Virus genome (UHGV): UHGV-1407733
Strand: one strand, 5' to 3'
Length of the DNA: 26,153 nt
Origin: a virus
Part shown: in pieces, positions 1 through 26,153 of the stretch
Layout: each line of letters begins with the position of its first letter
Position numbering within the stretch: position 1 is the stretch's first letter
Made by a program: the position numbers and the translations under genes
Notes under the pieces: generated by a model
Told to the model about the DNA's origin: nothing
Databases searched by the model: none
Seen by the model: the letters and a program-made list of their open reading frames with translations, nothing else

Positions 1-124
1 CCCAATCTCGTCCACGCTATTGCTTAGCCGTTGGGAGCGCTTCACCCGCCTCAACAGTAGGGTAAGCAACTTGCCAGTGACTAGCCTGGCTTCACCACAC
101 CCCAAAGCCTTCTGCTTGAATGCT

Positions 125-155
125 GCCCTTCTTCAGGGCTTAATTTTTAAGAGCG
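125..155 (-). promoter_or_regulatory. nutL-type N-utilisation site (boxA + boxB)
   Basis: Reverse strand reads CGCTCTTA (boxA) then GCCCTGAAGAAGGGC (boxB hairpin), the canonical lambda nutL arrangement, just downstream of the leftward promoter. Confidence 0.75.
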
Positions 156-194
156 TCACCTTCATGGTGGTCAGTGCGTCCTGTTGATGGCTAG

Positions 195-223
195 ATAATC
201 ACAAATTGTGTTCGTGCTGTCAA
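195..223 (-). promoter_or_regulatory. pL-like leftward early promoter
   Basis: Reverse-strand TTGACA (218-223) and GATTAT (195-200) separated by 17 nt, embedded in the left operator cluster. Confidence 0.5.
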
Positions 224-260
224 CACGAAAATGTGATTGTTTTTATCACAACACGTGTTT
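198..260. promoter_or_regulatory. OL operator cluster (three repressor sites)
   Basis: Three 15-16 bp near-palindromes of form ATCACA-N3/4-YGTGTT at about 198-213, 222-238 and 244-260; the same motif recurs three times in OR. Confidence 0.6.
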
Positions 261-295
261 TCATTGATTTTTAAGGTAATTTAATTTTCTTTGGG

Positions 296-322
296 CAACA
301 AAAACCCGCCGAAGCGGGTTTG
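296..322 (-). terminator. Rho-independent terminator downstream of the repressor gene
   Basis: Reverse-strand hairpin AAACCCGC-TTCG-GCGGGTTT followed by TTTTTG, about 23 nt past the repressor stop codon. Confidence 0.6.
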
Positions 323-344
323 ATGTTTTTAAGTGGCGGGTATA

Positions 345-983
345 TCAGGAGAATTTCATCATCATCTGCACTGCTACGCCGATTATCTTGCAGTTGCCGT
401 CGATTGGGATCAACGGATAGGCAGGGTTAAGCCCTTTCAGGTATTTGTTACCGCCATCAATGATTAGCTTCTTGAACGTGGCTTCATTAGCATCTGTCAG
501 CTTCGCAACTACCAGGCTTCCATTAACGCTTCCTTTCCAGTGTCGAACAGAACCAGCATACCCTCAGGAACGCTAAGGCCGGTAGGAGCTGTCATTGAGT
601 CGCCCTGAACCCTGAGCCAGAAGGCGTCACCGACAACGTGACAATCTGATTCATACCACTCATCCACTGCCTGAGGGTTGTACGGCTCTACGGCCTCACT
701 CCATGCACCTGCGCTAACCCAGCTAATCAACGGAAACTTTCCCCTGGCTTGTATTGTCCTGATAGTTGTCGCCAAAAAGCAGTTCTGCCGGAGCGACGCC
801 CAAAGCTTTAGCTATTACCTCTGCGTCATCAACACTAACGCTTCTGGTTCCTGATTCATAGTTGCCGATCCGAGATTGTGAAGCCCAGCCGCAAAGCTCC
901 GCCAGAGCCTTCTGTGAAAGCCCTTTATCTTCCCGTAATCGCTTGATACGCGCGGCGATAGTTTCTGTTCTGTTCATGCGCAT
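345..983 (-). CDS. cI: CI-type repressor (XRE HTH N-domain + LexA/S24 peptidase C-domain); frame interrupted twice
   Basis: N-terminal HTH (ORF 723..983) and C-terminal S24 domain with GDSM active-site motif (ORF 509..775). The true C-terminus (NGSLVVAKL...NGNCKIIGV) continues in a third frame to a stop at 345-347; this tail resembles P22 C2. Frame changes near 537 and 750. Confidence 0.85.
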
Positions 984-1087
984 TTTATATCACATTCCGT
1001 GGTTTAAGGCTTTACACGATTTGTGTTGACTATCAATCACAATATGTGTTTAATAAAGACTGAGTGAACTAGCTCTTAAGGAAACCT
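984..1087. promoter_or_regulatory. OR operator cluster with divergent pR / pRM
   Basis: Three ATCACA-N-TGTGTT type sites (about 987-1003, 1014-1028, 1035-1050). pR -35 TTGACT 1026-1031, 17-nt spacer, -10 TTTAAT 1049-1054, then RBS AAGGA before cro. The repressor ATG lies at the left edge, consistent with a near-leaderless pRM transcript. Confidence 0.7.
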
Positions 1088-1303
1088 ATGAACAACATTG
1101 CCAACGAACGGAAAAAGCTTGGCATCACTCAATCTGCGTTAGCAGGCGCGTGTGGCTGGAACCAGTCCCGCTTAGCTAACTACGAGTCAGGTATCCGGAC
1201 TCCAGATTTAGAGTCGTGCCGTCGCCTGGTAAAGGCGCTGAATAAATTGGGGAGCAAGACAACGCTAGATGGCTTGTTCCCGCCGGAACACAAAGCCGCT
1301 TAA
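1088..1303 (+). CDS. cro: Cro-like HTH repressor
   Basis: 71-aa ORF transcribed divergently from the repressor. Its HTH recognition region (GACGWNQSRLANYESG) closely parallels that of the repressor (ELCGWASQSRIGNYESG), as expected for proteins sharing operators. Confidence 0.8.
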   Translation: MNNIANERKKLGITQSALAGACGWNQSRLANYESGIRTPDLESCRRLVKALNKLGSKTTLDGLFPPEHKAA

Positions 1304-1312
1304 GACATTCCA

Positions 1313-1343
1313 GCTCTTACACATCCCAGCCCTGAAAAAGGGC
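1313..1343 (+). promoter_or_regulatory. nutR-type site (boxA + boxB)
   Basis: GCTCTTACA (boxA-like) followed by GCCCTGAAAAAGGGC at 1329-1343, the lambda nutR boxB sequence, between cro and cII. Confidence 0.8.
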
Positions 1344-1422
1344 ATCAAATTAAACCACACCTATGGTGTATGCATTTATTTGCATACATTCAATCAATTG
1401 TTATCTAAGGAAATACTTACAT

Positions 1423-1701
1423 ATGCAACTTACAAGTACTCGCAAGAAAGCGAATGCAATTACAAGCAACATCCTGAATCGAATTGCTGTACGTGGTCAG
1501 CGAAAGGTTGCCGACGCGTTAGGGATTAATGAATCGCAAATTTCGCGATGGAAAGACAGCTTCATCCCAAAAATGGGAATGCTTCTGGCTGTTCTTGAAT
1601 GGGGTGTTGAAGACGAGGAGTTGGCGGAACTGGCTAAGAAAGTAGCCAGAATGCTGACAAAAGAAAAAGCCCCGAAGAACGGCGAATTCTTCGAGGCCTG
1701 A
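1423..1701 (+). CDS. cII: CII transcriptional activator
   Basis: ATG at 1423 preceded by the lambda-like leader TAAGGAAATACTTACAT. Product contains the CII core (SQISRWK...IPK..MLLAVLEWGV). The track ORF 1363..1701 is an upstream extension of the same frame. Confidence 0.85.
   Translation: MQLTSTRKKANAITSNILNRIAVRGQRKVADALGINESQISRWKDSFIPKMGMLLAVLEWGVEDEELAELAKKVARMLTKEKAPKNGEFFEA
1659..1697 (-). terminator. OOP-like antisense terminator inside the cII 3' end
   Basis: Reverse-strand hairpin CGAAGAA-N7-TTCTTCG extended by flanking GC pairs and followed by TTTTTCTTTT. Orientation and position match the lambda oop terminator convergent on cII. Confidence 0.5.
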
Positions 1702-1735
1702 TGTAGAAAGACTGGATCAATCCACAGGAGTAATT

Positions 1736-1897
1736 ATGACAAAACGTCGTAAGAAATACCAGGAAAAAGAAGAGATTCGACACCCTGATTCACCTGAGGG
1801 ATTAGTGGTAGCCGCAGCAAATAACAGGGCGTTCGCAGAGCGCCTTGTTGGTGTTTACAGACTAGCCAAAGCAGGAGTGAAACATGGGCGTCGTTAA
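1736..1897 (+). CDS. Small basic hypothetical protein (53 aa)
   Basis: ATG 1736 preceded by AGGAG with good spacing; highly basic N-terminus (MTKRRKKYQEKEE). Below the ORF-track size cut-off; overlaps the O start by 14 nt. Confidence 0.3.
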   Translation: MTKRRKKYQEKEEIRHPDSPEGLVVAAANNRAFAERLVGVYRLAKAGVKHGRR

Positions 1898-2702
1898 GTT
1901 AGCTGATTACAGGCCTCAACTGGAGGTCGTGGAGCATCGCGTGGCAGATACCGAAGATGGTTTCATGCGCGTTGCTAACGAGATTACCGACAGTCTGCTG
2001 ATGGCTGATTTAACCGTCCGGCAGATGAAGGTGATGCTCGCTATCATGCGCAAGACATACGGATTCAATAAGCCGATGGATCGACTCACAAACACGCAGA
2101 TAGCAGCCATGACAGGTATTCATCACACTCATGTTTGCGCTGCCAAGCGCCAGCTTATTGAGCGTAAATTCCTCATTGCTGATGGCGTGAAATCGGAGTG
2201 AACAAGGTGGTTTCGCAGTGGATTAGCCAGGACAGCTTAACATTAGCTAAAACAGCTAATAAAACATTAGCCGAGTCGCTAATGGGTATAAGCCAAGTCA
2301 GCTAAACACAAAAGACAATATACAAAAGACAATAAATACAAATACCCCCTTACCCCCTAACGGGGGCGGCGATGGGCAGGTTAAACCTGAACGTCGCAAG
2401 GCAGAACGAATCGACTACGAATCCTTCCTGAACGCCTACAACACCGAAGTCGGTGACAGACTTCCACACGCTGTTGCGGTCAACGAAAAACGCAAACGCC
2501 GCCTGAAGAAAATCATCCCGCAACTGAAAACGCCAAACGTGGACGGTTTCAGAGCGTATGTCAGGGCGTTTGTGCATCAGGCCAAGCCGTTTTACTTCGG
2601 AGATAACGACACGGCTGGACGGCTGATTTTGATTACCTGCTGAGGGAAGATTCGTTAACGGGAGTTCGGGAAGGGAAGTTTGCAGACAGGGGGATTGCAT
2701 GA
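1884..2702 (+). CDS. O: O-type replication initiator; frame interrupted about three times
   Basis: N-terminal domain ([26 protein letters not shown]) matches the lambda O DNA-binding domain. Reading passes 0 to 2 near 2199, 2 to 0 near 2303, and 0 to 2 near 2615, ending [12 protein letters not shown]... with a stop at 2700-2702 overlapping the next ATG. Confidence 0.8.
2222..2306. repeat. Origin iterons (four inverted-repeat O-binding sites) inside O
   Basis: Four ATTAGC-N6/7-GCTAAT type inverted repeats starting at about 2222, 2242, 2266 and 2288 (period 20-24 bp), followed by an A/T-rich tract 2307-2345. This is the classic lambdoid ori architecture. Confidence 0.7.
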
Positions 2703-4075
2703 GACAGGATATCGAAGCGAGCGTTATCGGTGGCCTGCTGATTGGTGGATTAACACCAACTGCCAGTGACGTTCTGGCAACGCTTGAGCCGGAAGCGTTT
2801 TCAATTCCGCTCTACCGGAAAGCCTTCGAGGTTATCCGGAAGCAGGCGCGAAACAGAAACCTAATCGACGCGCTGATGGTTGCCGAGGCGTGCGGAGAGG
2901 AGCATTTCACGTCAATCCTGATGACCAGCAAAAACTGCCCGAGTGCCGCAAACCTGAAGGGATATGCCGGAATGGTCGCGGATAACTATCACCGCCGTCT
3001 GGTGCTGGAAATCATGGATGAAATGCGTGAACCAATTCAGAGCGGAACCATCGATACATCGAGTCAGGCGATGGACGAGCTTGTAAAGCGTCTTTCAGCC
3101 ATCAGAAAGCCCCGTGACGAGGTTAAACCTGTACGGTTAGGGGAAATCATCACTGACTACACTGACACGCTTGACAGGCGTCTGAGGAACGGAGAAGAGT
3201 CCGATACCCTGAAGACCGGAATCGAAGAACTTGACGCTATCACCGGAGGGATGAACGCGGAAGACCTGGTAATTATCGCCGCTCGTCCTGGTATGGGGAA
3301 AACCGAACTGGCGCTGAAGATTGCCGAAGGTGTTGCAAGCCGCGTTATTCCTGGTTCTGACGTCCGGAGCGGAGTATTGATTTTCTCAATGGAAATGAGC
3401 GCATTGCAGATTGCAGAGCGAAGCATTGCCAACGCCGGGAGGATGTCAGTTAGCGTGCTGCGAAATCCTGCATCGATGGATGACGAAGGCTGGGCGCGTG
3501 TTGCTAACGGCATGAGTCAGCTTGCAGATTTGGATGTGTGGGTAGTCGATGCCTCGCGGTTATCGGTCGAAGAAATTCGCTCAATCGCAGAACGGCACAA
3601 ACAGGAAAATCCAAACCTGTCACTCATCATGGTGGATTATCTTGGCCTGATTGAGAAGCCGAAAGCAGACCGCAACGACCTCGCAATTGCTCACATCTCC
3701 GGAAGCCTGAAGGCGATGGCGAAAGACCTGAAAACGCCTGTTATCTCCCTAAGTCAACTTTCGCGCGATGTTGAGAAGCGACCAAACAAACGCCCGACAA
3801 ACGCAGATTTGCGTGATTCAGGAAGCATTGAACAGGACGCAGACTCAATCATCATGCTCTATCGGGAAGCTGTATATGACGAGAACAGTAGCGCCGCGCC
3901 ATTTGCTGAAATCATCGTGACGAAAAACCGTTTTGGCTCGCTTGGTACGGTTTACCAGCGGTTCTGCAACGGACACTTTGTTGCATGTGACCAGGATGAA
4001 GCCAGACAGATTTGCACAGCATCAAATGCACCTGCTGCGCGTGGCAGACGATATGCACAAGGGGCTGACGTATGA
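2699..4075 (+). CDS. DnaB-family replicative helicase (P22 gene 12-type)
   Basis: 458-aa intact ORF with Walker [10 protein letters not shown], and MVDYLGLI and [35 protein letters not shown] motifs. ATGA overlap with the O stop. Confidence 0.9.
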
Positions 4076-4101
4076 CCATCTACATCACTGAGCTAATAAC
4101 A

Positions 4102-4130
4102 GGGGCTATTTACACAGTAGCCCTTTTTTA
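4102..4130 (+). terminator. tR2-like rho-independent terminator
   Basis: Hairpin GGGCTA-N9-TAGCCC followed by TTTTTT, 27 nt after the helicase stop and before the nin region. Confidence 0.6.
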
Positions 4131-4156
4131 TTGGATTAAGAACGAGGGGGATCCTG

Positions 4157-4308
4157 ATGGACACCGTTAACGGAATGTGTTCAGACGCACCGCGTGCCAA
4201 AAAATGTAAATGCGGAAAATCACCGACAATATTCGACATGGAGAACGGGTGCCAATCTACTGCGCTAACCACGCCGCTGTGGCGGCCGCGAATTATCGCA
4301 GTGCGGTA
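4157..4308 (+). CDS. Small Cys-rich hypothetical protein; extent uncertain
   Basis: ATG 4157 gives MDTVNGMCSDAPRAKKCKCGKSP... An alternative frame downstream (RVPIYCANHAAVAAANYRSAVTEWNNL) also looks protein-like, so a frame change is possible. Below track cut-off. Confidence 0.2.
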
Positions 4309-4348
4309 ACGGAGTGGAATAACCTGAAATCTGTTAGAGAGGGAAGTC

Positions 4349-4789
4349 ATGAAAAAACTAACCTTTGAAATTCGATCTCCGGCACATCAGCAAAACGCTA
4401 TTCACGCAGTACAGCAAATCCTTCCAGACCCAACCAAACCAATCGTAGTAACCATTCAGGAACGCAACCGTAGCTTAGACCAAAACCGAAAGCTTTGGGC
4501 TTGCCTTGGTGACGTCTCTCGTCAGGTTGAATGGCATGGTCGCTGGCTGGATGCGGAAAGCTGGAAGTGCGTTTTTACAGCAGCATTAAAGCAGCAGGAC
4601 GTTGTTCCTAACCTTGCCGGGAATGGCTTTGTGGTAATAGGCCAGTCAACCAGCAGGATGCGTGTAAGCGAATTTGCGGAGCTATTAGAGCTTATACAGG
4701 CATTCGGTACAGAGCGTGGCGTTAAGTGGTCAGACGAAGCGCGACTGGCTCTGGAGTGGAAAGCGCGATGGGGAGATCGGGCTGCATGA
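4349..4789 (+). CDS. ninB: NinB recombination protein
   Basis: 146-aa intact ORF at the nin-region entry point, the size and position of lambda NinB; stop overlaps the next ATG (ATGA). Confidence 0.8.
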   Translation: MKKLTFEIRSPAHQQNAIHAVQQILPDPTKPIVVTIQERNRSLDQNRKLWACLGDVSRQVEWHGRWLDAESWKCVFTAALKQQDVVPNLAGNGFVVIGQSTSRMRVSEFAELLELIQAFGTERGVKWSDEARLALEWKARWGDRAA

Positions 4790-5313
4790 CTATCAATCAA
4801 ATACGCCAGCACACGACAAGGACTGCTGGCAAACGCCGCTTTGGCTTTTTGATGCACTGGATATTGAGTTTGGATTCTGGCTGGATTCGGCAGCGAGCGA
4901 CAAAAATGCTCTGTGCGCTCACTGGGCTAACTGAGGCCGACGACGCGCTCAATTCTGAGTGGGTAAGCCACGGTGCAATCTGGAATAACCCACCGTACAG
5001 CAATATCAGGCCGTGGGTGGAAAAAGCCGCTGAGCAGTGCATACAACAGCGACAGACGGTAGTGATGCTTGTGCCAGAGGATATGTCTGTCGGATGGTTC
5101 AGCAAGGCTCTGGAGAGTGTTGACGAAGTTCGTATTATCACTGATGGACGGATTAATTTTATCGAACCATCGACAGGGCTGGAGAAGAAGGGAAACAGCA
5201 AAGGCTCCATGCTGCTGATTTGGCGACCGTTCATCAGTCCTCGACGGATGTTTACTACCGTATCCAAAGCGGCATTGATAGCGATCGGGCAGGGAGTCAG
5301 GAGGGCAGCATGA
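4786..5313 (+). CDS. dam: Phage Dam-family N6-adenine DNA methyltransferase; frame interrupted (1-2 changes)
   Basis: NPPY catalytic motif ([11 protein letters not shown]) in ORF 4726..5313. The N-terminal Dam signature ([25 protein letters not shown]) lies in a different frame (ORF 4716..4934), so the frame changes near 4930 and possibly near 4795. Confidence 0.8.
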
Positions 5314-5486
5314 GACGACAGCGACGAAGTATCACCGACATAATCTGTGAAAACTGCAAATACCTTCCAACGAAACGCTCCAGAAATAAACGCAAGCCAA
5401 TCCCAAAAGAATCTGACGTAAAAACCTTCAATTACACGGCTCACCTGTGGGATATCCGGTGGCTAAGACATCGTGCGAGGAAATGA
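5310..5486 (+). CDS. nin-region small basic protein (NinE-like)
   Basis: 58-aa [23 protein letters not shown]... with RBS AGGAGG; ATGA overlaps at both ends. Assignment to NinE is from recall only. Confidence 0.5.
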
Positions 5487-5890
5487 CAATGCTTTTAATT
5501 CAACCTGGATTTGGCCTTAGCATCAAAAAAGGGCACATGTTTGGTGAGAAAGAGTCACAACGAAAAATGGTGTCTATCCGGTTGCCATTTATCAGTATTT
5601 ATTGGCTAAACAGGGAGGCAACAAATTATTGGTATACATGCGCCAGAGCAGCATTCAACGATCCTGAGTGGTTTATAGAAAATCATCACGCGGTTCGTCA
5701 GGCAAAGAGAAAAGCGAATACGACATATATGAAGGCATATCAGGATGCTTGGAAAGATCATCGTGACCGATGCCAGCAAGACATGGAAAAGCTTGAATCA
5801 GAAAACATGGAATTAAGACGAAAGCTCGGTGAAGCAAAACGAGACATTGATGCTTACAAGCGACTTTTTAATGGTGAAAGCCATGCTTAG
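5483..5890 (+). CDS. Hypothetical nin-region protein with C-terminal coiled coil
   Basis: ATG 5483 overlapping the upstream stop; 135-aa product with a predicted coiled coil ([29 protein letters not shown]). No family recognised. Confidence 0.5.
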
Positions 5891-6058
5891 TCCATCCCAA
5901 TCCCTTCAATACCAGAAAGAAAGCGTCGAGCGAGCTTTAACGTGCGCTAACTGCGGTCAGAAGCTGCATGTGCTGGAAGTTCACGTGTGCTCCGATGCTG
6001 CGCAGAACTGATGAGCGATCCGAATAGCTCAATGTACGAGGAAGAAGACGATGAGTGA
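5883..6058 (+). CDS. ninF: NinF-like protein; frame interrupted once
   Basis: LTCANCGQKLHVLEVHVC matches lambda NinF; the conserved tail CAELMSDPNSSMYEEEDDE continues in another frame, implying a 1-nt change near 5990. Confidence 0.75.
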
Positions 6059-6263
6059 TTACCTGAAATGGTATCTCTGCCACCGCTGGCTAATTAAGTT
6101 TGCTGTAAAAGACTGGATGACAGCGGATGCCAACAAGCTTAAGCAAAGAAAAGACTATTACTACGCCAGAATGAAGGAAAACTACTGCTCAATTCGCACT
6201 CGCATATTTATTAAAAAAGACCTTCAGTCAATTCTTCAATTGCGAGGGAAGGTAAATGGCTAA
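6051..6263 (+). CDS. Hypothetical protein (70 aa)
   Basis: ORF with ATGA coupling to the upstream gene; no recognisable motif. Confidence 0.45.
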   Translation: MSDYLKWYLCHRWLIKFAVKDWMTADANKLKQRKDYYYARMKENYCSIRTRIFIKKDLQSILQLRGKVNG

Positions 6264-6545
6264 CCTACGCAAAGAAGCGCGCGGCAGAGAATGCCAGGTA
6301 CGTATTTACGGCATATGCAATGGCAATCCTGAAACTACAGTTCTGGCACATTACCGGATGGCTGGAATTTGCGGAACGGGAATGAAGCCTGACGACCTGA
6401 TCGGCGCATGGGCTTGTAGCGCGTGTCACGATGAAATCGACCGACGCACCCATAACCTCGACAACAAAGACGCCAGACTTACCACCTCGAAGGCGTGATC
6501 AGGACGCAGGCGATACTGCTGAAGGAGGGGAAGATTAAGTCATGA
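6256..6545 (+). CDS. DUF1364 / YbcO-like phage protein; frame interrupted once
   Basis: MANLRKEARGRECQVRI...CSACHDEIDRRTH matches the YbcO family. The conserved C-terminus HLEGVIRTQAILLKEGKIKS is in another frame, with a shift near 6480; stop overlaps the rusA ATG. Confidence 0.7.
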
Positions 6546-6904
6546 ACGAATATCAGTTTGTGCTTCCATACCCGCCGTCGGTGAACACCTACTGGCGAAG
6601 ACGGGGAAGCCAATACTACATCAGCGATAAAGGCCAGAAATACCGAAAAGACGTTCAGAAAATCATCCGCCAACTCAAGTTAGACATTTTCACCAAATCA
6701 CGACTCCGCATCAAAGTCATCGCAGACGTTCCAGACTCCCGCCGCCGCGACCTCGACAACATCCTGAAAGGTTTACTCGACTCCCTTATCCACGCCGGAT
6801 TTGCGGAAGACGACGAGCAATTCGATGACATTCGCGTAATTCGTGGTGTGAAAGTACCAGGCGGACGGCTTGGAATAAAAATCACCGAACTGGAGAACGT
6901 ATGA
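6542..6904 (+). CDS. rusA: RusA Holliday-junction resolvase
   Basis: 120-aa intact ORF with the RusA signature (YPPSVNTYWRRRG...DLDNILKGLLDSL). Confidence 0.9.
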   Translation: MNEYQFVLPYPPSVNTYWRRRGSQYYISDKGQKYRKDVQKIIRQLKLDIFTKSRLRIKVIADVPDSRRRDLDNILKGLLDSLIHAGFAEDDEQFDDIRVIRGVKVPGGRLGIKITELENV

Positions 6905-7057
6905 ACGCCACAATTCAAACGATACCAGAGCTTCTTATCCAGAACACGAGGCAATCAGACCGAAGTGGCAAGGATGCTTTCCTGCGCAAGAGGAACAGTG
7001 CTCAAGTACAACCGAGACAGCAAAGGCGAGCGTCACGTAATAGTTAACGGCGTCTGA
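6901..7057 (+). CDS. ninH: NinH-like protein; frame interrupted once
   Basis: MNATIQTIPELL then, after a shift near 6945, GNQTEVARMLSCARGTVLKY (HTH), as in lambda NinH. Confidence 0.65.
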
Positions 7058-7085
7058 TGGTCAAACAGGGCAAGAGGGGAAGACG

Positions 7086-7602
7086 ATGAGCATAAGAGAA
7101 CTAAACCTCACCAAGAACAGCACGATTGGCTGAATGGCTGGCTTGAACTGTGGGGCGCATGGTTTATTCAGGCCGCCTGGAAAAGCGCATGAGCAGCGTA
7201 ATAGCTAAGTTCATGGAGAGCGTAGAGCCGGGAAGAGTTATGACAAGGCCAATGTGTAATGATGATGATGGAATGTTGATTTCTCAGGTCGTCGATTCCG
7301 TCATGTACATTGACAAGAAAGCCTTTAGCATCCTCCTCAGCTACTACGCTCATGGTTCATCTAAGCGAGCAATTGCATCCTACTATCACGCGACTGCAAA
7401 GCCACGCAAGATGTGTGGACGTGGTGGCGAGGGATGGAGAAAACCTTCACTGGCAACCTGTAGAAACGAAATTGACGACATCCTGAAAGCGTCATTATTT
7501 GTTTTATACCAGCCGATGCAAAATGCTTTCAAAATGCGTAAACGTGTTGAGAAAGTTAAGCATGTTGCTGTTAAAAGCCTTGACATGCAATTAGCCATTT
7601 AG
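7086..7602 (+). CDS. Q: Late antiterminator Q, 82/P22 gene 23 family; frame interrupted twice
   Basis: WLELWGAW, RPMCNDDDGM and LLSYYAHG motifs typical of the Phage_antitermQ family. N-terminal 40 codons occupy two other frames, with shifts near 7115 and 7190. Confidence 0.75.
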
Positions 7603-7609
7603 CCATAAT
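7580..7609 (+). promoter_or_regulatory. pR'-like late promoter
   Basis: TTGACA (7580-7585), 18-nt spacer, CATAAT (7604-7609), overlapping the Q stop, where lambdoid late promoters sit. Confidence 0.55.
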
Positions 7610-7620
7610 TAGAAGGTAAG

Positions 7621-7660
7621 CTGCCGTTAGTGACTCTTAAGTTGCAACGGTGGCTTTTTT
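7621..7660 (+). terminator. tR'-like terminator of a short leader (6S-like) transcript
   Basis: GC-rich hairpin (CCGTT...AACGG with flanking pairs) followed by TTTTTT at 7655-7660, about 15-45 nt downstream of the pR' -10. Confidence 0.5.
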
Positions 7661-8100
7661 ATTTGCACAACAGGTAAGAGCATTGAACCCGCAGACCTCG
7701 CGGAATTGGTGAAAGGTGCCGCGCAGTGCTCTTATCGTTGTGGTGAATGCACAGGCTGATGTGTAAGGGCAAGAATCTTTCGCTGGATTCGGTGTGGCCA
7801 CGTAGCCCGCTGTAGGCAGTTGCAGCAAACCGGAGATCAGCACCGGTCGCCACAATCCAAACTGAGCCGTAGCCACTGGCTATCATGAATTCATCGGTGA
7901 TAGTTACGCTGCGGACTTCTACACATGACCTTCGTGAAAGCGGGTAGCAAGAGGTTGCGCTAACAACCTCCTGCCGTTTTGCTCGTGCATATCGGTCACG
8001 AACAAATCTGATTACTAAACACAGTAGCCTGGATTTGTTCTATCAGTAATCGACCTTATTCCTAATTAAATAGAGCAAATCCCCTTATTGGGGGTAAGAC

Positions 8101-8424
8101 ATGAAGATGCCAGAAAAACATGACCTGTTAGCCGCCATTCTCGCGGCAAAGGAACAAGGCATCGGGGCAATCCTTGCGTTTGCAATGGCGTACCTTCGCG
8201 GCAGATATAATGGCGGTGCGTTTACAAAAACAGTAATCGACGCAACGATGTGCGCCATTATCGCCTGGTTCATTCGTGACCTTCTCGACTTCGCCGGACT
8301 AAGTAGCAATCTCGCTTATATAACGAGCGTGTTCATCGGCTACATCGGTACTGACTCGATTGGTTCGCTTATCAAACGCTTCGCTGCTAAAAAAGCCGGA
8401 GTAGAAGATGGTGGAAATCAATAA
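8101..8424 (+). CDS. S: Class I holin (lambda S type)
   Basis: 107-aa product essentially identical to recalled lambda S ([39 protein letters not shown]...), including the Met1-Lys2-Met3 dual-start motif. Confidence 0.95.
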
Positions 8425-8884
8425 TCAACGTAAGGCGTTCCTCGATATGCTGGCGTGGTCAGAGGGAACTGATAACGGACGTCAGAAAACCAGAAATCAT
8501 GGTTATGACGTCATTGTAGGGGGAGAGCTATTCACTGATTACTCCGATCACCCTCGCAAACTTGTCACGCTAAACCCAAAACTCAAATCAACAGCCGCCG
8601 GACGTTACCAGCTTCTTTCCCGTTGGTGGGACGCCTACCGCAAGCAGCTTGGCCTGAAAGACTTCTCCCCCAAAAGTCAGGACGCTGTTGCACTGCAGCA
8701 GATTAAAGAGCGCGGCGCTTTGCCGATGATTGACCGCGGTGATATTCGTCAGGCTATCGACCGTTGCAGCAATATCTGGGCTTCACTGCCGGGCGCTGGT
8801 TATGGTCAGTTCGAGCATAAGGCTGACAGCCTGATTGCAAAATTCAAAGAAGCAGGCGGAACGGTCAGAGAGATTGAGGTATGA
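8408..8884 (+). CDS. R: Endolysin (lambda R lytic transglycosylase)
   Basis: 158-aa product matching recalled lambda R ([53 protein letters not shown]...). Confidence 0.95.
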
Positions 8885-9348
8885 ACAGAGTAACCGCGAT
8901 TATCTCCGCTCTGGTTATCTGCATCATCGTCTGCCTGTCATGGGCTGTTAATCATTACCGTGATAACGCCATCGCCTACAAAGAACAGCGAGATAAAAAA
9001 GTCAGTGAGCTGAAGCAGGCGACCGCCACCATTACTGACATGCAGCAGCGCCAGCGTTCTGCTGATGCACTCGATGCTAAATACACGAAGGAGTTAGCTG
9101 ATGCGAAAGCTGAAAATGATGCTCTTCGGCGCAAGCTTGATAATGGTGGTCGGGTGTTCGTCAAAGGAAAATGCCCTGTGCCATCCTCAGACGAAACCTC
9201 CAGCGCCTCCGGCATGGGCAATGATGCCACCGTCGAACTCTCTCCAGTTGCTGGACGAAACGTTCTCGGTATCCGGGACGGAATTATCCGCGACCAAACA
9301 GCACTAAGAACGCTTCAGGAATACATCAGGACGCAATGCCTTCGATGA
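8881..9348 (+). CDS. Rz: Rz inner-membrane spanin subunit
   Basis: N-terminal 90 aa match lambda Rz ([30 protein letters not shown]...); the C-terminal half is divergent but keeps the terminal Cys. Confidence 0.9.
9101..9307 (+). CDS. Rz1: Rz1 outer-membrane lipoprotein spanin subunit, embedded in Rz
   Basis: +1-frame ORF inside Rz with signal peptide, lipobox VVGC and a proline-rich stretch PPAPPAW, as in lambda Rz1. Confidence 0.85.
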
Positions 9349-9521
9349 TAGCGATAATTTTACTCATCATCCTTCACATCTGGCTCTGTAGGCAGGGTGG
9401 TGAACACTTCTGGAGTGAATCCGGATTAAATATCTCATTGCTGATGCTTGATATTGAGCATCTGGCGCGCGGTAAGGGGCTGCGTTGAGATAAGAGCCAG
9501 TCATTACAAATACCAGGATTT

Positions 9522-9547
9522 AGCCTCGCATTTGCGGGGCTTTTTTA
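9522..9547 (+). terminator. Rho-independent terminator after the lysis cassette
   Basis: Hairpin GCCTCGC-ATTT-GCGGGGC (one G-U pair) followed by TTTTTT. Confidence 0.65.
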
Positions 9548-9692
9548 CATCTGCAGTAAACCGCGCATCGCAGCGCGTAACAATCCCGAGTCTTTCAGAA
9601 AGCTGAGCCTGAGAACTGCCGTATATGGTGGCGACCATCTCGGGGCGGCTTTTCTGTGCGAACAGGCTCATCTTTCTAAAAGGTAAGACGCT

Positions 9693-10213
9693 ATGAATAT
9701 CGTTCCACTAAATTACAAAGGCGAACCTATCCGCTTCAATACTGATGGCTGGATTAATGCCACTGATATTGCAAAACGTTTCGGGAAGCGTCTGGATCAC
9801 TGGTTGTCCAACGCTGAAACTCTCGAATACGTTAGAGCTCTGGATGAGGTTTATTCAGGTGAGCCATCGAAAATTCTACATACCGTGATTCCGGGTATGT
9901 AAAAACAAGCAAGGCACGAAAGGACAGGGGCGGCGGAACATGGCTGCATCCAAAGTTATCAGTTGCCTTTGCAAGATGGTGCGATCCGAAATTCTCCGTA
10001 TGGTGCGACCTGCACATTGATAGTCTGCTTCGCGGTGAACTGACTGAGCAGCAGAAATATGAGCAAGCATGTCGCATTCGCGATGACCGGAAATCAAAAG
10101 CCAGCAATGGGGCAAGAGAGATGGCTCGCTGGCGATGGGATAAGCCGGTTATTGAAGCAAATGTCGAGTACTGGCGTGAGCAACTGCAGTTGACTCTCGA
10201 TATCGCGTGCTGA
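9693..10213 (+). CDS. KilA-N domain protein; frame interrupted once
   Basis: N-terminus (FNTDGWINATDIAKRFGKRLDHWL...EYVRAL) and, after a shift near 9900, GTWLHPKLSVAFARWCDPKFSVWCD, the conserved KilA-N core. Confidence 0.6.
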
Positions 10214-10376
10214 TGGCAAACGCAAAACTGCGTTATCGAAAAAAATCAAAGCATTACGAGAACTGAGCAACGGTTATCCATTACAAAGCCTATCTACGGG
10301 TGGGCTTGATAATGGCTTATATCCTACACGGGATAACTTAACTGATATCCCTTTTAACGGATAAACGGAGCCAACA

Positions 10377-10619
10377 ATGGCAGAGATTATTCCCATGACT
10401 GAAGAACAGAAATTCCAGTTAGAGATTTACAAACTGGTCATGAACCAGAACGCAGCCGCAGAAGAAGCATTTCAATTCATTGGCACTGACGAGTTGAAGC
10501 TTGAGCTATTCAAAATTCACTTCCAGTCAGGCGGCGCTAATTCAGATATCACTACCCGCACTATCGAAGCGGTGCGTAAATCGAAGGAAGCGTTATACCT
10601 GTTCACCACCGGAGCATAA
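10377..10619 (+). CDS. Hypothetical protein (80 aa)
   Basis: ORF with upstream GGAG-type RBS, immediately before the small terminase gene; no family recognised. Confidence 0.5.
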   Translation: MAEIIPMTEEQKFQLEIYKLVMNQNAAAEEAFQFIGTDELKLELFKIHFQSGGANSDITTRTIEAVRKSKEALYLFTTGA

Positions 10620-10621
10620 AC

Positions 10622-11063
10622 ATGGCGCGCCCAACAAAGTATCAAGAGGCGTATGCCGAACAGGCACGCAAACTGTGCTTGCTGGGCTACACCGATGCAG
10701 AGCTTGCTGATTTCTTCGAAGTCAGTGAGTCAACTATTAACAAGTGGAAGCTTGATTATCCTGAGTTTTCGGAGTCCATAAAAAAAGGGTAAGGCCGTCG
10801 CTGATGCAGAAGTTAGTGACCGTCTTTATCAACGCGCTATGGGCTTCGTGGCTCCAGACATCGATATTCGTGTTATTGAAAACAGAATTGTCGAAACTCC
10901 GCTTGAGAAGTATTACCCGCCTGATACAACTGCCGCCATCTTCTGGCTTAAGAACCGACAGAAGGATAAATGGCGCGACAAGGTTGATCACGAGCTAACA
11001 GGCAAAGACGGCGGCGCAATTCAGATTGAAACATCACCGATGAGCACTCTGTTCGGAAAATGA
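10622..11063 (+). CDS. Terminase small subunit; frame interrupted in an A7 run
   Basis: N-terminal HTH-like region (MARPTKYQEAYAEQARKLCLLGYTDAELADFF...) runs to a stop just after the A7 run 10780-10786. The continuation KAVADAEVSDRLYQRAMG... is in the next frame (ORF 10839..11063); one A fewer restores a single ORF. Stop overlaps the TerL ATG. Confidence 0.65.
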
Positions 11064-12473
11064 CCTCGATTAATCCTATCTTTGAACCGTTCATTGAGGC
11101 GCATCGCTACAAAGTCGCCAAAGGCGGTCGAGGTAGCGGTAAATCATGGGCAATTGCGAGGCTGCTTGTTGAAGCGGCGCGTCGTCAGCCAGTGCGTATT
11201 CTTTGCGCTCGTGAACTGCAAAACAGTATCAGCGATTCGGTAATCCGGCTGCTTGAAGACACCATCGAGCGTGAAGGATATTCGGCTGAGTTTGAAATTC
11301 AGCGTTCAATGATTCGTCATCTCGGAACGAATGCTGAATTCATGTTCTACGGCATCAAAAACAACCCGACGAAGATTAAATCGCTCGAAGGTATTGATAT
11401 CTGCTGGGTGGAAGAAGCGGAAGCGGTAACGAAGGAATCATGGGATATCCTGATACCAACCATCCGTAAGCCGTTCTCTGAAATATGGGTGAGCTTTAAC
11501 CCGAAGAACATACTCGACGATACCTATCAGCGATTCGTCGTAAATCCTCCTGATGATATTTGCCTGTTGACGGTGAACTACACCGACAACCCGCACTTTC
11601 CTGAAGTTCTCCGTCTGGAGATGGAAGAGTGTAAACGCAGAAATCCGACACTGTATCGTCACATCTGGCTTGGTGAGCCAGTGAGCGCAAGTGATATGGC
11701 AATTATCAAACGTGAATGGCTTGAAGCCGCAACCGATGCGCACAAGAAACTCGGATGGAAAGCGAAAGGCGCTGTTGTCTCTGCGCATGACCCATCAGAT
11801 ACAGGGCCAGATGCTAAAGGTTATGCATCGCGTCACGGTTCGGTAGTTAAGCGCATTGCCGAAGGTCTGCTGATGGACATCAACGAGGGTGCTGACTGGG
11901 CTACTTCGCTGGCGATTGAAGACGGCGCTGACCATTACCTGTGGGATGGTGATGGTGTTGGTGCCGGGCTACGCAGACAGACAACGGAAGCGTTTTCCGG
12001 CAAGAAAATCACCGCCACGATGTTCAAGGCAGCGAATCGCCATTCGATGAAGATGCACCGTATCAACCGGAGCATGGGCTGATGAAGTCGTACAGGGTGA
12101 CAACGTTCGTACTATTGGCGATGTATTCCGCAATAAGCGAGCGCAATTCTATTACGCACTGGCTGACAGGCTGTATCTGACATATCGGGCGGTTGTCCAC
12201 GGTGAGTATGCAGACCCCGACGACATGCTGAGCTTCGACAAAGAAGCGATAGGCGAGAAGATGCTGGAGAAGCTGTTTGCAGAATTGACGCAGATTCAGC
12301 GCAAATTCAATAACAACGGGAAGCTGGAGCTAATGACTAAGGTCGAAATGAAGCAGAAGCTCGGTATTCCATCTCCTAACCTGGCTGATGCGCTGATGAT
12401 GTGTATGCATTGCCCGGAGTCGGCTGCGCAACCCGACTATTCCAGTTACTCAATTCCTTGTGGTGTAGGTTGA
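11060..12473 (+). CDS. Terminase large subunit; frame interrupted near the C-terminus
   Basis: Walker A KGGRGSGKS near the N-terminus and a nuclease-domain-sized C-terminal part. Main ORF ends at 12082 and the conserved C-terminus (ADEVVQGDNVRTIGDVF...SIPCGVG) is in another frame to 12473, with a shift in about 12030-12085. Confidence 0.85.
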
Positions 12474-12474
12474 T

Positions 12475-14671
12475 ATGGCAGAAAAAAAGATGACTGACTG
12501 GCATCGCAAGGTGCTGTGCAACTTTGATAATGCCTGGTCAGCAACGCAGGATATGCGTGAGCAGATTATTGAGGCTCAGCGTTTCGTCCGGGTGTCCGGC
12601 GCACAGTGGGAAGGCAGCACAAACGCTGGTTACTCATTTGATGAAGGCAGGTTTGAGCATTATCCGCGTTTTGAACTGAATAAGATTTCCCGTGAATGTG
12701 ATCGCATCATTGGCGAGTATCGACAGAATCGCATCAGCGTTAAATTCAGGCCGAAGGATGACAAGGCATCGGAAGCTTTAGCCGAAAAAATGAACGGCAA
12801 ATTCCGCGCTGACTATCAGGAAACATCCGGTGGCGAAGCGTGTGATAACGCATTTGATGATGCCGTAACGGGTGGATTCGGTTGTTTCCGCATGTGTGCC
12901 GATTACGAAGATGAAATGGATCCGAGTAACGAGCAGCGCCGCATCAGCCTTCTTCCTGTTTACGACCCAGCGACATGCGTCTTCTTTGATCAGGACAGCA
13001 AGCAATATGACCGCTCTGATGCTATGTGGGCTATGGAAATGTTCTCCATGACGCCTAAAGCGTTCGAGGCTGAATACCCTGATTCCATCGCGGCAAGCCT
13101 TTCTCGTGATGACACTGGCACTCAATATGACTGGTCAACGCCAGATGCCATCTATGTTGGACGTTACTACGAAGTCCGCATAGAGAAGGTGAAGCTCACG
13201 GCGTGGCGCAACCCTGTTAGCGGAGAAACGGCAATCTATGATGAAGATCAATCAAAGATATTGTCGACGAGCTAACCGATGGCGCATTCGAACTGATTGG
13301 TGAGCGAACGGTGAAGAAACGCCGCGTTTATTGCGGCCTTCTGTCTGGCGCTGAATGGCTGGAAGAACCGAAGCGTATTCCGGGCGAACATATTCCACTC
13401 ATCCCGGTATATGGGCGTCGCTCATTTGTTGATAATCAGGAGCGAATCGAAGGCCACGCAGCAAAAGCGATGGATGCACAGCGTCTTGAGAACCTGATGG
13501 TTCCATGATTGCAGATAACGCCACTCAGGCTGGCGGTGATGGCATTCCTATCGTGGATGTTGATTTCATTCCCGGCCCATTAATGAATCACTGGGCAGAG
13601 AGGAATAAGAAAAGACCTGCAGTTCTTCCTATGACCAGCAAGAAGGACAAAAACGGAACAGTCATTTCAGAAGCTCAGGTTGCTGGCTGGACACCTCCGA
13701 CACAAATGCCGCCAGCTCTTGCCGGGCTATTGCAGTACACCGGAACGGCTATTCAGCAAATTACAGGTGCGTCGCAGCTTGAGAACATGCCGAGCAACGT
13801 CGCTACCGATACCGTTGATAGCATCTTTAACCGGATGGACACGCAGTCCTATATCTACATGGACAACATGGCTAAATCCATGCGCCGTGCTGGCGTCGTG
13901 TGGCTTTCTATGGCTCGTGAAGTCTATGGCAGCGATACGCCAATGCGCATCGTTAATGAGGATGGCAGCGATGACGTGGCGCTGATGACTGGTGAAGTGG
14001 TTGACCGTCAGACAGGGCAGGTTATCGCGCTTAACGACCTTTCGCAGGGTAACTATGAAGTGACTGTCGATGTCGGTCAGTCGTTCGCTACTCGCCGTGA
14101 CGCAACGGTTAAGTCGTTACTTTCCATGCTGGCACTTATCCCGCCCGGAACGCCGAAACACGACCTTGTATCGTCGATGATCCTCGACAATATGGACGGC
14201 GAAGGGATGGACGACCTTAAAGAATACAACCGCAATCAGTTGCTTCTGTCTGGAGTTATCAAGCCGAGAACGCCAGAAGAACAGCAGATGGTTGAGCAGG
14301 CGAAACAACAACAGGCCAGTCAGCCAGATCCGGCTATGGTTGCTGCGCAAGGTCAGCTTCTTGCTGGTCAGGCTGAATTGCAGAAAGCGCAGAACGAGCA
14401 GGCAGCCATTCAGGTTAAAGCATTCCAGGCACAGACTGATGCTCAGGTTGCAGCGGCAAATGTTGTGAAAATCCTCGCATCTGCCGATAGCCAGCAGAAA
14501 TCTGATATCCGCGAGGCTCTGAAACTGCTCGGACAGTTCCAGCAACAGCAAGGAGACAATGCCCGTGCTGATGCAGAGCTTGTCCTGAAAAGTCAGGCAC
14601 AGGGCCATGCGCAGCGCATGGACATCAGCAGCATCCTGCAAAAATCAACTCAGCAACAACCACAGCAGTAA
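12475..14671 (+). CDS. Portal protein (P22 gp1 type); frame interrupted twice
   Basis: Three consecutive ORFs (12475..13275, 13311..13508, 13505..14671) together resemble P22 portal, including the C-terminal Gln-rich coiled-coil barrel. Shifts near 13250 and 13500. Confidence 0.9.
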
Positions 14672-14760
14672 TTAACCCATAACGTGCAATGGCTGTCTTT
14701 ATGAGGCCTGGCACCCTATTGCCTTCCGATGGCTGAACATCGAGTAAACAGGGGTAACAA

Positions 14761-15657
14761 ATGGACCAGATGGCAGAAAACACACCAGAAGTTGAAATCG
14801 AAACCGACGCGTCAGAGCAGATTCCTGATGATGTCGAACTGGCTGAAAAAGTCGAAACAGAAGATGGCAGTGAGTCCTCAGGCAATGATGCAGAGGAGGC
14901 TACTGAAACTGATGACGACGAATCAGAACAGGAATTCTACTTTGGTGACGAAAAGCTGGATTCGCCAACCAGCGAAGATGGCGCTGAGCATGGACTGGTA
15001 AAACACCTGCGCAAGACGATTAAAGAGAAAGACCGCGAGCTGAAAGAGCCTGATGCGTCAGTCTCAGAAACCCGTCGAGCAGCAGCCGGTAATCACTCAA
15101 CCACCGCGAATGCCAAAACTGGATGATGAGGACATCGGTTTCGATGAAGAAATCTACCAGCAACGCATGGCTAAGTGGGCAGAGGATAATGGCAAATACC
15201 AGGAGCAAGTACGAGAGCGGAAACGAGAGGAAGAGGCGCGTACCGCAACGCTTCAGCAGAAAGCAGCCAATTACATGCATAGAGTAAAAGCACTGAAAGT
15301 GGCTGGTTACCAGGATGCAGAGCAGGCTGTACGCGAAGATGTTCCTGTTCACATTCAGGACATGATCCTTCTTGAGTCAGAGAAGCCGGAAATCGTTGTT
15401 CTGGCACTCGGTCGCAACGCTGAACTGCGCAAGCAACTGGCAGAAGCTACCAACCCGTAGCAATTGGTCGTCTGCTGGAACGTATCGAATCGAAGGCCAG
15501 AATCATGCCAAAAGCAAAAACCACGGCAGCCACAACCCCGACAGTTAAGGGGAGCAACGGCGCAGTAATCAATAACCTCGACAAACTTCTCGAAAAAGCG
15601 CGCGACACCGGTGATTACACCGAATACCGGGCGGCGAAGAACAAAGCTAAAAAATAA
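14761..15657 (+). CDS. Scaffolding protein; frame interrupted twice
   Basis: Acidic N-terminus, central charged coiled coil and a basic helix-turn-helix C-terminus (GDYTEYRAAKNKAKK) typical of P22-type scaffolds. Pieces in frames 1, 2, 1 with shifts near 15060 and 15455. Confidence 0.7.
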
Positions 15658-15677
15658 TCCATCGGAGCTAAATACCT

Positions 15678-16933
15678 ATGTCTAACCAGTTAACAAAAGA
15701 CCTCGAAATCCTCTTTGAGAGCGTCATTGATAGTTTTGAGGCGTCCAATGTCGTTTCCCGCGAGTGCAGCAAGTTCCGACCGGGCGACATTGAAATGCAG
15801 CGCGCTGGCGACGTTGTTTATCGCCCTCAGGGCTACCACCTGAAAACCGTGAGCGGACTTGATCTGACTTCGGCCACTGCAAACTCACTCGTTCAGCGTC
15901 AGGTGCCTGCTCGCTTCCGCGAGCCAGAGAACGTCATCTACGAACTGGACGCAAAAGAAATGCGCGATCCGTGGCACAAAGAGCAGGCTGGCAAGGCGGC
16001 GGTCGCCAGTTGGCGGCGTGTTGATAACATGATCGTCGATGAGGTGGTCGCTCGCTCCACCAACGTGGTCACCATTAAATCGGCGTCCACCGGTAGCACT
16101 CTCGGCGAAGAACTCTGGAACGCATCGGCTGACGTTGATGCAATGATGCTGTCCATTGGTGTGCCTCAGGGTGGTCAGCGCAAGGCGTTCTACAACCCGT
16201 TCAACTACAAAGACCTGGCTAAGGAGCTTGGCTCTCGCGCATATGCGGTCGGTGCAACTCTGACAGCCTATGAGAAAGCTCAGATTCCACCTGTGGCATC
16301 CTTCGACAGTTTCCGCGTTGATTATGCTGGCGCAATGAAGGCTGGTTCAGCTACCGCTGTAACTCTCGGCGGCGCAGTAAAACACAAAGTTACCGCGATG
16401 GATTCCAACGGCGCGCCTACCGATAACCGCCAGGGTGACATCACCGTATCCACTGCTGGCGTACTGGCTGTCGGCGATGCATTCACTATCGCAGGCGTTA
16501 ACAGTGTCCACATGATCAAGAAGGTGGATACAGGTAAGCCGCAGGTATTCCGCGTCCTGGCAGTAAATGGCACTACCGTTACCATCAGCCCGAAAATTCT
16601 GCCACCAGACAACGCGGATAAGGCGTCTATTCCTTACCAGAACGTTACCGCCAATCCGGTGGCAAACGCGGCGATCACCATCTCAACAAGAAGGCTGCGG
16701 CTTCCAACATCTTCTTCGCTGAGGGTTCTGTTGAGCTGATGTATGGCAAGTTGGCATTCCCTACCGGCCAGGGTCCGCAGGTTATGACCGCAACGACCGA
16801 GCAGGGTGCGACCATCATCATGGCTTACCAATTCGACGCTAAATCTGGCAAAACGTGGACTCGCTTCACCACGCTGGCTGGCGCAAGCGTACTGGTCCCG
16901 GAATTCACCGGCCTGGTATTGGCTAACCAGTAA
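15678..16933 (+). CDS. Major capsid (coat) protein, P22-like; frame interrupted once
   Basis: About 418 codons after scaffold, followed by a strong terminator. The last 65 codons (ORF 16739..16933) are in another frame, with a shift near 16685. Confidence 0.8.
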
Positions 16934-16936
16934 TCC

Positions 16937-16963
16937 AAGGGGCTTCGGCCCCTCTTTTTTTTT
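16937..16963 (+). terminator. Strong rho-independent terminator after the coat gene
   Basis: Hairpin GGGGC-TTCG-GCCCC followed by a T9 run. Confidence 0.8.
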
Positions 16964-16973
16964 GGAGATCGAA

Positions 16974-17162
16974 ATGTCTCAAATCATGCTTTATAAGCCG
17001 GGATCGATGATCACCTGCGGCCCCCACTCGCTGGATTACATCATCGTTGATGACGAAGAAGTTAAATCTCACCTGAAAAAAGGCTGGGTAAAAACTCCTG
17101 AAGAAACCGCAACGAAGCAAAAAGTGGCTAAGGCGGAAGAAGATGGCGAAAACGAAGGGTGA
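16974..17162 (+). CDS. Small hypothetical protein (62 aa)
   Basis: ATG 16974 with RBS GGAG just after the terminator; acidic C-terminus. The track ORF 16806..17162 is an upstream extension of this frame across the terminator. Confidence 0.4.
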   Translation: MSQIMLYKPGSMITCGPHSLDYIIVDDEEVKSHLKKGWVKTPEETATKQKVAKAEEDGENEG

Positions 17163-17604
17163 TCTCGTTCTAAAGGCTTTACGAAAAGCCGGGCTGTATT
17201 CCAATGCCACGTTGACAGATGCTGACCCTCAGGCAATTGAAGATGCCATTAATGACCTCGAAGACATGATGGCAGCATGGCAGGCTAAAGGTATCGAGCT
17301 TGGATATCAGTTTGCTGATACAGAAAACGGCATCATGCCGTTACCTGACGATGATTCAGGTATCCCTGCATGGGCAAATGATGGCGTCGCTTTGAAACTC
17401 GCTGTGCAAGTGTGCATGGATAACGTCATTCAGCCGTCAGACGCTCTCCTTACCGCTGCTGACAGTGCATATCAAACAATCTGTATCGCTTTAACCAAAA
17501 TACCACCACTTGAGCGGCGAAATGATATGCCTCGCGGGGCGGGGTTAAAAAGCGCGTTTACGTGGAATCGGTTTTACATCGAGAAAGATGATCCGAGTAC
17601 GTGA
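17143..17604 (+). CDS. Head-completion / tail accessory factor (P22 gp4-like)
   Basis: 153-aa ORF; N-terminus KTKGDLVLKALRKAGL resembles P22 gp4; first gene after coat as in P22. Confidence 0.7.
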   Translation: MAKTKGDLVLKALRKAGLYSNATLTDADPQAIEDAINDLEDMMAAWQAKGIELGYQFADTENGIMPLPDDDSGIPAWANDGVALKLAVQVCMDNVIQPSDALLTAADSAYQTICIALTKIPPLERRNDMPRGAGLKSAFTWNRFYIEKDDPST

Positions 17605-17613
17605 GGTGAATAA

Positions 17614-19030
17614 ATGCCGATTCAGCAACTTCCGCTTATGAAAGGTGTCGGCAAAGACTTTCGAAACGCCGACTATATCGACTATCTGCCAGTGAATATG
17701 CTGGCTACGCCCAAAGAAATACTCAACAGCAGCGGATATCTTCGCTCATTCCCGGGCATTGCCAAACGCTCTGATGTAAACGGTGTATCGCGCGGAGTTG
17801 AGTACAACATGGCGCAGAATGCTGTTTATCGCGTGTGTGGCGGCAAGCTGTACAAAGGAGAAAGTGAAGTCGGTGATGTTGCCGGAAGTGGTCGTGTATC
17901 AATGGCGCATGGTCGAACATCTCAGGCTGTAGGCGTTAATGGTCAACTGGTTGAGTATCGCTATGATGGCACGGTTAAAACCGTCTCAAACTGGCCTGCA
18001 GACAGCGGATTTACGCAGTATGAGTTAGGTTCAGTCCGCGACATTACACGCTTACGTGGGCGTTATGCGTGGTCAAAAGACGGCACGGATTCATGGTTTA
18101 TTACTGACCTTGAAGACGAATCGCACCCTGACCGATACAGCGCACAATATCGCGCAGAATCGCAGCCTGACGGCATTATCGGCATCGGAACATGGCGAGA
18201 CTTCATTGTCTGCTTTGGTTCATCAACGATTGAATATTTCTCCATGACTGGTGCAACCACTGTTGGTGCCGCTTTGTATGTCGCACAGCCATCGCTGATG
18301 GTGCAGAAAGGTATTGCCGGGACTTACTGCAAAACGCCGTTTGCTGATTCGTATGCGTTCATCAGCAATCCGGCAACAGGCGCGCCTTCTGTATACATCA
18401 TCGGCTCCGGTCAGGTATCACCAATAGCCAGCGCGAGCATTGAGAAAATCCTCCGCTCCTACACTGCTGATGAACTGGCTGATGGCGTGATGGAATCGTT
18501 GCGGTTTGATGCTCATGAGTTGCTGATTATTCACCTGCCGCGCCACGTCCTCGTGTACGACGCATCTTCAAGCGCCAATGTCCGCAATGGTGTGTACTGA
18601 AAACAGGCCTGTATGACGATGTGTACCGCGCTATCGACTTCATTTACGAAGGCAACCAAATTACGTGCGGCGATAAGTTGAATCGATGACAGGGAAATTG
18701 CAGTTCGATATCAGCAGCCAGTACGACAGGCAACAGGAACACCTGCTGTTTACTCCGTTGTTCAAAGCGGATAACGCCAGAGTTTTCGACCTTGAGGTTG
18801 AGTCGTCAACTGGCGTTGCGCAGTATGCTGACCGCCTTTTTCTCTCTGCAACCACTGACGGCATCAATTACGGGCGTGAGCAGATGATTGAGCAGAATGA
18901 ACCGTTCGTTTACGACAAACGTGTTTTGTGGAAGCGAGTAGGGCGCATCAGGAAAAATGTCGGCTTCAAATTGCGCGTTATCACGAAGTCACCTGTCACT
19001 CTGTCTGGTTGCCAGATAAGGATTGAGTAA
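17614..19030 (+). CDS. Head-completion protein (P22 gp10-like); frame interrupted twice
   Basis: About 472 codons in three frames (17614..18600, about 18597..18683, 18686..19030), matching the size of P22 gp10. Confidence 0.7.
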
Positions 19031-19730
19031 TGGCTGATTCGAATCTCAATGAGCCGGTAACAATTCAGGCTACACGACTCGATACATCAATCCTTCCACG
19101 CAATATATTCAGCCAGTCTTACCTGCTGTATGTCATTAATCAGGGGGCTGATGTCGGCGCAATTGCCGGGAAGGCAAATCAGGCTGGTCAGGGCGCTTAC
19201 GATGCCCAGGTAAAAAACGATGAACAGGATGTCGAACTGGCTGATCACGACGCAAGAATCACCGCAAACACAAAAGCGATAAATCTACTTGAGGTCAGGT
19301 TAACAACTGCCGAAGGGAAGATAGTCGTACTGCGTAGCATGTTGATTACTTGCTGGATGAGGTTATCGATATTCAGGCGCATCTGGTCACTGTTGACCAA
19401 AGACTGGATGACGTAGAAAACGATGTCTCTGGCATTAAGAGTGATTACGTATCGAAAACCGTAACCGAATTGCAGTCTCTTGCGTCACCGCTGGATGTAA
19501 AAACATCATATTCAGTTGATGGAATTCAGGTCGTTGGAGCAAGGCAGAGCGGATGGACTGCAGCCACAGGTACGCCACTTCTTGGTTCATTCAACGCTAA
19601 CCAGTCATACACGGTCGGCACTACGTACACACAATCCGAAGTCGCAGCTCTCGCTACAGGTTTGGAGCAGGCGCGGCAGCGTATTCTGGCGCTTGAAACA
19701 GCACTTAGATTACATGGGCTGATTGACTGA
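19030..19730 (+). CDS. Tail needle / plug protein (P22 gp26-like); frame interrupted once
   Basis: About 233 codons with heptad coiled-coil and a C-terminus ending [20 protein letters not shown]. Two ORFs (19030..19416, 19350..19730) overlap around a shift near 19350. Confidence 0.75.
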
Positions 19731-20185
19731 TGATTACATTCAAACCAACGCGAAACATCGACCTGATAGAAGCCGTAGGAAATCACCCTGACATTATCGC
19801 CGGGAGCAACAACGGTGATGGATACGACTACAAACCTGAATGCCGTTACTTTGAGGTTAACGTGCACGGTCAGTTCGGCGGCATTGTTTACTATCAGGAG
19901 ATTCAGCCGCTGACATTCGATTGCCACGCCATGTACCTGCCAGAGGTTCGTGGATTCAGCAAGGAAATCGGGCTGGCGTTCTGGCGATACATTCTGACTA
20001 ACACCACCGTTCAGTGCGTCACATCGTTCGCTGCACGCAAATTCCGCCACGGGCAGATGTACTGCGCAATTATTGGCCTTAAGCGTGTAGGAACCATCAA
20101 GAAATACTTCAAAGGCGTGGATGACGTGACTTTTTACAGCGCCACACGCGAAGAACTAATCGACTTCCTGAATCACGGGAGATAG
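19730..20185 (+). CDS. P22 gene 14-position protein (ejection-protein assembly factor candidate)
   Basis: 151-aa intact ORF between the needle gene and the first ejection protein gene; assignment by synteny only. Confidence 0.45.
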   Translation: MITFKPTRNIDLIEAVGNHPDIIAGSNNGDGYDYKPECRYFEVNVHGQFGGIVYYQEIQPLTFDCHAMYLPEVRGFSKEIGLAFWRYILTNTTVQCVTSFAARKFRHGQMYCAIIGLKRVGTIKKYFKGVDDVTFYSATREELIDFLNHGR

Positions 20186-20187
20186 CC

Positions 20188-20876
20188 ATGTTATATGCAT
20201 TTAAGCTGGGCAGAAAACTGCGCGGCGAGGAACCTTATTGCCCTGAAAAAGGCGGGAAAGGTGGCTCTGATAAAAGTGCAAGTATGCCGCAGAAGCTCAG
20301 AAGTATGCCGCAGACCTGCAAAATCAGCAGTTCAATACCATCATGAACAACCTGAAGCCGTTTACTCCTCTGGCTGGGAAGCATGTCGGCAGCCTTGAGA
20401 ACTTATCGTCTCTGGAAGGGCAAGGTCAGGCACTTAACCAGTATTACAACTCTCAGCAGTACAAAGATCTTGCTGGTCAGGCTCGCTATCAGAGTCTGGC
20501 GGCAGCGGAAGCAACAGGTGGATTGGGTTCCACCGCAACCAGTAATCAGTTAGCAACAATCGCACCAACGCTTGGTCAGCAATGGCTGTCTGGACAAATG
20601 AACAATTACAACAACCTGGCAAATATCGGTCTTGGCGCTCTTCAGGGGCAGGCAAACGCCGGGCAGACATATGCCAACAACATGAGCCAGATTTCACAGC
20701 AAAGCGCTGCTCTTGCAGCGGCAAACGCCAACCGACCGTCAGCATTGCGGCAGGGTGTTAGTGGTGCTGCATCCGGTGCGCTTTTGGGTGGTGGCATAGC
20801 CAGTGCTCTCGAGCTATCAACTCCGTGGGGTGCTGGTATCGGTGCTGGTCTTGGTCTGCTTGGCTCGTTGTTTTAA
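20188..20876 (+). CDS. Ejection (injection) protein, P22 gp7-like; frame interrupted once
   Basis: About 229 codons; N-terminus MLYAFKLGRKLRGEEP..., then after a shift near 20280 KYAAEAQKYAADLQNQQFNTIMNNLKPF... with a Gly/Ala/Gln-rich C-terminus. Confidence 0.65.
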
Positions 20877-20886
20877 GGGGTAATCA

Positions 20887-22228
20887 ATGGCTACGTGGCA
20901 ACAGGGTATTAATTCTGGTGGTTTTCTGGCTGGCATCGGTACGCAAAATGAGAATGCGCCAAAGGCAAGCGACATTAACGCAACGCTTGGTCTGATCCGC
21001 GAAAACAATGAACTGGCTCGCTCAGGTGCAAATAACGTTGGTCTGACCGCGTTACGTGGTCTGGCTGGAGTTGCTGATATTTATAAGCAGCAGCAACAGC
21101 AGGAACGTAAAGCGGCATTCCAGAAAGGTTATGCGGATGCTTATGCGTCCGGCGACAGGGAGCAGATGCGTAATCTTATTACAGCATTCCCCGAAGAGTT
21201 TGAGGAAGTCCGTAAAGGCATGGGGTATGTCGATGACGCCCAGCGGGATGATTTTGGCAATCTGGCGCTTAAGGCTCAGGTCGCTTCGTCGCTTGGTCCG
21301 GGTGCATTTGGCAGGTTCATGATGGATAACGAAAAGGAGATGCGTCGTTTAGGTATCCCTCCAGAAACTATTGCGGAAAATGCAGGTTAACGACCCGCAG
21401 CTTCCAGCACTTCACAGGTAATCTGGCACTATTTTCTCTCGGTCATGAGAAGTATTTCGATATCAAAGATCGAATGGAGGGGCGTCGACTTGAGCAAGGG
21501 CGATTGGATGAAAGCATCCGTCAGGCTGACATGGAGAATGCGAGAGGATGGGCAAATATCCAAAACGCTCAACTAGACAGGCTCAGCGGGCACAAATGCA
21601 CTCAGATGAGATGGGATTGAAGCTAATGGAGCTGGGGCAAAAAGGTAAGCCGTCAGCAGACTTAATTAAGGGATTAAATTCTGATATTACCAATTTTGGC
21701 AAAAATTATAACTCTGTCAGAGCGGCGGCAAACTCTCTGCAAGCCCTTAGCAAGGTAAATACTGGCGCTGCCCAACTTGGGATTATCTTTAATTACATGA
21801 AGTCTCTCGACCCTCAGTCAGTTGTTCGCGAAGGTGAACAGGTTCAGGTCATGCGCTCTGATGGCATATGGGGGCAGATAAAAGGATATGTAGACCAGCT
21901 TAATGCAGGGAATGGCTTGTCACAGGAAGCGAGGGATAACATTGTTAACGCAGCCAAAATTAACGCCAACGCTATGGGGCAGCAGTTTAACCAGCAGGTA
22001 GACGAATATCTGGATACGTATGGAGATACTATTCCTCAAGGGCTGAAAAAAAGCTTAGGGAGAAGGAAGGCCAAGCTATTTGACGATGTCCCAGCGCAGC
22101 CTACACCACAAGGTGGTAATGGGCAGACAAAAGCTGCGCCAAGTGGGATATCAGAAGGCGCGACGGCAACGAACCCTAAAACTGGTCAGAAACTCATTTA
22201 TAGGAACGGACAATGGCAACCGATGTAG
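20887..22228 (+). CDS. Ejection protein, P22 gp20-like; frame interrupted twice
   Basis: ORF 20887..21390, a middle segment in another frame, and ORF 21548..22228 form one protein of about 447 codons. Shifts near 21385 and 21590. Confidence 0.65.
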
Positions 22229-24333
22229 GTTTACCCGAAGGATTTGTTCTCGATAATCAGCCTGATAACTCACAGCTTCCTGATGGTTTTGTGCTTGATT
22301 CCCAACCAGAGCAGCAGCAATCACCTTTGGTTTCACCAGAGGAAAACTCCAGACAGGAAAATGTTGTTAATAATGCTAACGGCTTCGACCGTTTTATGTA
22401 TGGCGTTCTCAGTGGATTGATGGATGTTGGTAAAGGTGTTGGTCTATTTCAGGATATGACACCAGAAGAGCAAGCCGCAATTCAGTCTCTACAGCAGAAG
22501 TTAGCGGCAAAACCATCAACCGCACAAGATGTTGGTGAGTTCGTTGGACAAGCAGCACCATTTGTTAGTGGTGGTGGGATTATTTCTCAGGTTCCGAAAG
22601 GGGCGGCAAGGCTGGCTGCCGCCGCAGGGCTTGGTGCTGGAGAAGGGGCTATTGTAGCCAATGGAACAAATAGCGATGTTGCTTCTGGAGCTGCTATTGG
22701 CGCTGTGGCTGGCCCTGTAGCAGAGATTGTTGGTCCAGCGCTTGGGAAGATTGCAGGAAAAATTAAAAATAGTGCCGGAGATATTTATCGCTCATCCGTA
22801 GGGATGGGTAGTAAATCATCTAAAGCAACGTTAAAGAAAGCTGCTGGCGCAATGGACAATAAATTTATCGGCGGGCAACGAGCTATTCAAGATTTCGCCG
22901 ATGAAGTTAATCCTGATTTTAACGCGATAAATGCTATTCGTGAGCTAGAACTGGAAAATTATGCCACTCCAGGCATGATCTCTAATAATCCTGCTGTCAG
23001 GGCTCTTGATAATGCAGTGGCAAGTCTCCCTGGCACAGAGATTAGTGAGGCGCATAAGCGTTTTATTACTGAATTAGGAAGAAAAGCTGATGAAATGATA
23101 ACTTCATTTGGGGGAAGCCTTGATAAGCAACTGGTTTCTGACAGGCTTGCAGATAATTTTGATAAAACCATTTCATCATTACAAAATCAGTCAGATAACA
23201 TCTACAACAAAATTGCCGAAAAGGTTCCTGTAAGAGACCGGATTGAGCAACTAATACATTGAATTTTTTAGAGGATTTTGCTGATGATATAGGTGGAATT
23301 GATGAATTATCTCCAATAATGAAGCGGACATTGAACCGACTTGATCCAAACACCTTGCCAACGTATGGGCGTTTAGATCTCGCTAGAAAGCAGGTTGGAC
23401 AAGCTATTGGCAAAGGCTCTGGTCCATTCAAGGATGAAGAAACAGGTGTTCTTAAAAAGTTATATGCAGCCATAACAGATGACCAACAGGCTGTCGCAGA
23501 AAAATATGGCGCAGGGGAATTATGGACGCTTGGTAAGGAGTTGGTAAAAAAACGAAAATCCATTGAAGATGATGCCGTAACCGTTTTGGGTAGAAAACTT
23601 CAGCAATCAGCAATTCCAAAAGTTGAAAGTGCCGTTGTTAATATGGCAAAAGGAAACGGTGGTGACTTTAGGCAATTAATGAAGTCAATTCCAAAGGATA
23701 TGCGGCAGGAAGTTGCGCTCACCTCAATGAATAAAGCATTTACCAGCTATGCTAAATCACCAGGTCAGCAATTAGGGTTGATGGATTTGTAAAATGGTAT
23801 AACGGAATGTCACGCAATGGGGCCAATATGAAGGCTCTCCGTGATGCTATTGGCACAGATGCATCAAAGCGCCTTGATACGATTTATCAAGCAGCCAAGG
23901 CTATGAATAGACTCAATGCTGGTAAGCAGTATGCTAGCAGCCTTGTGGATCAGCAAGTTAATAACTTTCTGAAGGAAAAGGGTAGTCTAGCAAAAATTTA
24001 TGGAATAGCCTCAAAAGCTGCTGCGGCGGAAGGTGTTACAAGCTTATCTGGTCTTCCTGGTGTAGGTGCAACAGGGTGATAACGTCCGCATTGATGTCAG
24101 GGAAAACAAGCAGGATAAAGGCTGCCGATGCTCTACTGTCTTCTCCTGAGTTTAAATCAATGCTATTTCGCCTGCAAAACGCACCAGTAGACAGAGCAGA
24201 AGTGAGACGCGCAATAGAAAGGAAACTGATGCAATCTGGGGCATTTAAGAGATGGGAGAAAACCCTATCAACAGATGAAGCAAAAACCATTGCCCGCACG
24301 GGGATTATTACATGGCTCGCTAGTGACAGTTAG
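22213..24333 (+). CDS. Ejection protein, P22 gp16-like; frame interrupted about three times
   Basis: Four consecutive ORFs (22213..23262, 23259..23792, 23807..24079, 24076..24333) in rotating frames. N-terminus carries the tandem peptide repeat PEGFVLDNQPD / PDGFVLDSQPE. Last gene before the leftward accessory cassette, as gene 16 is in P22. Confidence 0.65.
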
Positions 24334-24556
24334 TCAACTTTGGTTATTTTGCCTTCTTTTTCTTGATGAACTTTGCATCCATCATCTTTTGATAGCCAAA
24401 CTAAAAACTTTAAAACCTTAAACACAAGTACGGATACTGTAATGAAAGCACCAATTGCAATTATTGCTATTGAAATTATTTGCATTGGTGCTTTTAATGC
24501 TGGGAAAACAGTGTAATGAGCGAAAAAACAGCAATTATGATGAGCCATTGCTTCAT
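24330..24556 (-). CDS. Small membrane protein; start and frame uncertain
   Basis: Track ORF 24330..24548 has one predicted TM helix (IISIAIIAIGAFITVSVLVF). A stronger start (ATG 24554-24556, RBS GGAGGA 4 nt upstream) opens a hydrophobic peptide MKQWLIIIAVFSLITL in another frame across an A6/T6 run (24523-24528). Confidence 0.4.
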
Positions 24557-24584
24557 GTTGTCCTCCCAGGTTTTATTGGTAAGA

Positions 24585-25145
24585 TCACTGCTTTATTTTG
24601 GTATCATGGGTTTCACTAGCGGCTTCCTTCGCAGTCGGCTCAGAAACCTTGAAGTAAGATTGAATCTGCGGAAGCGTTATGATTACCGCAAGCATAGCGA
24701 GAACCGCACCAACGAGCCATTGGGTCGCGGTCATGGATGTTTTAATGCCATCAATTTGGCCTTTGAGCCCTGCAACTTCGCCATTGCTAGCGAATATCTG
24801 TCCCTTAATTTCATTAAGCGACTGATTCATAGCTGTAAATTGCTTAGATTGGAATTCTCTGAAAGCTGAAATTTCAGCGCGCATGTTAGCAGATATTAAC
24901 TCAATTTCTGCTTTGTTTTGACCAAGCTTCGCGTCAATCTCTTCTCTTGATGGGCTGCCCATAGCATGCTCCTCAGTGTATTGTTTTCCAAGATAAGCGA
25001 TATTATTGTTTTTGGTTATATCATTCTTGGTAACTGGAGGCGAAGCATTGGACTTTTCTCCGAAGCCACCTGTCGACCCCATACGACCAAGTGTTCTCTT
25101 TTTCTCCGCTGCATGATCAGCATTTACGGCAGGAAAAGTAATCAT
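24585..25145 (-). CDS. Tail-anchored coiled-coil membrane protein (superinfection-exclusion candidate)
   Basis: Central coiled coil (AEIELISANMRAEISAFREFQSKQFTAMNQSLNEIKGQI) followed by a single C-terminal TM helix (WLVGAVLAMLAVIITL). An internal ATG near 24962 with RBS GAGGAG is an alternative start giving about 126 aa. Confidence 0.55.
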   Translation of the reverse strand: MITFPAVNADHAAEKKRTLGRMGSTGGFGEKSNASPPVTKNDITKNNNIAYLGKQYTEEHAMGSPSREEIDAKLGQNKAEIELISANMRAEISAFREFQSKQFTAMNQSLNEIKGQIFASNGEVAGLKGQIDGIKTSMTATQWLVGAVLAMLAVIITLPQIQSYFKVSEPTAKEAASETHDTKIKQ

Positions 25146-25152
25146 GGCTCTG

Positions 25153-25431
25153 TCAGCTTAATTTTTTTGATTCTTCGTGTTGAGAAACTATATACTTAGC
25201 CAGTTCAAGAAGTTGATTTTCACTCATGCGAATATTGGCAATTTGGTATCTAACTGGCTGAATCTCCTCATTATTAACCCAGTCTGAAACATGCTTAAAA
25301 AATGCTATTGAACCAAATCTTGCTCCGACATCCCCAAAAGACGAGTAAGCAAATCCATCAGCATACTCATTTACAGCATCACTTGAGTCCTTGAAGATGG
25401 TTTCTTTGAAGTTCACTTTGGTATCTGTCAT
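25153..25431 (-). CDS. Hypothetical protein (92 aa)
   Basis: ORF starting 3 nt after the mnt-like stop with AAGGA RBS (translationally coupled); no TM helix, no recognisable motif. Confidence 0.55.
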   Translation of the reverse strand: MTDTKVNFKETIFKDSSDAVNEYADGFAYSSFGDVGARFGSIAFFKHVSDWVNNEEIQPVRYQIANIRMSENQLLELAKYIVSQHEESKKLS

Positions 25432-25433
25432 AT

Positions 25434-25683
25434 TTATTTATCCTTACCATACATGGTCTTTAGCGTCTCAACATCGCGTTCAAGATCTATCAATCGTGAT
25501 GCTATAGTTGCAAGGTCTAGTGCTTGAATGTGTTTATTTTTTTCGGTCCACGCTTCAAGTGCCGGCGACCATCTCAGCATTTAATGAACGAGAATTAGCC
25601 TCAGCCAGTTCAATAAGACGTTCCTTTATCTCTACAGGAAGCCTCAGATTCACTTGAGGGTTTTTGTACTTACGATCAGACAT
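25434..25683 (-). CDS. mnt: Mnt-like ribbon-helix-helix repressor; frame interrupted once
   Basis: N-terminus NPQVNLRLPVEIKERLIELAEANSRSLNAEMV fits the Arc/Mnt RHH pattern. The C-terminal coiled-coil part (LEAWTEKNKHIQALD...TLKTMYGKDK) is in the adjacent frame, with a shift near 25560. Confidence 0.65.
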
Positions 25684-25788
25684 CGGCGCATCCTGAATAA
25701 TTTTTTACCACAGGATATGTAGGTATCTATTGACTATCAATGCGTACCTAAATACTATGTATGCGTACCACATACAACGGAGGATGCA
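25684..25788. promoter_or_regulatory. Divergent Pmnt / Pant promoter-operator region
   Basis: Rightward -35 TTGACT (25730-25735), 17-nt spacer, -10 TACTAT (25753-25758), then RBS GGAGGA before arc. Inverted repeat TAGGTA...TACCTA and direct repeat GCGTACC flank the promoter elements. Confidence 0.6.
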
Positions 25789-25929
25789 ATGAAGGTAAAA
25801 ACACTGCGTATGCCAGAGAAGCTAGAAAAAATTCTTGAAGAAAAAGCAAAGGAAGAGTGTCGCTCATTCAGCGCAGAAGTAATTAAACGGGTGCTGGACA
25901 GCCTGAGGAGAGAGGGGATAACGGTGTGA
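25789..25929 (+). CDS. arc: Arc-like ribbon-helix-helix repressor
   Basis: 46-aa ORF MKVKTLRMPEKLEKILEEKAKEECRSFSAEVIKRVLDSL matching the Arc/MetJ RHH pattern; below track cut-off. Confidence 0.7.
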   Translation: MKVKTLRMPEKLEKILEEKAKEECRSFSAEVIKRVLDSLRREGITV

Positions 25930-25944
25930 TTCGCTTGGATGCGG

Positions 25945-26027
25945 CAAAGAAATCAAAACAGTGAAGCCCCAACTGCGGGAACAGTCAGGGCTTCGGTATC
26001 GTAAAACCACGCATAGGAATTAACGAC
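25945..26027 (-). ncRNA. Sar-like antisense RNA region (arc-ant intercistronic)
   Basis: Reverse-strand hairpin GAAGCCC-N18-GGGCTTC followed by a U-rich tract (TGTTTTGATTTCTTT), antisense to the ant ribosome-binding region. In P22 the sar antisense RNA occupies this position. Confidence 0.35.
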
Positions 26028-26153
26028 ATGAAAAGTATAGCAACAGCAGTATCTACTATCAATGTACCATTCCACGGCGCAGAGCTTTATGTTGTCAATC
26101 ACAACGGCGAACCGTATACCCCAATGAAACCTATCGTTGAGGAATGGGGCTAG
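26028..26153 (+). CDS. ant: Antirepressor Ant, N-terminal fragment (runs off the window; frame interrupted near 26140)
   Basis: MKSIATAVSTINVPFHGAELYVVNHNGEPYTPMKPIVE resembles the Ant N-terminal domain. The in-frame TAG at 26151-26153 looks like a frame-change artefact, since the adjacent frame reads ...VEGMGL. Confidence 0.55.
   Translation: MKSIATAVSTINVPFHGAELYVVNHNGEPYTPMKPIVEEWG

Follow-up and report, generated by a model that had tools for sequence, protein, structure and literature searches.

Many genes in the 26,153-nucleotide stretch of viral DNA analysed here (UHGV virus genome UHGV-1407733; hereafter the window) are interrupted by changes of reading frame, which raises the question of whether the sequence records a phage in decay, an unusual process of mutation or expression, or a fault in how the sequence was obtained. 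We consider it almost certain that these interruptions are of technical origin, namely errors in homopolymer length, mostly undercalls of one base, in a metagenome contig for which very few reads were available, and not mutations of the phage.

The contig and its gene content

The whole window (1 to 26153, plus strand) is a single public contig, ena:ERZ504554:NODE_318_length_26153_cov_2.441943, also held as a JGI/IMG copy, whose SPAdes-style header gives a k-mer coverage of 2.44. By its gene content, the window represents part of a P22-like (Lederbergvirus-type) E. coli phage genome, with the order cI-cro-cII-O-P-nin-Q-lysis-TerS-TerL-portal-scaffold-coat-gp4-gp10-gp26-gp14-gp7-gp20-gp16-immI. 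The P22-type virion module (TerS, TerL, portal, scaffold, coat, gp4, gp10, gp26, gp14, gp7, gp20 and gp16) stands in canonical order and its genes match full-length once the indels are corrected; the immI (arc/ant) region is present as well, and the Pfam families found on the contig include P22_portal, P22_CoatProtein, P22_Tail-4, Phage_stabilise, P22_gp7, Inj_translocase, Arc and P22_AR_N. The P22-like E. coli phages CUS-3, HK620, Sf101 and vB_EcoP_Kapi1 (genus Lederbergvirus) share this gene order and 90-96% nucleotide identity across the nin, lysis and virion modules (95% for CUS-3). The window differs from them by the usual mosaic differences and in being partial, without tailspike, integrase and early-left genes; the tailspike, the integrase and the attachment site lie outside it because the contig starts upstream of cI and stops inside the antirepressor gene.

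Number and placement of the indels

Private indels were defined as events of the window in base-level alignments to up to 16 independent references. The window holds 50 of them (36 deletions and 14 insertions; 48 of one base and two of two bases), and every one is missing from all references covering its site (1-16 references per site). Apparent indels at 163, 7654, 9500, 9684 and 16955 were dropped as natural polymorphisms common to some references.

The initial annotation, which covered 345-26153, had counted about 31 frame changes in about 20 genes, or one per 0.8 kb. These interruptions are real, but their number was underestimated, as this part of the window carries 40 private indels (34 deletions, 6 insertions), one per 0.65 kb, with 39 inside 22 genes and one intergenic (14731). 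The even spread described there was borne out, the positions being uniformly scattered (KS P=0.97, spacing CV 0.94), and so was the presence of conserved protein in both flanking frames: when intact homologues were compared with the window by tblastn, genes were split over 2-4 frames with 95-100% amino acid identity on either side of the breaks. The genes and their events are as follows, including the replicative helicase gene, which is among those spared by chance:

348-983, minus strand, cI repressor (LexA family): three deletions, 528 (GG to G), 740 (TTTT to TTT) and 759 (CCC to CC)
1884-2699, plus strand, replication protein O: three deletions, 2191 (A4 to A3), 2277 (GG to G) and 2613 (GGG to GG)
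2699-4075, plus strand, replicative helicase P: intact, 458 aa, 99.1% identity in a single frame
4157-4368, plus strand, 70-aa hypothetical gene: deletion 4254 (AAA to AA)
4786-5313, plus strand, Dam-type N6-adenine methyltransferase: deletion 4795 (AAA to AA), insertion 4924 (GG to GGG)
5883-6058, plus strand, NinF: deletion 5995 (TT to T)
6256-6545, plus strand, DUF1364/YbcO gene: deletion 6479 (TTT to TT)
6901-7086, plus strand, NinH: insertion 6943 (A to AA), deletion 7053 (CC to C)
7086-7602, plus strand, antiterminator Q: deletions 7113 (AAA to AA) and 7161 (GGG to GG)
9693-10213, plus strand, KilA-N domain gene: deletion 9883 (CCC to CC); 100% amino acid identity once corrected
10622-11063, plus strand, terminase small subunit (TerS): insertion at 10780-10786 (A6 to A7)
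11060-12473, plus strand, terminase large subunit: deletions 12028 (GGG to GG) and 12066 (single G), missing from reference L011
12475-14671, plus strand, portal protein: deletions 13250 (AAA to AA) and 13501 (TTT to TT)
14761-15657, plus strand, scaffolding protein: insertion 15049 (C to CC), deletion 15455 (CCCC to CCC)
15678-16933, plus strand, coat protein: deletions 16002 (GGG to GG), 16020 (GGG to G, two bases) and 16681 (CC to C)
17614-19030, plus strand, gp10 (packaged-DNA stabilisation): deletions 18579 (GG to G) and 18677 (single C)
19030-19730, plus strand, gp26 tail needle: deletion 19338 (single G)
20188-20876, plus strand, gp7 ejection protein: deletion 20280 (AAA to AA)
20887-22228, plus strand, gp20 ejection protein: insertion 21377 (AAA to AAAA), deletions 21399 (GGG to G, two bases) and 21580 (GGG to GG)
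22213-24333, plus strand, gp16 ejection protein: deletions 23246 (GG to G), 23776 (GGGG to GGG) and 24075 (GGGG to GGG)
24333-24556, minus strand, 75-aa hypothetical gene: deletion 24515 (AAA to AA)
25437-25683, minus strand, Arc-family repressor: insertion 25564 (G to GG)
26028-26153, plus strand, beginning of the antirepressor gene, truncated where the contig stops: deletion 26139 (read as AA to A or as GGG to GG according to the reference chosen)

The exact helicase P protein is found on 24 contigs. The corrected cI matches the prophage repressor of strain 0H26 (L015) over 213 of 213 residues with 0 nucleotide substitutions, and the corrected coat protein matches over 419 of 419 residues, with 0 nucleotide substitutions against reference L001.

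Intergenic DNA is affected as well, and bases 1-344 add 10 private indels:

1-120, unstranded, contig terminus: 8 private events, insertions at 25, 29, 47, 50, 62, 69 and 86 and a deletion at 117
231 and 304, intergenic, near the terminus: AAA to AAAA and A6 to A5, two references concurring against the window
14730-14732, unstranded, intergenic between portal and scaffold: deletion GGG to GG, not in L011 and L012, both of which otherwise show 0 mismatches

The last of these means that the events are not limited to coding sequence. All eight events in the first 120 nucleotides alter the length of a pre-existing run, two independent references concur against the window there, and so many events in that interval are far beyond the background rate (Poisson P=4e-11).

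Sequence context and selection

The initial annotation had regarded the TerS insertion as the only change in a homopolymer, which proved wrong. Within 345-26153, 31 of the 34 deletions fall in runs of at least 2 bases (45% expected, P=1.5e-8) and 23 of 34 in runs of at least 3 (14% expected, P=2.6e-12); window-wide, 25 of 36 deletions lie in runs of at least 3 (14% expected, P=1e-13). Insertions extend a pre-existing run in every case (14/14 window-wide, 6/6 within 345-26153). TerS is, rather, the sole long run hit in 345-26153, and single bases were lost at 12066, 18677 and 19338 outside any slippery run. By run length, one event fell in the 92 runs of at least 5 bases versus 22 in the 1,023 runs of 3-4 bases.

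Given that some of the sites are A-runs, such as the A7 of TerS, one might suppose that frameshifting, ribosomal or transcriptional, is programmed there and that the broken genes are nevertheless expressed. We regard this as the least probable of all the explanations weighed here and practically dismiss it, as each gene occupies a single uninterrupted frame in every relative, including a substitution-identical prophage (L029, below), no site is conserved, and such recoding would have to operate at 39 in-gene sites in 22 genes, of which the three single-base losses named above have no slippery run.

With the 50 events corrected, all genes for which a reference exists regain full length, with 94-100% amino acid identity, and the corrected reading frames hold no internal stop in 7,067 codons. 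The codon differences between the window and its relatives are 331 synonymous versus 86 non-synonymous, that is 79% synonymous (23% expected; P=5e-133), and the window is colinear throughout with intact relatives, with no large deletion, IS insertion or rearrangement. The earlier observation that premature stops, large deletions and IS elements are lacking thus holds.

These results bear on the first alternative offered by the initial annotation, a freshly decaying, pseudogenised cryptic prophage whose indels are real mutations gained after loss of function. Many genes are disrupted, essential ones included, and natural indels favour homopolymers as well, so that a superficial likeness exists to the decayed cryptic prophages DLP12, Rac and Qin of E. 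coli K-12, in which many phage genes are likewise non-functional as written. Cryptic prophages, however, typically carry large deletions, IS insertions, nonsense mutations and relaxed selection, all of which distinguish DLP12, Rac and Qin from the window. At 5-10 substitutions per indel, about 7-13 nonsense codons would be expected where none was found, and the clustering of events at the contig end is a property of an assembly and not of a genome.

Comparison with an intact isolate prophage

The initial annotation had proposed as a check an alignment to the closest intact relative. Such an intact relative, L029, is E. coli isolate contig BFPV01000075.1 (GCA_005386765.1), and the same region occurs in GCA_005385165.1 (L034). 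Over 16.6 kb the window and L029 differ by 0 substitutions and 22 indel events (0 and 14 over 7984-19337, 0 and 8 over 1498-6756); were indels to account for even one third of natural differences, a series of 22 indels and no substitution would have P=3e-11. The L029/L034 prophage has the same order from O to gp26 as the window, and all of its genes are intact. It differs from the window in its immunity region (a 237-aa cI) and its Q allele (207 aa), and the phage of the window is therefore a mosaic relative. None of the window indels is shared with L029, L034, L025, L011 or L012. So many indels unaccompanied by a single substitution make recent decay of a prophage, in our view, very improbable.

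Comparison with other assemblies

The same phage is present in a sister assembly of the same batch, ERZ504677 NODE_76 (cov 5.87, or 5.9x), which overlaps the window by 15.8 kb with 2 scattered mismatches and one 110-bp patch. At all 24 window events within the overlap the sister has the intact state, which again speaks against a decayed prophage, and it carries 13 private indels of its own, none common to the window; its gp7, for instance, is broken elsewhere, at 20320. The direction of the errors is opposite in the two assemblies, with deletions to insertions at 35:7 in the window versus 4:9 in the sister (Fisher P=7e-4), and the density in the sister is about half that of the window (0.82 versus 1.6 per kb), a difference that reaches only P=0.07.

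Contigs from Logan's assembly of run DRR042503 agree with the window across 5.5 kb without a mismatch and are discordant with it only at two A6/A7 runs, with one wrong run in each assembly: at the TerS run 10780-10786 Logan has A6 and an intact 146-aa TerS where the window has A7, and at the gp16 run 23540-23546 the window has the correct A7 and Logan A6. The two assemblers concur at 6 of 8 comparable homopolymer sites, six private indels being common to both. From the 0-mismatch identity and these six indels we infer that the window and the Logan assembly probably share the reads of DRR042503. Concordance at 6 of 8 sites implies that the errors there had read support sufficient for both assemblers. 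That two assemblers reproduce most indels of the run could also be taken in favour of a cryptic prophage. It would be surprising for independent random errors to survive in both, save where the reads were few, were duplicates or had been copied from a miscopied template.

Real strand-slippage hypermutation, for example in a mismatch-repair-deficient host, would likewise give a divergence made up of indels alone and biased towards homopolymers, with a different set in each of two samples, as seen here. Mismatch-repair mutators, however, yield abundant transitions besides indels, and there is no transition in the 16.6 kb shared with L029; slippage climbs steeply with run length, yet long runs were hit only once; two assemblies of a single run disagree at A6/A7 runs; and the direction bias is reversed between the sister assemblies. 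Moreover, a phage with about 22 broken genes would be unable to propagate, and a separate burst of mutation would therefore be needed for each sample. We thus give hypermutation only a very slight chance, and hold it equally doubtful that the indels were physically in the sampled DNA as a P22-like population undergoing rapid, sample-specific, indel-only slippage through an error-prone polymerase or a repair-deficient host.

The other alternative of the initial annotation, deliberate perturbation by synthetic benchmark indels planted in the window, might draw on the even, Poisson-like spacing of the events. It fares worse still: of ten truncated ORF products tested, nine occur verbatim in public collections, where the frameshifted fragments trace to this contig, the events have a strong context and direction bias unlike uniform random edits, and six identical indels are present in the independent Logan assembly.

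Origin of the errors and significance

The errors are private to the assembly and dependent on context; they vary from one assembler to the other and from one sister assembly to the other, and they accumulate at the contig end. The indel error in the assembly that the initial annotation preferred is strongly supported by an intact, substitution-identical L029, a sister that shares no indels, discordant assemblers and 2.4x coverage. The source reads probably derive from a sequencing chemistry that tends to miscall run lengths, of the Ion Torrent or 454 type, or else from a library in which slippage occurred during amplification, and a k-mer coverage of about 2.4x would have left the assembler with too few reads to outvote the miscalls. 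Errors of flow reads (454, Ion Torrent) and of unpolished long reads are likewise one-base changes of run length with a deletion bias, and homopolymer errors at low coverage likewise show Poisson scatter in coding and non-coding DNA, assembly-specific sites, higher numbers at low coverage and contig ends, and assembler discordance at A6/A7 runs. Unlike typical flow-read errors, those of the window lie mostly in 2-4-base runs, without a clear rise at 5 bases and beyond, and most were kept by two assemblers. The error rate per run shows no clear rise past 3-4 bases, where classic flow chemistry predicts one, although the numbers are small.

The truncated products of this contig are mostly labelled 'hypothetical protein' in public protein collections and are clustered there with real partial proteins, and the same-batch sister assembly (ERZ504677) is damaged in a similar way. 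Contigs such as ERZ504554 NODE_318 would mislead scans for pseudogenes, recoding, novel small ORFs and 'decaying prophages', and would be caught by simple filters on either of two signs, a very low coverage of the contig or a divergence from a close relative that consists of indels only. For the phage itself the frame breaks are without biological meaning: beneath them lies an ordinary P22-like E. coli temperate phage or prophage whose genes are intact.

Results

In megablast searches of collections of phage and E. coli genomes, the window proved to be a P22-like (Lederbergvirus-type) temperate phage that shares long blocks of 94-97% identity with CUS-3, HK620 and many E. coli prophages. The gene order, taken from annotated relatives, is cI, cro, cII, O, P, the nin genes, Q and holin/lysozyme/Rz in the early part, followed by TerS, TerL, portal, scaffold, coat, gp4, gp10, gp26, gp14, gp7, gp20 and gp16 in the virion part, with an immI region carrying arc and ant after gp16. 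When intact reference proteins were searched against the window by tblastn, gene after gene was split over 2-4 frames with 95-100% identity on each side of the break, and all ORFs of six relatives placed on the window gave 32 frame-switch clusters, some with two events. By aligning at base level with flank-identity filters, inspecting ambiguous sites and using closer references at both contig ends, we curated a list of 50 indel events that are private to this contig, namely 36 deletions and 14 insertions, each of one base except for two two-base deletions. None of the 50 is present in any reference covering its site (1-16 references per site). Apparent indels at 163, 7654, 9500, 9684 and 16955, where the window agrees with some references, were removed as natural polymorphisms. 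Between 345 and 26153 there are 40 events (34 deletions and 6 insertions), 39 of them inside 22 genes and one intergenic at 14731. The frame breaks reported in the initial annotation are thus real, although its figure of about 31 changes in about 20 genes was a slight undercount, and the even spacing that it described is borne out (KS P=0.97).

A look-up of the Rz protein retrieved two near-identical prophages of E. coli isolates, L029 (GCA_005386765.1 BFPV01000075.1) and L034 (the same region in GCA_005385165.1). L029 differs from the window by 0 substitutions and 14 indel events over 7984-19337 (11.35 kb), and by 0 substitutions and 8 indel events over 1498-6756 (5.26 kb). Alignment with an intact relative, a check of the kind that had been proposed, yields 22 indel events and not one substitution, an outcome with P=3e-11 even if indels made up one third of natural differences. 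The 121 "private substitutions" counted against only nine references are an overestimate, as most of them disappear against L029. In addition, L011 and L012, contigs from other samples that are otherwise almost identical to the window, lack the deletions at 12028, 12066, 13250 and 14731.

The same phage was also found in a second metagenome assembly, here called the sister (L025, ERZ504677 NODE_76_length_63472_cov_5.869), to which a look-up of the gp7 fragment led. Across the 15.8-kb overlap the sister differs from the window by two scattered substitutions and one 110-bp patch of 20 mismatches, and at each of the 24 catalogued window events in that interval it is intact. Its own private indels number 13, none in common with the window; TerS, TerL, scaffold, coat, gp10, gp26 and Arc are unbroken, and portal, gp7, gp20 and gp16 are broken at positions other than those of the window. 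Its bias is towards insertions (9:4), the reverse of the window (Fisher P=7e-4), and its event density is about half that of the window at 2.4 times the coverage, a difference that alone reaches only P=0.07.

A seemingly common gp7 frameshift (a 177-aa fragment on 7 contigs) was rejected, as the sister is broken at 20320 and not at 20279, upstream of the same internal ATG, and the intact AAA at the window's site rules it out in five other loci, in all of which gp7 lies within ~220 bases of the start of the retrieved stretch. A common portal frameshift (388-aa fragment) was likewise rejected: contigs L010 and L012 do not reach upstream of the fragment, and L011 has an inverted junction there. 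In L011 (ERZ12190675 NODE_11267_length_3323_cov_2.63), TerL and the portal N-terminus are inverted onto the portal C-terminus at window ~13272/13503; this is another low-coverage assembly, and the junction is probably a mis-join, either chimeric or palindromic.

With the 50 events undone, each gene that has a reference becomes a single full-length match at 94-100% amino acid identity, including cI (213/213), coat (419/419) and TerS (146/146). The 7,067 corrected codons contain no internal stop, and the window is also free of large deletions and IS elements, as had been remarked from the start. Differences from the nearest relatives number 349/64/40 at codon positions 3/1/2, and 331 codon differences are synonymous against 86 non-synonymous, where 23% synonymous would be expected at random (P=5e-133). 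Eight genes, 3.8 kb in total, show no nucleotide substitution against a relative, yet hold seven indel events. Judged from the corrected sequence, the window's genes are under purifying selection right up to sampling. Fresh decay of a prophage fails as an explanation given this signature, the missing substitutions and stops, and the fact that the indels are not inherited; programmed frameshifting fails as well, since all homologues read through.

The events depend on their sequence context. The view that only the TerS change sits in a homopolymer could not be upheld: 25 of the 36 deletions take a base from a run of at least three identical bases, which hold 14% of bases (P=1e-13), runs of at least two hold 33 of the 36 (P=4e-9), and every one of the 14 insertions extends an existing run. 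Deletions outnumber insertions 36:14 overall and 35:7 beyond the first 120 bases (P=1.5e-5). In an earlier catalogue of 37 events, the events per run came to 0.04% among single bases, 0.2% among doublets and ~2% among runs of 3-4; runs of at least five bases are hardly hit. The first 120 bases of the contig hold eight events (P=4e-11 against the background rate), and two independent references concur in this stretch, both against the window. There is no reason for a genome to mutate where an assembler stops, and the tail of a read at single-read depth would account for these errors.

Exact look-up found nine truncated ORF products verbatim in public collections; those with frameshifts lead back to a contig exactly as long as the window (26,153 bases), ena:ERZ504554:NODE_318_length_26153_cov_2.441943, which is also in JGI/IMG. 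Deliberate perturbation of the sequence fails accordingly, as the truncated proteins were already public under that contig and the events are context-biased. We take the header to be in SPAdes format with k-mer coverage as its final field, a reading under which very few reads went into the contig. Two Logan contigs of run DRR042503 (L008 and L014) match the window with 0 mismatches over 5.5 kb and have six private indels in common with it, and so evidently come from the same reads. They disagree with the window on the length of two A6/A7 runs. An extra A in the window at 10780 breaks TerS, which is an intact 146-aa protein in Logan; at 23540-23546 (23546) the window is correct and L014 (DRR042503_13043, ~2150) has A6 for A7, an additional break in gp16. 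The read set is thus inconsistent on run length, and the damage extends to the public Logan contigs of the run. Biological slippage hypermutation, which would place the run-length changes in the phage itself, fails on this disagreement between assemblers, and also because transitions are absent, long runs are spared and the direction bias is flipped in the sister.

Run DRR042503 may belong to the Japanese gut metagenome study PRJDB3601. Full-text searches, including for PRJDB3601, gave no literature link from DRR042503 or ERZ504554 to a sequencing platform. The paper on the Japanese gut metagenome, deposited under PRJDB3601, describes 454, Ion PGM/Proton and MiSeq sequencing (PMC4833420).

Discussion

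The indels were shown to be assembly-specific, dependent on run context, unstable between assemblers and not inherited by the same phage elsewhere, and indel error in the assembly, the reading preferred in the initial annotation, is correct. We suggest that short homopolymers were miscounted by the sequencing chemistry or in the library, and that 2.4x coverage would have been too thin for miscalls to be outvoted. To judge from the SPAdes-style naming and the length of the Logan k-mer contigs (2-3 kb), these were short reads with ~1% indel error (Ion Torrent or 454 type, for example) and probably not noisy long reads. At 6735 and 11713 the sister has private T insertions right after A6/A7 runs (AAAAAA[T]GG and AAAAAAA[T]GC), which extend no homopolymer and resemble carry-over of signal from the long run before them; they would fit chemistry of the Ion Torrent/454 type. 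Most of the errors persist through both assemblers. A low number of reads, duplicated reads or amplification slippage at the template level would explain both this survival and the sparing of runs of at least five; any of these would still be an artefact.

The phage is a clean mosaic, in which 1-1700, 7090-7930 and 19337-26153 are set against 1498-6756 and 7984-19337. Its cI and cro are 100% identical to those of the strain 0H26 prophage; the replication-nin block (1498-6756) and the lysis-to-gp10 block (7984-19337) are substitution-identical to L029; and for Q it has the 172-aa allele type found in SBF22 and CUS-3, where L029 has a 207-aa antiterminator instead. The Rz/Rz1 region (8997-9320) has extra in-frame segments of 21 nt and 9 nt and several small compensating indels relative to L001-L003, and is a natural allele rather than an error, as at least 24 other contigs encode exactly this 155-aa Rz. 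The patch in the sister lies at window 18729-18841, in the C-terminal part of gp10, where the window agrees with L029, and represents either a short mosaic (recombined) segment or two P22-like strains collapsed into one contig. In L034, 1-5988 (BFMT01000397.1) holds Mu-like early genes (rve transposase, AAA_22, Gam, GemA, Mor) directly upstream of ninE in the same P22-like prophage, which may reflect either the insertion of a Mu-type element into this prophage or a hybrid.

Taken together, the window holds an ordinary mosaic P22-like phage and no biological feature besides, and the sole value of the finding is to warn of low-coverage contigs and of the truncated proteins that they feed into public catalogues.

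Follow-up and report, generated by a model that had tools for sequence, protein, structure and literature searches.

The DNA analysed here, called the window throughout, is a stretch of 26,153 nucleotides that makes up an entire SPAdes metagenome contig (ena:ERZ504554:NODE_318_length_26153_cov_2.441943; k-mer coverage 2.44). It represents a P22-like phage or prophage, whose closest relatives are CUS-3, E212, Kapi1 and HK620, with the immunity region at one end and the DNA-injection genes at the other. Three plus-strand genes follow one another closely in its nin region. The first is ninB (4349..4789; PF05772), which is 96% identical to lambda ninB, and the third is ninE (5310..5486), which matches PF05322 over its full length with 148 bits and is 97% identical to lambda ninE. 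Between them the ORF list places an N6-adenine DNA methyltransferase gene (4786..5313; ATG to TGA, 175 aa; PF05869/TIGR01712). Its start codon overlaps the ninB stop codon in an ATGA at 4786-4789, and its stop codon overlaps the ninE start codon in another ATGA at 5310-5313. The rest of the nin region comprises YbcO, RusA, Q and small ORFs. ninE and ninF are separated by a 133-aa ORF (5489-5890) that has no significant match to any Pfam family; its product recurs unchanged on many contigs from E. coli and metagenomes (55 index blocks, 24 contigs read).

The methylase is flanked by ninB and ninE and has no gene for a cognate restriction endonuclease beside it; it is thus an orphan, or solitary, methyltransferase, as had been proposed from the sequence alone. 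Upon alignment of window positions 4300-5600 to the lambda nin region, matches were obtained at 4337-4789 (ninB) and 5317-5483 (ninE), and nothing aligned between the two. In lambda the same ninB-ninE slot is filled by ninC (NP_040635, PAPS-reductase-like) together with ninD. The earlier proposal that the methylase replaces ninC is therefore right as to position, but the lambda slot holds two genes and not ninC alone, and the replacement is a mosaic gene exchange with no functional equivalence. In CUS-3 ninB abuts ninE (5462-5465 of the CUS-3 sequence, L003) and the slot is empty. The methylase gene forms a self-contained mosaic cassette, delimited at each end by an ATGA stop/start overlap.

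A first reading of the sequence had placed a methylase with an NPPY motif at 4786-5313, and we found the catalytic motif (motif IV) there, at 4987..4998 on the plus strand and in the frame of the ORF as given; its residues N68, P69, P70 and Y71 are invariant among 36 family members. The Dam N-terminal signature claimed in the same reading is also present, as DCWQTP (4821-4838) and LDSAAS (4881-4898), but both elements can be read only in the frame of another ORF, 4716-4934, and not in that of ORF 4786-5313. The frame of ORF 4716-4934 is the true one for the plus-strand stretch 4797..4923. The PF05869 match is split in the same way: the ORF as given covers profile positions 46-167 only (153.4 bits, cut-off 28.1), and the fragment in the other frame covers positions 1-45 (47.8 bits). 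The TIGR01712 score of the ORF as given is 178.9 bits (cut-off 97.05). The disruption of the methylase gene is thus present in the sequence as given, where the DxWxTP and LDxAA elements are out of frame with the catalytic part.

Alignment of the window to the intact methylase genes of HK140, Louie and E212 located two lesions. The first is a one-base deletion at 4795..4796 of the plus strand, where the window has AA and all intact relatives have AAA, and the frame is lost after codon 3. The second is a one-base insertion at 4924..4926 of the same strand, where the window has GGG and all intact relatives have GG, and the true frame is regained. Being of opposite sign, the two indels compensate each other, and the ORF remains open at its normal 175 aa with residues 4-47 out of frame. 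The disruption described earlier is therefore real as a feature of the given sequence and is visible in the split PF05869 match, but it consists of two compensating indels and not of one frame change. In comparison with HK140, both substitutions that fall within the shifted stretch (codons 9 and 44) leave the amino acid unchanged when read in the ancestral frame, and over the whole gene four of the five relatives show 0-1 non-synonymous against 6-10 synonymous differences. After repair of both lesions the two N-terminal elements are in frame with the catalytic part, and the protein spans PF05869 positions 1-167 (217.1 bits) and TIGR01712 positions 1-165 (264.3 bits).

The allele with the two indels appears to be private to this contig. 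Exact searches with a 29-mer for the deletion and a 24-mer for the insertion found neither among the GTDB species genomes and IMG/VR, an absence that is consistent with private error, short of proof. Among complete E. coli genomes, none of the best-scoring matches listed (identity at most 98.8% over 251 bp) carries the allele, and the protein as given forms a one-member cluster from a single contig in a collection of about 15 billion proteins. Clusters of the intact protein, by comparison, hold thousands of member sequences. The size of these clusters, together with the single-frame organization of the gene in all relatives examined, also bears on the idea that programmed ribosomal frameshifting or transcriptional slippage still yields the full-length enzyme from the sequence as given. 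Both sites are indeed short homopolymers, but the runs are of just 2-3 bases and two events of opposite sign would be required; we rejected this explanation because the intact relatives examined are single-frame, and its probability is negligible.

With its frame restored, the gene is an ordinary copy of a small orphan N6-adenine methyltransferase that many lambdoid and P22-like phages carry among their nin genes and that is already known. It passes the tests of both phage N-6-adenine-methyltransferase profiles, PF05869 ('Dam') and the TIGR01712 equivalog, as given and repaired. The closest named relative, and the type member of this enzyme group, is M.EcoVT2Dam, the product of dam of phage VT2-Sakai (BAA94133.1; AP000422 16989-17516), which like the repaired window protein has 175 aa and differs from it by one residue, M164I (counted as codon 165 in the codon comparison). 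This near-identity, along with the profile scores of the repaired protein, bears out the N6-adenine methyltransferase assignment made from the sequence alone. The VT2-Sakai gene likewise lies between a ninB homolog and ninE, although its host is an Stx2 lambdoid podovirus whereas the window is P22-like, and the two indels occur in the window copy only. M.EcoVT2Dam was reportedly cloned by Radlinska and Bujnicki (2001). The methylase genes of E212 (QVW53970.1), HK140 (AFH20297.1), Louie and Sf101 are 97.7-98.4% identical at the DNA level, and that of E212 has 0 non-synonymous differences from the repaired window gene. E. coli prophages carry copies annotated as 'phage N-6-adenine-methyltransferase', among them an allele on the isolate contig L017, discussed below, that is identical except for the two indels. 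Matches to a 701-bp query that takes in the gene occur in 399 phage records, and of 5426 complete E. coli genomes 1582 (~29%) match a 251-bp query made up of the ninB end and the 5'-most 205 bases of the methylase gene. Among lambdoid and P22-like phages the gene is a textbook accessory, and a near-identical protein has already been characterised.

Longer or fused 'Dam' products also occur in the protein database, for example Dam+NinE (233-235 aa), Dam+CII, RusA+Dam and NinB+Dam (entries P0033, P0036, P0042, P0045, P0053 and P0067); these are likely to come from frameshifts or assembly errors in other records as well.

The description of the enzyme as 'Dam family' needs qualification: it holds in the sense of PF05869, but the protein falls outside the family to which E. 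coli Dam and T4 Dam belong. The reported GATC target and the N6-adenine chemistry are shared with those enzymes. A Pfam scan at E <=0.01, however, returned PF05869 only and no match to the canonical Dam family; the window protein, with 175 residues, is shorter than the E. coli Dam chains of 244-254 residues, and the likeness in fold to E. coli Dam is distant (Foldseek E ~0.02, query TM-score 0.35). Nearer in kind are HP1 Dam and T1 Dam (M.T1), which are named as similar in the VT2-Sakai annotation and are small orphan phage enzymes of the same Pfam/TIGRFAM family, albeit presumably more distant in sequence. HP1 Dam and T1 Dam are the older members of PF05869.

An AlphaFold model was built on a 99%-identical intact homolog (P0034) with a 36-sequence alignment, rather than on the ORF as given. 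The model (pLDDT 88, pTM 0.86) is a single alpha/beta domain matching the Rossmann-type fold of AdoMet-dependent methyltransferases, and this single 175-residue domain includes no separate DNA-recognition domain. A sequence search of the PDB returned no relative (best E 0.24, that is, chance), whereas the best fold matches there, with E from 2e-4 to 2e-2, are N6-adenine methyltransferases, headed by CAPAM/PCIF1 (E 2e-4, query TM-score 0.55-0.58) and followed by CamA, TrmM, E. coli Dam and M.BseCI. The stretch that is shifted in the window corresponds in this model to a helix at residues 19-29, just after T17 and P18, and a strand at residues 31-36, which includes L33, D34 and A36; NPPY follows a further strand at residues 64-68. 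By analogy with the motif nomenclature of amino-methyltransferases, DCWQTP and LDSAAS would correspond to motifs X and I, presumably involved in S-adenosylmethionine binding, and NPPY to motif IV. The residues replaced by the shift include the invariant T17, P18, L33, D34 and A36. Because the shifted stretch is the predicted S-adenosylmethionine-binding part, the product as given, if made, should be inactive.

In the mechanism we propose, the intact protein would act as a minimal Rossmann-fold enzyme, binding S-adenosylmethionine via its N-terminal helix and first strand (TP...LDSAAS), and the target adenine would be flipped into the NPPY pocket, leading to methylation of GATC. According to one report, which cites Radlinska and Bujnicki 2001, M.EcoVT2Dam 'is known to target 5'-GATC-3'' (PMC6602927), and on this second-hand citation the window enzyme, one residue apart, would be expected to share the specificity. 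The enzyme may be made alongside the early-right (nin) genes in lytic growth. As to its role, one may conjecture anti-restriction, an epigenetic function, or a part in completing GATC methylation while phage DNA replicates rapidly. A methylation assay on DNA from a dam+ lysogen would be uninformative, since the host Dam marks the same GATC sites; moreover, from what is established about lambdoid regulation, repression of the nin genes is to be expected in a lysogen. GATC is depleted over the whole window (1-26153), with 47 sites where base composition predicts ~101 and a trinucleotide Markov estimate ~135, and this GATC-depleted phage nonetheless carries a predicted GATC methylase. GATC-poor prophage regions are mentioned in the same report (PMC6602927).

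The two lesions of the methylase gene belong to a pattern that extends along the contig. Set against four intact relatives (CUS-3, E212 and prophages from E. coli SBF22 and CU37RT-2), the window shows 17-27 isolated indels of one or two bases for every 15-19 kb of alignment, or ~1.4 per kb; when the four relatives are aligned to one another, the count is 0-2. The ~35 indels span window positions 2190-24515, lie nearly all in homopolymer runs and break nearly every long gene, including O, YbcO, ninH, Q and the genes for the large terminase, portal, scaffold, coat, head-completion and injection proteins. Examples are found at 2613, 4254, 5996, 6479, 6943, 7054, 7113, 7161, 9883, 10780, 12028 and 12067 in the first half of the contig and at 13250, 13501, 14731, 15049, 15454, 18580, 18678, 19339, 20280, 21580, 23247 and 24074 in the second. 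Deletions (~29) outnumber insertions (~6). Runs of at least 2 bases contain 34 of the 35 sites, against a background of 45% of bases (binomial P ~1e-11 to 2.5e-11), and runs of at least 3 bases contain 24 of the 35, against 14% of bases (binomial P ~5e-13). At 1.39 indels per kb, 0.73 would be expected in the 528 bp of the methylase ORF, and the probability of two or more is 0.17. The particular outcome, two indels of opposite sign with a 44-codon out-of-frame stretch free of stop codons, would be a mildly improbable coincidence under pure error.

When the 35 indels are repaired, full-length products are obtained for O (273 aa), the small terminase (146), the large terminase (471), the portal (732), the scaffold (298), the coat (419), Q (172) and virion proteins of 233, 229, 447 and 707 aa; an extra, unrepaired indel near 18678 still divides the 472-aa head-completion gene. 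Nonsense substitutions, large deletions and insertion sequences are all absent from the repaired window. This composition is at odds with the view that the whole prophage is truly decayed, with real frameshifts in most of its genes including the methylase. Defective prophages are frequent in E. coli and nearly every long gene of the window is broken, but decay would have to have produced ~35 frameshifts without any of these other lesions.

The cI-like repressor gene on the minus strand (509-983) likewise appears split, into an S24-peptidase ORF (509-730) and an HTH ORF (723-983). This is probably another one-base indel; the references compared carry a different repressor (70% identity).

Near-identical relatives were reached by exact look-up of the 133-aa protein encoded at 5489-5890, whereas a search with the whole window against complete E. 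coli genomes and phage records had returned only mosaic relatives at 94-97.5% and none near-identical. One of them is L017, a contig of an E. coli isolate assembly (BFQE01000049.1; GCA_005386945.1). Over the 4,120 bases of window 2491-6610 it has no mismatch to the window, and the two differ by exactly six one-base gaps, located at about 2612, 4253, 4795, 4924, 5995 and 6478; both methylase indels are among these six. Its methylase gene is intact, with DxWxTP and LDxAA in frame with the catalytic part, and the product equals the repaired window protein at every residue. Both methylase indels are also absent from four further contigs, L011, L012, L013 and L016, of which L013 has a coverage of 72.9. 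In mutation-accumulation data from E. coli, substitutions exceed indels several-fold. The spectrum of 6 indels to 0 substitutions against L017 is unlike that of natural mutation, and it was on this spectrum, with ~35 frameshifts and 0 nonsense codons, that decay of the whole prophage was rejected.

Low-coverage metagenome contigs provide a further comparison. A gut-metagenome contig of coverage 0.95 (L010; OQIC01012724) has the window haplotype across the methylase gene without the window's two indels, and shows instead two of its own, a GGGG run shortened to GGG at 4773 and an AAAAA run shortened to AAAA at 5025. L016 (ERZ504677 NODE_76, coverage 5.9), whose accession is near that of the window (ERZ504554), has private indels at 4204 and 8394. 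Such differing private homopolymer indels on otherwise identical DNA are, as judged from these alignments, evidently low-coverage read errors and not inherited mutations, and those of L010 and L016 suggest a systematic read-error problem in low-coverage gut-metagenome assemblies of this kind. They also speak against a decayed prophage, to which, all evidence considered, we assign a very small probability.

Taken together, low coverage, the contig-wide homopolymer pattern, the indel-only spectrum and the intact near-identical sequences support, through comparison of assembled sequences, the reading of both frame changes in the methylase gene as homopolymer-length errors of a low-coverage contig and not as a property of the phage, with a probability of roughly 0.93. 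We accordingly attribute the mismatch in frame between the N-terminal signature and the catalytic part to sequencing error rather than to the gene itself.

The main competing possibility is that the phage population sampled truly carries both indels, which would define a recent pseudogene or recoded allele with a novel 44-residue N-terminal stretch, lacking the cofactor-binding part and catalytically dead. Its appeal lies in an ORF that is still open at normal length, in two indels that compensate each other, and in the location of both in homopolymers, which are natural slippage sites too; real mutational indels likewise favour such runs. Yet the allele is a singleton, the isolate sequence that matches it over 4.1 kb without a substitution is intact, ~33 further indels of the same sort lie on the same contig in essential genes, and coverage is 2.44. 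Within the gene itself, substitutions that fall in the shifted stretch are silent when read in the ancestral frame, and T17, P18, L33, D34 and A36, invariant elsewhere, are lost. We consider real indels highly improbable, if slightly less so than decay of the whole prophage. Were the double frameshift real, it would leave this phage lineage with a freshly inactivated enzyme, or with a protein that keeps its NPPY half behind a new N-terminus, an outcome that is likewise highly improbable.

Under the preferred reading of homopolymer-length error, other apparent frameshifts, pseudogenes or split genes on this contig are to be read as the same error pattern. More generally, the case serves as a caution that homopolymer errors in low-coverage metagenome contigs can mimic pseudogenes. 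Such errors can even give open ORFs of normal length with a scrambled segment, which then enter databases as singletons under the family name.

Outside the methylase locus, a mosaic junction was observed after ninH, at window positions 7090-7930, with identity restored at 7930, ahead of the holin gene. The contigs L011, L013 and L016 are 99.2-99.7% identical to the window up to 7090 and encode a 207-aa PF03589 antiterminator (4600-5223), whereas past the junction the window encodes a 172-aa Q-type antiterminator of PF06530, as in CUS-3.

Follow-up and report, generated by a model that had tools for sequence, protein, structure and literature searches.

What lies between the lysis genes and the terminase genes of a P22-like phage, is it extra cargo or a regular part of the late operon, and how would it be expressed? 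The question is raised by a viral sequence of 26,153 nucleotides (UHGV-1407733, the whole of which is called the window below), which belongs to a temperate phage or prophage of E. coli from the P22-like group (Lederbergvirus). A first-pass annotation, made from the letters of the sequence, had placed a moron at this junction. It was described as a KilA-N gene with a broken frame and an uncharacterised reading frame of 80 codons, lying behind a strong terminator and ahead of terS. Expression was proposed to occur mainly by Q-antiterminated read-through or from a promoter of its own.

Gene order and reading frames

Among public sequences, a prophage of E. coli GN06667 comes closest, with 99.4% identity over positions 9313–11100. 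Its annotation lists, in order, a lysis protein, a hypothetical protein, a KilA-N domain-containing protein, a DUF2560 protein, a hypothetical protein (terS) and the terminase large subunit. Because the prophage is annotated in the same order, the gene arrangement given in Table 1 is confirmed. The identity of TerS was assigned with an intact relative of 146 residues, which matches phrog_309 (terminase small subunit) with an E-value of 2.1e-68. The product of the 50-codon frame located between Rz and the terminator has a hydrophobic helix at its N-terminus, and is annotated as "hypothetical protein" in GN06667 and phiv205-1. The arrangement of a KilA-N gene followed by orf80 is already known, both proteins and the gene order being present in public annotated records. 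The segment probably represents the junction that P22-like E. coli phages normally have between lysis and packaging genes, made of a cargo slot and the conserved orf80.

Table 1. Features of the lysis-to-packaging junction and of its upstream region, in coordinates of the window.
Feature	Position	Strand	Remarks
Q-type antiterminator gene	PR'-like promoter at its end		annotated in the 97–99% identical GN06667 prophage
PR'-like late promoter (putative), TTGACA-18-CATAAT	7580–7609	+	end of the Q gene; consensus scan 11/12
Holin gene	start 8101	+	
Endolysin gene	start 8408	+	
Rz gene	start 8881	+	Rz1-like lipoprotein ORF embedded
50-codon ORF	9336–9488	+	between Rz and terminator; phrog_11822, E = 4.5e-36
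Intrinsic terminator	9522–9547	+	stem 9522–9541, then T6
Small G+C hairpin, CGCGC-ATCGCA-GCGCG	9562–9577	+	between terminator and leader hairpin
Leader hairpin, three-tier	9591–9683	+	about 93 nt; pairs with the Shine-Dalgarno of the KilA-N gene
KilA-N + ORF11CD3-type gene	9693–10213	+	173 aa if intact; 1-nt deletion at 9883–9884
Stable hairpin without U-tract	10278–10315	+	3' of the cargo gene
orf80 (DUF2560; P22 Orf80/HK620 hkbM)	10377–10619	+	acidic 9-kDa four-helix late protein
Small terminase gene terS	10622–11063	+	frame broken by an extra A in an A-run near 10780

The terminator that was said to close the lysis cassette is real. It consists of a stem of eight pairs (six of them G-C), a four-nucleotide loop and TTTTTT, the features of an intrinsic terminator. 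The terminator is conserved in E212, SPN3UB, HK620, P22 and phi80, and over 120 IMG/VR contigs contain the identical sequence GCCTCGCAnnnGCGGGGC.

Compared with E212, HK620 and P22, about 194 nt are absent from the window between the cargo gene and orf80. The absent segment is the orf25-bearing segment of P22, and the deletion junction is found at about 10308–10315. The stable hairpin that sits at this junction (−22.7 kcal/mol, z = −4.95 on the plus strand) is conserved in sequence in E212, SPN3UB and HK620. No terminator belonging to the cargo gene was found, this downstream hairpin having no U-tract. Also absent from the window is the antisense moron pid, which P22 carries just before orf80, between orf25 and orf80 (PMC3573128).

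The broken frame of the KilA-N gene was confirmed, one C being missing from a CCC run. Alignment of the window with the GN06667 prophage revealed 20 isolated indels of 1–2 nt in 15.9 kb; 18 of them fall in homopolymer runs, and deletions account for 16. The genes broken in this way include terS, terL (twice), the portal gene (twice), the scaffold gene, the coat gene (three times), gp10 and homologues of the ejection proteins. When one C is inserted, a KilA-N protein of 173 residues is obtained that has no difference from the GN06667 protein WP_001028468.1. The intact gene has the same size (522 bp, 173 aa) in E212, SPN3UB and GN06667.

A broken KilA-N frame, and many other broken genes in the window, would also be seen if the gene were a true pseudogene and the prophage defective and in decay. 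This is very unlikely. Large deletions and IS elements are absent, and the identity to the intact prophage is high (97.6% over the longest aligned stretch, 99.4% at the KilA-N locus). Decay would moreover have added substitutions to the repaired protein, and would have struck sites outside homopolymers. The pattern marks the break as an error of homopolymer sequencing and not as gene decay, because nearly all the indels are homopolymeric and because terS, terL, portal and coat are hit too; the gene is in reality intact. The apparent KilA-N pseudogene should not be taken as biology, since the same error pattern breaks most genes of the window.

An exchanged first gene and a conserved second gene

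The truncated frame of the window (9693–9902, 69 aa) matches the Pfam family KilA-N (PF04383) with an E-value of 1.8e-10 and 41.1 bits. With the intact relative, the match reaches 85.5 bits (E = 2.8e-24) for a cut-off of 23.8, and the protein belongs to the family. The C-terminal region of about 55 residues resembles the Rha-like phrog_518 (E = 2.3e-8) and, weakly, ORF11CD3 (PF10549), with 16.5 bits in a Pfam scan, below the cut-off of 25. In the precomputed Pfam matches of the sequence collection, PF10549 is listed for nearly all the KilA-N homologues, and PF04383 is combined with PF10549 in over 500 clusters of homologues, which range from Enterobacteria to Pseudomonas. This architecture is said to be the class of Iyer, Koonin and Aravind of 2002.

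The AF2 model of the KilA-N protein (pLDDT 87) consists of an N-terminal alpha/beta domain (beta-hairpin/helix) followed by a long helical hairpin at the C-terminus. Nothing significant was found when the model was compared with the PDB, the best match being the APSES domain of Mbp1 (1mb1; E = 0.23, TM 0.24–0.39), and a sequence search of the PDB returned no match. PADLOC gave a weak match to the candidate system PDC-S22 (E = 3.4e-6). The protein is a putative DNA-binding regulator, in one domain-shuffled class with Rha and with the antirepressor-like regulators found at this slot in P22, phi80 and numerous further lambdoid phages.

The position of this gene is variable among relatives. The best match among phage records covers at most 73% of positions 9300–11100, and the matches break at the KilA-N gene. 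The position is occupied by Rha in phiv205-1, CUS-3 and P22, and a Rha protein is listed beneath the match in the records of vB_EcoP-720R6 and JEP4. A KilA-N gene is present in E212, SPN3UB and HK620 (as a different allele in HK620), and HNH endonucleases are listed at the slot in other relatives. Among IMG/VR loci, the genes found directly 3' of the upstream module encode KilA-N with ORF11CD3, KilA-N with P63C, Rha, Rha with KilAC, T5orf172/MUG113, HNH and others. In one related locus (L078) the slot is empty, and the terminator leads straight to terS. Presence, absence and replacement in syntenic relatives, by which a moron is recognised, are thus found for the KilA-N gene; they are not found for orf80. 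Comparison of the junctions of P22-like genomes, which the first-pass annotation had suggested, shows the first gene swapped and orf80 kept. This distribution supports a genuine cargo (moron-like) slot at the position of the KilA-N gene.

The frame of 80 codons is real and precedes TerS, as had been stated, although it is not uncharacterised cargo: it is orf80 of P22, or hkbM of HK620. In the proposed domain search the protein matches Pfam DUF2560 (PF10834) with an E-value of 2e-42 and 143.7 bits for a cut-off of 25, over positions 1–72 of the 72 of the profile. It also matches phrog_571, and its gene has a good GGAG Shine-Dalgarno sequence. The protein is 98% identical to Orf80 of P22, 99% identical to HkbM of HK620 and to its E212 counterpart, and 100% identical to that of phiv205-1. 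A DUF2560 gene is found just 5' of terS in all the relatives with annotation that were examined (P22, HK620, E212, phiv205-1 and GN06667). With tblastn, orf80 was detected in 178 phage records, in 150 of them at full length, including P22, L, ST64T, epsilon34, Sf6, HK620, CUS-3-like phages and Kapi1. For comparison, a search with the P22-type coat protein gave 158 records. A second allele has about 42% identity, and more distant copies are present in Klebsiella and Proteus phages. Judged by this distribution, orf80 is a near-universal late gene of the phage group, and not cargo or a moron. It should be handled as a conserved late gene. The first-pass annotation had asked whether the frames might be ubiquitous core genes of known function; for orf80 the ubiquity at this position was found, and a known function was not.

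The DUF2560 family is tiny. Among 1.8 billion cluster representatives, 42 relatives were found (E ≤ 0.001), all of them DUF2560-like, and the sequence search gave no link to another family. The AF2 model of Orf80 is a four-helix bundle (pLDDT 79.5), and the protein has a pI of 4.9. The best Foldseek match in the PDB had an E-value of 1.7, PADLOC and NCBIfam searches with Orf80 were empty, and no functional study of DUF2560 was found in the literature searched. The "ORF80" of Sp5 (PMC5155283) was discarded, as it is an unrelated protein of 2,793 residues that has the number alone in common.

Orf80 could be considered an accessory DNA-packaging factor working with the small terminase. Its gene adjoins the 5' end of terS whatever the type of TerS that follows, with 2 nt between stop and start in the window, where terL comes next. 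In addition, a remnant of the first 28 codons of orf80 is found near the right end of the genome records of HK97/HK022 type. A role in packaging is nevertheless rather improbable. P22 still lyses and lysogenises with a KmR cassette in place of orf25-orf80 (PMC11016777), and a small frame separates orf80 from terS in both P22 (orf59c) and HK620 (hkbN). The protein, acidic and built of four helices, lacks a DNA-binding motif, and none of its relatives in sequence or fold has a known function. An insertion of CamR in orf25 of P22 serves as a neutral marker in the Casjens laboratory (PMC10883804). orf80 is probably dispensable.

A structured leader and the expression of the junction

The 145 nt that separate the terminator from the KilA-N start codon are highly structured, with a fold z-score of −4.05. 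They include an inverted repeat of 20 nt (9592–9611 and 9663–9682). At the base of the hairpin, UCUUU (9591–9595) is predicted to pair with AAAGG (9679–9683), the Shine-Dalgarno sequence of the KilA-N gene. By means of the terminator sequence, at least 120 IMG/VR loci were collected; a Rha or KilA-N start lies 140–250 nt downstream in about 42 of them. Thirteen diverged versions, including the leaders of P22 rha and HK620 hkbK, fold independently into the same three-tier hairpin. In the diverged leaders, a basal CCUUU pairs with the AAAGG Shine-Dalgarno. The AAAGG is always in the basal helix, 8–12 nt 5' of the start codon.

The module is widespread. It was detected by blastn in 153 phage records, 77 of which are Stx-converting phages, and the records include phi80 (upstream of rha), P22, HK620, HK639, and phages of Klebsiella, Enterobacter and Hafnia. 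The small G+C hairpin recurs as GCGC-N7-GCGC in almost all the upstream flanks of the leader matches. Comparison of the leader with Rfam matched no family. The first-pass annotation had overlooked this conserved and structured leader, in which the ribosome-binding site of the KilA-N gene would be sequestered.

A covariance model, named R1, was built from eight hand-aligned sequences. It scores 99.3 bits on the plus strand of the window and 35.1 bits on the minus strand, and it recovers the diverged leader types, with 39.1 bits for the copy of P22. With a sequence-only model built from the same seed, the diverged members scored 16–27 bits lower, and the P22 copy was found only when the structure was included. 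In an alignment of 27 distinct leaders, 94.7% of the cells are paired and 25 of the 28 pairs show compensatory change, a count that was made on the model-fitted alignment and is therefore biased towards the structure. The covariation score was 0.427, compared to 0.145 for shuffled alignments (none of 500 reached the observed value) and 0.03–0.10 with slid partners. An independent treatment with MAFFT and RNAalifold predicted 17 pairs, only 9 of them with compensatory change, and drew the outer stem differently. A conserved, covarying structure is present on the mRNA strand.

Two reading frames of the region were discarded. One is an upstream frame that would be coupled to KilA-N in the manner of Gifsy-1 orf45 (ATG at 9625, 23 codons, TGA overlapping the start codon); it contains an in-frame TAA in HK620. 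The other is a minus-strand frame of 55 codons (9504–9671) that is annotated in SPN3UB. It overlaps the terminator and the covarying hairpin, it is lost in HK620, and Pfam and PHROG searches with it were empty.

On balance it is slightly more likely than not that the hairpin masks the ribosome-binding site of the cargo gene and so keeps its translation low. Other roles can be proposed for the structure at 9591–9683: a site of RNase III processing or mRNA stabilisation, a second terminator or attenuator, or a recombination boundary that acts at the DNA level in cassette exchange. The interrupted helix is long (about 28 bp) and of the kind that RNase III cuts, UUUUCUGUG is located 3' of the middle stem, and the module borders a slot of exchanged content, as a recombination linker would. 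However, the covariation of 25 of the 28 pairs, the presence of G-U pairs and the strand asymmetry of 64 bits indicate selection on the plus-strand RNA, and not on duplex DNA. Nor does the U-rich run look like a free terminator tail, since its bases are paired and covary (GAGAA/UUUUC versus GAGGA/UUUCC). The basal helix, moreover, always takes in the AAAGG 8–12 nt before the start codon. Such functions in place of translational repression are rather unlikely, yet they keep appreciable weight. RNase III processing and translational repression by the leader are mutually compatible.

The PR'-like site at the end of the Q gene is a putative late promoter. No sigma-70-like promoter was found by a consensus scan of 9548–9692 and 10214–10376, the scan being crude, so that weak or non-sigma-70 promoters would be missed and the result is an absence of evidence. 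The own promoter proposed as one of two modes of expression was thus not found, while the other mode, Q-antiterminated read-through, fits the layout of a Q gene, a PR'-like promoter with 11 of 12 consensus positions, and none detected 3' of the terminator. The simplest reading of this layout is that KilA-N and orf80 are transcribed only by Q-modified read-through.

The following scheme can be drawn. Late transcripts would start at PR' and be made terminator-resistant by Q. The Q-modified polymerase would read through the terminator into the KilA-N/ORF11CD3 gene, the translation of which would be held down by the pairing of the conserved hairpin of about 93 nt with the Shine-Dalgarno sequence. 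The output of a potentially harmful regulator would thus be low and restricted to the late phase. From the same late transcript, orf80 would be translated just ahead of terS.

The alternative is an autonomous moron, in which the KilA-N gene, with or without orf80, would have its own promoter, be expressed in the repressed prophage and benefit the lysogen through defence or regulation. The hypervariability of the slot is in keeping with it, as are the weak PADLOC match of the KilA-N protein and the example of the neighbouring pid of P22, which is independently transcribed and expressed outside the lytic programme (PMC3573128; PMC7067206). It is quite improbable, as the KilA-N gene runs in the direction of the late operon, the conserved hairpin encloses its ribosome-binding site, and no promoter-like site was found 3' of the terminator. 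The composition of the cargo is also unremarkable, with a GC content of 0.42–0.51 over 9600–10650 and 0.45–0.54 in the flanks. Since almost every member of the group carries orf80, this gene does not qualify as a moron. The term that had been applied to the pair suits the KilA-N slot loosely, because the searches revealed neither an own promoter nor a difference in composition, and for orf80 it is unsuitable.

The covarying, Shine-Dalgarno-sequestering leader is possibly new, and it is the only element of the locus of which this may be said. It can be suggested tentatively, and with somewhat less than even confidence, that the terminator, the G+C hairpin and the sequestering hairpin of 93 nt form an undescribed and widespread cis-regulatory RNA cassette of lambdoid phages, which would gate the translation of the cargo at this junction, be it Rha, KilA-N, HNH, T5orf172 or another gene. 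The cassette may open on cleavage by RNase III, on the action of an RNA or protein in trans at the conserved CUGUG(C/A)GA loop, or with temperature. The leader provides a testable handle on how lambdoid phages, including the Stx-converting phages in which the element is common, silence regulators of the Rha/KilA-N class. If confirmed, it could join the libraries of RNA families.

Comparison with known systems

The gene order in P22 (NC_002371) is Rz/Rz1, rha (orf201), orf25, pid, orf80, orf59c and gene 3. The window agrees with P22 in the position and order of the genes, in the terminator and the leader hairpin (39.1 bits with R1), which are homologous and precede the first gene, and in orf80, with 98% identity between the proteins. 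P22 differs in having Rha in place of KilA-N, and also in its orf25 segment, its antisense moron pid and its orf59c, none of which has a counterpart in the window.

In HK620, the order is Rz, hkbK (KilA-N), hkbL, hkbM (DUF2560), hkbN and gene 3. As in the window, a KilA-N gene lies behind the same terminator and leader, and is followed by DUF2560 (99% identical) and then by terS. The KilA-N gene is however a different allele, since hkbK has about 27–28% identity to an E212-type homologue. The small frames hkbL and hkbN are absent from the window.

Like the classical lambdoid morons (lambda bor/lom, HK97 gp15, the "ant moron" of P22, and P22 pid), the KilA-N gene is a variable extra gene in the late operon. 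Unlike them, it has no detected promoter or compositional shift, is co-oriented, and apparently depends on the late operon. An antisense RNA of BTP1, STnc6030, was also considered and discarded, as it is encoded at the tailspike and is unrelated.

In the isrK-orf45-anrP locus of Gifsy-1 and the c4-icd-ant locus of P1, an antirepressor gene is translationally silenced by the structure of a leader RNA (PMC4825925). The window resembles them in outline, with a structured leader proximal to a terminator and a gene of the antirepressor class that would be translationally off. The leaders are not homologous: R1 finds nothing in Gifsy-1, and the Gifsy-1 leader matches the Rfam families isrK, C4 and c4-a1b1, whereas that of the window does not. 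Homology of the leader to IsrK/C4 was rejected, as RF01394, RF01695 and RF03163 had no match in the window (E ≤ 1) or in 18 related loci. A trans-acting RNA and a coupled upstream frame were not identified in the window.

A further parallel is with rha of phi80 and P22, which occupies the slot after Rz behind the same terminator and the same leader hairpin. The phi80 leader is 84% identical to that of the window and scores 86 bits with R1. In the record of phi80, rha bears the note "DNA synthesis inhibition in IHF- hosts", and Henthorn and Friedman are said to have found in 1995 that the rha product inhibits phage growth in IHF-deficient hosts. The cassette could underlie this IHF-dependent toxicity phenotype. 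A search for IHF sites gave one match to WATCARNNNNTTR near the junction genes (10244–10256) and four in the whole window, which is not significant for 2.3 expected. The proteins themselves differ at the N-terminus, which is Phage_pRha in phi80 and P22 Rha and a KilA-N DNA-binding domain (PF04383) in the protein of the window, and they are alike in the C-terminal region, where the latter matches the Rha-like phrog_518.

Leader module preceding the cargo gene

The KilA-N gene is preceded by a module consisting of the intrinsic terminator that closes the lysis cassette, a small GC hairpin and a larger leader hairpin (Table). The same module was found in 153 phage records, where it precedes Rha, KilA-N, HNH and other cargo genes. 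As judged from the predicted fold, the leader hairpin sequesters the KilA-N Shine-Dalgarno sequence. No Rfam family matched this element. Besides isrK, two further Rfam families, C4 antisense RNA and c4-a1b1, hit the isrK-orf45 leader of the antirepressor gene anrP in Gifsy-1 (34131-34329, minus strand), which suggests kinship between this leader and the c4 antisense RNAs of the P1/P7 type.

In phi80, where the leader hairpin spans 1568-1657, rha is annotated to start at 1632, within the hairpin's 3' arm; the start codon homologous to that of the KilA-N gene in the window lies about 36 nt further downstream. The phi80 rha annotation may be too long at its start. A 55-codon ORF on the minus strand (9504-9671), overlapping the terminator and the leader hairpin, was also considered. 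In phage SPN3UB, this ORF carries a hypothetical-protein annotation. It is unlikely to be a gene: no family matches it, and HK620 does not keep its frame.

Features of the window discussed in the text, with the corresponding coat protein gene of a second locus (L004)
Feature	Position	Strand	Remarks
Sigma-70 promoter	7580-7609	+	near-consensus, TTGACA-18-CATAAT; at 3' end of Q gene
50-codon ORF	9336-9488	+	N-terminal hydrophobic helix; phrog_11822, conserved family
Leader region	9548-9692 (core 9591-9683)		~93-nt hairpin, conserved and covarying
Small GC hairpin	9562-9577		in module with terminator and leader hairpin
Hairpin without U-tract	10278-10315	+	stable, -22.7 kcal/mol, z = -4.95; downstream of cargo gene
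Coat protein gene	15678-16739; L004 18371-19630		
Indels (examples)	4794, 6478, 9883, 10780, 12027, 13249, 16000, 18579, 21377		

Upstream features, indels and coat protein

The candidate promoter at the 3' end of Q probably represents PR', the late promoter. Further downstream, the start of the 50-codon ORF overlaps the end of Rz, and its 3' end lies just short of the terminator.

Relative to the prophage of E. coli GN06667, the window contains 20 isolated indels of 1-2 nt, 18 of which are in homopolymers and 16 of which are deletions; most of its structural and packaging genes are broken by such indels. Such a pattern is characteristic of errors in sequencing or assembly. The coat protein is only about 26% identical to that of P22; within the phage collection, it is matched best by that of phage Kapi1 (67%). 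By these identities, the phage head is of a divergent P22-like type.

Orf80 and the interval upstream

Residue 74 of Orf80 (10596-10598) is Tyr, the corresponding residue being Asp in at least 90% of the aligned homologues (ALDLF to ALYLF). The variant is shared by phage phiv205-1, the protein of which is 100% identical to that of the window. In the records of HK97, HK022, HK75 and mEpX1/2, orf80 is reduced to its first 27-28 codons (92-96% identical), located near the right end of these HK97/HK022-type genome records. The truncated form has the appearance of a remnant left at a mosaic boundary.

One match to the IHF consensus (AATCAAAGCATTA, 10244-10256, plus strand) was noted in the interval from the KilA-N gene to orf80; it is not significant alone, with four matches in the window for 2.3 expected. 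The hairpin downstream of the cargo gene, the sequence of which is also kept in E212, SPN3UB and HK620, may bound the cargo slot on its 3' side or stabilise it. Compared with E212, HK620 and P22, about 194 nt including orf25 are missing at 10308-10315, and the deletion junction is flanked by a GATAATG/GACAATG microhomology. In P22, the antisense pid moron is inserted slightly beyond this deletion site, just before orf80.

Follow-up and report, generated by a model that had tools for sequence, protein, structure and literature searches.

In phage P22, the interval between gene 16 and mnt holds sieA, whose product acts at the inner membrane to block DNA entry (PMC10883804). The corresponding interval of the virus genome UHGV-1407733 (26,153 nt, here called the window) holds three small leftward genes, and the question raised by this locus is whether they constitute one exclusion or host-modifying cassette, as the initial annotation had proposed, and whether they have recognisable counterparts in other phages.

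Layout and reading frames of the locus

As first described, three co-directional minus-strand ORFs were found downstream of mnt, at 25153-25431 (92 aa), 24585-25145 (186 aa) and 24330-24548 (72 aa as listed), here named ORF1, ORF2 and ORF3. The features of the locus, with the frame of ORF3 corrected as explained below, are the following.

22213-24333, plus strand: ejection-protein gene at the gp16 position, 707 aa when intact; placed by synteny, after the gp7 and gp20 (Inj_translocase) genes
24330-24556, minus strand: ORF3, 75-aa two-TM protein, phrog_7294; true start ATG at 24556, behind a GGGAGGA Shine-Dalgarno sequence
24585-25145, minus strand: ORF2, 186-aa tail-anchored coiled-coil protein, phrog_5820 (E = 8e-97)
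24657-24725, minus strand: TM segment of ORF2 predicted by hydropathy (residues ~141-163), followed by a 23-residue C-terminal tail
24960-24974, minus strand: putative in-frame internal start of ORF2, with Shine-Dalgarno GAGGAG at 24969-24974 and ATG codon 62 at 24960-24962; predicted 125-aa short form
25153-25431, minus strand: ORF1, 92-aa soluble protein, strong match to phrog_4231
25434-25683, minus strand: mnt, Arc/Mnt-family ribbon-helix-helix maintenance repressor (Pfam Arc, E = 7e-10 for the N-terminal piece)
25712-25740, minus strand: predicted Pmnt-like promoter, TTGATA-17-TATCCT (consensus scan only)
25730-25758, plus strand: predicted Pant-like promoter, divergent from and overlapping the Pmnt-like promoter (consensus scan only)
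25789-25929, plus strand: arc (rest of immI)
25960-26026, minus strand: sar antisense RNA (rest of immI), Rfam RF00262, 76.6 bits
26028 onward to the window end at 26153, plus strand: ant, beginning only (rest of immI)

The window contains many single-nucleotide indels, by which mnt and the gp16-like gene are split and the start of ORF3 is removed. Specifically, mnt falls into two pieces (25555-25683 and 25434-25580), caused by one surplus base near 25564, and is whole (82 aa) in a 99.8% identical E. coli EC6 prophage. The gp16-like gene, a single 707-aa gene in relatives, is present in four pieces. In ORF3, one base is absent at 24514-24517, and the 72-aa frame was rejected as a frameshift artefact, since the relatives all encode 75 aa. 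The original description of ORF3 as a small TM peptide holds as regards its membrane character, two hydrophobic segments being detected by hydropathy, but not as regards the frame on which it was made.

The GC content of the ORF block is 0.39-0.43, compared to ~0.50-0.56 for the head genes, and the low GC reaches into the 3' part of the gp16-like gene, in agreement with the initial annotation. The ATG of ORF1 lies 2 nt past the mnt stop, ORF1 and ORF2 are separated by 7 nt and ORF2 and ORF3 by 28 nt, and a scan for terminator-like sites between mnt, ORF1, ORF2 and ORF3 found none. The Pmnt-like promoter, from which the block would be transcribed, and the Pant-like promoter are arranged as the annotated P22 Pmnt and Pant. 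The mnt product is 32% identical to P22 Mnt across its full length (E = 8e-12), and the gp16-like product shows weak similarity to P22 gp16 (E = 0.029).

The slot itself is a documented variable cargo region, the 'ant moron' (PMC2629481), in which sister phages hold other cargo; in phage E212 this is a SocA/Panacea antitoxin-domain gene, part of a TA-like pair. The equivalence to the sieA position that had been suggested for the whole block is correct in the sense of the variable region between genes 16 and 9, but the strict position is that of ORF3 alone, which abuts gene 16 in a convergent orientation, the two stops overlapping by 4 nt.

The repressor-linked gene pair and ORF3

ORF1 and ORF2 are real genes, both being under purifying selection across diverged homologues, with dN/dS values of ~0.1-0.2 for ORF1 and ~0.2-0.3 for ORF2. 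The ORF1 product lacks a hydrophobic segment by hydropathy, in line with the soluble protein initially described, and its AF2 model (pLDDT 74.8) comprises three long beta strands followed by a C-terminal helix. A comparison of its family with the HK97 gp49-like family by hhalign returned a probability of 85% (E = 6e-6) over 75 collinear columns, and the comparison of ORF1 with the single HK97 gp49 sequence gave no signal. From the alignment of the families, ORF1 and gp49 are probably remote homologues.

The ORF2 product has the architecture that had been read from it at the outset, a coiled coil with a single C-terminal TM. In the AF2 model, a disordered N-terminus is followed by one unbroken helix of ~90 residues (67-157), without a folded head domain, and the TM helix runs on from this stalk without a break. 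The protein is 38% identical to HK97 gp48 in the core (BLASTP, E = 3e-21), and the family search agrees. Across homologues, the N-terminal region is hypervariable, a motif at the start of the stalk, [MI][ST]REE[LI]D, is nearly invariant, and the presumably periplasmic tails of many members are Pro/Gln-rich, with a recurring PI(I/V)IQVP-like motif. In addition, the gene contains a recombination breakpoint: compared to the type found at locus L008, its 3' third is nearly identical (pS 0.17), whereas its 5' two-thirds are saturated (pS 0.8).

As to the putative internal start, a Shine-Dalgarno core with a start-like codon was found just 5' of the [ST]REEL motif in 11 of 16 diverged homologues, against a background of 7%, a count whose significance is overstated because the sequences are related, and to which Glu codons could contribute by creating Shine-Dalgarno-like strings before an internal Met. 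The 125-aa form is called in many public annotations, and we infer that ORF2 is also translated from this start.

The order mnt-ORF1-ORF2-ORF3 recurs in other E. coli P22-like prophages, at 70%, 60% and 96% amino-acid identity. Genes resembling ORF1 and ORF2 are also present in a Morganella P22-like prophage, in an Arsenophonus element, in IMG/VR loci and in a Yersinia lambdoid prophage, where the order is cI, ORF1-like gene, ORF2-like gene and N; HK97 likewise carries gp49 and gp48, in this order, between cI and N. A small gene adjoins ORF2 upstream in every one of the 22 viral loci with ORF2 homologues, and in 21 of these it is preceded by a repressor (Mnt, CI-S24 or a short CI-type HTH protein); the pair was met without an adjacent repressor at two loci (L012 and L046). 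For some ORF2 homologues the upstream partner is unrelated, being a Zn-ribbon protein of 118-127 aa or a 147-aa protein, and a search for fusions of ORF1 with ORF2 found none. The lambdoid copies occupy the position of lambda rexAB, directly downstream of CI, and in Klebsiella a YafO toxin gene lies beside the pair. Every locus examined is a prophage or viral context. The pair of the window type occurs in 9 of 5426 complete E. coli genomes, the HK97-type pair alone in ~1% of complete E. coli genomes, and the window-type proteins in hundreds of contigs from E. coli and Salmonella serovars such as Kentucky and Hadar.

Because the ORF1/ORF2 pair recurs with Mnt or CI across several phage types, it matches a recognisable, catalogued gene pair, that of HK97 gp49/gp48, and the early impression of an architecture lacking any obvious counterpart was not borne out. 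Judged by sequence and gene order, ORF1 and ORF2 are a conserved, mobile two-gene module, and HK97 gp49/gp48 are the same module; we regard this identity, together with co-transcription in lysogens, as highly probable. By hitch-hiking on the transcript of the maintaining repressor, be it Mnt or CI, the module would be made continuously in lysogens.

ORF3 accompanies the 3' end of gp16 in ~200 E. coli genomes that carry neither ORF1 nor ORF2. By this distribution, it is a separate element and the block is a mosaic of two independent elements; the single three-ORF cassette first proposed did not survive the comparison.

Comparison with known systems

The block shares with P22 SieA (types A-C) the variable region of P22-like prophages that lies between gene 16 and gene 9, and the predicted inner-membrane nature of prophage-encoded products (ORF2 and ORF3), expression from the prophage being known for SieA. 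BLASTP of ORF2 against P22 SieA gave no alignment, P22 sieA was not among the matches when ORF1, ORF2 and ORF3 were compared with phage genomes by tblastn, and the conserved cytoplasmic motif of SieA, FxRYPxEAxxFNK (PMC10883804), was found by regular-expression search in P22 SieA but not in ORF1, ORF2 or ORF3. The TM number differs as well, the same hydropathy method giving ~3-4 hydrophobic segments for P22 SieA, one for ORF2 and two for ORF3. The initial annotation had supposed an undescribed module rather than a relative of SieA, and no homology to P22 SieA emerged; the reading of the block as a SieA homologue was rejected on BLASTP, motif and TM count. P22 orf59a also gave no BLASTP alignment with ORF1. 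The earlier failure to recognise a named function is matched by the databases: PHROG families 4231, 5820 and 7294 are all of 'unknown function', and NCBIfam and PADLOC models did not match ORF1, ORF2 or ORF3.

With HK97 gp49/gp48, the pair has in common a homologous membrane component and a place directly downstream of, and co-oriented with, the lysogeny repressor; related lambdoid 'immunity region' ORFs are those of HK542, HK244 and HK225. Unlike in HK97, the repressor is Mnt, in the immI of a P22-like podovirus, and not CI, and the N-terminal region and post-TM tail of ORF2 differ from those of gp48. This comparison assigns no function, because gp48 and gp49 are themselves uncharacterised, and no paper on either was found in the literature searched.

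Lambda rexAB lies downstream of cI and is co-transcribed with this maintenance repressor in lysogens. Like RexAB, the pair is a two-gene unit next to a repressor, with one product predicted to be cytoplasmic and one in the inner membrane; unlike RexA (~279 aa), ORF1 has 92 aa, and unlike RexB, with its four TM, ORF2 has one TM and a coiled coil. Searches of ORF1, ORF2 and ORF3 with PADLOC, Pfam and NCBIfam gave no hit to Rex proteins, PADLOC 2.0 possibly being without Rex models. According to the P22 annotation, sieB/esc is expressed in lysogens and yields a shorter product from an in-frame internal start; ORF2 resembles this membrane protein gene in its predicted internal start and short form. 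SieB is, however, a single gene with its own promoter, and hhalign gave a probability of 0.1% for homology to the ORF2 family.

A coiled-coil stalk with a C-terminal TM is also the design of the CCDC90-like/DUF1640 family (PF07798; MCUR1, CCDC90B and prokaryotic homologues). ORF2 scored 21.5 bits (E = 2.4e-4) against the Pfam CCDC90-like model, under its gathering score of 33.5, in a match that leans largely on the coiled-coil and TM features. The model was matched by 31 of 82 ORF2-family members at E <= 0.01 (best E = 2e-8), and some copies are named 'CCDC90 family protein' by NCBI. The [MI][ST]REE[LI]D motif resembles, but is not identical to, the beta-layer cap motif at the stalk start of this family, [aliphatic]-A-T-K-[polar]-[DE] (PMC4786415). 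Unlike CCDC90/DUF1640 proteins, ORF2 lacks a folded head domain in its AF2 model and begins with a disordered stretch. Taken by profile score and motif, ORF2 appears to be a fringe relative of the family, for which we know of no role in phage biology.

Possible roles of the pair and of ORF3

Several classic exclusion systems (rexAB, nun, sieA, sieB) were found among the prophage genes transcribed with the repressor. The reading that we prefer, tentatively, is that of two independent accessory elements ('morons'), both transcribed from the mnt promoter during lysogeny, with ORF1/ORF2 as a two-component anti-phage module that would work at the inner membrane much as lambda RexAB or P22 SieB/Esc do. 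The first element would combine ORF1, a small cytoplasmic beta-sheet-plus-helix protein serving as sensor or regulator, with ORF2, a C-tail-anchored inner-membrane protein of presumed N-in topology, in which a disordered, variable N-terminus leads into a long coiled-coil stalk in the cytoplasm, followed by one TM and a short tail in the periplasm. The stalk, of the CCDC90/DUF1640-like type, is probably oligomeric, and an interaction between ORF1 and ORF2 is supposed. The membrane-anchored ORF2 oligomer would be the effector, disturbing membrane function or the entry of superinfecting phage, and the short isoform from the conserved internal start would modulate the long one. One TM helix borne on a coiled coil would make an atypical channel, which counts against this reading. 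The second element would be ORF3, a separate inner-membrane protein with two TM that sits in the true sieA slot, is inherited together with the C-terminal part of the gp16 allele and may be a small exclusion or injection-related factor.

An anti-phage role of any kind, which we infer from position only, is plausible, if somewhat short of probable. It is possible but doubtful that the pair and HK97 gp49/gp48 represent an undescribed, widespread two-component defence family of prophages, portable into any repressor operon, and we are just as reserved about the form this family would take, a CCDC90/MCUR1-like oligomeric effector controlled by an interchangeable cytoplasmic sensor and the short isoform. 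A Rex/SieB-like abortive mechanism, specifically, seems rather unlikely. One portable gene pair links the P22-like sieA/immI hot spot with the lambdoid rex slot, and one of its carriers is HK97, a classic model phage; the pair has apparently never been studied. If defensive, it would add an effector of new design, in which a dual start is combined with a tail-anchored coiled coil, and would give a first prokaryotic function for the CCDC90/DUF1640 family. Experimental work on the pair should be straightforward, given the tractable genetics of HK97 lysogens and P22-like prophages.

A mechanism like that of SieA, T4 Imm or HK97 gp15, with superinfecting phage excluded at DNA entry and the cell left alive, is an unlikely explanation, according to which ORF2, ORF3 or both would block, from the inner membrane where both are predicted to reside, the DNA-delivery conduit of the incoming phage. 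ORF3 lies exactly at the P22 sieA place, convergent with gene 16, and is co-inherited with the gp16 C-terminal region, to which SieA-escape mutations map (PMC10883804). This linkage may, however, be mere adjacency, and, while the PI(I/V)IQVP-like tails of ORF2 homologues could contact periplasmic partners, all of ORF1 and most of ORF2 are predicted to be cytoplasmic. The lack of SieA similarity and of the SieA motif also speaks against entry exclusion. Moreover, the pair is found in phages with unrelated injection machinery, P22-like podoviruses on the one hand and HK97-like and other siphoviruses on the other, a range that one would not expect of an entry blocker directed against the resident phage's relatives.

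About equally unlikely is a lysogenic-conversion or host-physiology factor outside defence, such as an envelope or stress modulator, a membrane-complex scaffold, or a fitness or virulence factor. The characterised eukaryotic CCDC90 members MCUR1 and CCDC90B are membrane scaffolds, in mitochondria, and morons in repressor operons can serve host fitness; the affinity of ORF2 to CCDC90/DUF1640 and the occurrence of the exact proteins across hundreds of E. coli and Salmonella contigs are consistent with such a role. Against it stand the confinement of the module to prophage and viral contexts in all loci examined, and its intragenic mosaicism, hypervariable N-terminus and partner swapping, which look more like an arms race than housekeeping.

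The alternative that ORF3 is no functional gene, being only an open frame within the AT-rich spacer that follows the gp16-like gene, has a small probability. Its dN/dS of ~0.3-1.3, obtained from only 3-16 substitutions, gives no support for gene status, its family is narrow (at least 81% identity), homology with other phages stops exactly at the start codon, and some versions start with GTG. However, the length of 75 aa is held in 14 of the 21 clusters found at 90% identity, the substitutions keep hydrophobicity, the protein has a PHROG family of its own, and strong, correctly spaced Shine-Dalgarno sequences precede it in two unrelated upstream contexts (GGGAGGA-N4-ATG and AAGGAGG-N5-GTG).

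In P22-like phages, the lysis genes normally form a cassette of their own within the late operon. An addiction (toxin-antitoxin-like) or lysis/induction-timing module, in which ORF2 would be a membrane-toxic, holin-like protein restrained by ORF1 or by its own short isoform, is very unlikely: although the dual-start architecture resembles holin/antiholin pairs and SieB/Esc, a small partner is combined with a membrane protein, and the E212 and Klebsiella genes mentioned above are of TA type, no similarity to known holin or TA families was found, the module lies in the lysogenic transcription unit, antisense to late transcription, and short ORFs at ~8.1-9.3 kb are plausibly placed for a separate, putative lysis cassette.

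Gene models and layout of the locus

The initial annotation placed three small co-directional ORFs downstream of the Mnt-like repressor gene, and a listing of ORFs from 21 kb to the window end recovered all three. The observation is therefore real, but the coordinates and models of ORF3, mnt and the gene at the gp16 position needed correction for frameshifts. The features of the region are as follows (L-numbers denote loci of related phages and prophages).

22213-24333, plus strand: gp16-position gene, 707 aa when intact (L001:2011-4134)
24330-24548, minus strand: ORF3 as listed, 72 aa
24585-25145, minus strand: ORF2, 186 aa
25153-25431, minus strand: ORF1, 92 aa
25555-25683 and 25434-25580, minus strand: mnt (Arc/Mnt-type repressor), in two pieces, upstream of ORF1
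25712-25740: Pmnt-like promoter, overlapping a divergent Pant-like promoter (both by consensus match only)
25789-25929: arc-like gene, divergent from mnt
25960-26026, minus strand: sar antisense RNA (Rfam RF00262, 76.6 bits, full length), between arc and ant

The closest complete genome, that of E. coli EC6, is 99.8% identical over 24200-25700, and its annotation contains, all intact, proteins of 707 aa (gp16 position), 75 aa, 186 aa and 92 aa, together with an Arc-family repressor of 82 aa. The intact EC6 copy spans 1453656-1455009 of NZ_CP182398. Compared base by base with EC6, the window lacks one base each at 23246, 23774 and 24073 within the gp16-position gene and near 24514 in ORF3, while its mnt contains a single additional base near 25564. 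Specifically, insertion of a single base at 24514-24517 restores the 75-aa EC6 protein exactly, the true start of ORF3 being the ATG at 24556. Other close relatives show 5-9 gaps each when aligned to the window, which is consistent with indels peculiar to it, and several of the larger ORFs of the virion region, including the gp20-position gene, apparently also lie in adjacent pieces (around 11060-16739 and 20887-22228). Because of the many single-base indels and broken ORFs, we take the window to be an error-prone assembly or else a prophage in decay; despite the indels elsewhere, ORF1 and ORF2 are intact.

The 707-aa protein shows faint similarity to P22 gp16 (E 0.029) and matches no Pfam or NCBIfam model; its putative assignment as gp16 follows from synteny, the gene lying after those for gp7 and gp20 (Inj_translocase). 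One phage record labels it 'transglycosylase'. On the other side of the block, the first mnt piece (25555-25683) matches Pfam Arc (E 7e-10), and the intact protein shares 32% identity with P22 Mnt along its full length (E 8e-12). The ant start is also divergent from mnt and, compared with the P22 annotation, arc, sar, ant and mnt look like a complete P22-type immI, apart from the mnt frameshift.

Reading along the minus strand, 2 nt separate the mnt stop from the ORF1 ATG, 7 nt the ORF1 stop from the ORF2 ATG, and 28 nt the ORF2 stop from the ATG at 24556, which is preceded by GGGAGGA; no terminator-like site was found between mnt and the end of ORF3. The GC content of the cassette region (0.39-0.43) is lower than that of the head genes (about 0.50-0.56), and the low GC reaches into the 3' part of the gp16-position gene, as had been noted from the sequence.

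ORF1 and ORF2 match phrog_4231 (E 4e-47) and phrog_5820 (E 8e-97), respectively, both families of unknown function. Diverged homologues have reached saturation at synonymous sites (pS about 0.7-0.9) but differ far less at non-synonymous ones; dN/dS is accordingly about 0.1-0.2 (ORF1) and about 0.2-0.3 (ORF2). The low dN/dS and the PHROG matches indicate that both are real genes. ORF3 matches phrog_7294 (E 2e-41) and belongs to a narrow family (at least 81% identity, most members 75 aa), for which dN/dS, about 0.3-1.3, derives from a handful of substitutions, too few to decide. Hydrophobicity is kept across these substitutions, and a strong, well-spaced Shine-Dalgarno sequence is present in two unrelated upstream contexts, GGGAGGA-N4-ATG in the window and AAGGAGG-N5-GTG in locus L003 and phage E212. 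Both observations support translation of ORF3, which is probably a gene.

Mosaic composition of the block

Comparison across genomes splits the three ORFs into two independent elements, the ORF1-ORF2 pair and ORF3. By megablast, 24200-25700 was matched in 202 of 5426 complete E. coli genomes, only 9 of which carry the whole block; the remaining ones share query bases 1-356 only, corresponding to the gp16 3' end and ORF3, and the same holds for phages E212 and EC.P3. The homology break falls exactly at the ORF3 start codon. Where ORF3 occurs alone, unrelated genes fill the space between it and mnt, as in E212 (L005 1755-2632), in which a SocA/Panacea antitoxin-domain gene and a 140-aa partner occupy the slot.

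The pair recurs in several other settings. In a second E. coli P22-like lineage (L008 type), mnt is followed by genes of 95, 192 and 75 aa, with 70%, 60% and 96% identity to ORF1, ORF2 and ORF3, respectively. A Morganella P22-like prophage has an unrelated 92-aa gene between mnt and the ORF1-like (93 aa) and ORF2-like (152 aa) genes, while in two IMG/VR contigs (L027, L028) mnt, ORF1-like, ORF2-like and gp16 follow one another. The only locus returned by an ORF1-profile scan of species-representative genomes was from Arsenophonus, and in an Arsenophonus contig the pair is found between an HTH repressor gene and Bro/Ant. In a Yersinia aleksiciae lambdoid prophage the order is cI (S24), ORF1-like (98 aa; hhalign probability 99.1%), ORF2-like and N. 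As side observations, a YafO-toxin gene lies beside the ORF1-like pair of a Klebsiella prophage (L012 3481-4505), and a lipoprotein gene directly follows the ORF2 homologue of a lambdoid contig (L039 4462-4818).

Between the window and L008, mnt, ORF1 and the 5' two-thirds of ORF2 (pS 0.8) are saturated with synonymous changes, whereas the sequences are near-identical from about codon 130 of ORF2 through ORF3 (pS 0.17); both lineages have the 707-aa gp16-position gene. This step in pS places a recombination joint inside ORF2 (window 24585-24760 versus L008:5390-5579).

The ORF1-ORF2 pair and its counterpart in HK97

A tblastn search of phage genomes with ORF2 identified HK97 gp48 and its equivalents in HK542, HK244 and HK225 (about 33-38% identity over the core). 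HK97 has cI, gp49 (88 aa), gp48 (216 aa) and N in succession, and in lambda this cI-N slot holds rexA-rexB. ORF1 and ORF2 lie after Mnt, gp49 and gp48 after cI, in the rex position. The supposed three-ORF cassette without a recognisable counterpart resolves into a pair of the HK97 gp49/gp48 type and, unrelated to it, a small membrane gene. What is new is the link drawn here from the immI/sieA slot to the rex position, and any function would be new as well; the sequences themselves were already catalogued.

The neighbours of ORF2 homologues were examined in 22 IMG/VR loci. In all 22 the 5' end of the ORF2 homologue adjoins or overlaps a small gene, and in all but one (L046) a repressor gene (Mnt, CI-S24 or short CI-type HTH) lies upstream of the small gene. 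In a Klebsiella siphovirus prophage, an ORF1 homologue and a partner of the same architecture as ORF2 are located among tail genes, without an adjacent repressor. The small partners comprise the ORF1 family, gp49-like proteins of ~100 aa including HK97 gp49 (alignment A3), Zn-ribbon-like proteins of 118-127 aa and one 147-aa protein. The Zn-ribbon-like proteins, which have two CxxC pairs and no Pfam match, replace the usual small partner in some lambdoid loci (L038:3631-4014, L048:3508-3864), and this suggests that the partners are interchangeable.

Direct comparison of ORF1 with HK97 gp49 gave no signal. The broadened ORF1 profile (A5) aligned with A3 over 75 collinear columns, the whole domain (hhalign probability 85%, E 6e-6), bringing together the motifs (Y/F)AD.F, I.F(F/C)(K/R)H and a strand leading into M(S/P) and the C-terminal helix; ORF1 and gp49 are probably remote homologues. 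Two partners of ORF1 homologues that have the ORF2 architecture match the ORF2 family weakly by profile, the 149-aa one in phage UPF_BP1 (probability 67%, E 5e-5) and the 158-aa one in Klebsiella (probability 12%, E 2.5e-3). No ORF1-ORF2 fusion (Rosetta-stone) was present among 249 collected proteins, and the literature searched yielded no function for HK97 gp48/gp49, for DUF1640 in phages or for hot spots downstream of the repressor.

ORF1 lacks a hydrophobic segment by hydropathy, and its AF2 model (pLDDT 74.8) shows three long beta strands, with a helix at the C-terminus. For ORF2, described from the outset as a coiled coil with a single C-terminal TM, the AF2 model bears this out, with residues 1-61 mostly disordered, a helix at 67-157 running into the sole TM found by hydropathy, and a disordered 23-residue tail. 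As ORF2 has no N-terminal signal or TM, general insertion rules predict that its bulk should be cytoplasmic and C-tail-anchored. ORF3 contains two hydrophobic segments, and its C-terminal tail is charged. Sequence searches of solved structures gave spurious matches only.

A search of 1.84 billion 50%-identity clusters gave 185 representatives of the ORF2 family at E <= 1e-3. After a hypervariable N-terminal part of 40-90 residues, the core begins with the nearly invariant [MI][ST]REE[LI]DAKL and ends with G.IDG(L/I)KTS..T.QW, followed by the TM and often by P(Q)IQ.Y. The post-TM tails are short or Pro/Gln-rich, the latter with a recurring PI(I/V)IQVP- or PTVIYVQQP-like motif (family proteins P0046-P0088 and HK97 gp48, L002:2276-2926), which may be a periplasmic interaction motif and is absent from the window ORF2. 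Against Pfam CCDC90-like (PF07798, formerly DUF1640), ORF2 scores below threshold (21.5 versus 33.5 bits, E 2.4e-4), and 31 of 82 relatives match at E <= 0.01 (best 2e-8); some copies are named 'CCDC90 family protein' at NCBI. DUF1640 proteins have been described as membrane proteins whose C-terminal stalk opens with a beta-layer motif (PMC4786415), and the [ST]REE[LI]D motif of ORF2 resembles such a cap.

In most family members a Met lies 1-4 residues ahead of [ST]REEL. It is part of the 82-member alignment consensus and nearly invariant in the ten closest homologues, and several database entries start there (P0006, P0009 and 125-aa annotations on hundreds of contigs). In the window the site reads:

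24960-24974, minus strand: internal start of ORF2, GAGGAG (24969-24974), 6 nt, ATG (24960-24962)

A Shine-Dalgarno core of at least 4 nt at -15 to -4 precedes the start-like codon in 11 of 16 diverged homologues, compared with 7% of all codons in the same genes (binomial P about 6e-10, an optimistic value given that the sequences are related). Internal Shine-Dalgarno and start codon also occur in L002 (HK97), L008, L015, L019, L027, L035, L039-L041 and L045-L048. In every locus the long frame is kept and abuts the stop of the partner gene, and between the window and L008 the N-terminal part has pN 0.49 versus pS 0.80. Conservation of the long frame, pN lower than pS and the conserved internal start together make both a long and a short ORF2 product plausible. 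By annotation, P22 sieB/esc has the same layout, and dual starts are likewise known from holin/antiholin genes; homology of ORF2 to SieB was rejected by hhalign.

Proposed role of the pair

The ORF1-ORF2 unit is portable, almost always rides with a lysogeny-maintenance repressor and is present in phages of different virion types. Exclusion or abortive-infection genes such as lambda rexAB and HK022 nun are found in such slots. P22 sieA is another of them (PMC10883804), and the 'ant moron' of P22-like phages is a documented region holding varied genes of unknown function (PMC2629481). Since exclusion and abortive-infection genes are among the well-characterised genes at these positions, we favour the reading that the pair is a lysogen-expressed module acting at the inner membrane against phage, giving any anti-phage role slightly less than an even chance and a specifically Rex/SieB-like abortive mechanism a clearly lower one.

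The main rival is a SieA-like block of DNA entry. SieA identity was rejected: the ORFs have no similarity to SieA, differ in TM count and lack FxRYPxEAxxFNK, a motif reported to be common to the three SieA types (PMC10883804). That podovirus and siphovirus prophages alike carry the pair speaks against a target specific to a single injection machine, and we think an entry block likelier for ORF3 than for ORF1 or ORF2. Homology to P22 orf59a was also rejected, no similarity being found. PADLOC models gave no match, except a non-significant one of ORF3 to a 2TM effector (E 0.63), and NCBIfam gave sub-threshold coiled-coil noise only; the similarity, motif, PADLOC and NCBIfam searches thus support the earlier view of hot-spot cargo that is not SieA and has no recognised function. 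The pair may otherwise serve host physiology, or it may act in addiction or lysis timing.

For the pair, we infer constitutive expression in the lysogen, an inner-membrane site with a cytoplasmic stalk, and cooperation of ORF1 with ORF2. In the anti-phage reading, ORF1 would be a cytoplasmic sensor or regulator, ORF2 an oligomeric tail-anchored effector at the inner membrane, and the short ORF2 isoform a modulator. The unit itself is mosaic within a gene, one of its regions is hypervariable, and its small partners are interchangeable.

Follow-up and report, generated by a model that had tools for sequence, protein, structure and literature searches.

A probable CUS-3-type secondary immunity (immI) module in a P22-like prophage, with an operator specificity likely to differ from that of P22

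A 26,153-nucleotide stretch of the virus genome UHGV-1407733, called the window below, was analysed with regard to its right end (positions 25434-26153), which holds a leftward mnt homologue, a spacer with predicted divergent promoters, a rightward arc homologue, a sar antisense RNA on the minus strand and the 5′ end of ant. The first-pass annotation had read this region as an immI-like module made up of mnt, divergent promoters, arc, an antisense RNA and ant, and we located all of these elements at or near the positions it assigned. Its layout stands for the elements themselves but not for two of the reading frames, as mnt is not a single open frame (an extra G is present) and ant does not run off the end of the window (a TAG closes it at 26151-26153).

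The window corresponds to the right arm of a P22-like (Lederbergvirus) phage or prophage, with the primary repressor region at one end and the beginning of ant at the other. In the former, cI lies in pieces on the minus strand (509-983), together with cro (1088-1303) and cII (1363-1701); it is followed by the replication, nin, Q, lysis, terminase, portal, coat, head-completion and ejection genes. The nearest named phage is the E. coli K1 phage CUS-3, which covers 63% of the first 25 kb at 95% identity. Collinearity with the window is shared by HK620, Kapi1 and many E. coli prophages, and for CUS-3, HK620 and Kapi1 it extends from the replication to the ejection genes. The gp16-like ejection gene ends near 24333, and the module lies in the variable 'ant moron' of the P22-like late operon, the stretch between this gene and the tailspike gene where immI is also annotated in P22 and epsilon34. 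In relatives carrying the same module the tailspike gene follows ant; here the right flank lies beyond the end of the window.

The mnt homologue was placed at 25434-25683 on the minus strand from the open reading frames and by alignment. It has 83 amino acids in the relatives and is split here into two ORFs, one of 42 aa for the N-terminal part (25555-25683) and one of 48 aa for the C-terminal part (25434-25580). The RHH protein starting from 25683 begins MSDRKYKNPQVNLRLPVEIKERL. Aligned with EC28, ISHS7 and CUS-3, the window shows a G too many at 25564/25565 (all relatives have GTGCCGCGAC, the window GTGCCGGCGAC), and this 1-bp insertion interrupts the gene after codon 39. The intact relative of the protein matches the Pfam family Arc (PF03869, 3.2e-10), the best PDB match of Mnt is the Mnt repressor (1MNT, E=3e-5), and it matches phrog_795, the family of P22 Mnt, at 6e-27. 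It is 34% identical to P22 Mnt. As to homology, the reading of a leftward Mnt-like RHH repressor is therefore borne out by the Pfam Arc and 1MNT matches, while the gene as written is not intact. In the N-terminal strand of the protein, Q10/N12/R14 align with H6/N8/R10 of P22 Mnt, and it may be noted that Q/N/R is the triad of P22 Arc.

The arc homologue (25789-25929, plus strand) is an intact gene for a 46-aa protein and the first gene of the ant operon, with its Shine-Dalgarno sequence GGAGG at 25779-25783. Its product exceeds the cut-off of Pfam Arc (PF03869, 1.2e-7, 31.9 bits against a cut-off of 20.4) and matches the Arc repressor in the PDB (E=0.004), which agrees with the Arc-like rightward RHH repressor proposed earlier. 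The identity with P22 Arc is 33%, and the corresponding ORF in the relatives is labelled Arc family DNA-binding protein by RefSeq. The strand residues V3/T5/R7 align with Q9/N11/R13 of P22 Arc, the six-residue N-terminal arm being absent here. Following published work on Arc and Mnt, the aligned strand residues of both proteins are presumably the base contacts.

Only the 5′ end of ant is present (26028-26153, plus strand), preceded by the Shine-Dalgarno sequence AGGAA at 26015-26019. The gene has 307 codons in the relatives, where the frame continues ...VEGMGLDWKSQ...; here it ends at the TAG of 26151-26153 because one G is missing from the run at 26141-26142 (GAGGGAATG to GAGGAATG). The 41-aa fragment scores 30.7 bits with P22_AR_N, equal to the cut-off, and the full-length 307-aa Ant of a relative (99% identical) matches both P22_AR_N (5.7e-45) and P22_AR_C (5.8e-30). 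Because P22_AR_N is found in the fragment and both domains in the relatives, by its profile matches the domain is of the P22 Ant type and not KilAC. An Ant-like antirepressor was thus correctly recognised in the first reading, and the Ant/KilAC-type domain expected further downstream is present in the full-length relatives as P22_AR_N plus P22_AR_C, but the frame is not open to the window end. Identity to P22 Ant amounts to 58% in the Ant of the relatives, whose last 100 residues are almost the same as in P22.

To judge the two broken frames we compared the window with its relatives. Against CUS-3 there are at least 15 isolated 1-bp indels in the 16.6 kb aligned; of 15 such indels, 12 are deletions, 13 lie in homopolymers (mostly 3 to 2) and 14 fall inside genes. 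The genes broken in this way include O, Q, both terminase subunits, portal, scaffold and head-completion genes, and cI is split too. A viral contig with 99.7% identity (L017) departs from the window over 1.9 kb by three substitutions and as many single-base indels, and E. coli EC28 departs from it in the immI region by one substitution and two indels. The 29-mer of the frameshifted mnt has no match in viral, genome or metagenome collections, and the intact 28-mer occurs in 34 viral contigs; neither the mnt nor the ant lesion was seen in any relative or public copy. Errors in the sequence, and not biology, are the most likely source of both frameshifts, since the ratio of indels to substitutions is about 1, the lesions look like homopolymer under-calls and they are absent from public copies. 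Taken as written, however, both frames are broken, along with cI, O, Q, terminase, portal and others, so the module could also be read as the genuinely inactivated relic of a cryptic prophage in decay that lost ant and then let mnt decay, with arc and sar intact. In P22 genetics a prophage that lacks mnt is stable only when ant is dead as well, and a pair of mnt-null and ant-null lesions is biologically coherent. Degraded ant morons are known in P22-like phages, for example in HK620 and Scho1 (PMC2629481). Yet nearly every lesion is a single-base change in a short homopolymer, deletions being in 4:1 excess, and an indel to substitution ratio of about 1:1 against a 99.7%-identical relative is far from what natural divergence gives and typical of long-read or flow-based sequence left uncorrected. 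Moreover, the aligned parts are without IS elements or large deletions, and neither lesion recurs in public copies. We therefore consider real decay unlikely and retain sequence error as the explanation. With about one single-base indel per kilobase, the broken frames of this window should not be taken as biology.

The spacer between mnt and arc (25684-25788) measures 105 bp as opposed to 90 bp in P22. A consensus scan predicts Pmnt on the minus strand at 25712-25740 (-35 TTGATA at 25740-25735, 17 nt, -10 TATCCT at 25717-25712; 9/12), 29 nt upstream of the mnt ATG, a position that agrees with the P22 geometry. Pant is predicted on the plus strand at 25730-25758 (-35 TTGACT at 25730-25735, 17 nt, -10 TACTAT at 25753-25758; also 9/12). 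The scan returned 4 sites where 2.5 +/- 1.6 are expected, which is not above chance, so the case for these promoters rests on geometry and conservation and not on the count. The -35 hexamers of the two predicted promoters abut and overlap, whereas in P22 the -10 of Pmnt sits on the -35 of Pant, and the predicted start sites are about 60 bp apart here as against about 37 bp in P22. As the promoter geometry differs in this way, control of Pmnt by Arc may differ from P22.

Several repeats lie over these promoters. An imperfect palindrome of 39 bp (25716-25754; 18-nt arms, 78% complementary) is centred on the shared -35 region and holds TAGGTA in the Pmnt spacer (25720-25725) and TACCTA in the Pant spacer (25745-25750). 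A second palindrome of 19 bp, TGTATGCGTACCACATACA (25758-25776), spans the predicted start of Pant, the position of Omnt in the annotated P22 record. The 9-mer ATGCGTACC occurs just twice in the 26-kb window, at 25740-25748 and, 21 bp away and inside the 19-bp palindrome, at 25761-25769. The spacer also contains a 21-nt direct repeat, and the overlapping divergent promoters and repeat elements noted at first reading are thus recovered in 25684-25788 as predicted sites, this direct repeat and the inverted repeat with 18-nt arms. Across about 30 distinct relatives, a block of 70 bp (25707-25776) hardly varies. It is kept in SEN22, where the overall identity is 80% and the predicted Pant is conserved, and also together with SEN22-type arc alleles whose codons differ and which retain the N-terminal strand MKVKTLRMP.

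We take the 39-bp palindrome over the shared -35 region as the likeliest target of Arc, and the 19-bp palindrome as a candidate operator that would correspond by position to Omnt. The reading of the repeats as operators is supported by other immI types with the same Ant family, in which phased, repeated sites likewise occur within the spacers of both promoters and at the start of Pant; for example, one type whose Arc and Mnt have the strand PLGIRIP in common carries two copies of CACGGTGTAG, 21 bp apart. No natural recombinant joining the window-type Mnt to another Arc or the reverse turned up among 80 Ant-anchored viral contigs, window-type Mnt and Arc always occurring together with the same spacer, so the operators are not assignable to Arc or Mnt by recombinants. 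Two contigs that looked like linkage-breakers (L009 and L040) were rejected as such, a second mnt gene being present upstream in both.

The P22 operators Oarc (ATGATAGAAGCACTCTACTAT) and Omnt (AGGTCCACGGTGGACCT) gave no match in the window with up to three mismatches allowed; the 70-bp block stands in their place. Given this absence, the 33-34% identity of Arc and Mnt to their P22 counterparts and the differing strand residues, the operator specificity is likely to differ from that of P22. This agrees with the earlier suggestion that both proteins are unlike P22 Arc and Mnt in sequence and probably differ in specificity. Judged by sequence, the immI of the window is probably a heterospecific allele, the missing operators setting the P22 specificity class and not the kind of module. 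A MAFFT alignment of the spacer DNA to P22 was meaningless in the operator block, and the comparison of the spacer was therefore made through the annotated P22 features.

A more radical view of the same block is that the CUS-3-type immI is a rewired, heteroimmune switch, in which Arc and Mnt would share their tasks, and Pmnt would be controlled, in a manner unlike P22. Three phased sites with a GTAYC core, 21 bp apart, lie one within the spacer of each promoter (Pmnt and Pant) and one at the start of Pant. These might replace the two unrelated operators of P22, and Mnt bears the Q-x-N-x-R strand of P22 Arc. We hold such rewiring, with the three sites in place of the P22 operators, to be unlikely if conceivable. 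A switch that works in the P22 manner remains our preferred interpretation.

The sar antisense RNA lies on the minus strand at 25955-26027, and its Rfam match runs from 26026 to 25960 over two hairpins. RF00262 scores 76.6 bits (gathering 43, E=4.2e-16) over model positions 1-68 of 68 and is not truncated, in support of the Sar-type antisense RNA proposed for the arc-ant spacer. A 78-nt stretch of the minus strand folds at -29.8 kcal/mol (z = -5.0; none of 200 shuffles as stable). The terminator consists of a 14-bp GC-rich hairpin (25994-25963) followed by a U tract (ACTGTTTTGA; UGUUUUGAUUU; ACUGUUUUGAUUU). The loop of the 5′ hairpin is UUCCU, complementary to the Shine-Dalgarno AGGAA of ant, and the match covers the complement of AGGAA and stops one base short of the ant ATG (26028). 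Psar is predicted at 26034-26062 on the minus strand (-35 TTGATA, 17 nt, extended -10 TGcTATACT; 10/12 with TG). It is the best promoter match in the region and lies inside codons 3-12 of ant, the extended -10 in codons 3-5. The predicted start of sar is 7 nt downstream, at 26027, the base preceding the ant ATG, as in the annotated P22 Psar. The sequence TTGCTATACT is kept in P22 and epsilon34 despite differing neighbouring codons of ant. RF00262 was also matched at the corresponding position in P22 (97.8 bits), epsilon34, CUS-3 (84.6 bits) and the E. coli prophages M15 and EC28; it had no match in SEN22, which has a different ant.

On aligning five sar sequences (MAFFT and RNAalifold) no compensatory pairs were seen, the terminator stem being invariant and the 5′ hairpin misaligned, so the sar structure rests on the Rfam model and on single-sequence folding. 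An invariant stem with no compensatory changes among the relatives compared would also suit a mere terminator or structural element of the arc-ant spacer from which no regulatory antisense RNA is made. Against this, the whole 68-position sar model fits, including a 5′ hairpin whose sequence differs from P22, and a strong extended -10 promoter is kept at the exact P22 distance within divergent ant codons. Further, the U tract is found on the minus strand only; the plus strand has GGTATCG after the hairpin, and therefore the hairpin is not a terminator of arc. We regard the terminator-only explanation as highly improbable and treat the element as sar.

When set beside named systems, the region resembles P22 immI in gene order, orientation and place in the late operon, in its Arc-family RHH repressors, in a sar that belongs to one Rfam family with that of P22, shares its geometry of Psar and terminator and overlaps the ant ribosome-binding site, and in an Ant with P22_AR_N and P22_AR_C. 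Apart from the spacer, it differs from P22 in having about 30 additional nt between arc and sar, and in that sieA and orf59a of P22 are replaced by other leftward genes. In epsilon34 mnt, arcO/Pant/Pmnt, arc, sar, Psar and ant are annotated in the same layout and the sar region is 82% identical to the window, whereas the repressors and operators are of P22 type.

The closest copies are of the CUS-3 allele. CUS-3 itself (CP000711) carries the same allele with 95.5% identity from mnt to ant, and in E. coli EC28, TUM1887 and MRE162 the identity rises to 99.6%, with all three genes intact in chromosomal prophages. Mnt, Arc, the operator block, sar and the N-terminus of Ant are essentially equal in CUS-3, the E. 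coli prophages and the window. The differences are that mnt and ant are intact in these relatives and frameshifted in the window, and that in CUS-3 a Cys-rich ORF of 67 aa (phrog_7150) is added between arc and sar, and a second, P22-type mnt downstream. The GenBank record of CUS-3 names mnt and ant and neither arc nor sar, and on the E. coli chromosomal copies RefSeq gives two Arc-family proteins and an antirepressor. A comparison published in 2008 described CUS-3 as apparently without arc and as possibly controlling ant in another way (PMC2629481). CUS-3 does, however, contain an unannotated 46-aa arc as well as the sar match of 84.6 bits. This is a small correction and not a discovery. A literature search found no experimental work on the CUS-3-type specificity class.

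Because of the homology of the four products, their order and orientation, the structure of sar and the geometry of promoters and terminator, we consider it very likely that 25434-26153 represents the immI region of a P22-like prophage, of the CUS-3-type allele and working much as in P22. As a type the module is textbook material, and the allele is already present in the published phage CUS-3 and in E. coli chromosomes, being common among E. coli prophages.

The working of P22 immI has been summarised elsewhere (PMC2629481, PMC8022706), and by analogy the following course may be proposed. In the lysogen, Mnt made from Pmnt would occupy the operator at the Pant start and keep arc and ant silent. 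Upon infection or derepression Pant would become active and yield Arc and Ant, of which Ant would bind and inactivate the primary repressor of cI/C2 type. Arc would then close Pant (and Pmnt) through the operator or operators in the shared promoter block. With rightward transcription stopped, Psar within the start of ant would make a sar of about 70 nt, whose loop may pair with the ant ribosome-binding site and block translation of leftover ant mRNA. In this scheme we infer the assignment of repressors to repeats, the activity of the promoters and the target of Ant.

The significance of the module beyond annotation is slight. It does show that the CUS-3-type ant moron, once called arc-less, holds a complete mnt-arc-sar-ant switch with a specificity probably distinct from P22. 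At least five Arc/Mnt strand types are joined to one Ant family, and immI alleles of differing specificity form a natural set of orthogonal RHH repressor/operator pairs. Such differences may also shape which prophages induce each other.

Two intact leftward genes lie downstream of mnt, namely orf92 (25153-25431, minus strand), which starts 2 nt past the mnt stop, and orf186 (24585-25145, minus strand), which codes for a coiled coil and a C-terminal membrane segment. They match phrog_4231 and phrog_5820, both of unknown function, and a weak CCDC90-like match was obtained among the two; neither these genes nor the Cys-rich ORF of CUS-3 had a match in PADLOC. The tight junction of mnt and orf92, and weak sub-threshold Pfam matches to FitA-like RHH, RHH_5 and HicB, could suggest that the leftward RHH protein is an antitoxin paired with orf92. 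It could likewise be taken for a plasmid-type partition or CopG regulator and not an Mnt-type repressor, as PHROG and RefSeq name such proteins 'partition protein ATPase'. However, the same mnt allele precedes unrelated genes in EC28, ISHS7, CUS-3 and SEN22, and since unrelated genes follow the same mnt elsewhere, mnt is not paired with orf92. Also, mnt is always divergent from arc-sar-ant, its best solved relative is Mnt, and its family phrog_795 is that of P22 Mnt, which is itself labelled 'partition ATPase' in records, so that this name is a propagated misnomer. Kinship with Mnt, variable neighbours and a constant divergence from arc-sar-ant led us to reject the toxin-antitoxin or partition reading of the RHH genes, which we find barely credible. 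There is no terminator-like site between mnt and orf92/orf186, and in other prophages with the same mnt different genes occupy this place. The genes orf92 and orf186 are probably co-transcribed cargo of the ant moron, lying outside the switch itself.

Across the 80 IMG/VR contigs anchored on Ant (L043-L122) a single Ant family is accompanied by at least five types of Arc/Mnt N-terminal strand, each with a spacer of its own. Examples are KVKTLRMP/PQVNLRLP, QRKVRFP/PQLRIRLP, KILVRMP/PTTVRIP, PLGIRIP (Arc and Mnt alike) and PQFNLRWP, which is the P22 type. The spacer of one type, whose Arc and Mnt have the recognition strand in common, contains two copies of one 10-mer at a distance of 21 bp. Different types also meet within one prophage, as mnt genes of different types stand in tandem in CUS-3 (L001 2217-2746) and in the contigs L009 and L040. 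CUS-3 has one mnt of the window type and one of the P22 type; in L009 and L040 the window-type mnt has another mnt upstream. The extra, orphan Mnt could protect the lysogen against Ant from superinfecting phages of other immI specificity. On the promoter side, the predicted -10 of Pant (equivalent to window 25754) reads TGCTAT rather than TACTAT in two contigs (L032 and L033), in which the 19-bp palindrome is also altered in its right arm (equivalent to 25771); this may be a Pant-down variant.

Three leftward genes (24330-25431, minus strand) separate mnt from the gp16-like ejection gene, where P22 instead has sieA and orf59a. They are orf92 (25153-25431, minus strand; phrog_4231), which starts 2 nt past the mnt stop, orf186 (24585-25145, minus strand; phrog_5820), which encodes a coiled-coil protein with a membrane segment at its C-terminus, and a gene for a small two-TM protein, which is 75 aa long in the relative L039 and whose start is altered in the window by a deletion at 24517. 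For these three genes no Pfam family scored above threshold and PADLOC gave no matches. They are likely cargo expressed by the prophage, possibly with a role in exclusion or defence.

Isolated 1-bp indels occur about once per kb over the whole window when it is compared with close relatives (for example at 2614, 4255, 6480, 7054, 7162, 10786, 12029, 13502, 14732, 15050, 15456, 18580, 19338, 24077, 24517, 25564 and 26142), and the majority are homopolymer deletions. The genes disrupted include O, ninH, Q, those for the small and large terminase subunits and the portal, and scaffold, head-completion and ejection genes. This pattern looks like uncorrected sequencing error, and therefore any broken ORF in the window is suspect. 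The window also contains the cI-type primary repressor, which Ant presumably targets, in two pieces (509-983, minus strand), an HTH part at 723-983 and an S24-peptidase part at 509-775; this split is again consistent with a frameshift.

In CUS-3 the stretch L001 2855-3255, labelled in GenBank only as 'bsq2 boundary sequence', contains a window-type arc of 46 aa, a sar match of 84.6 bits, and a 67-aa Cys-rich ORF (CCFCG...CSDC; phrog_7150, function unknown) that overlaps the arc stop by ATGA but is absent from the window. The phage records NC_002371, NC_011976 and NC_028696 in RefSeq, and PHROGs 795 and 2685, give Mnt homologues, P22 Mnt included, the label 'partition protein ATPase', which for an 83-aa RHH repressor is a propagated misannotation.
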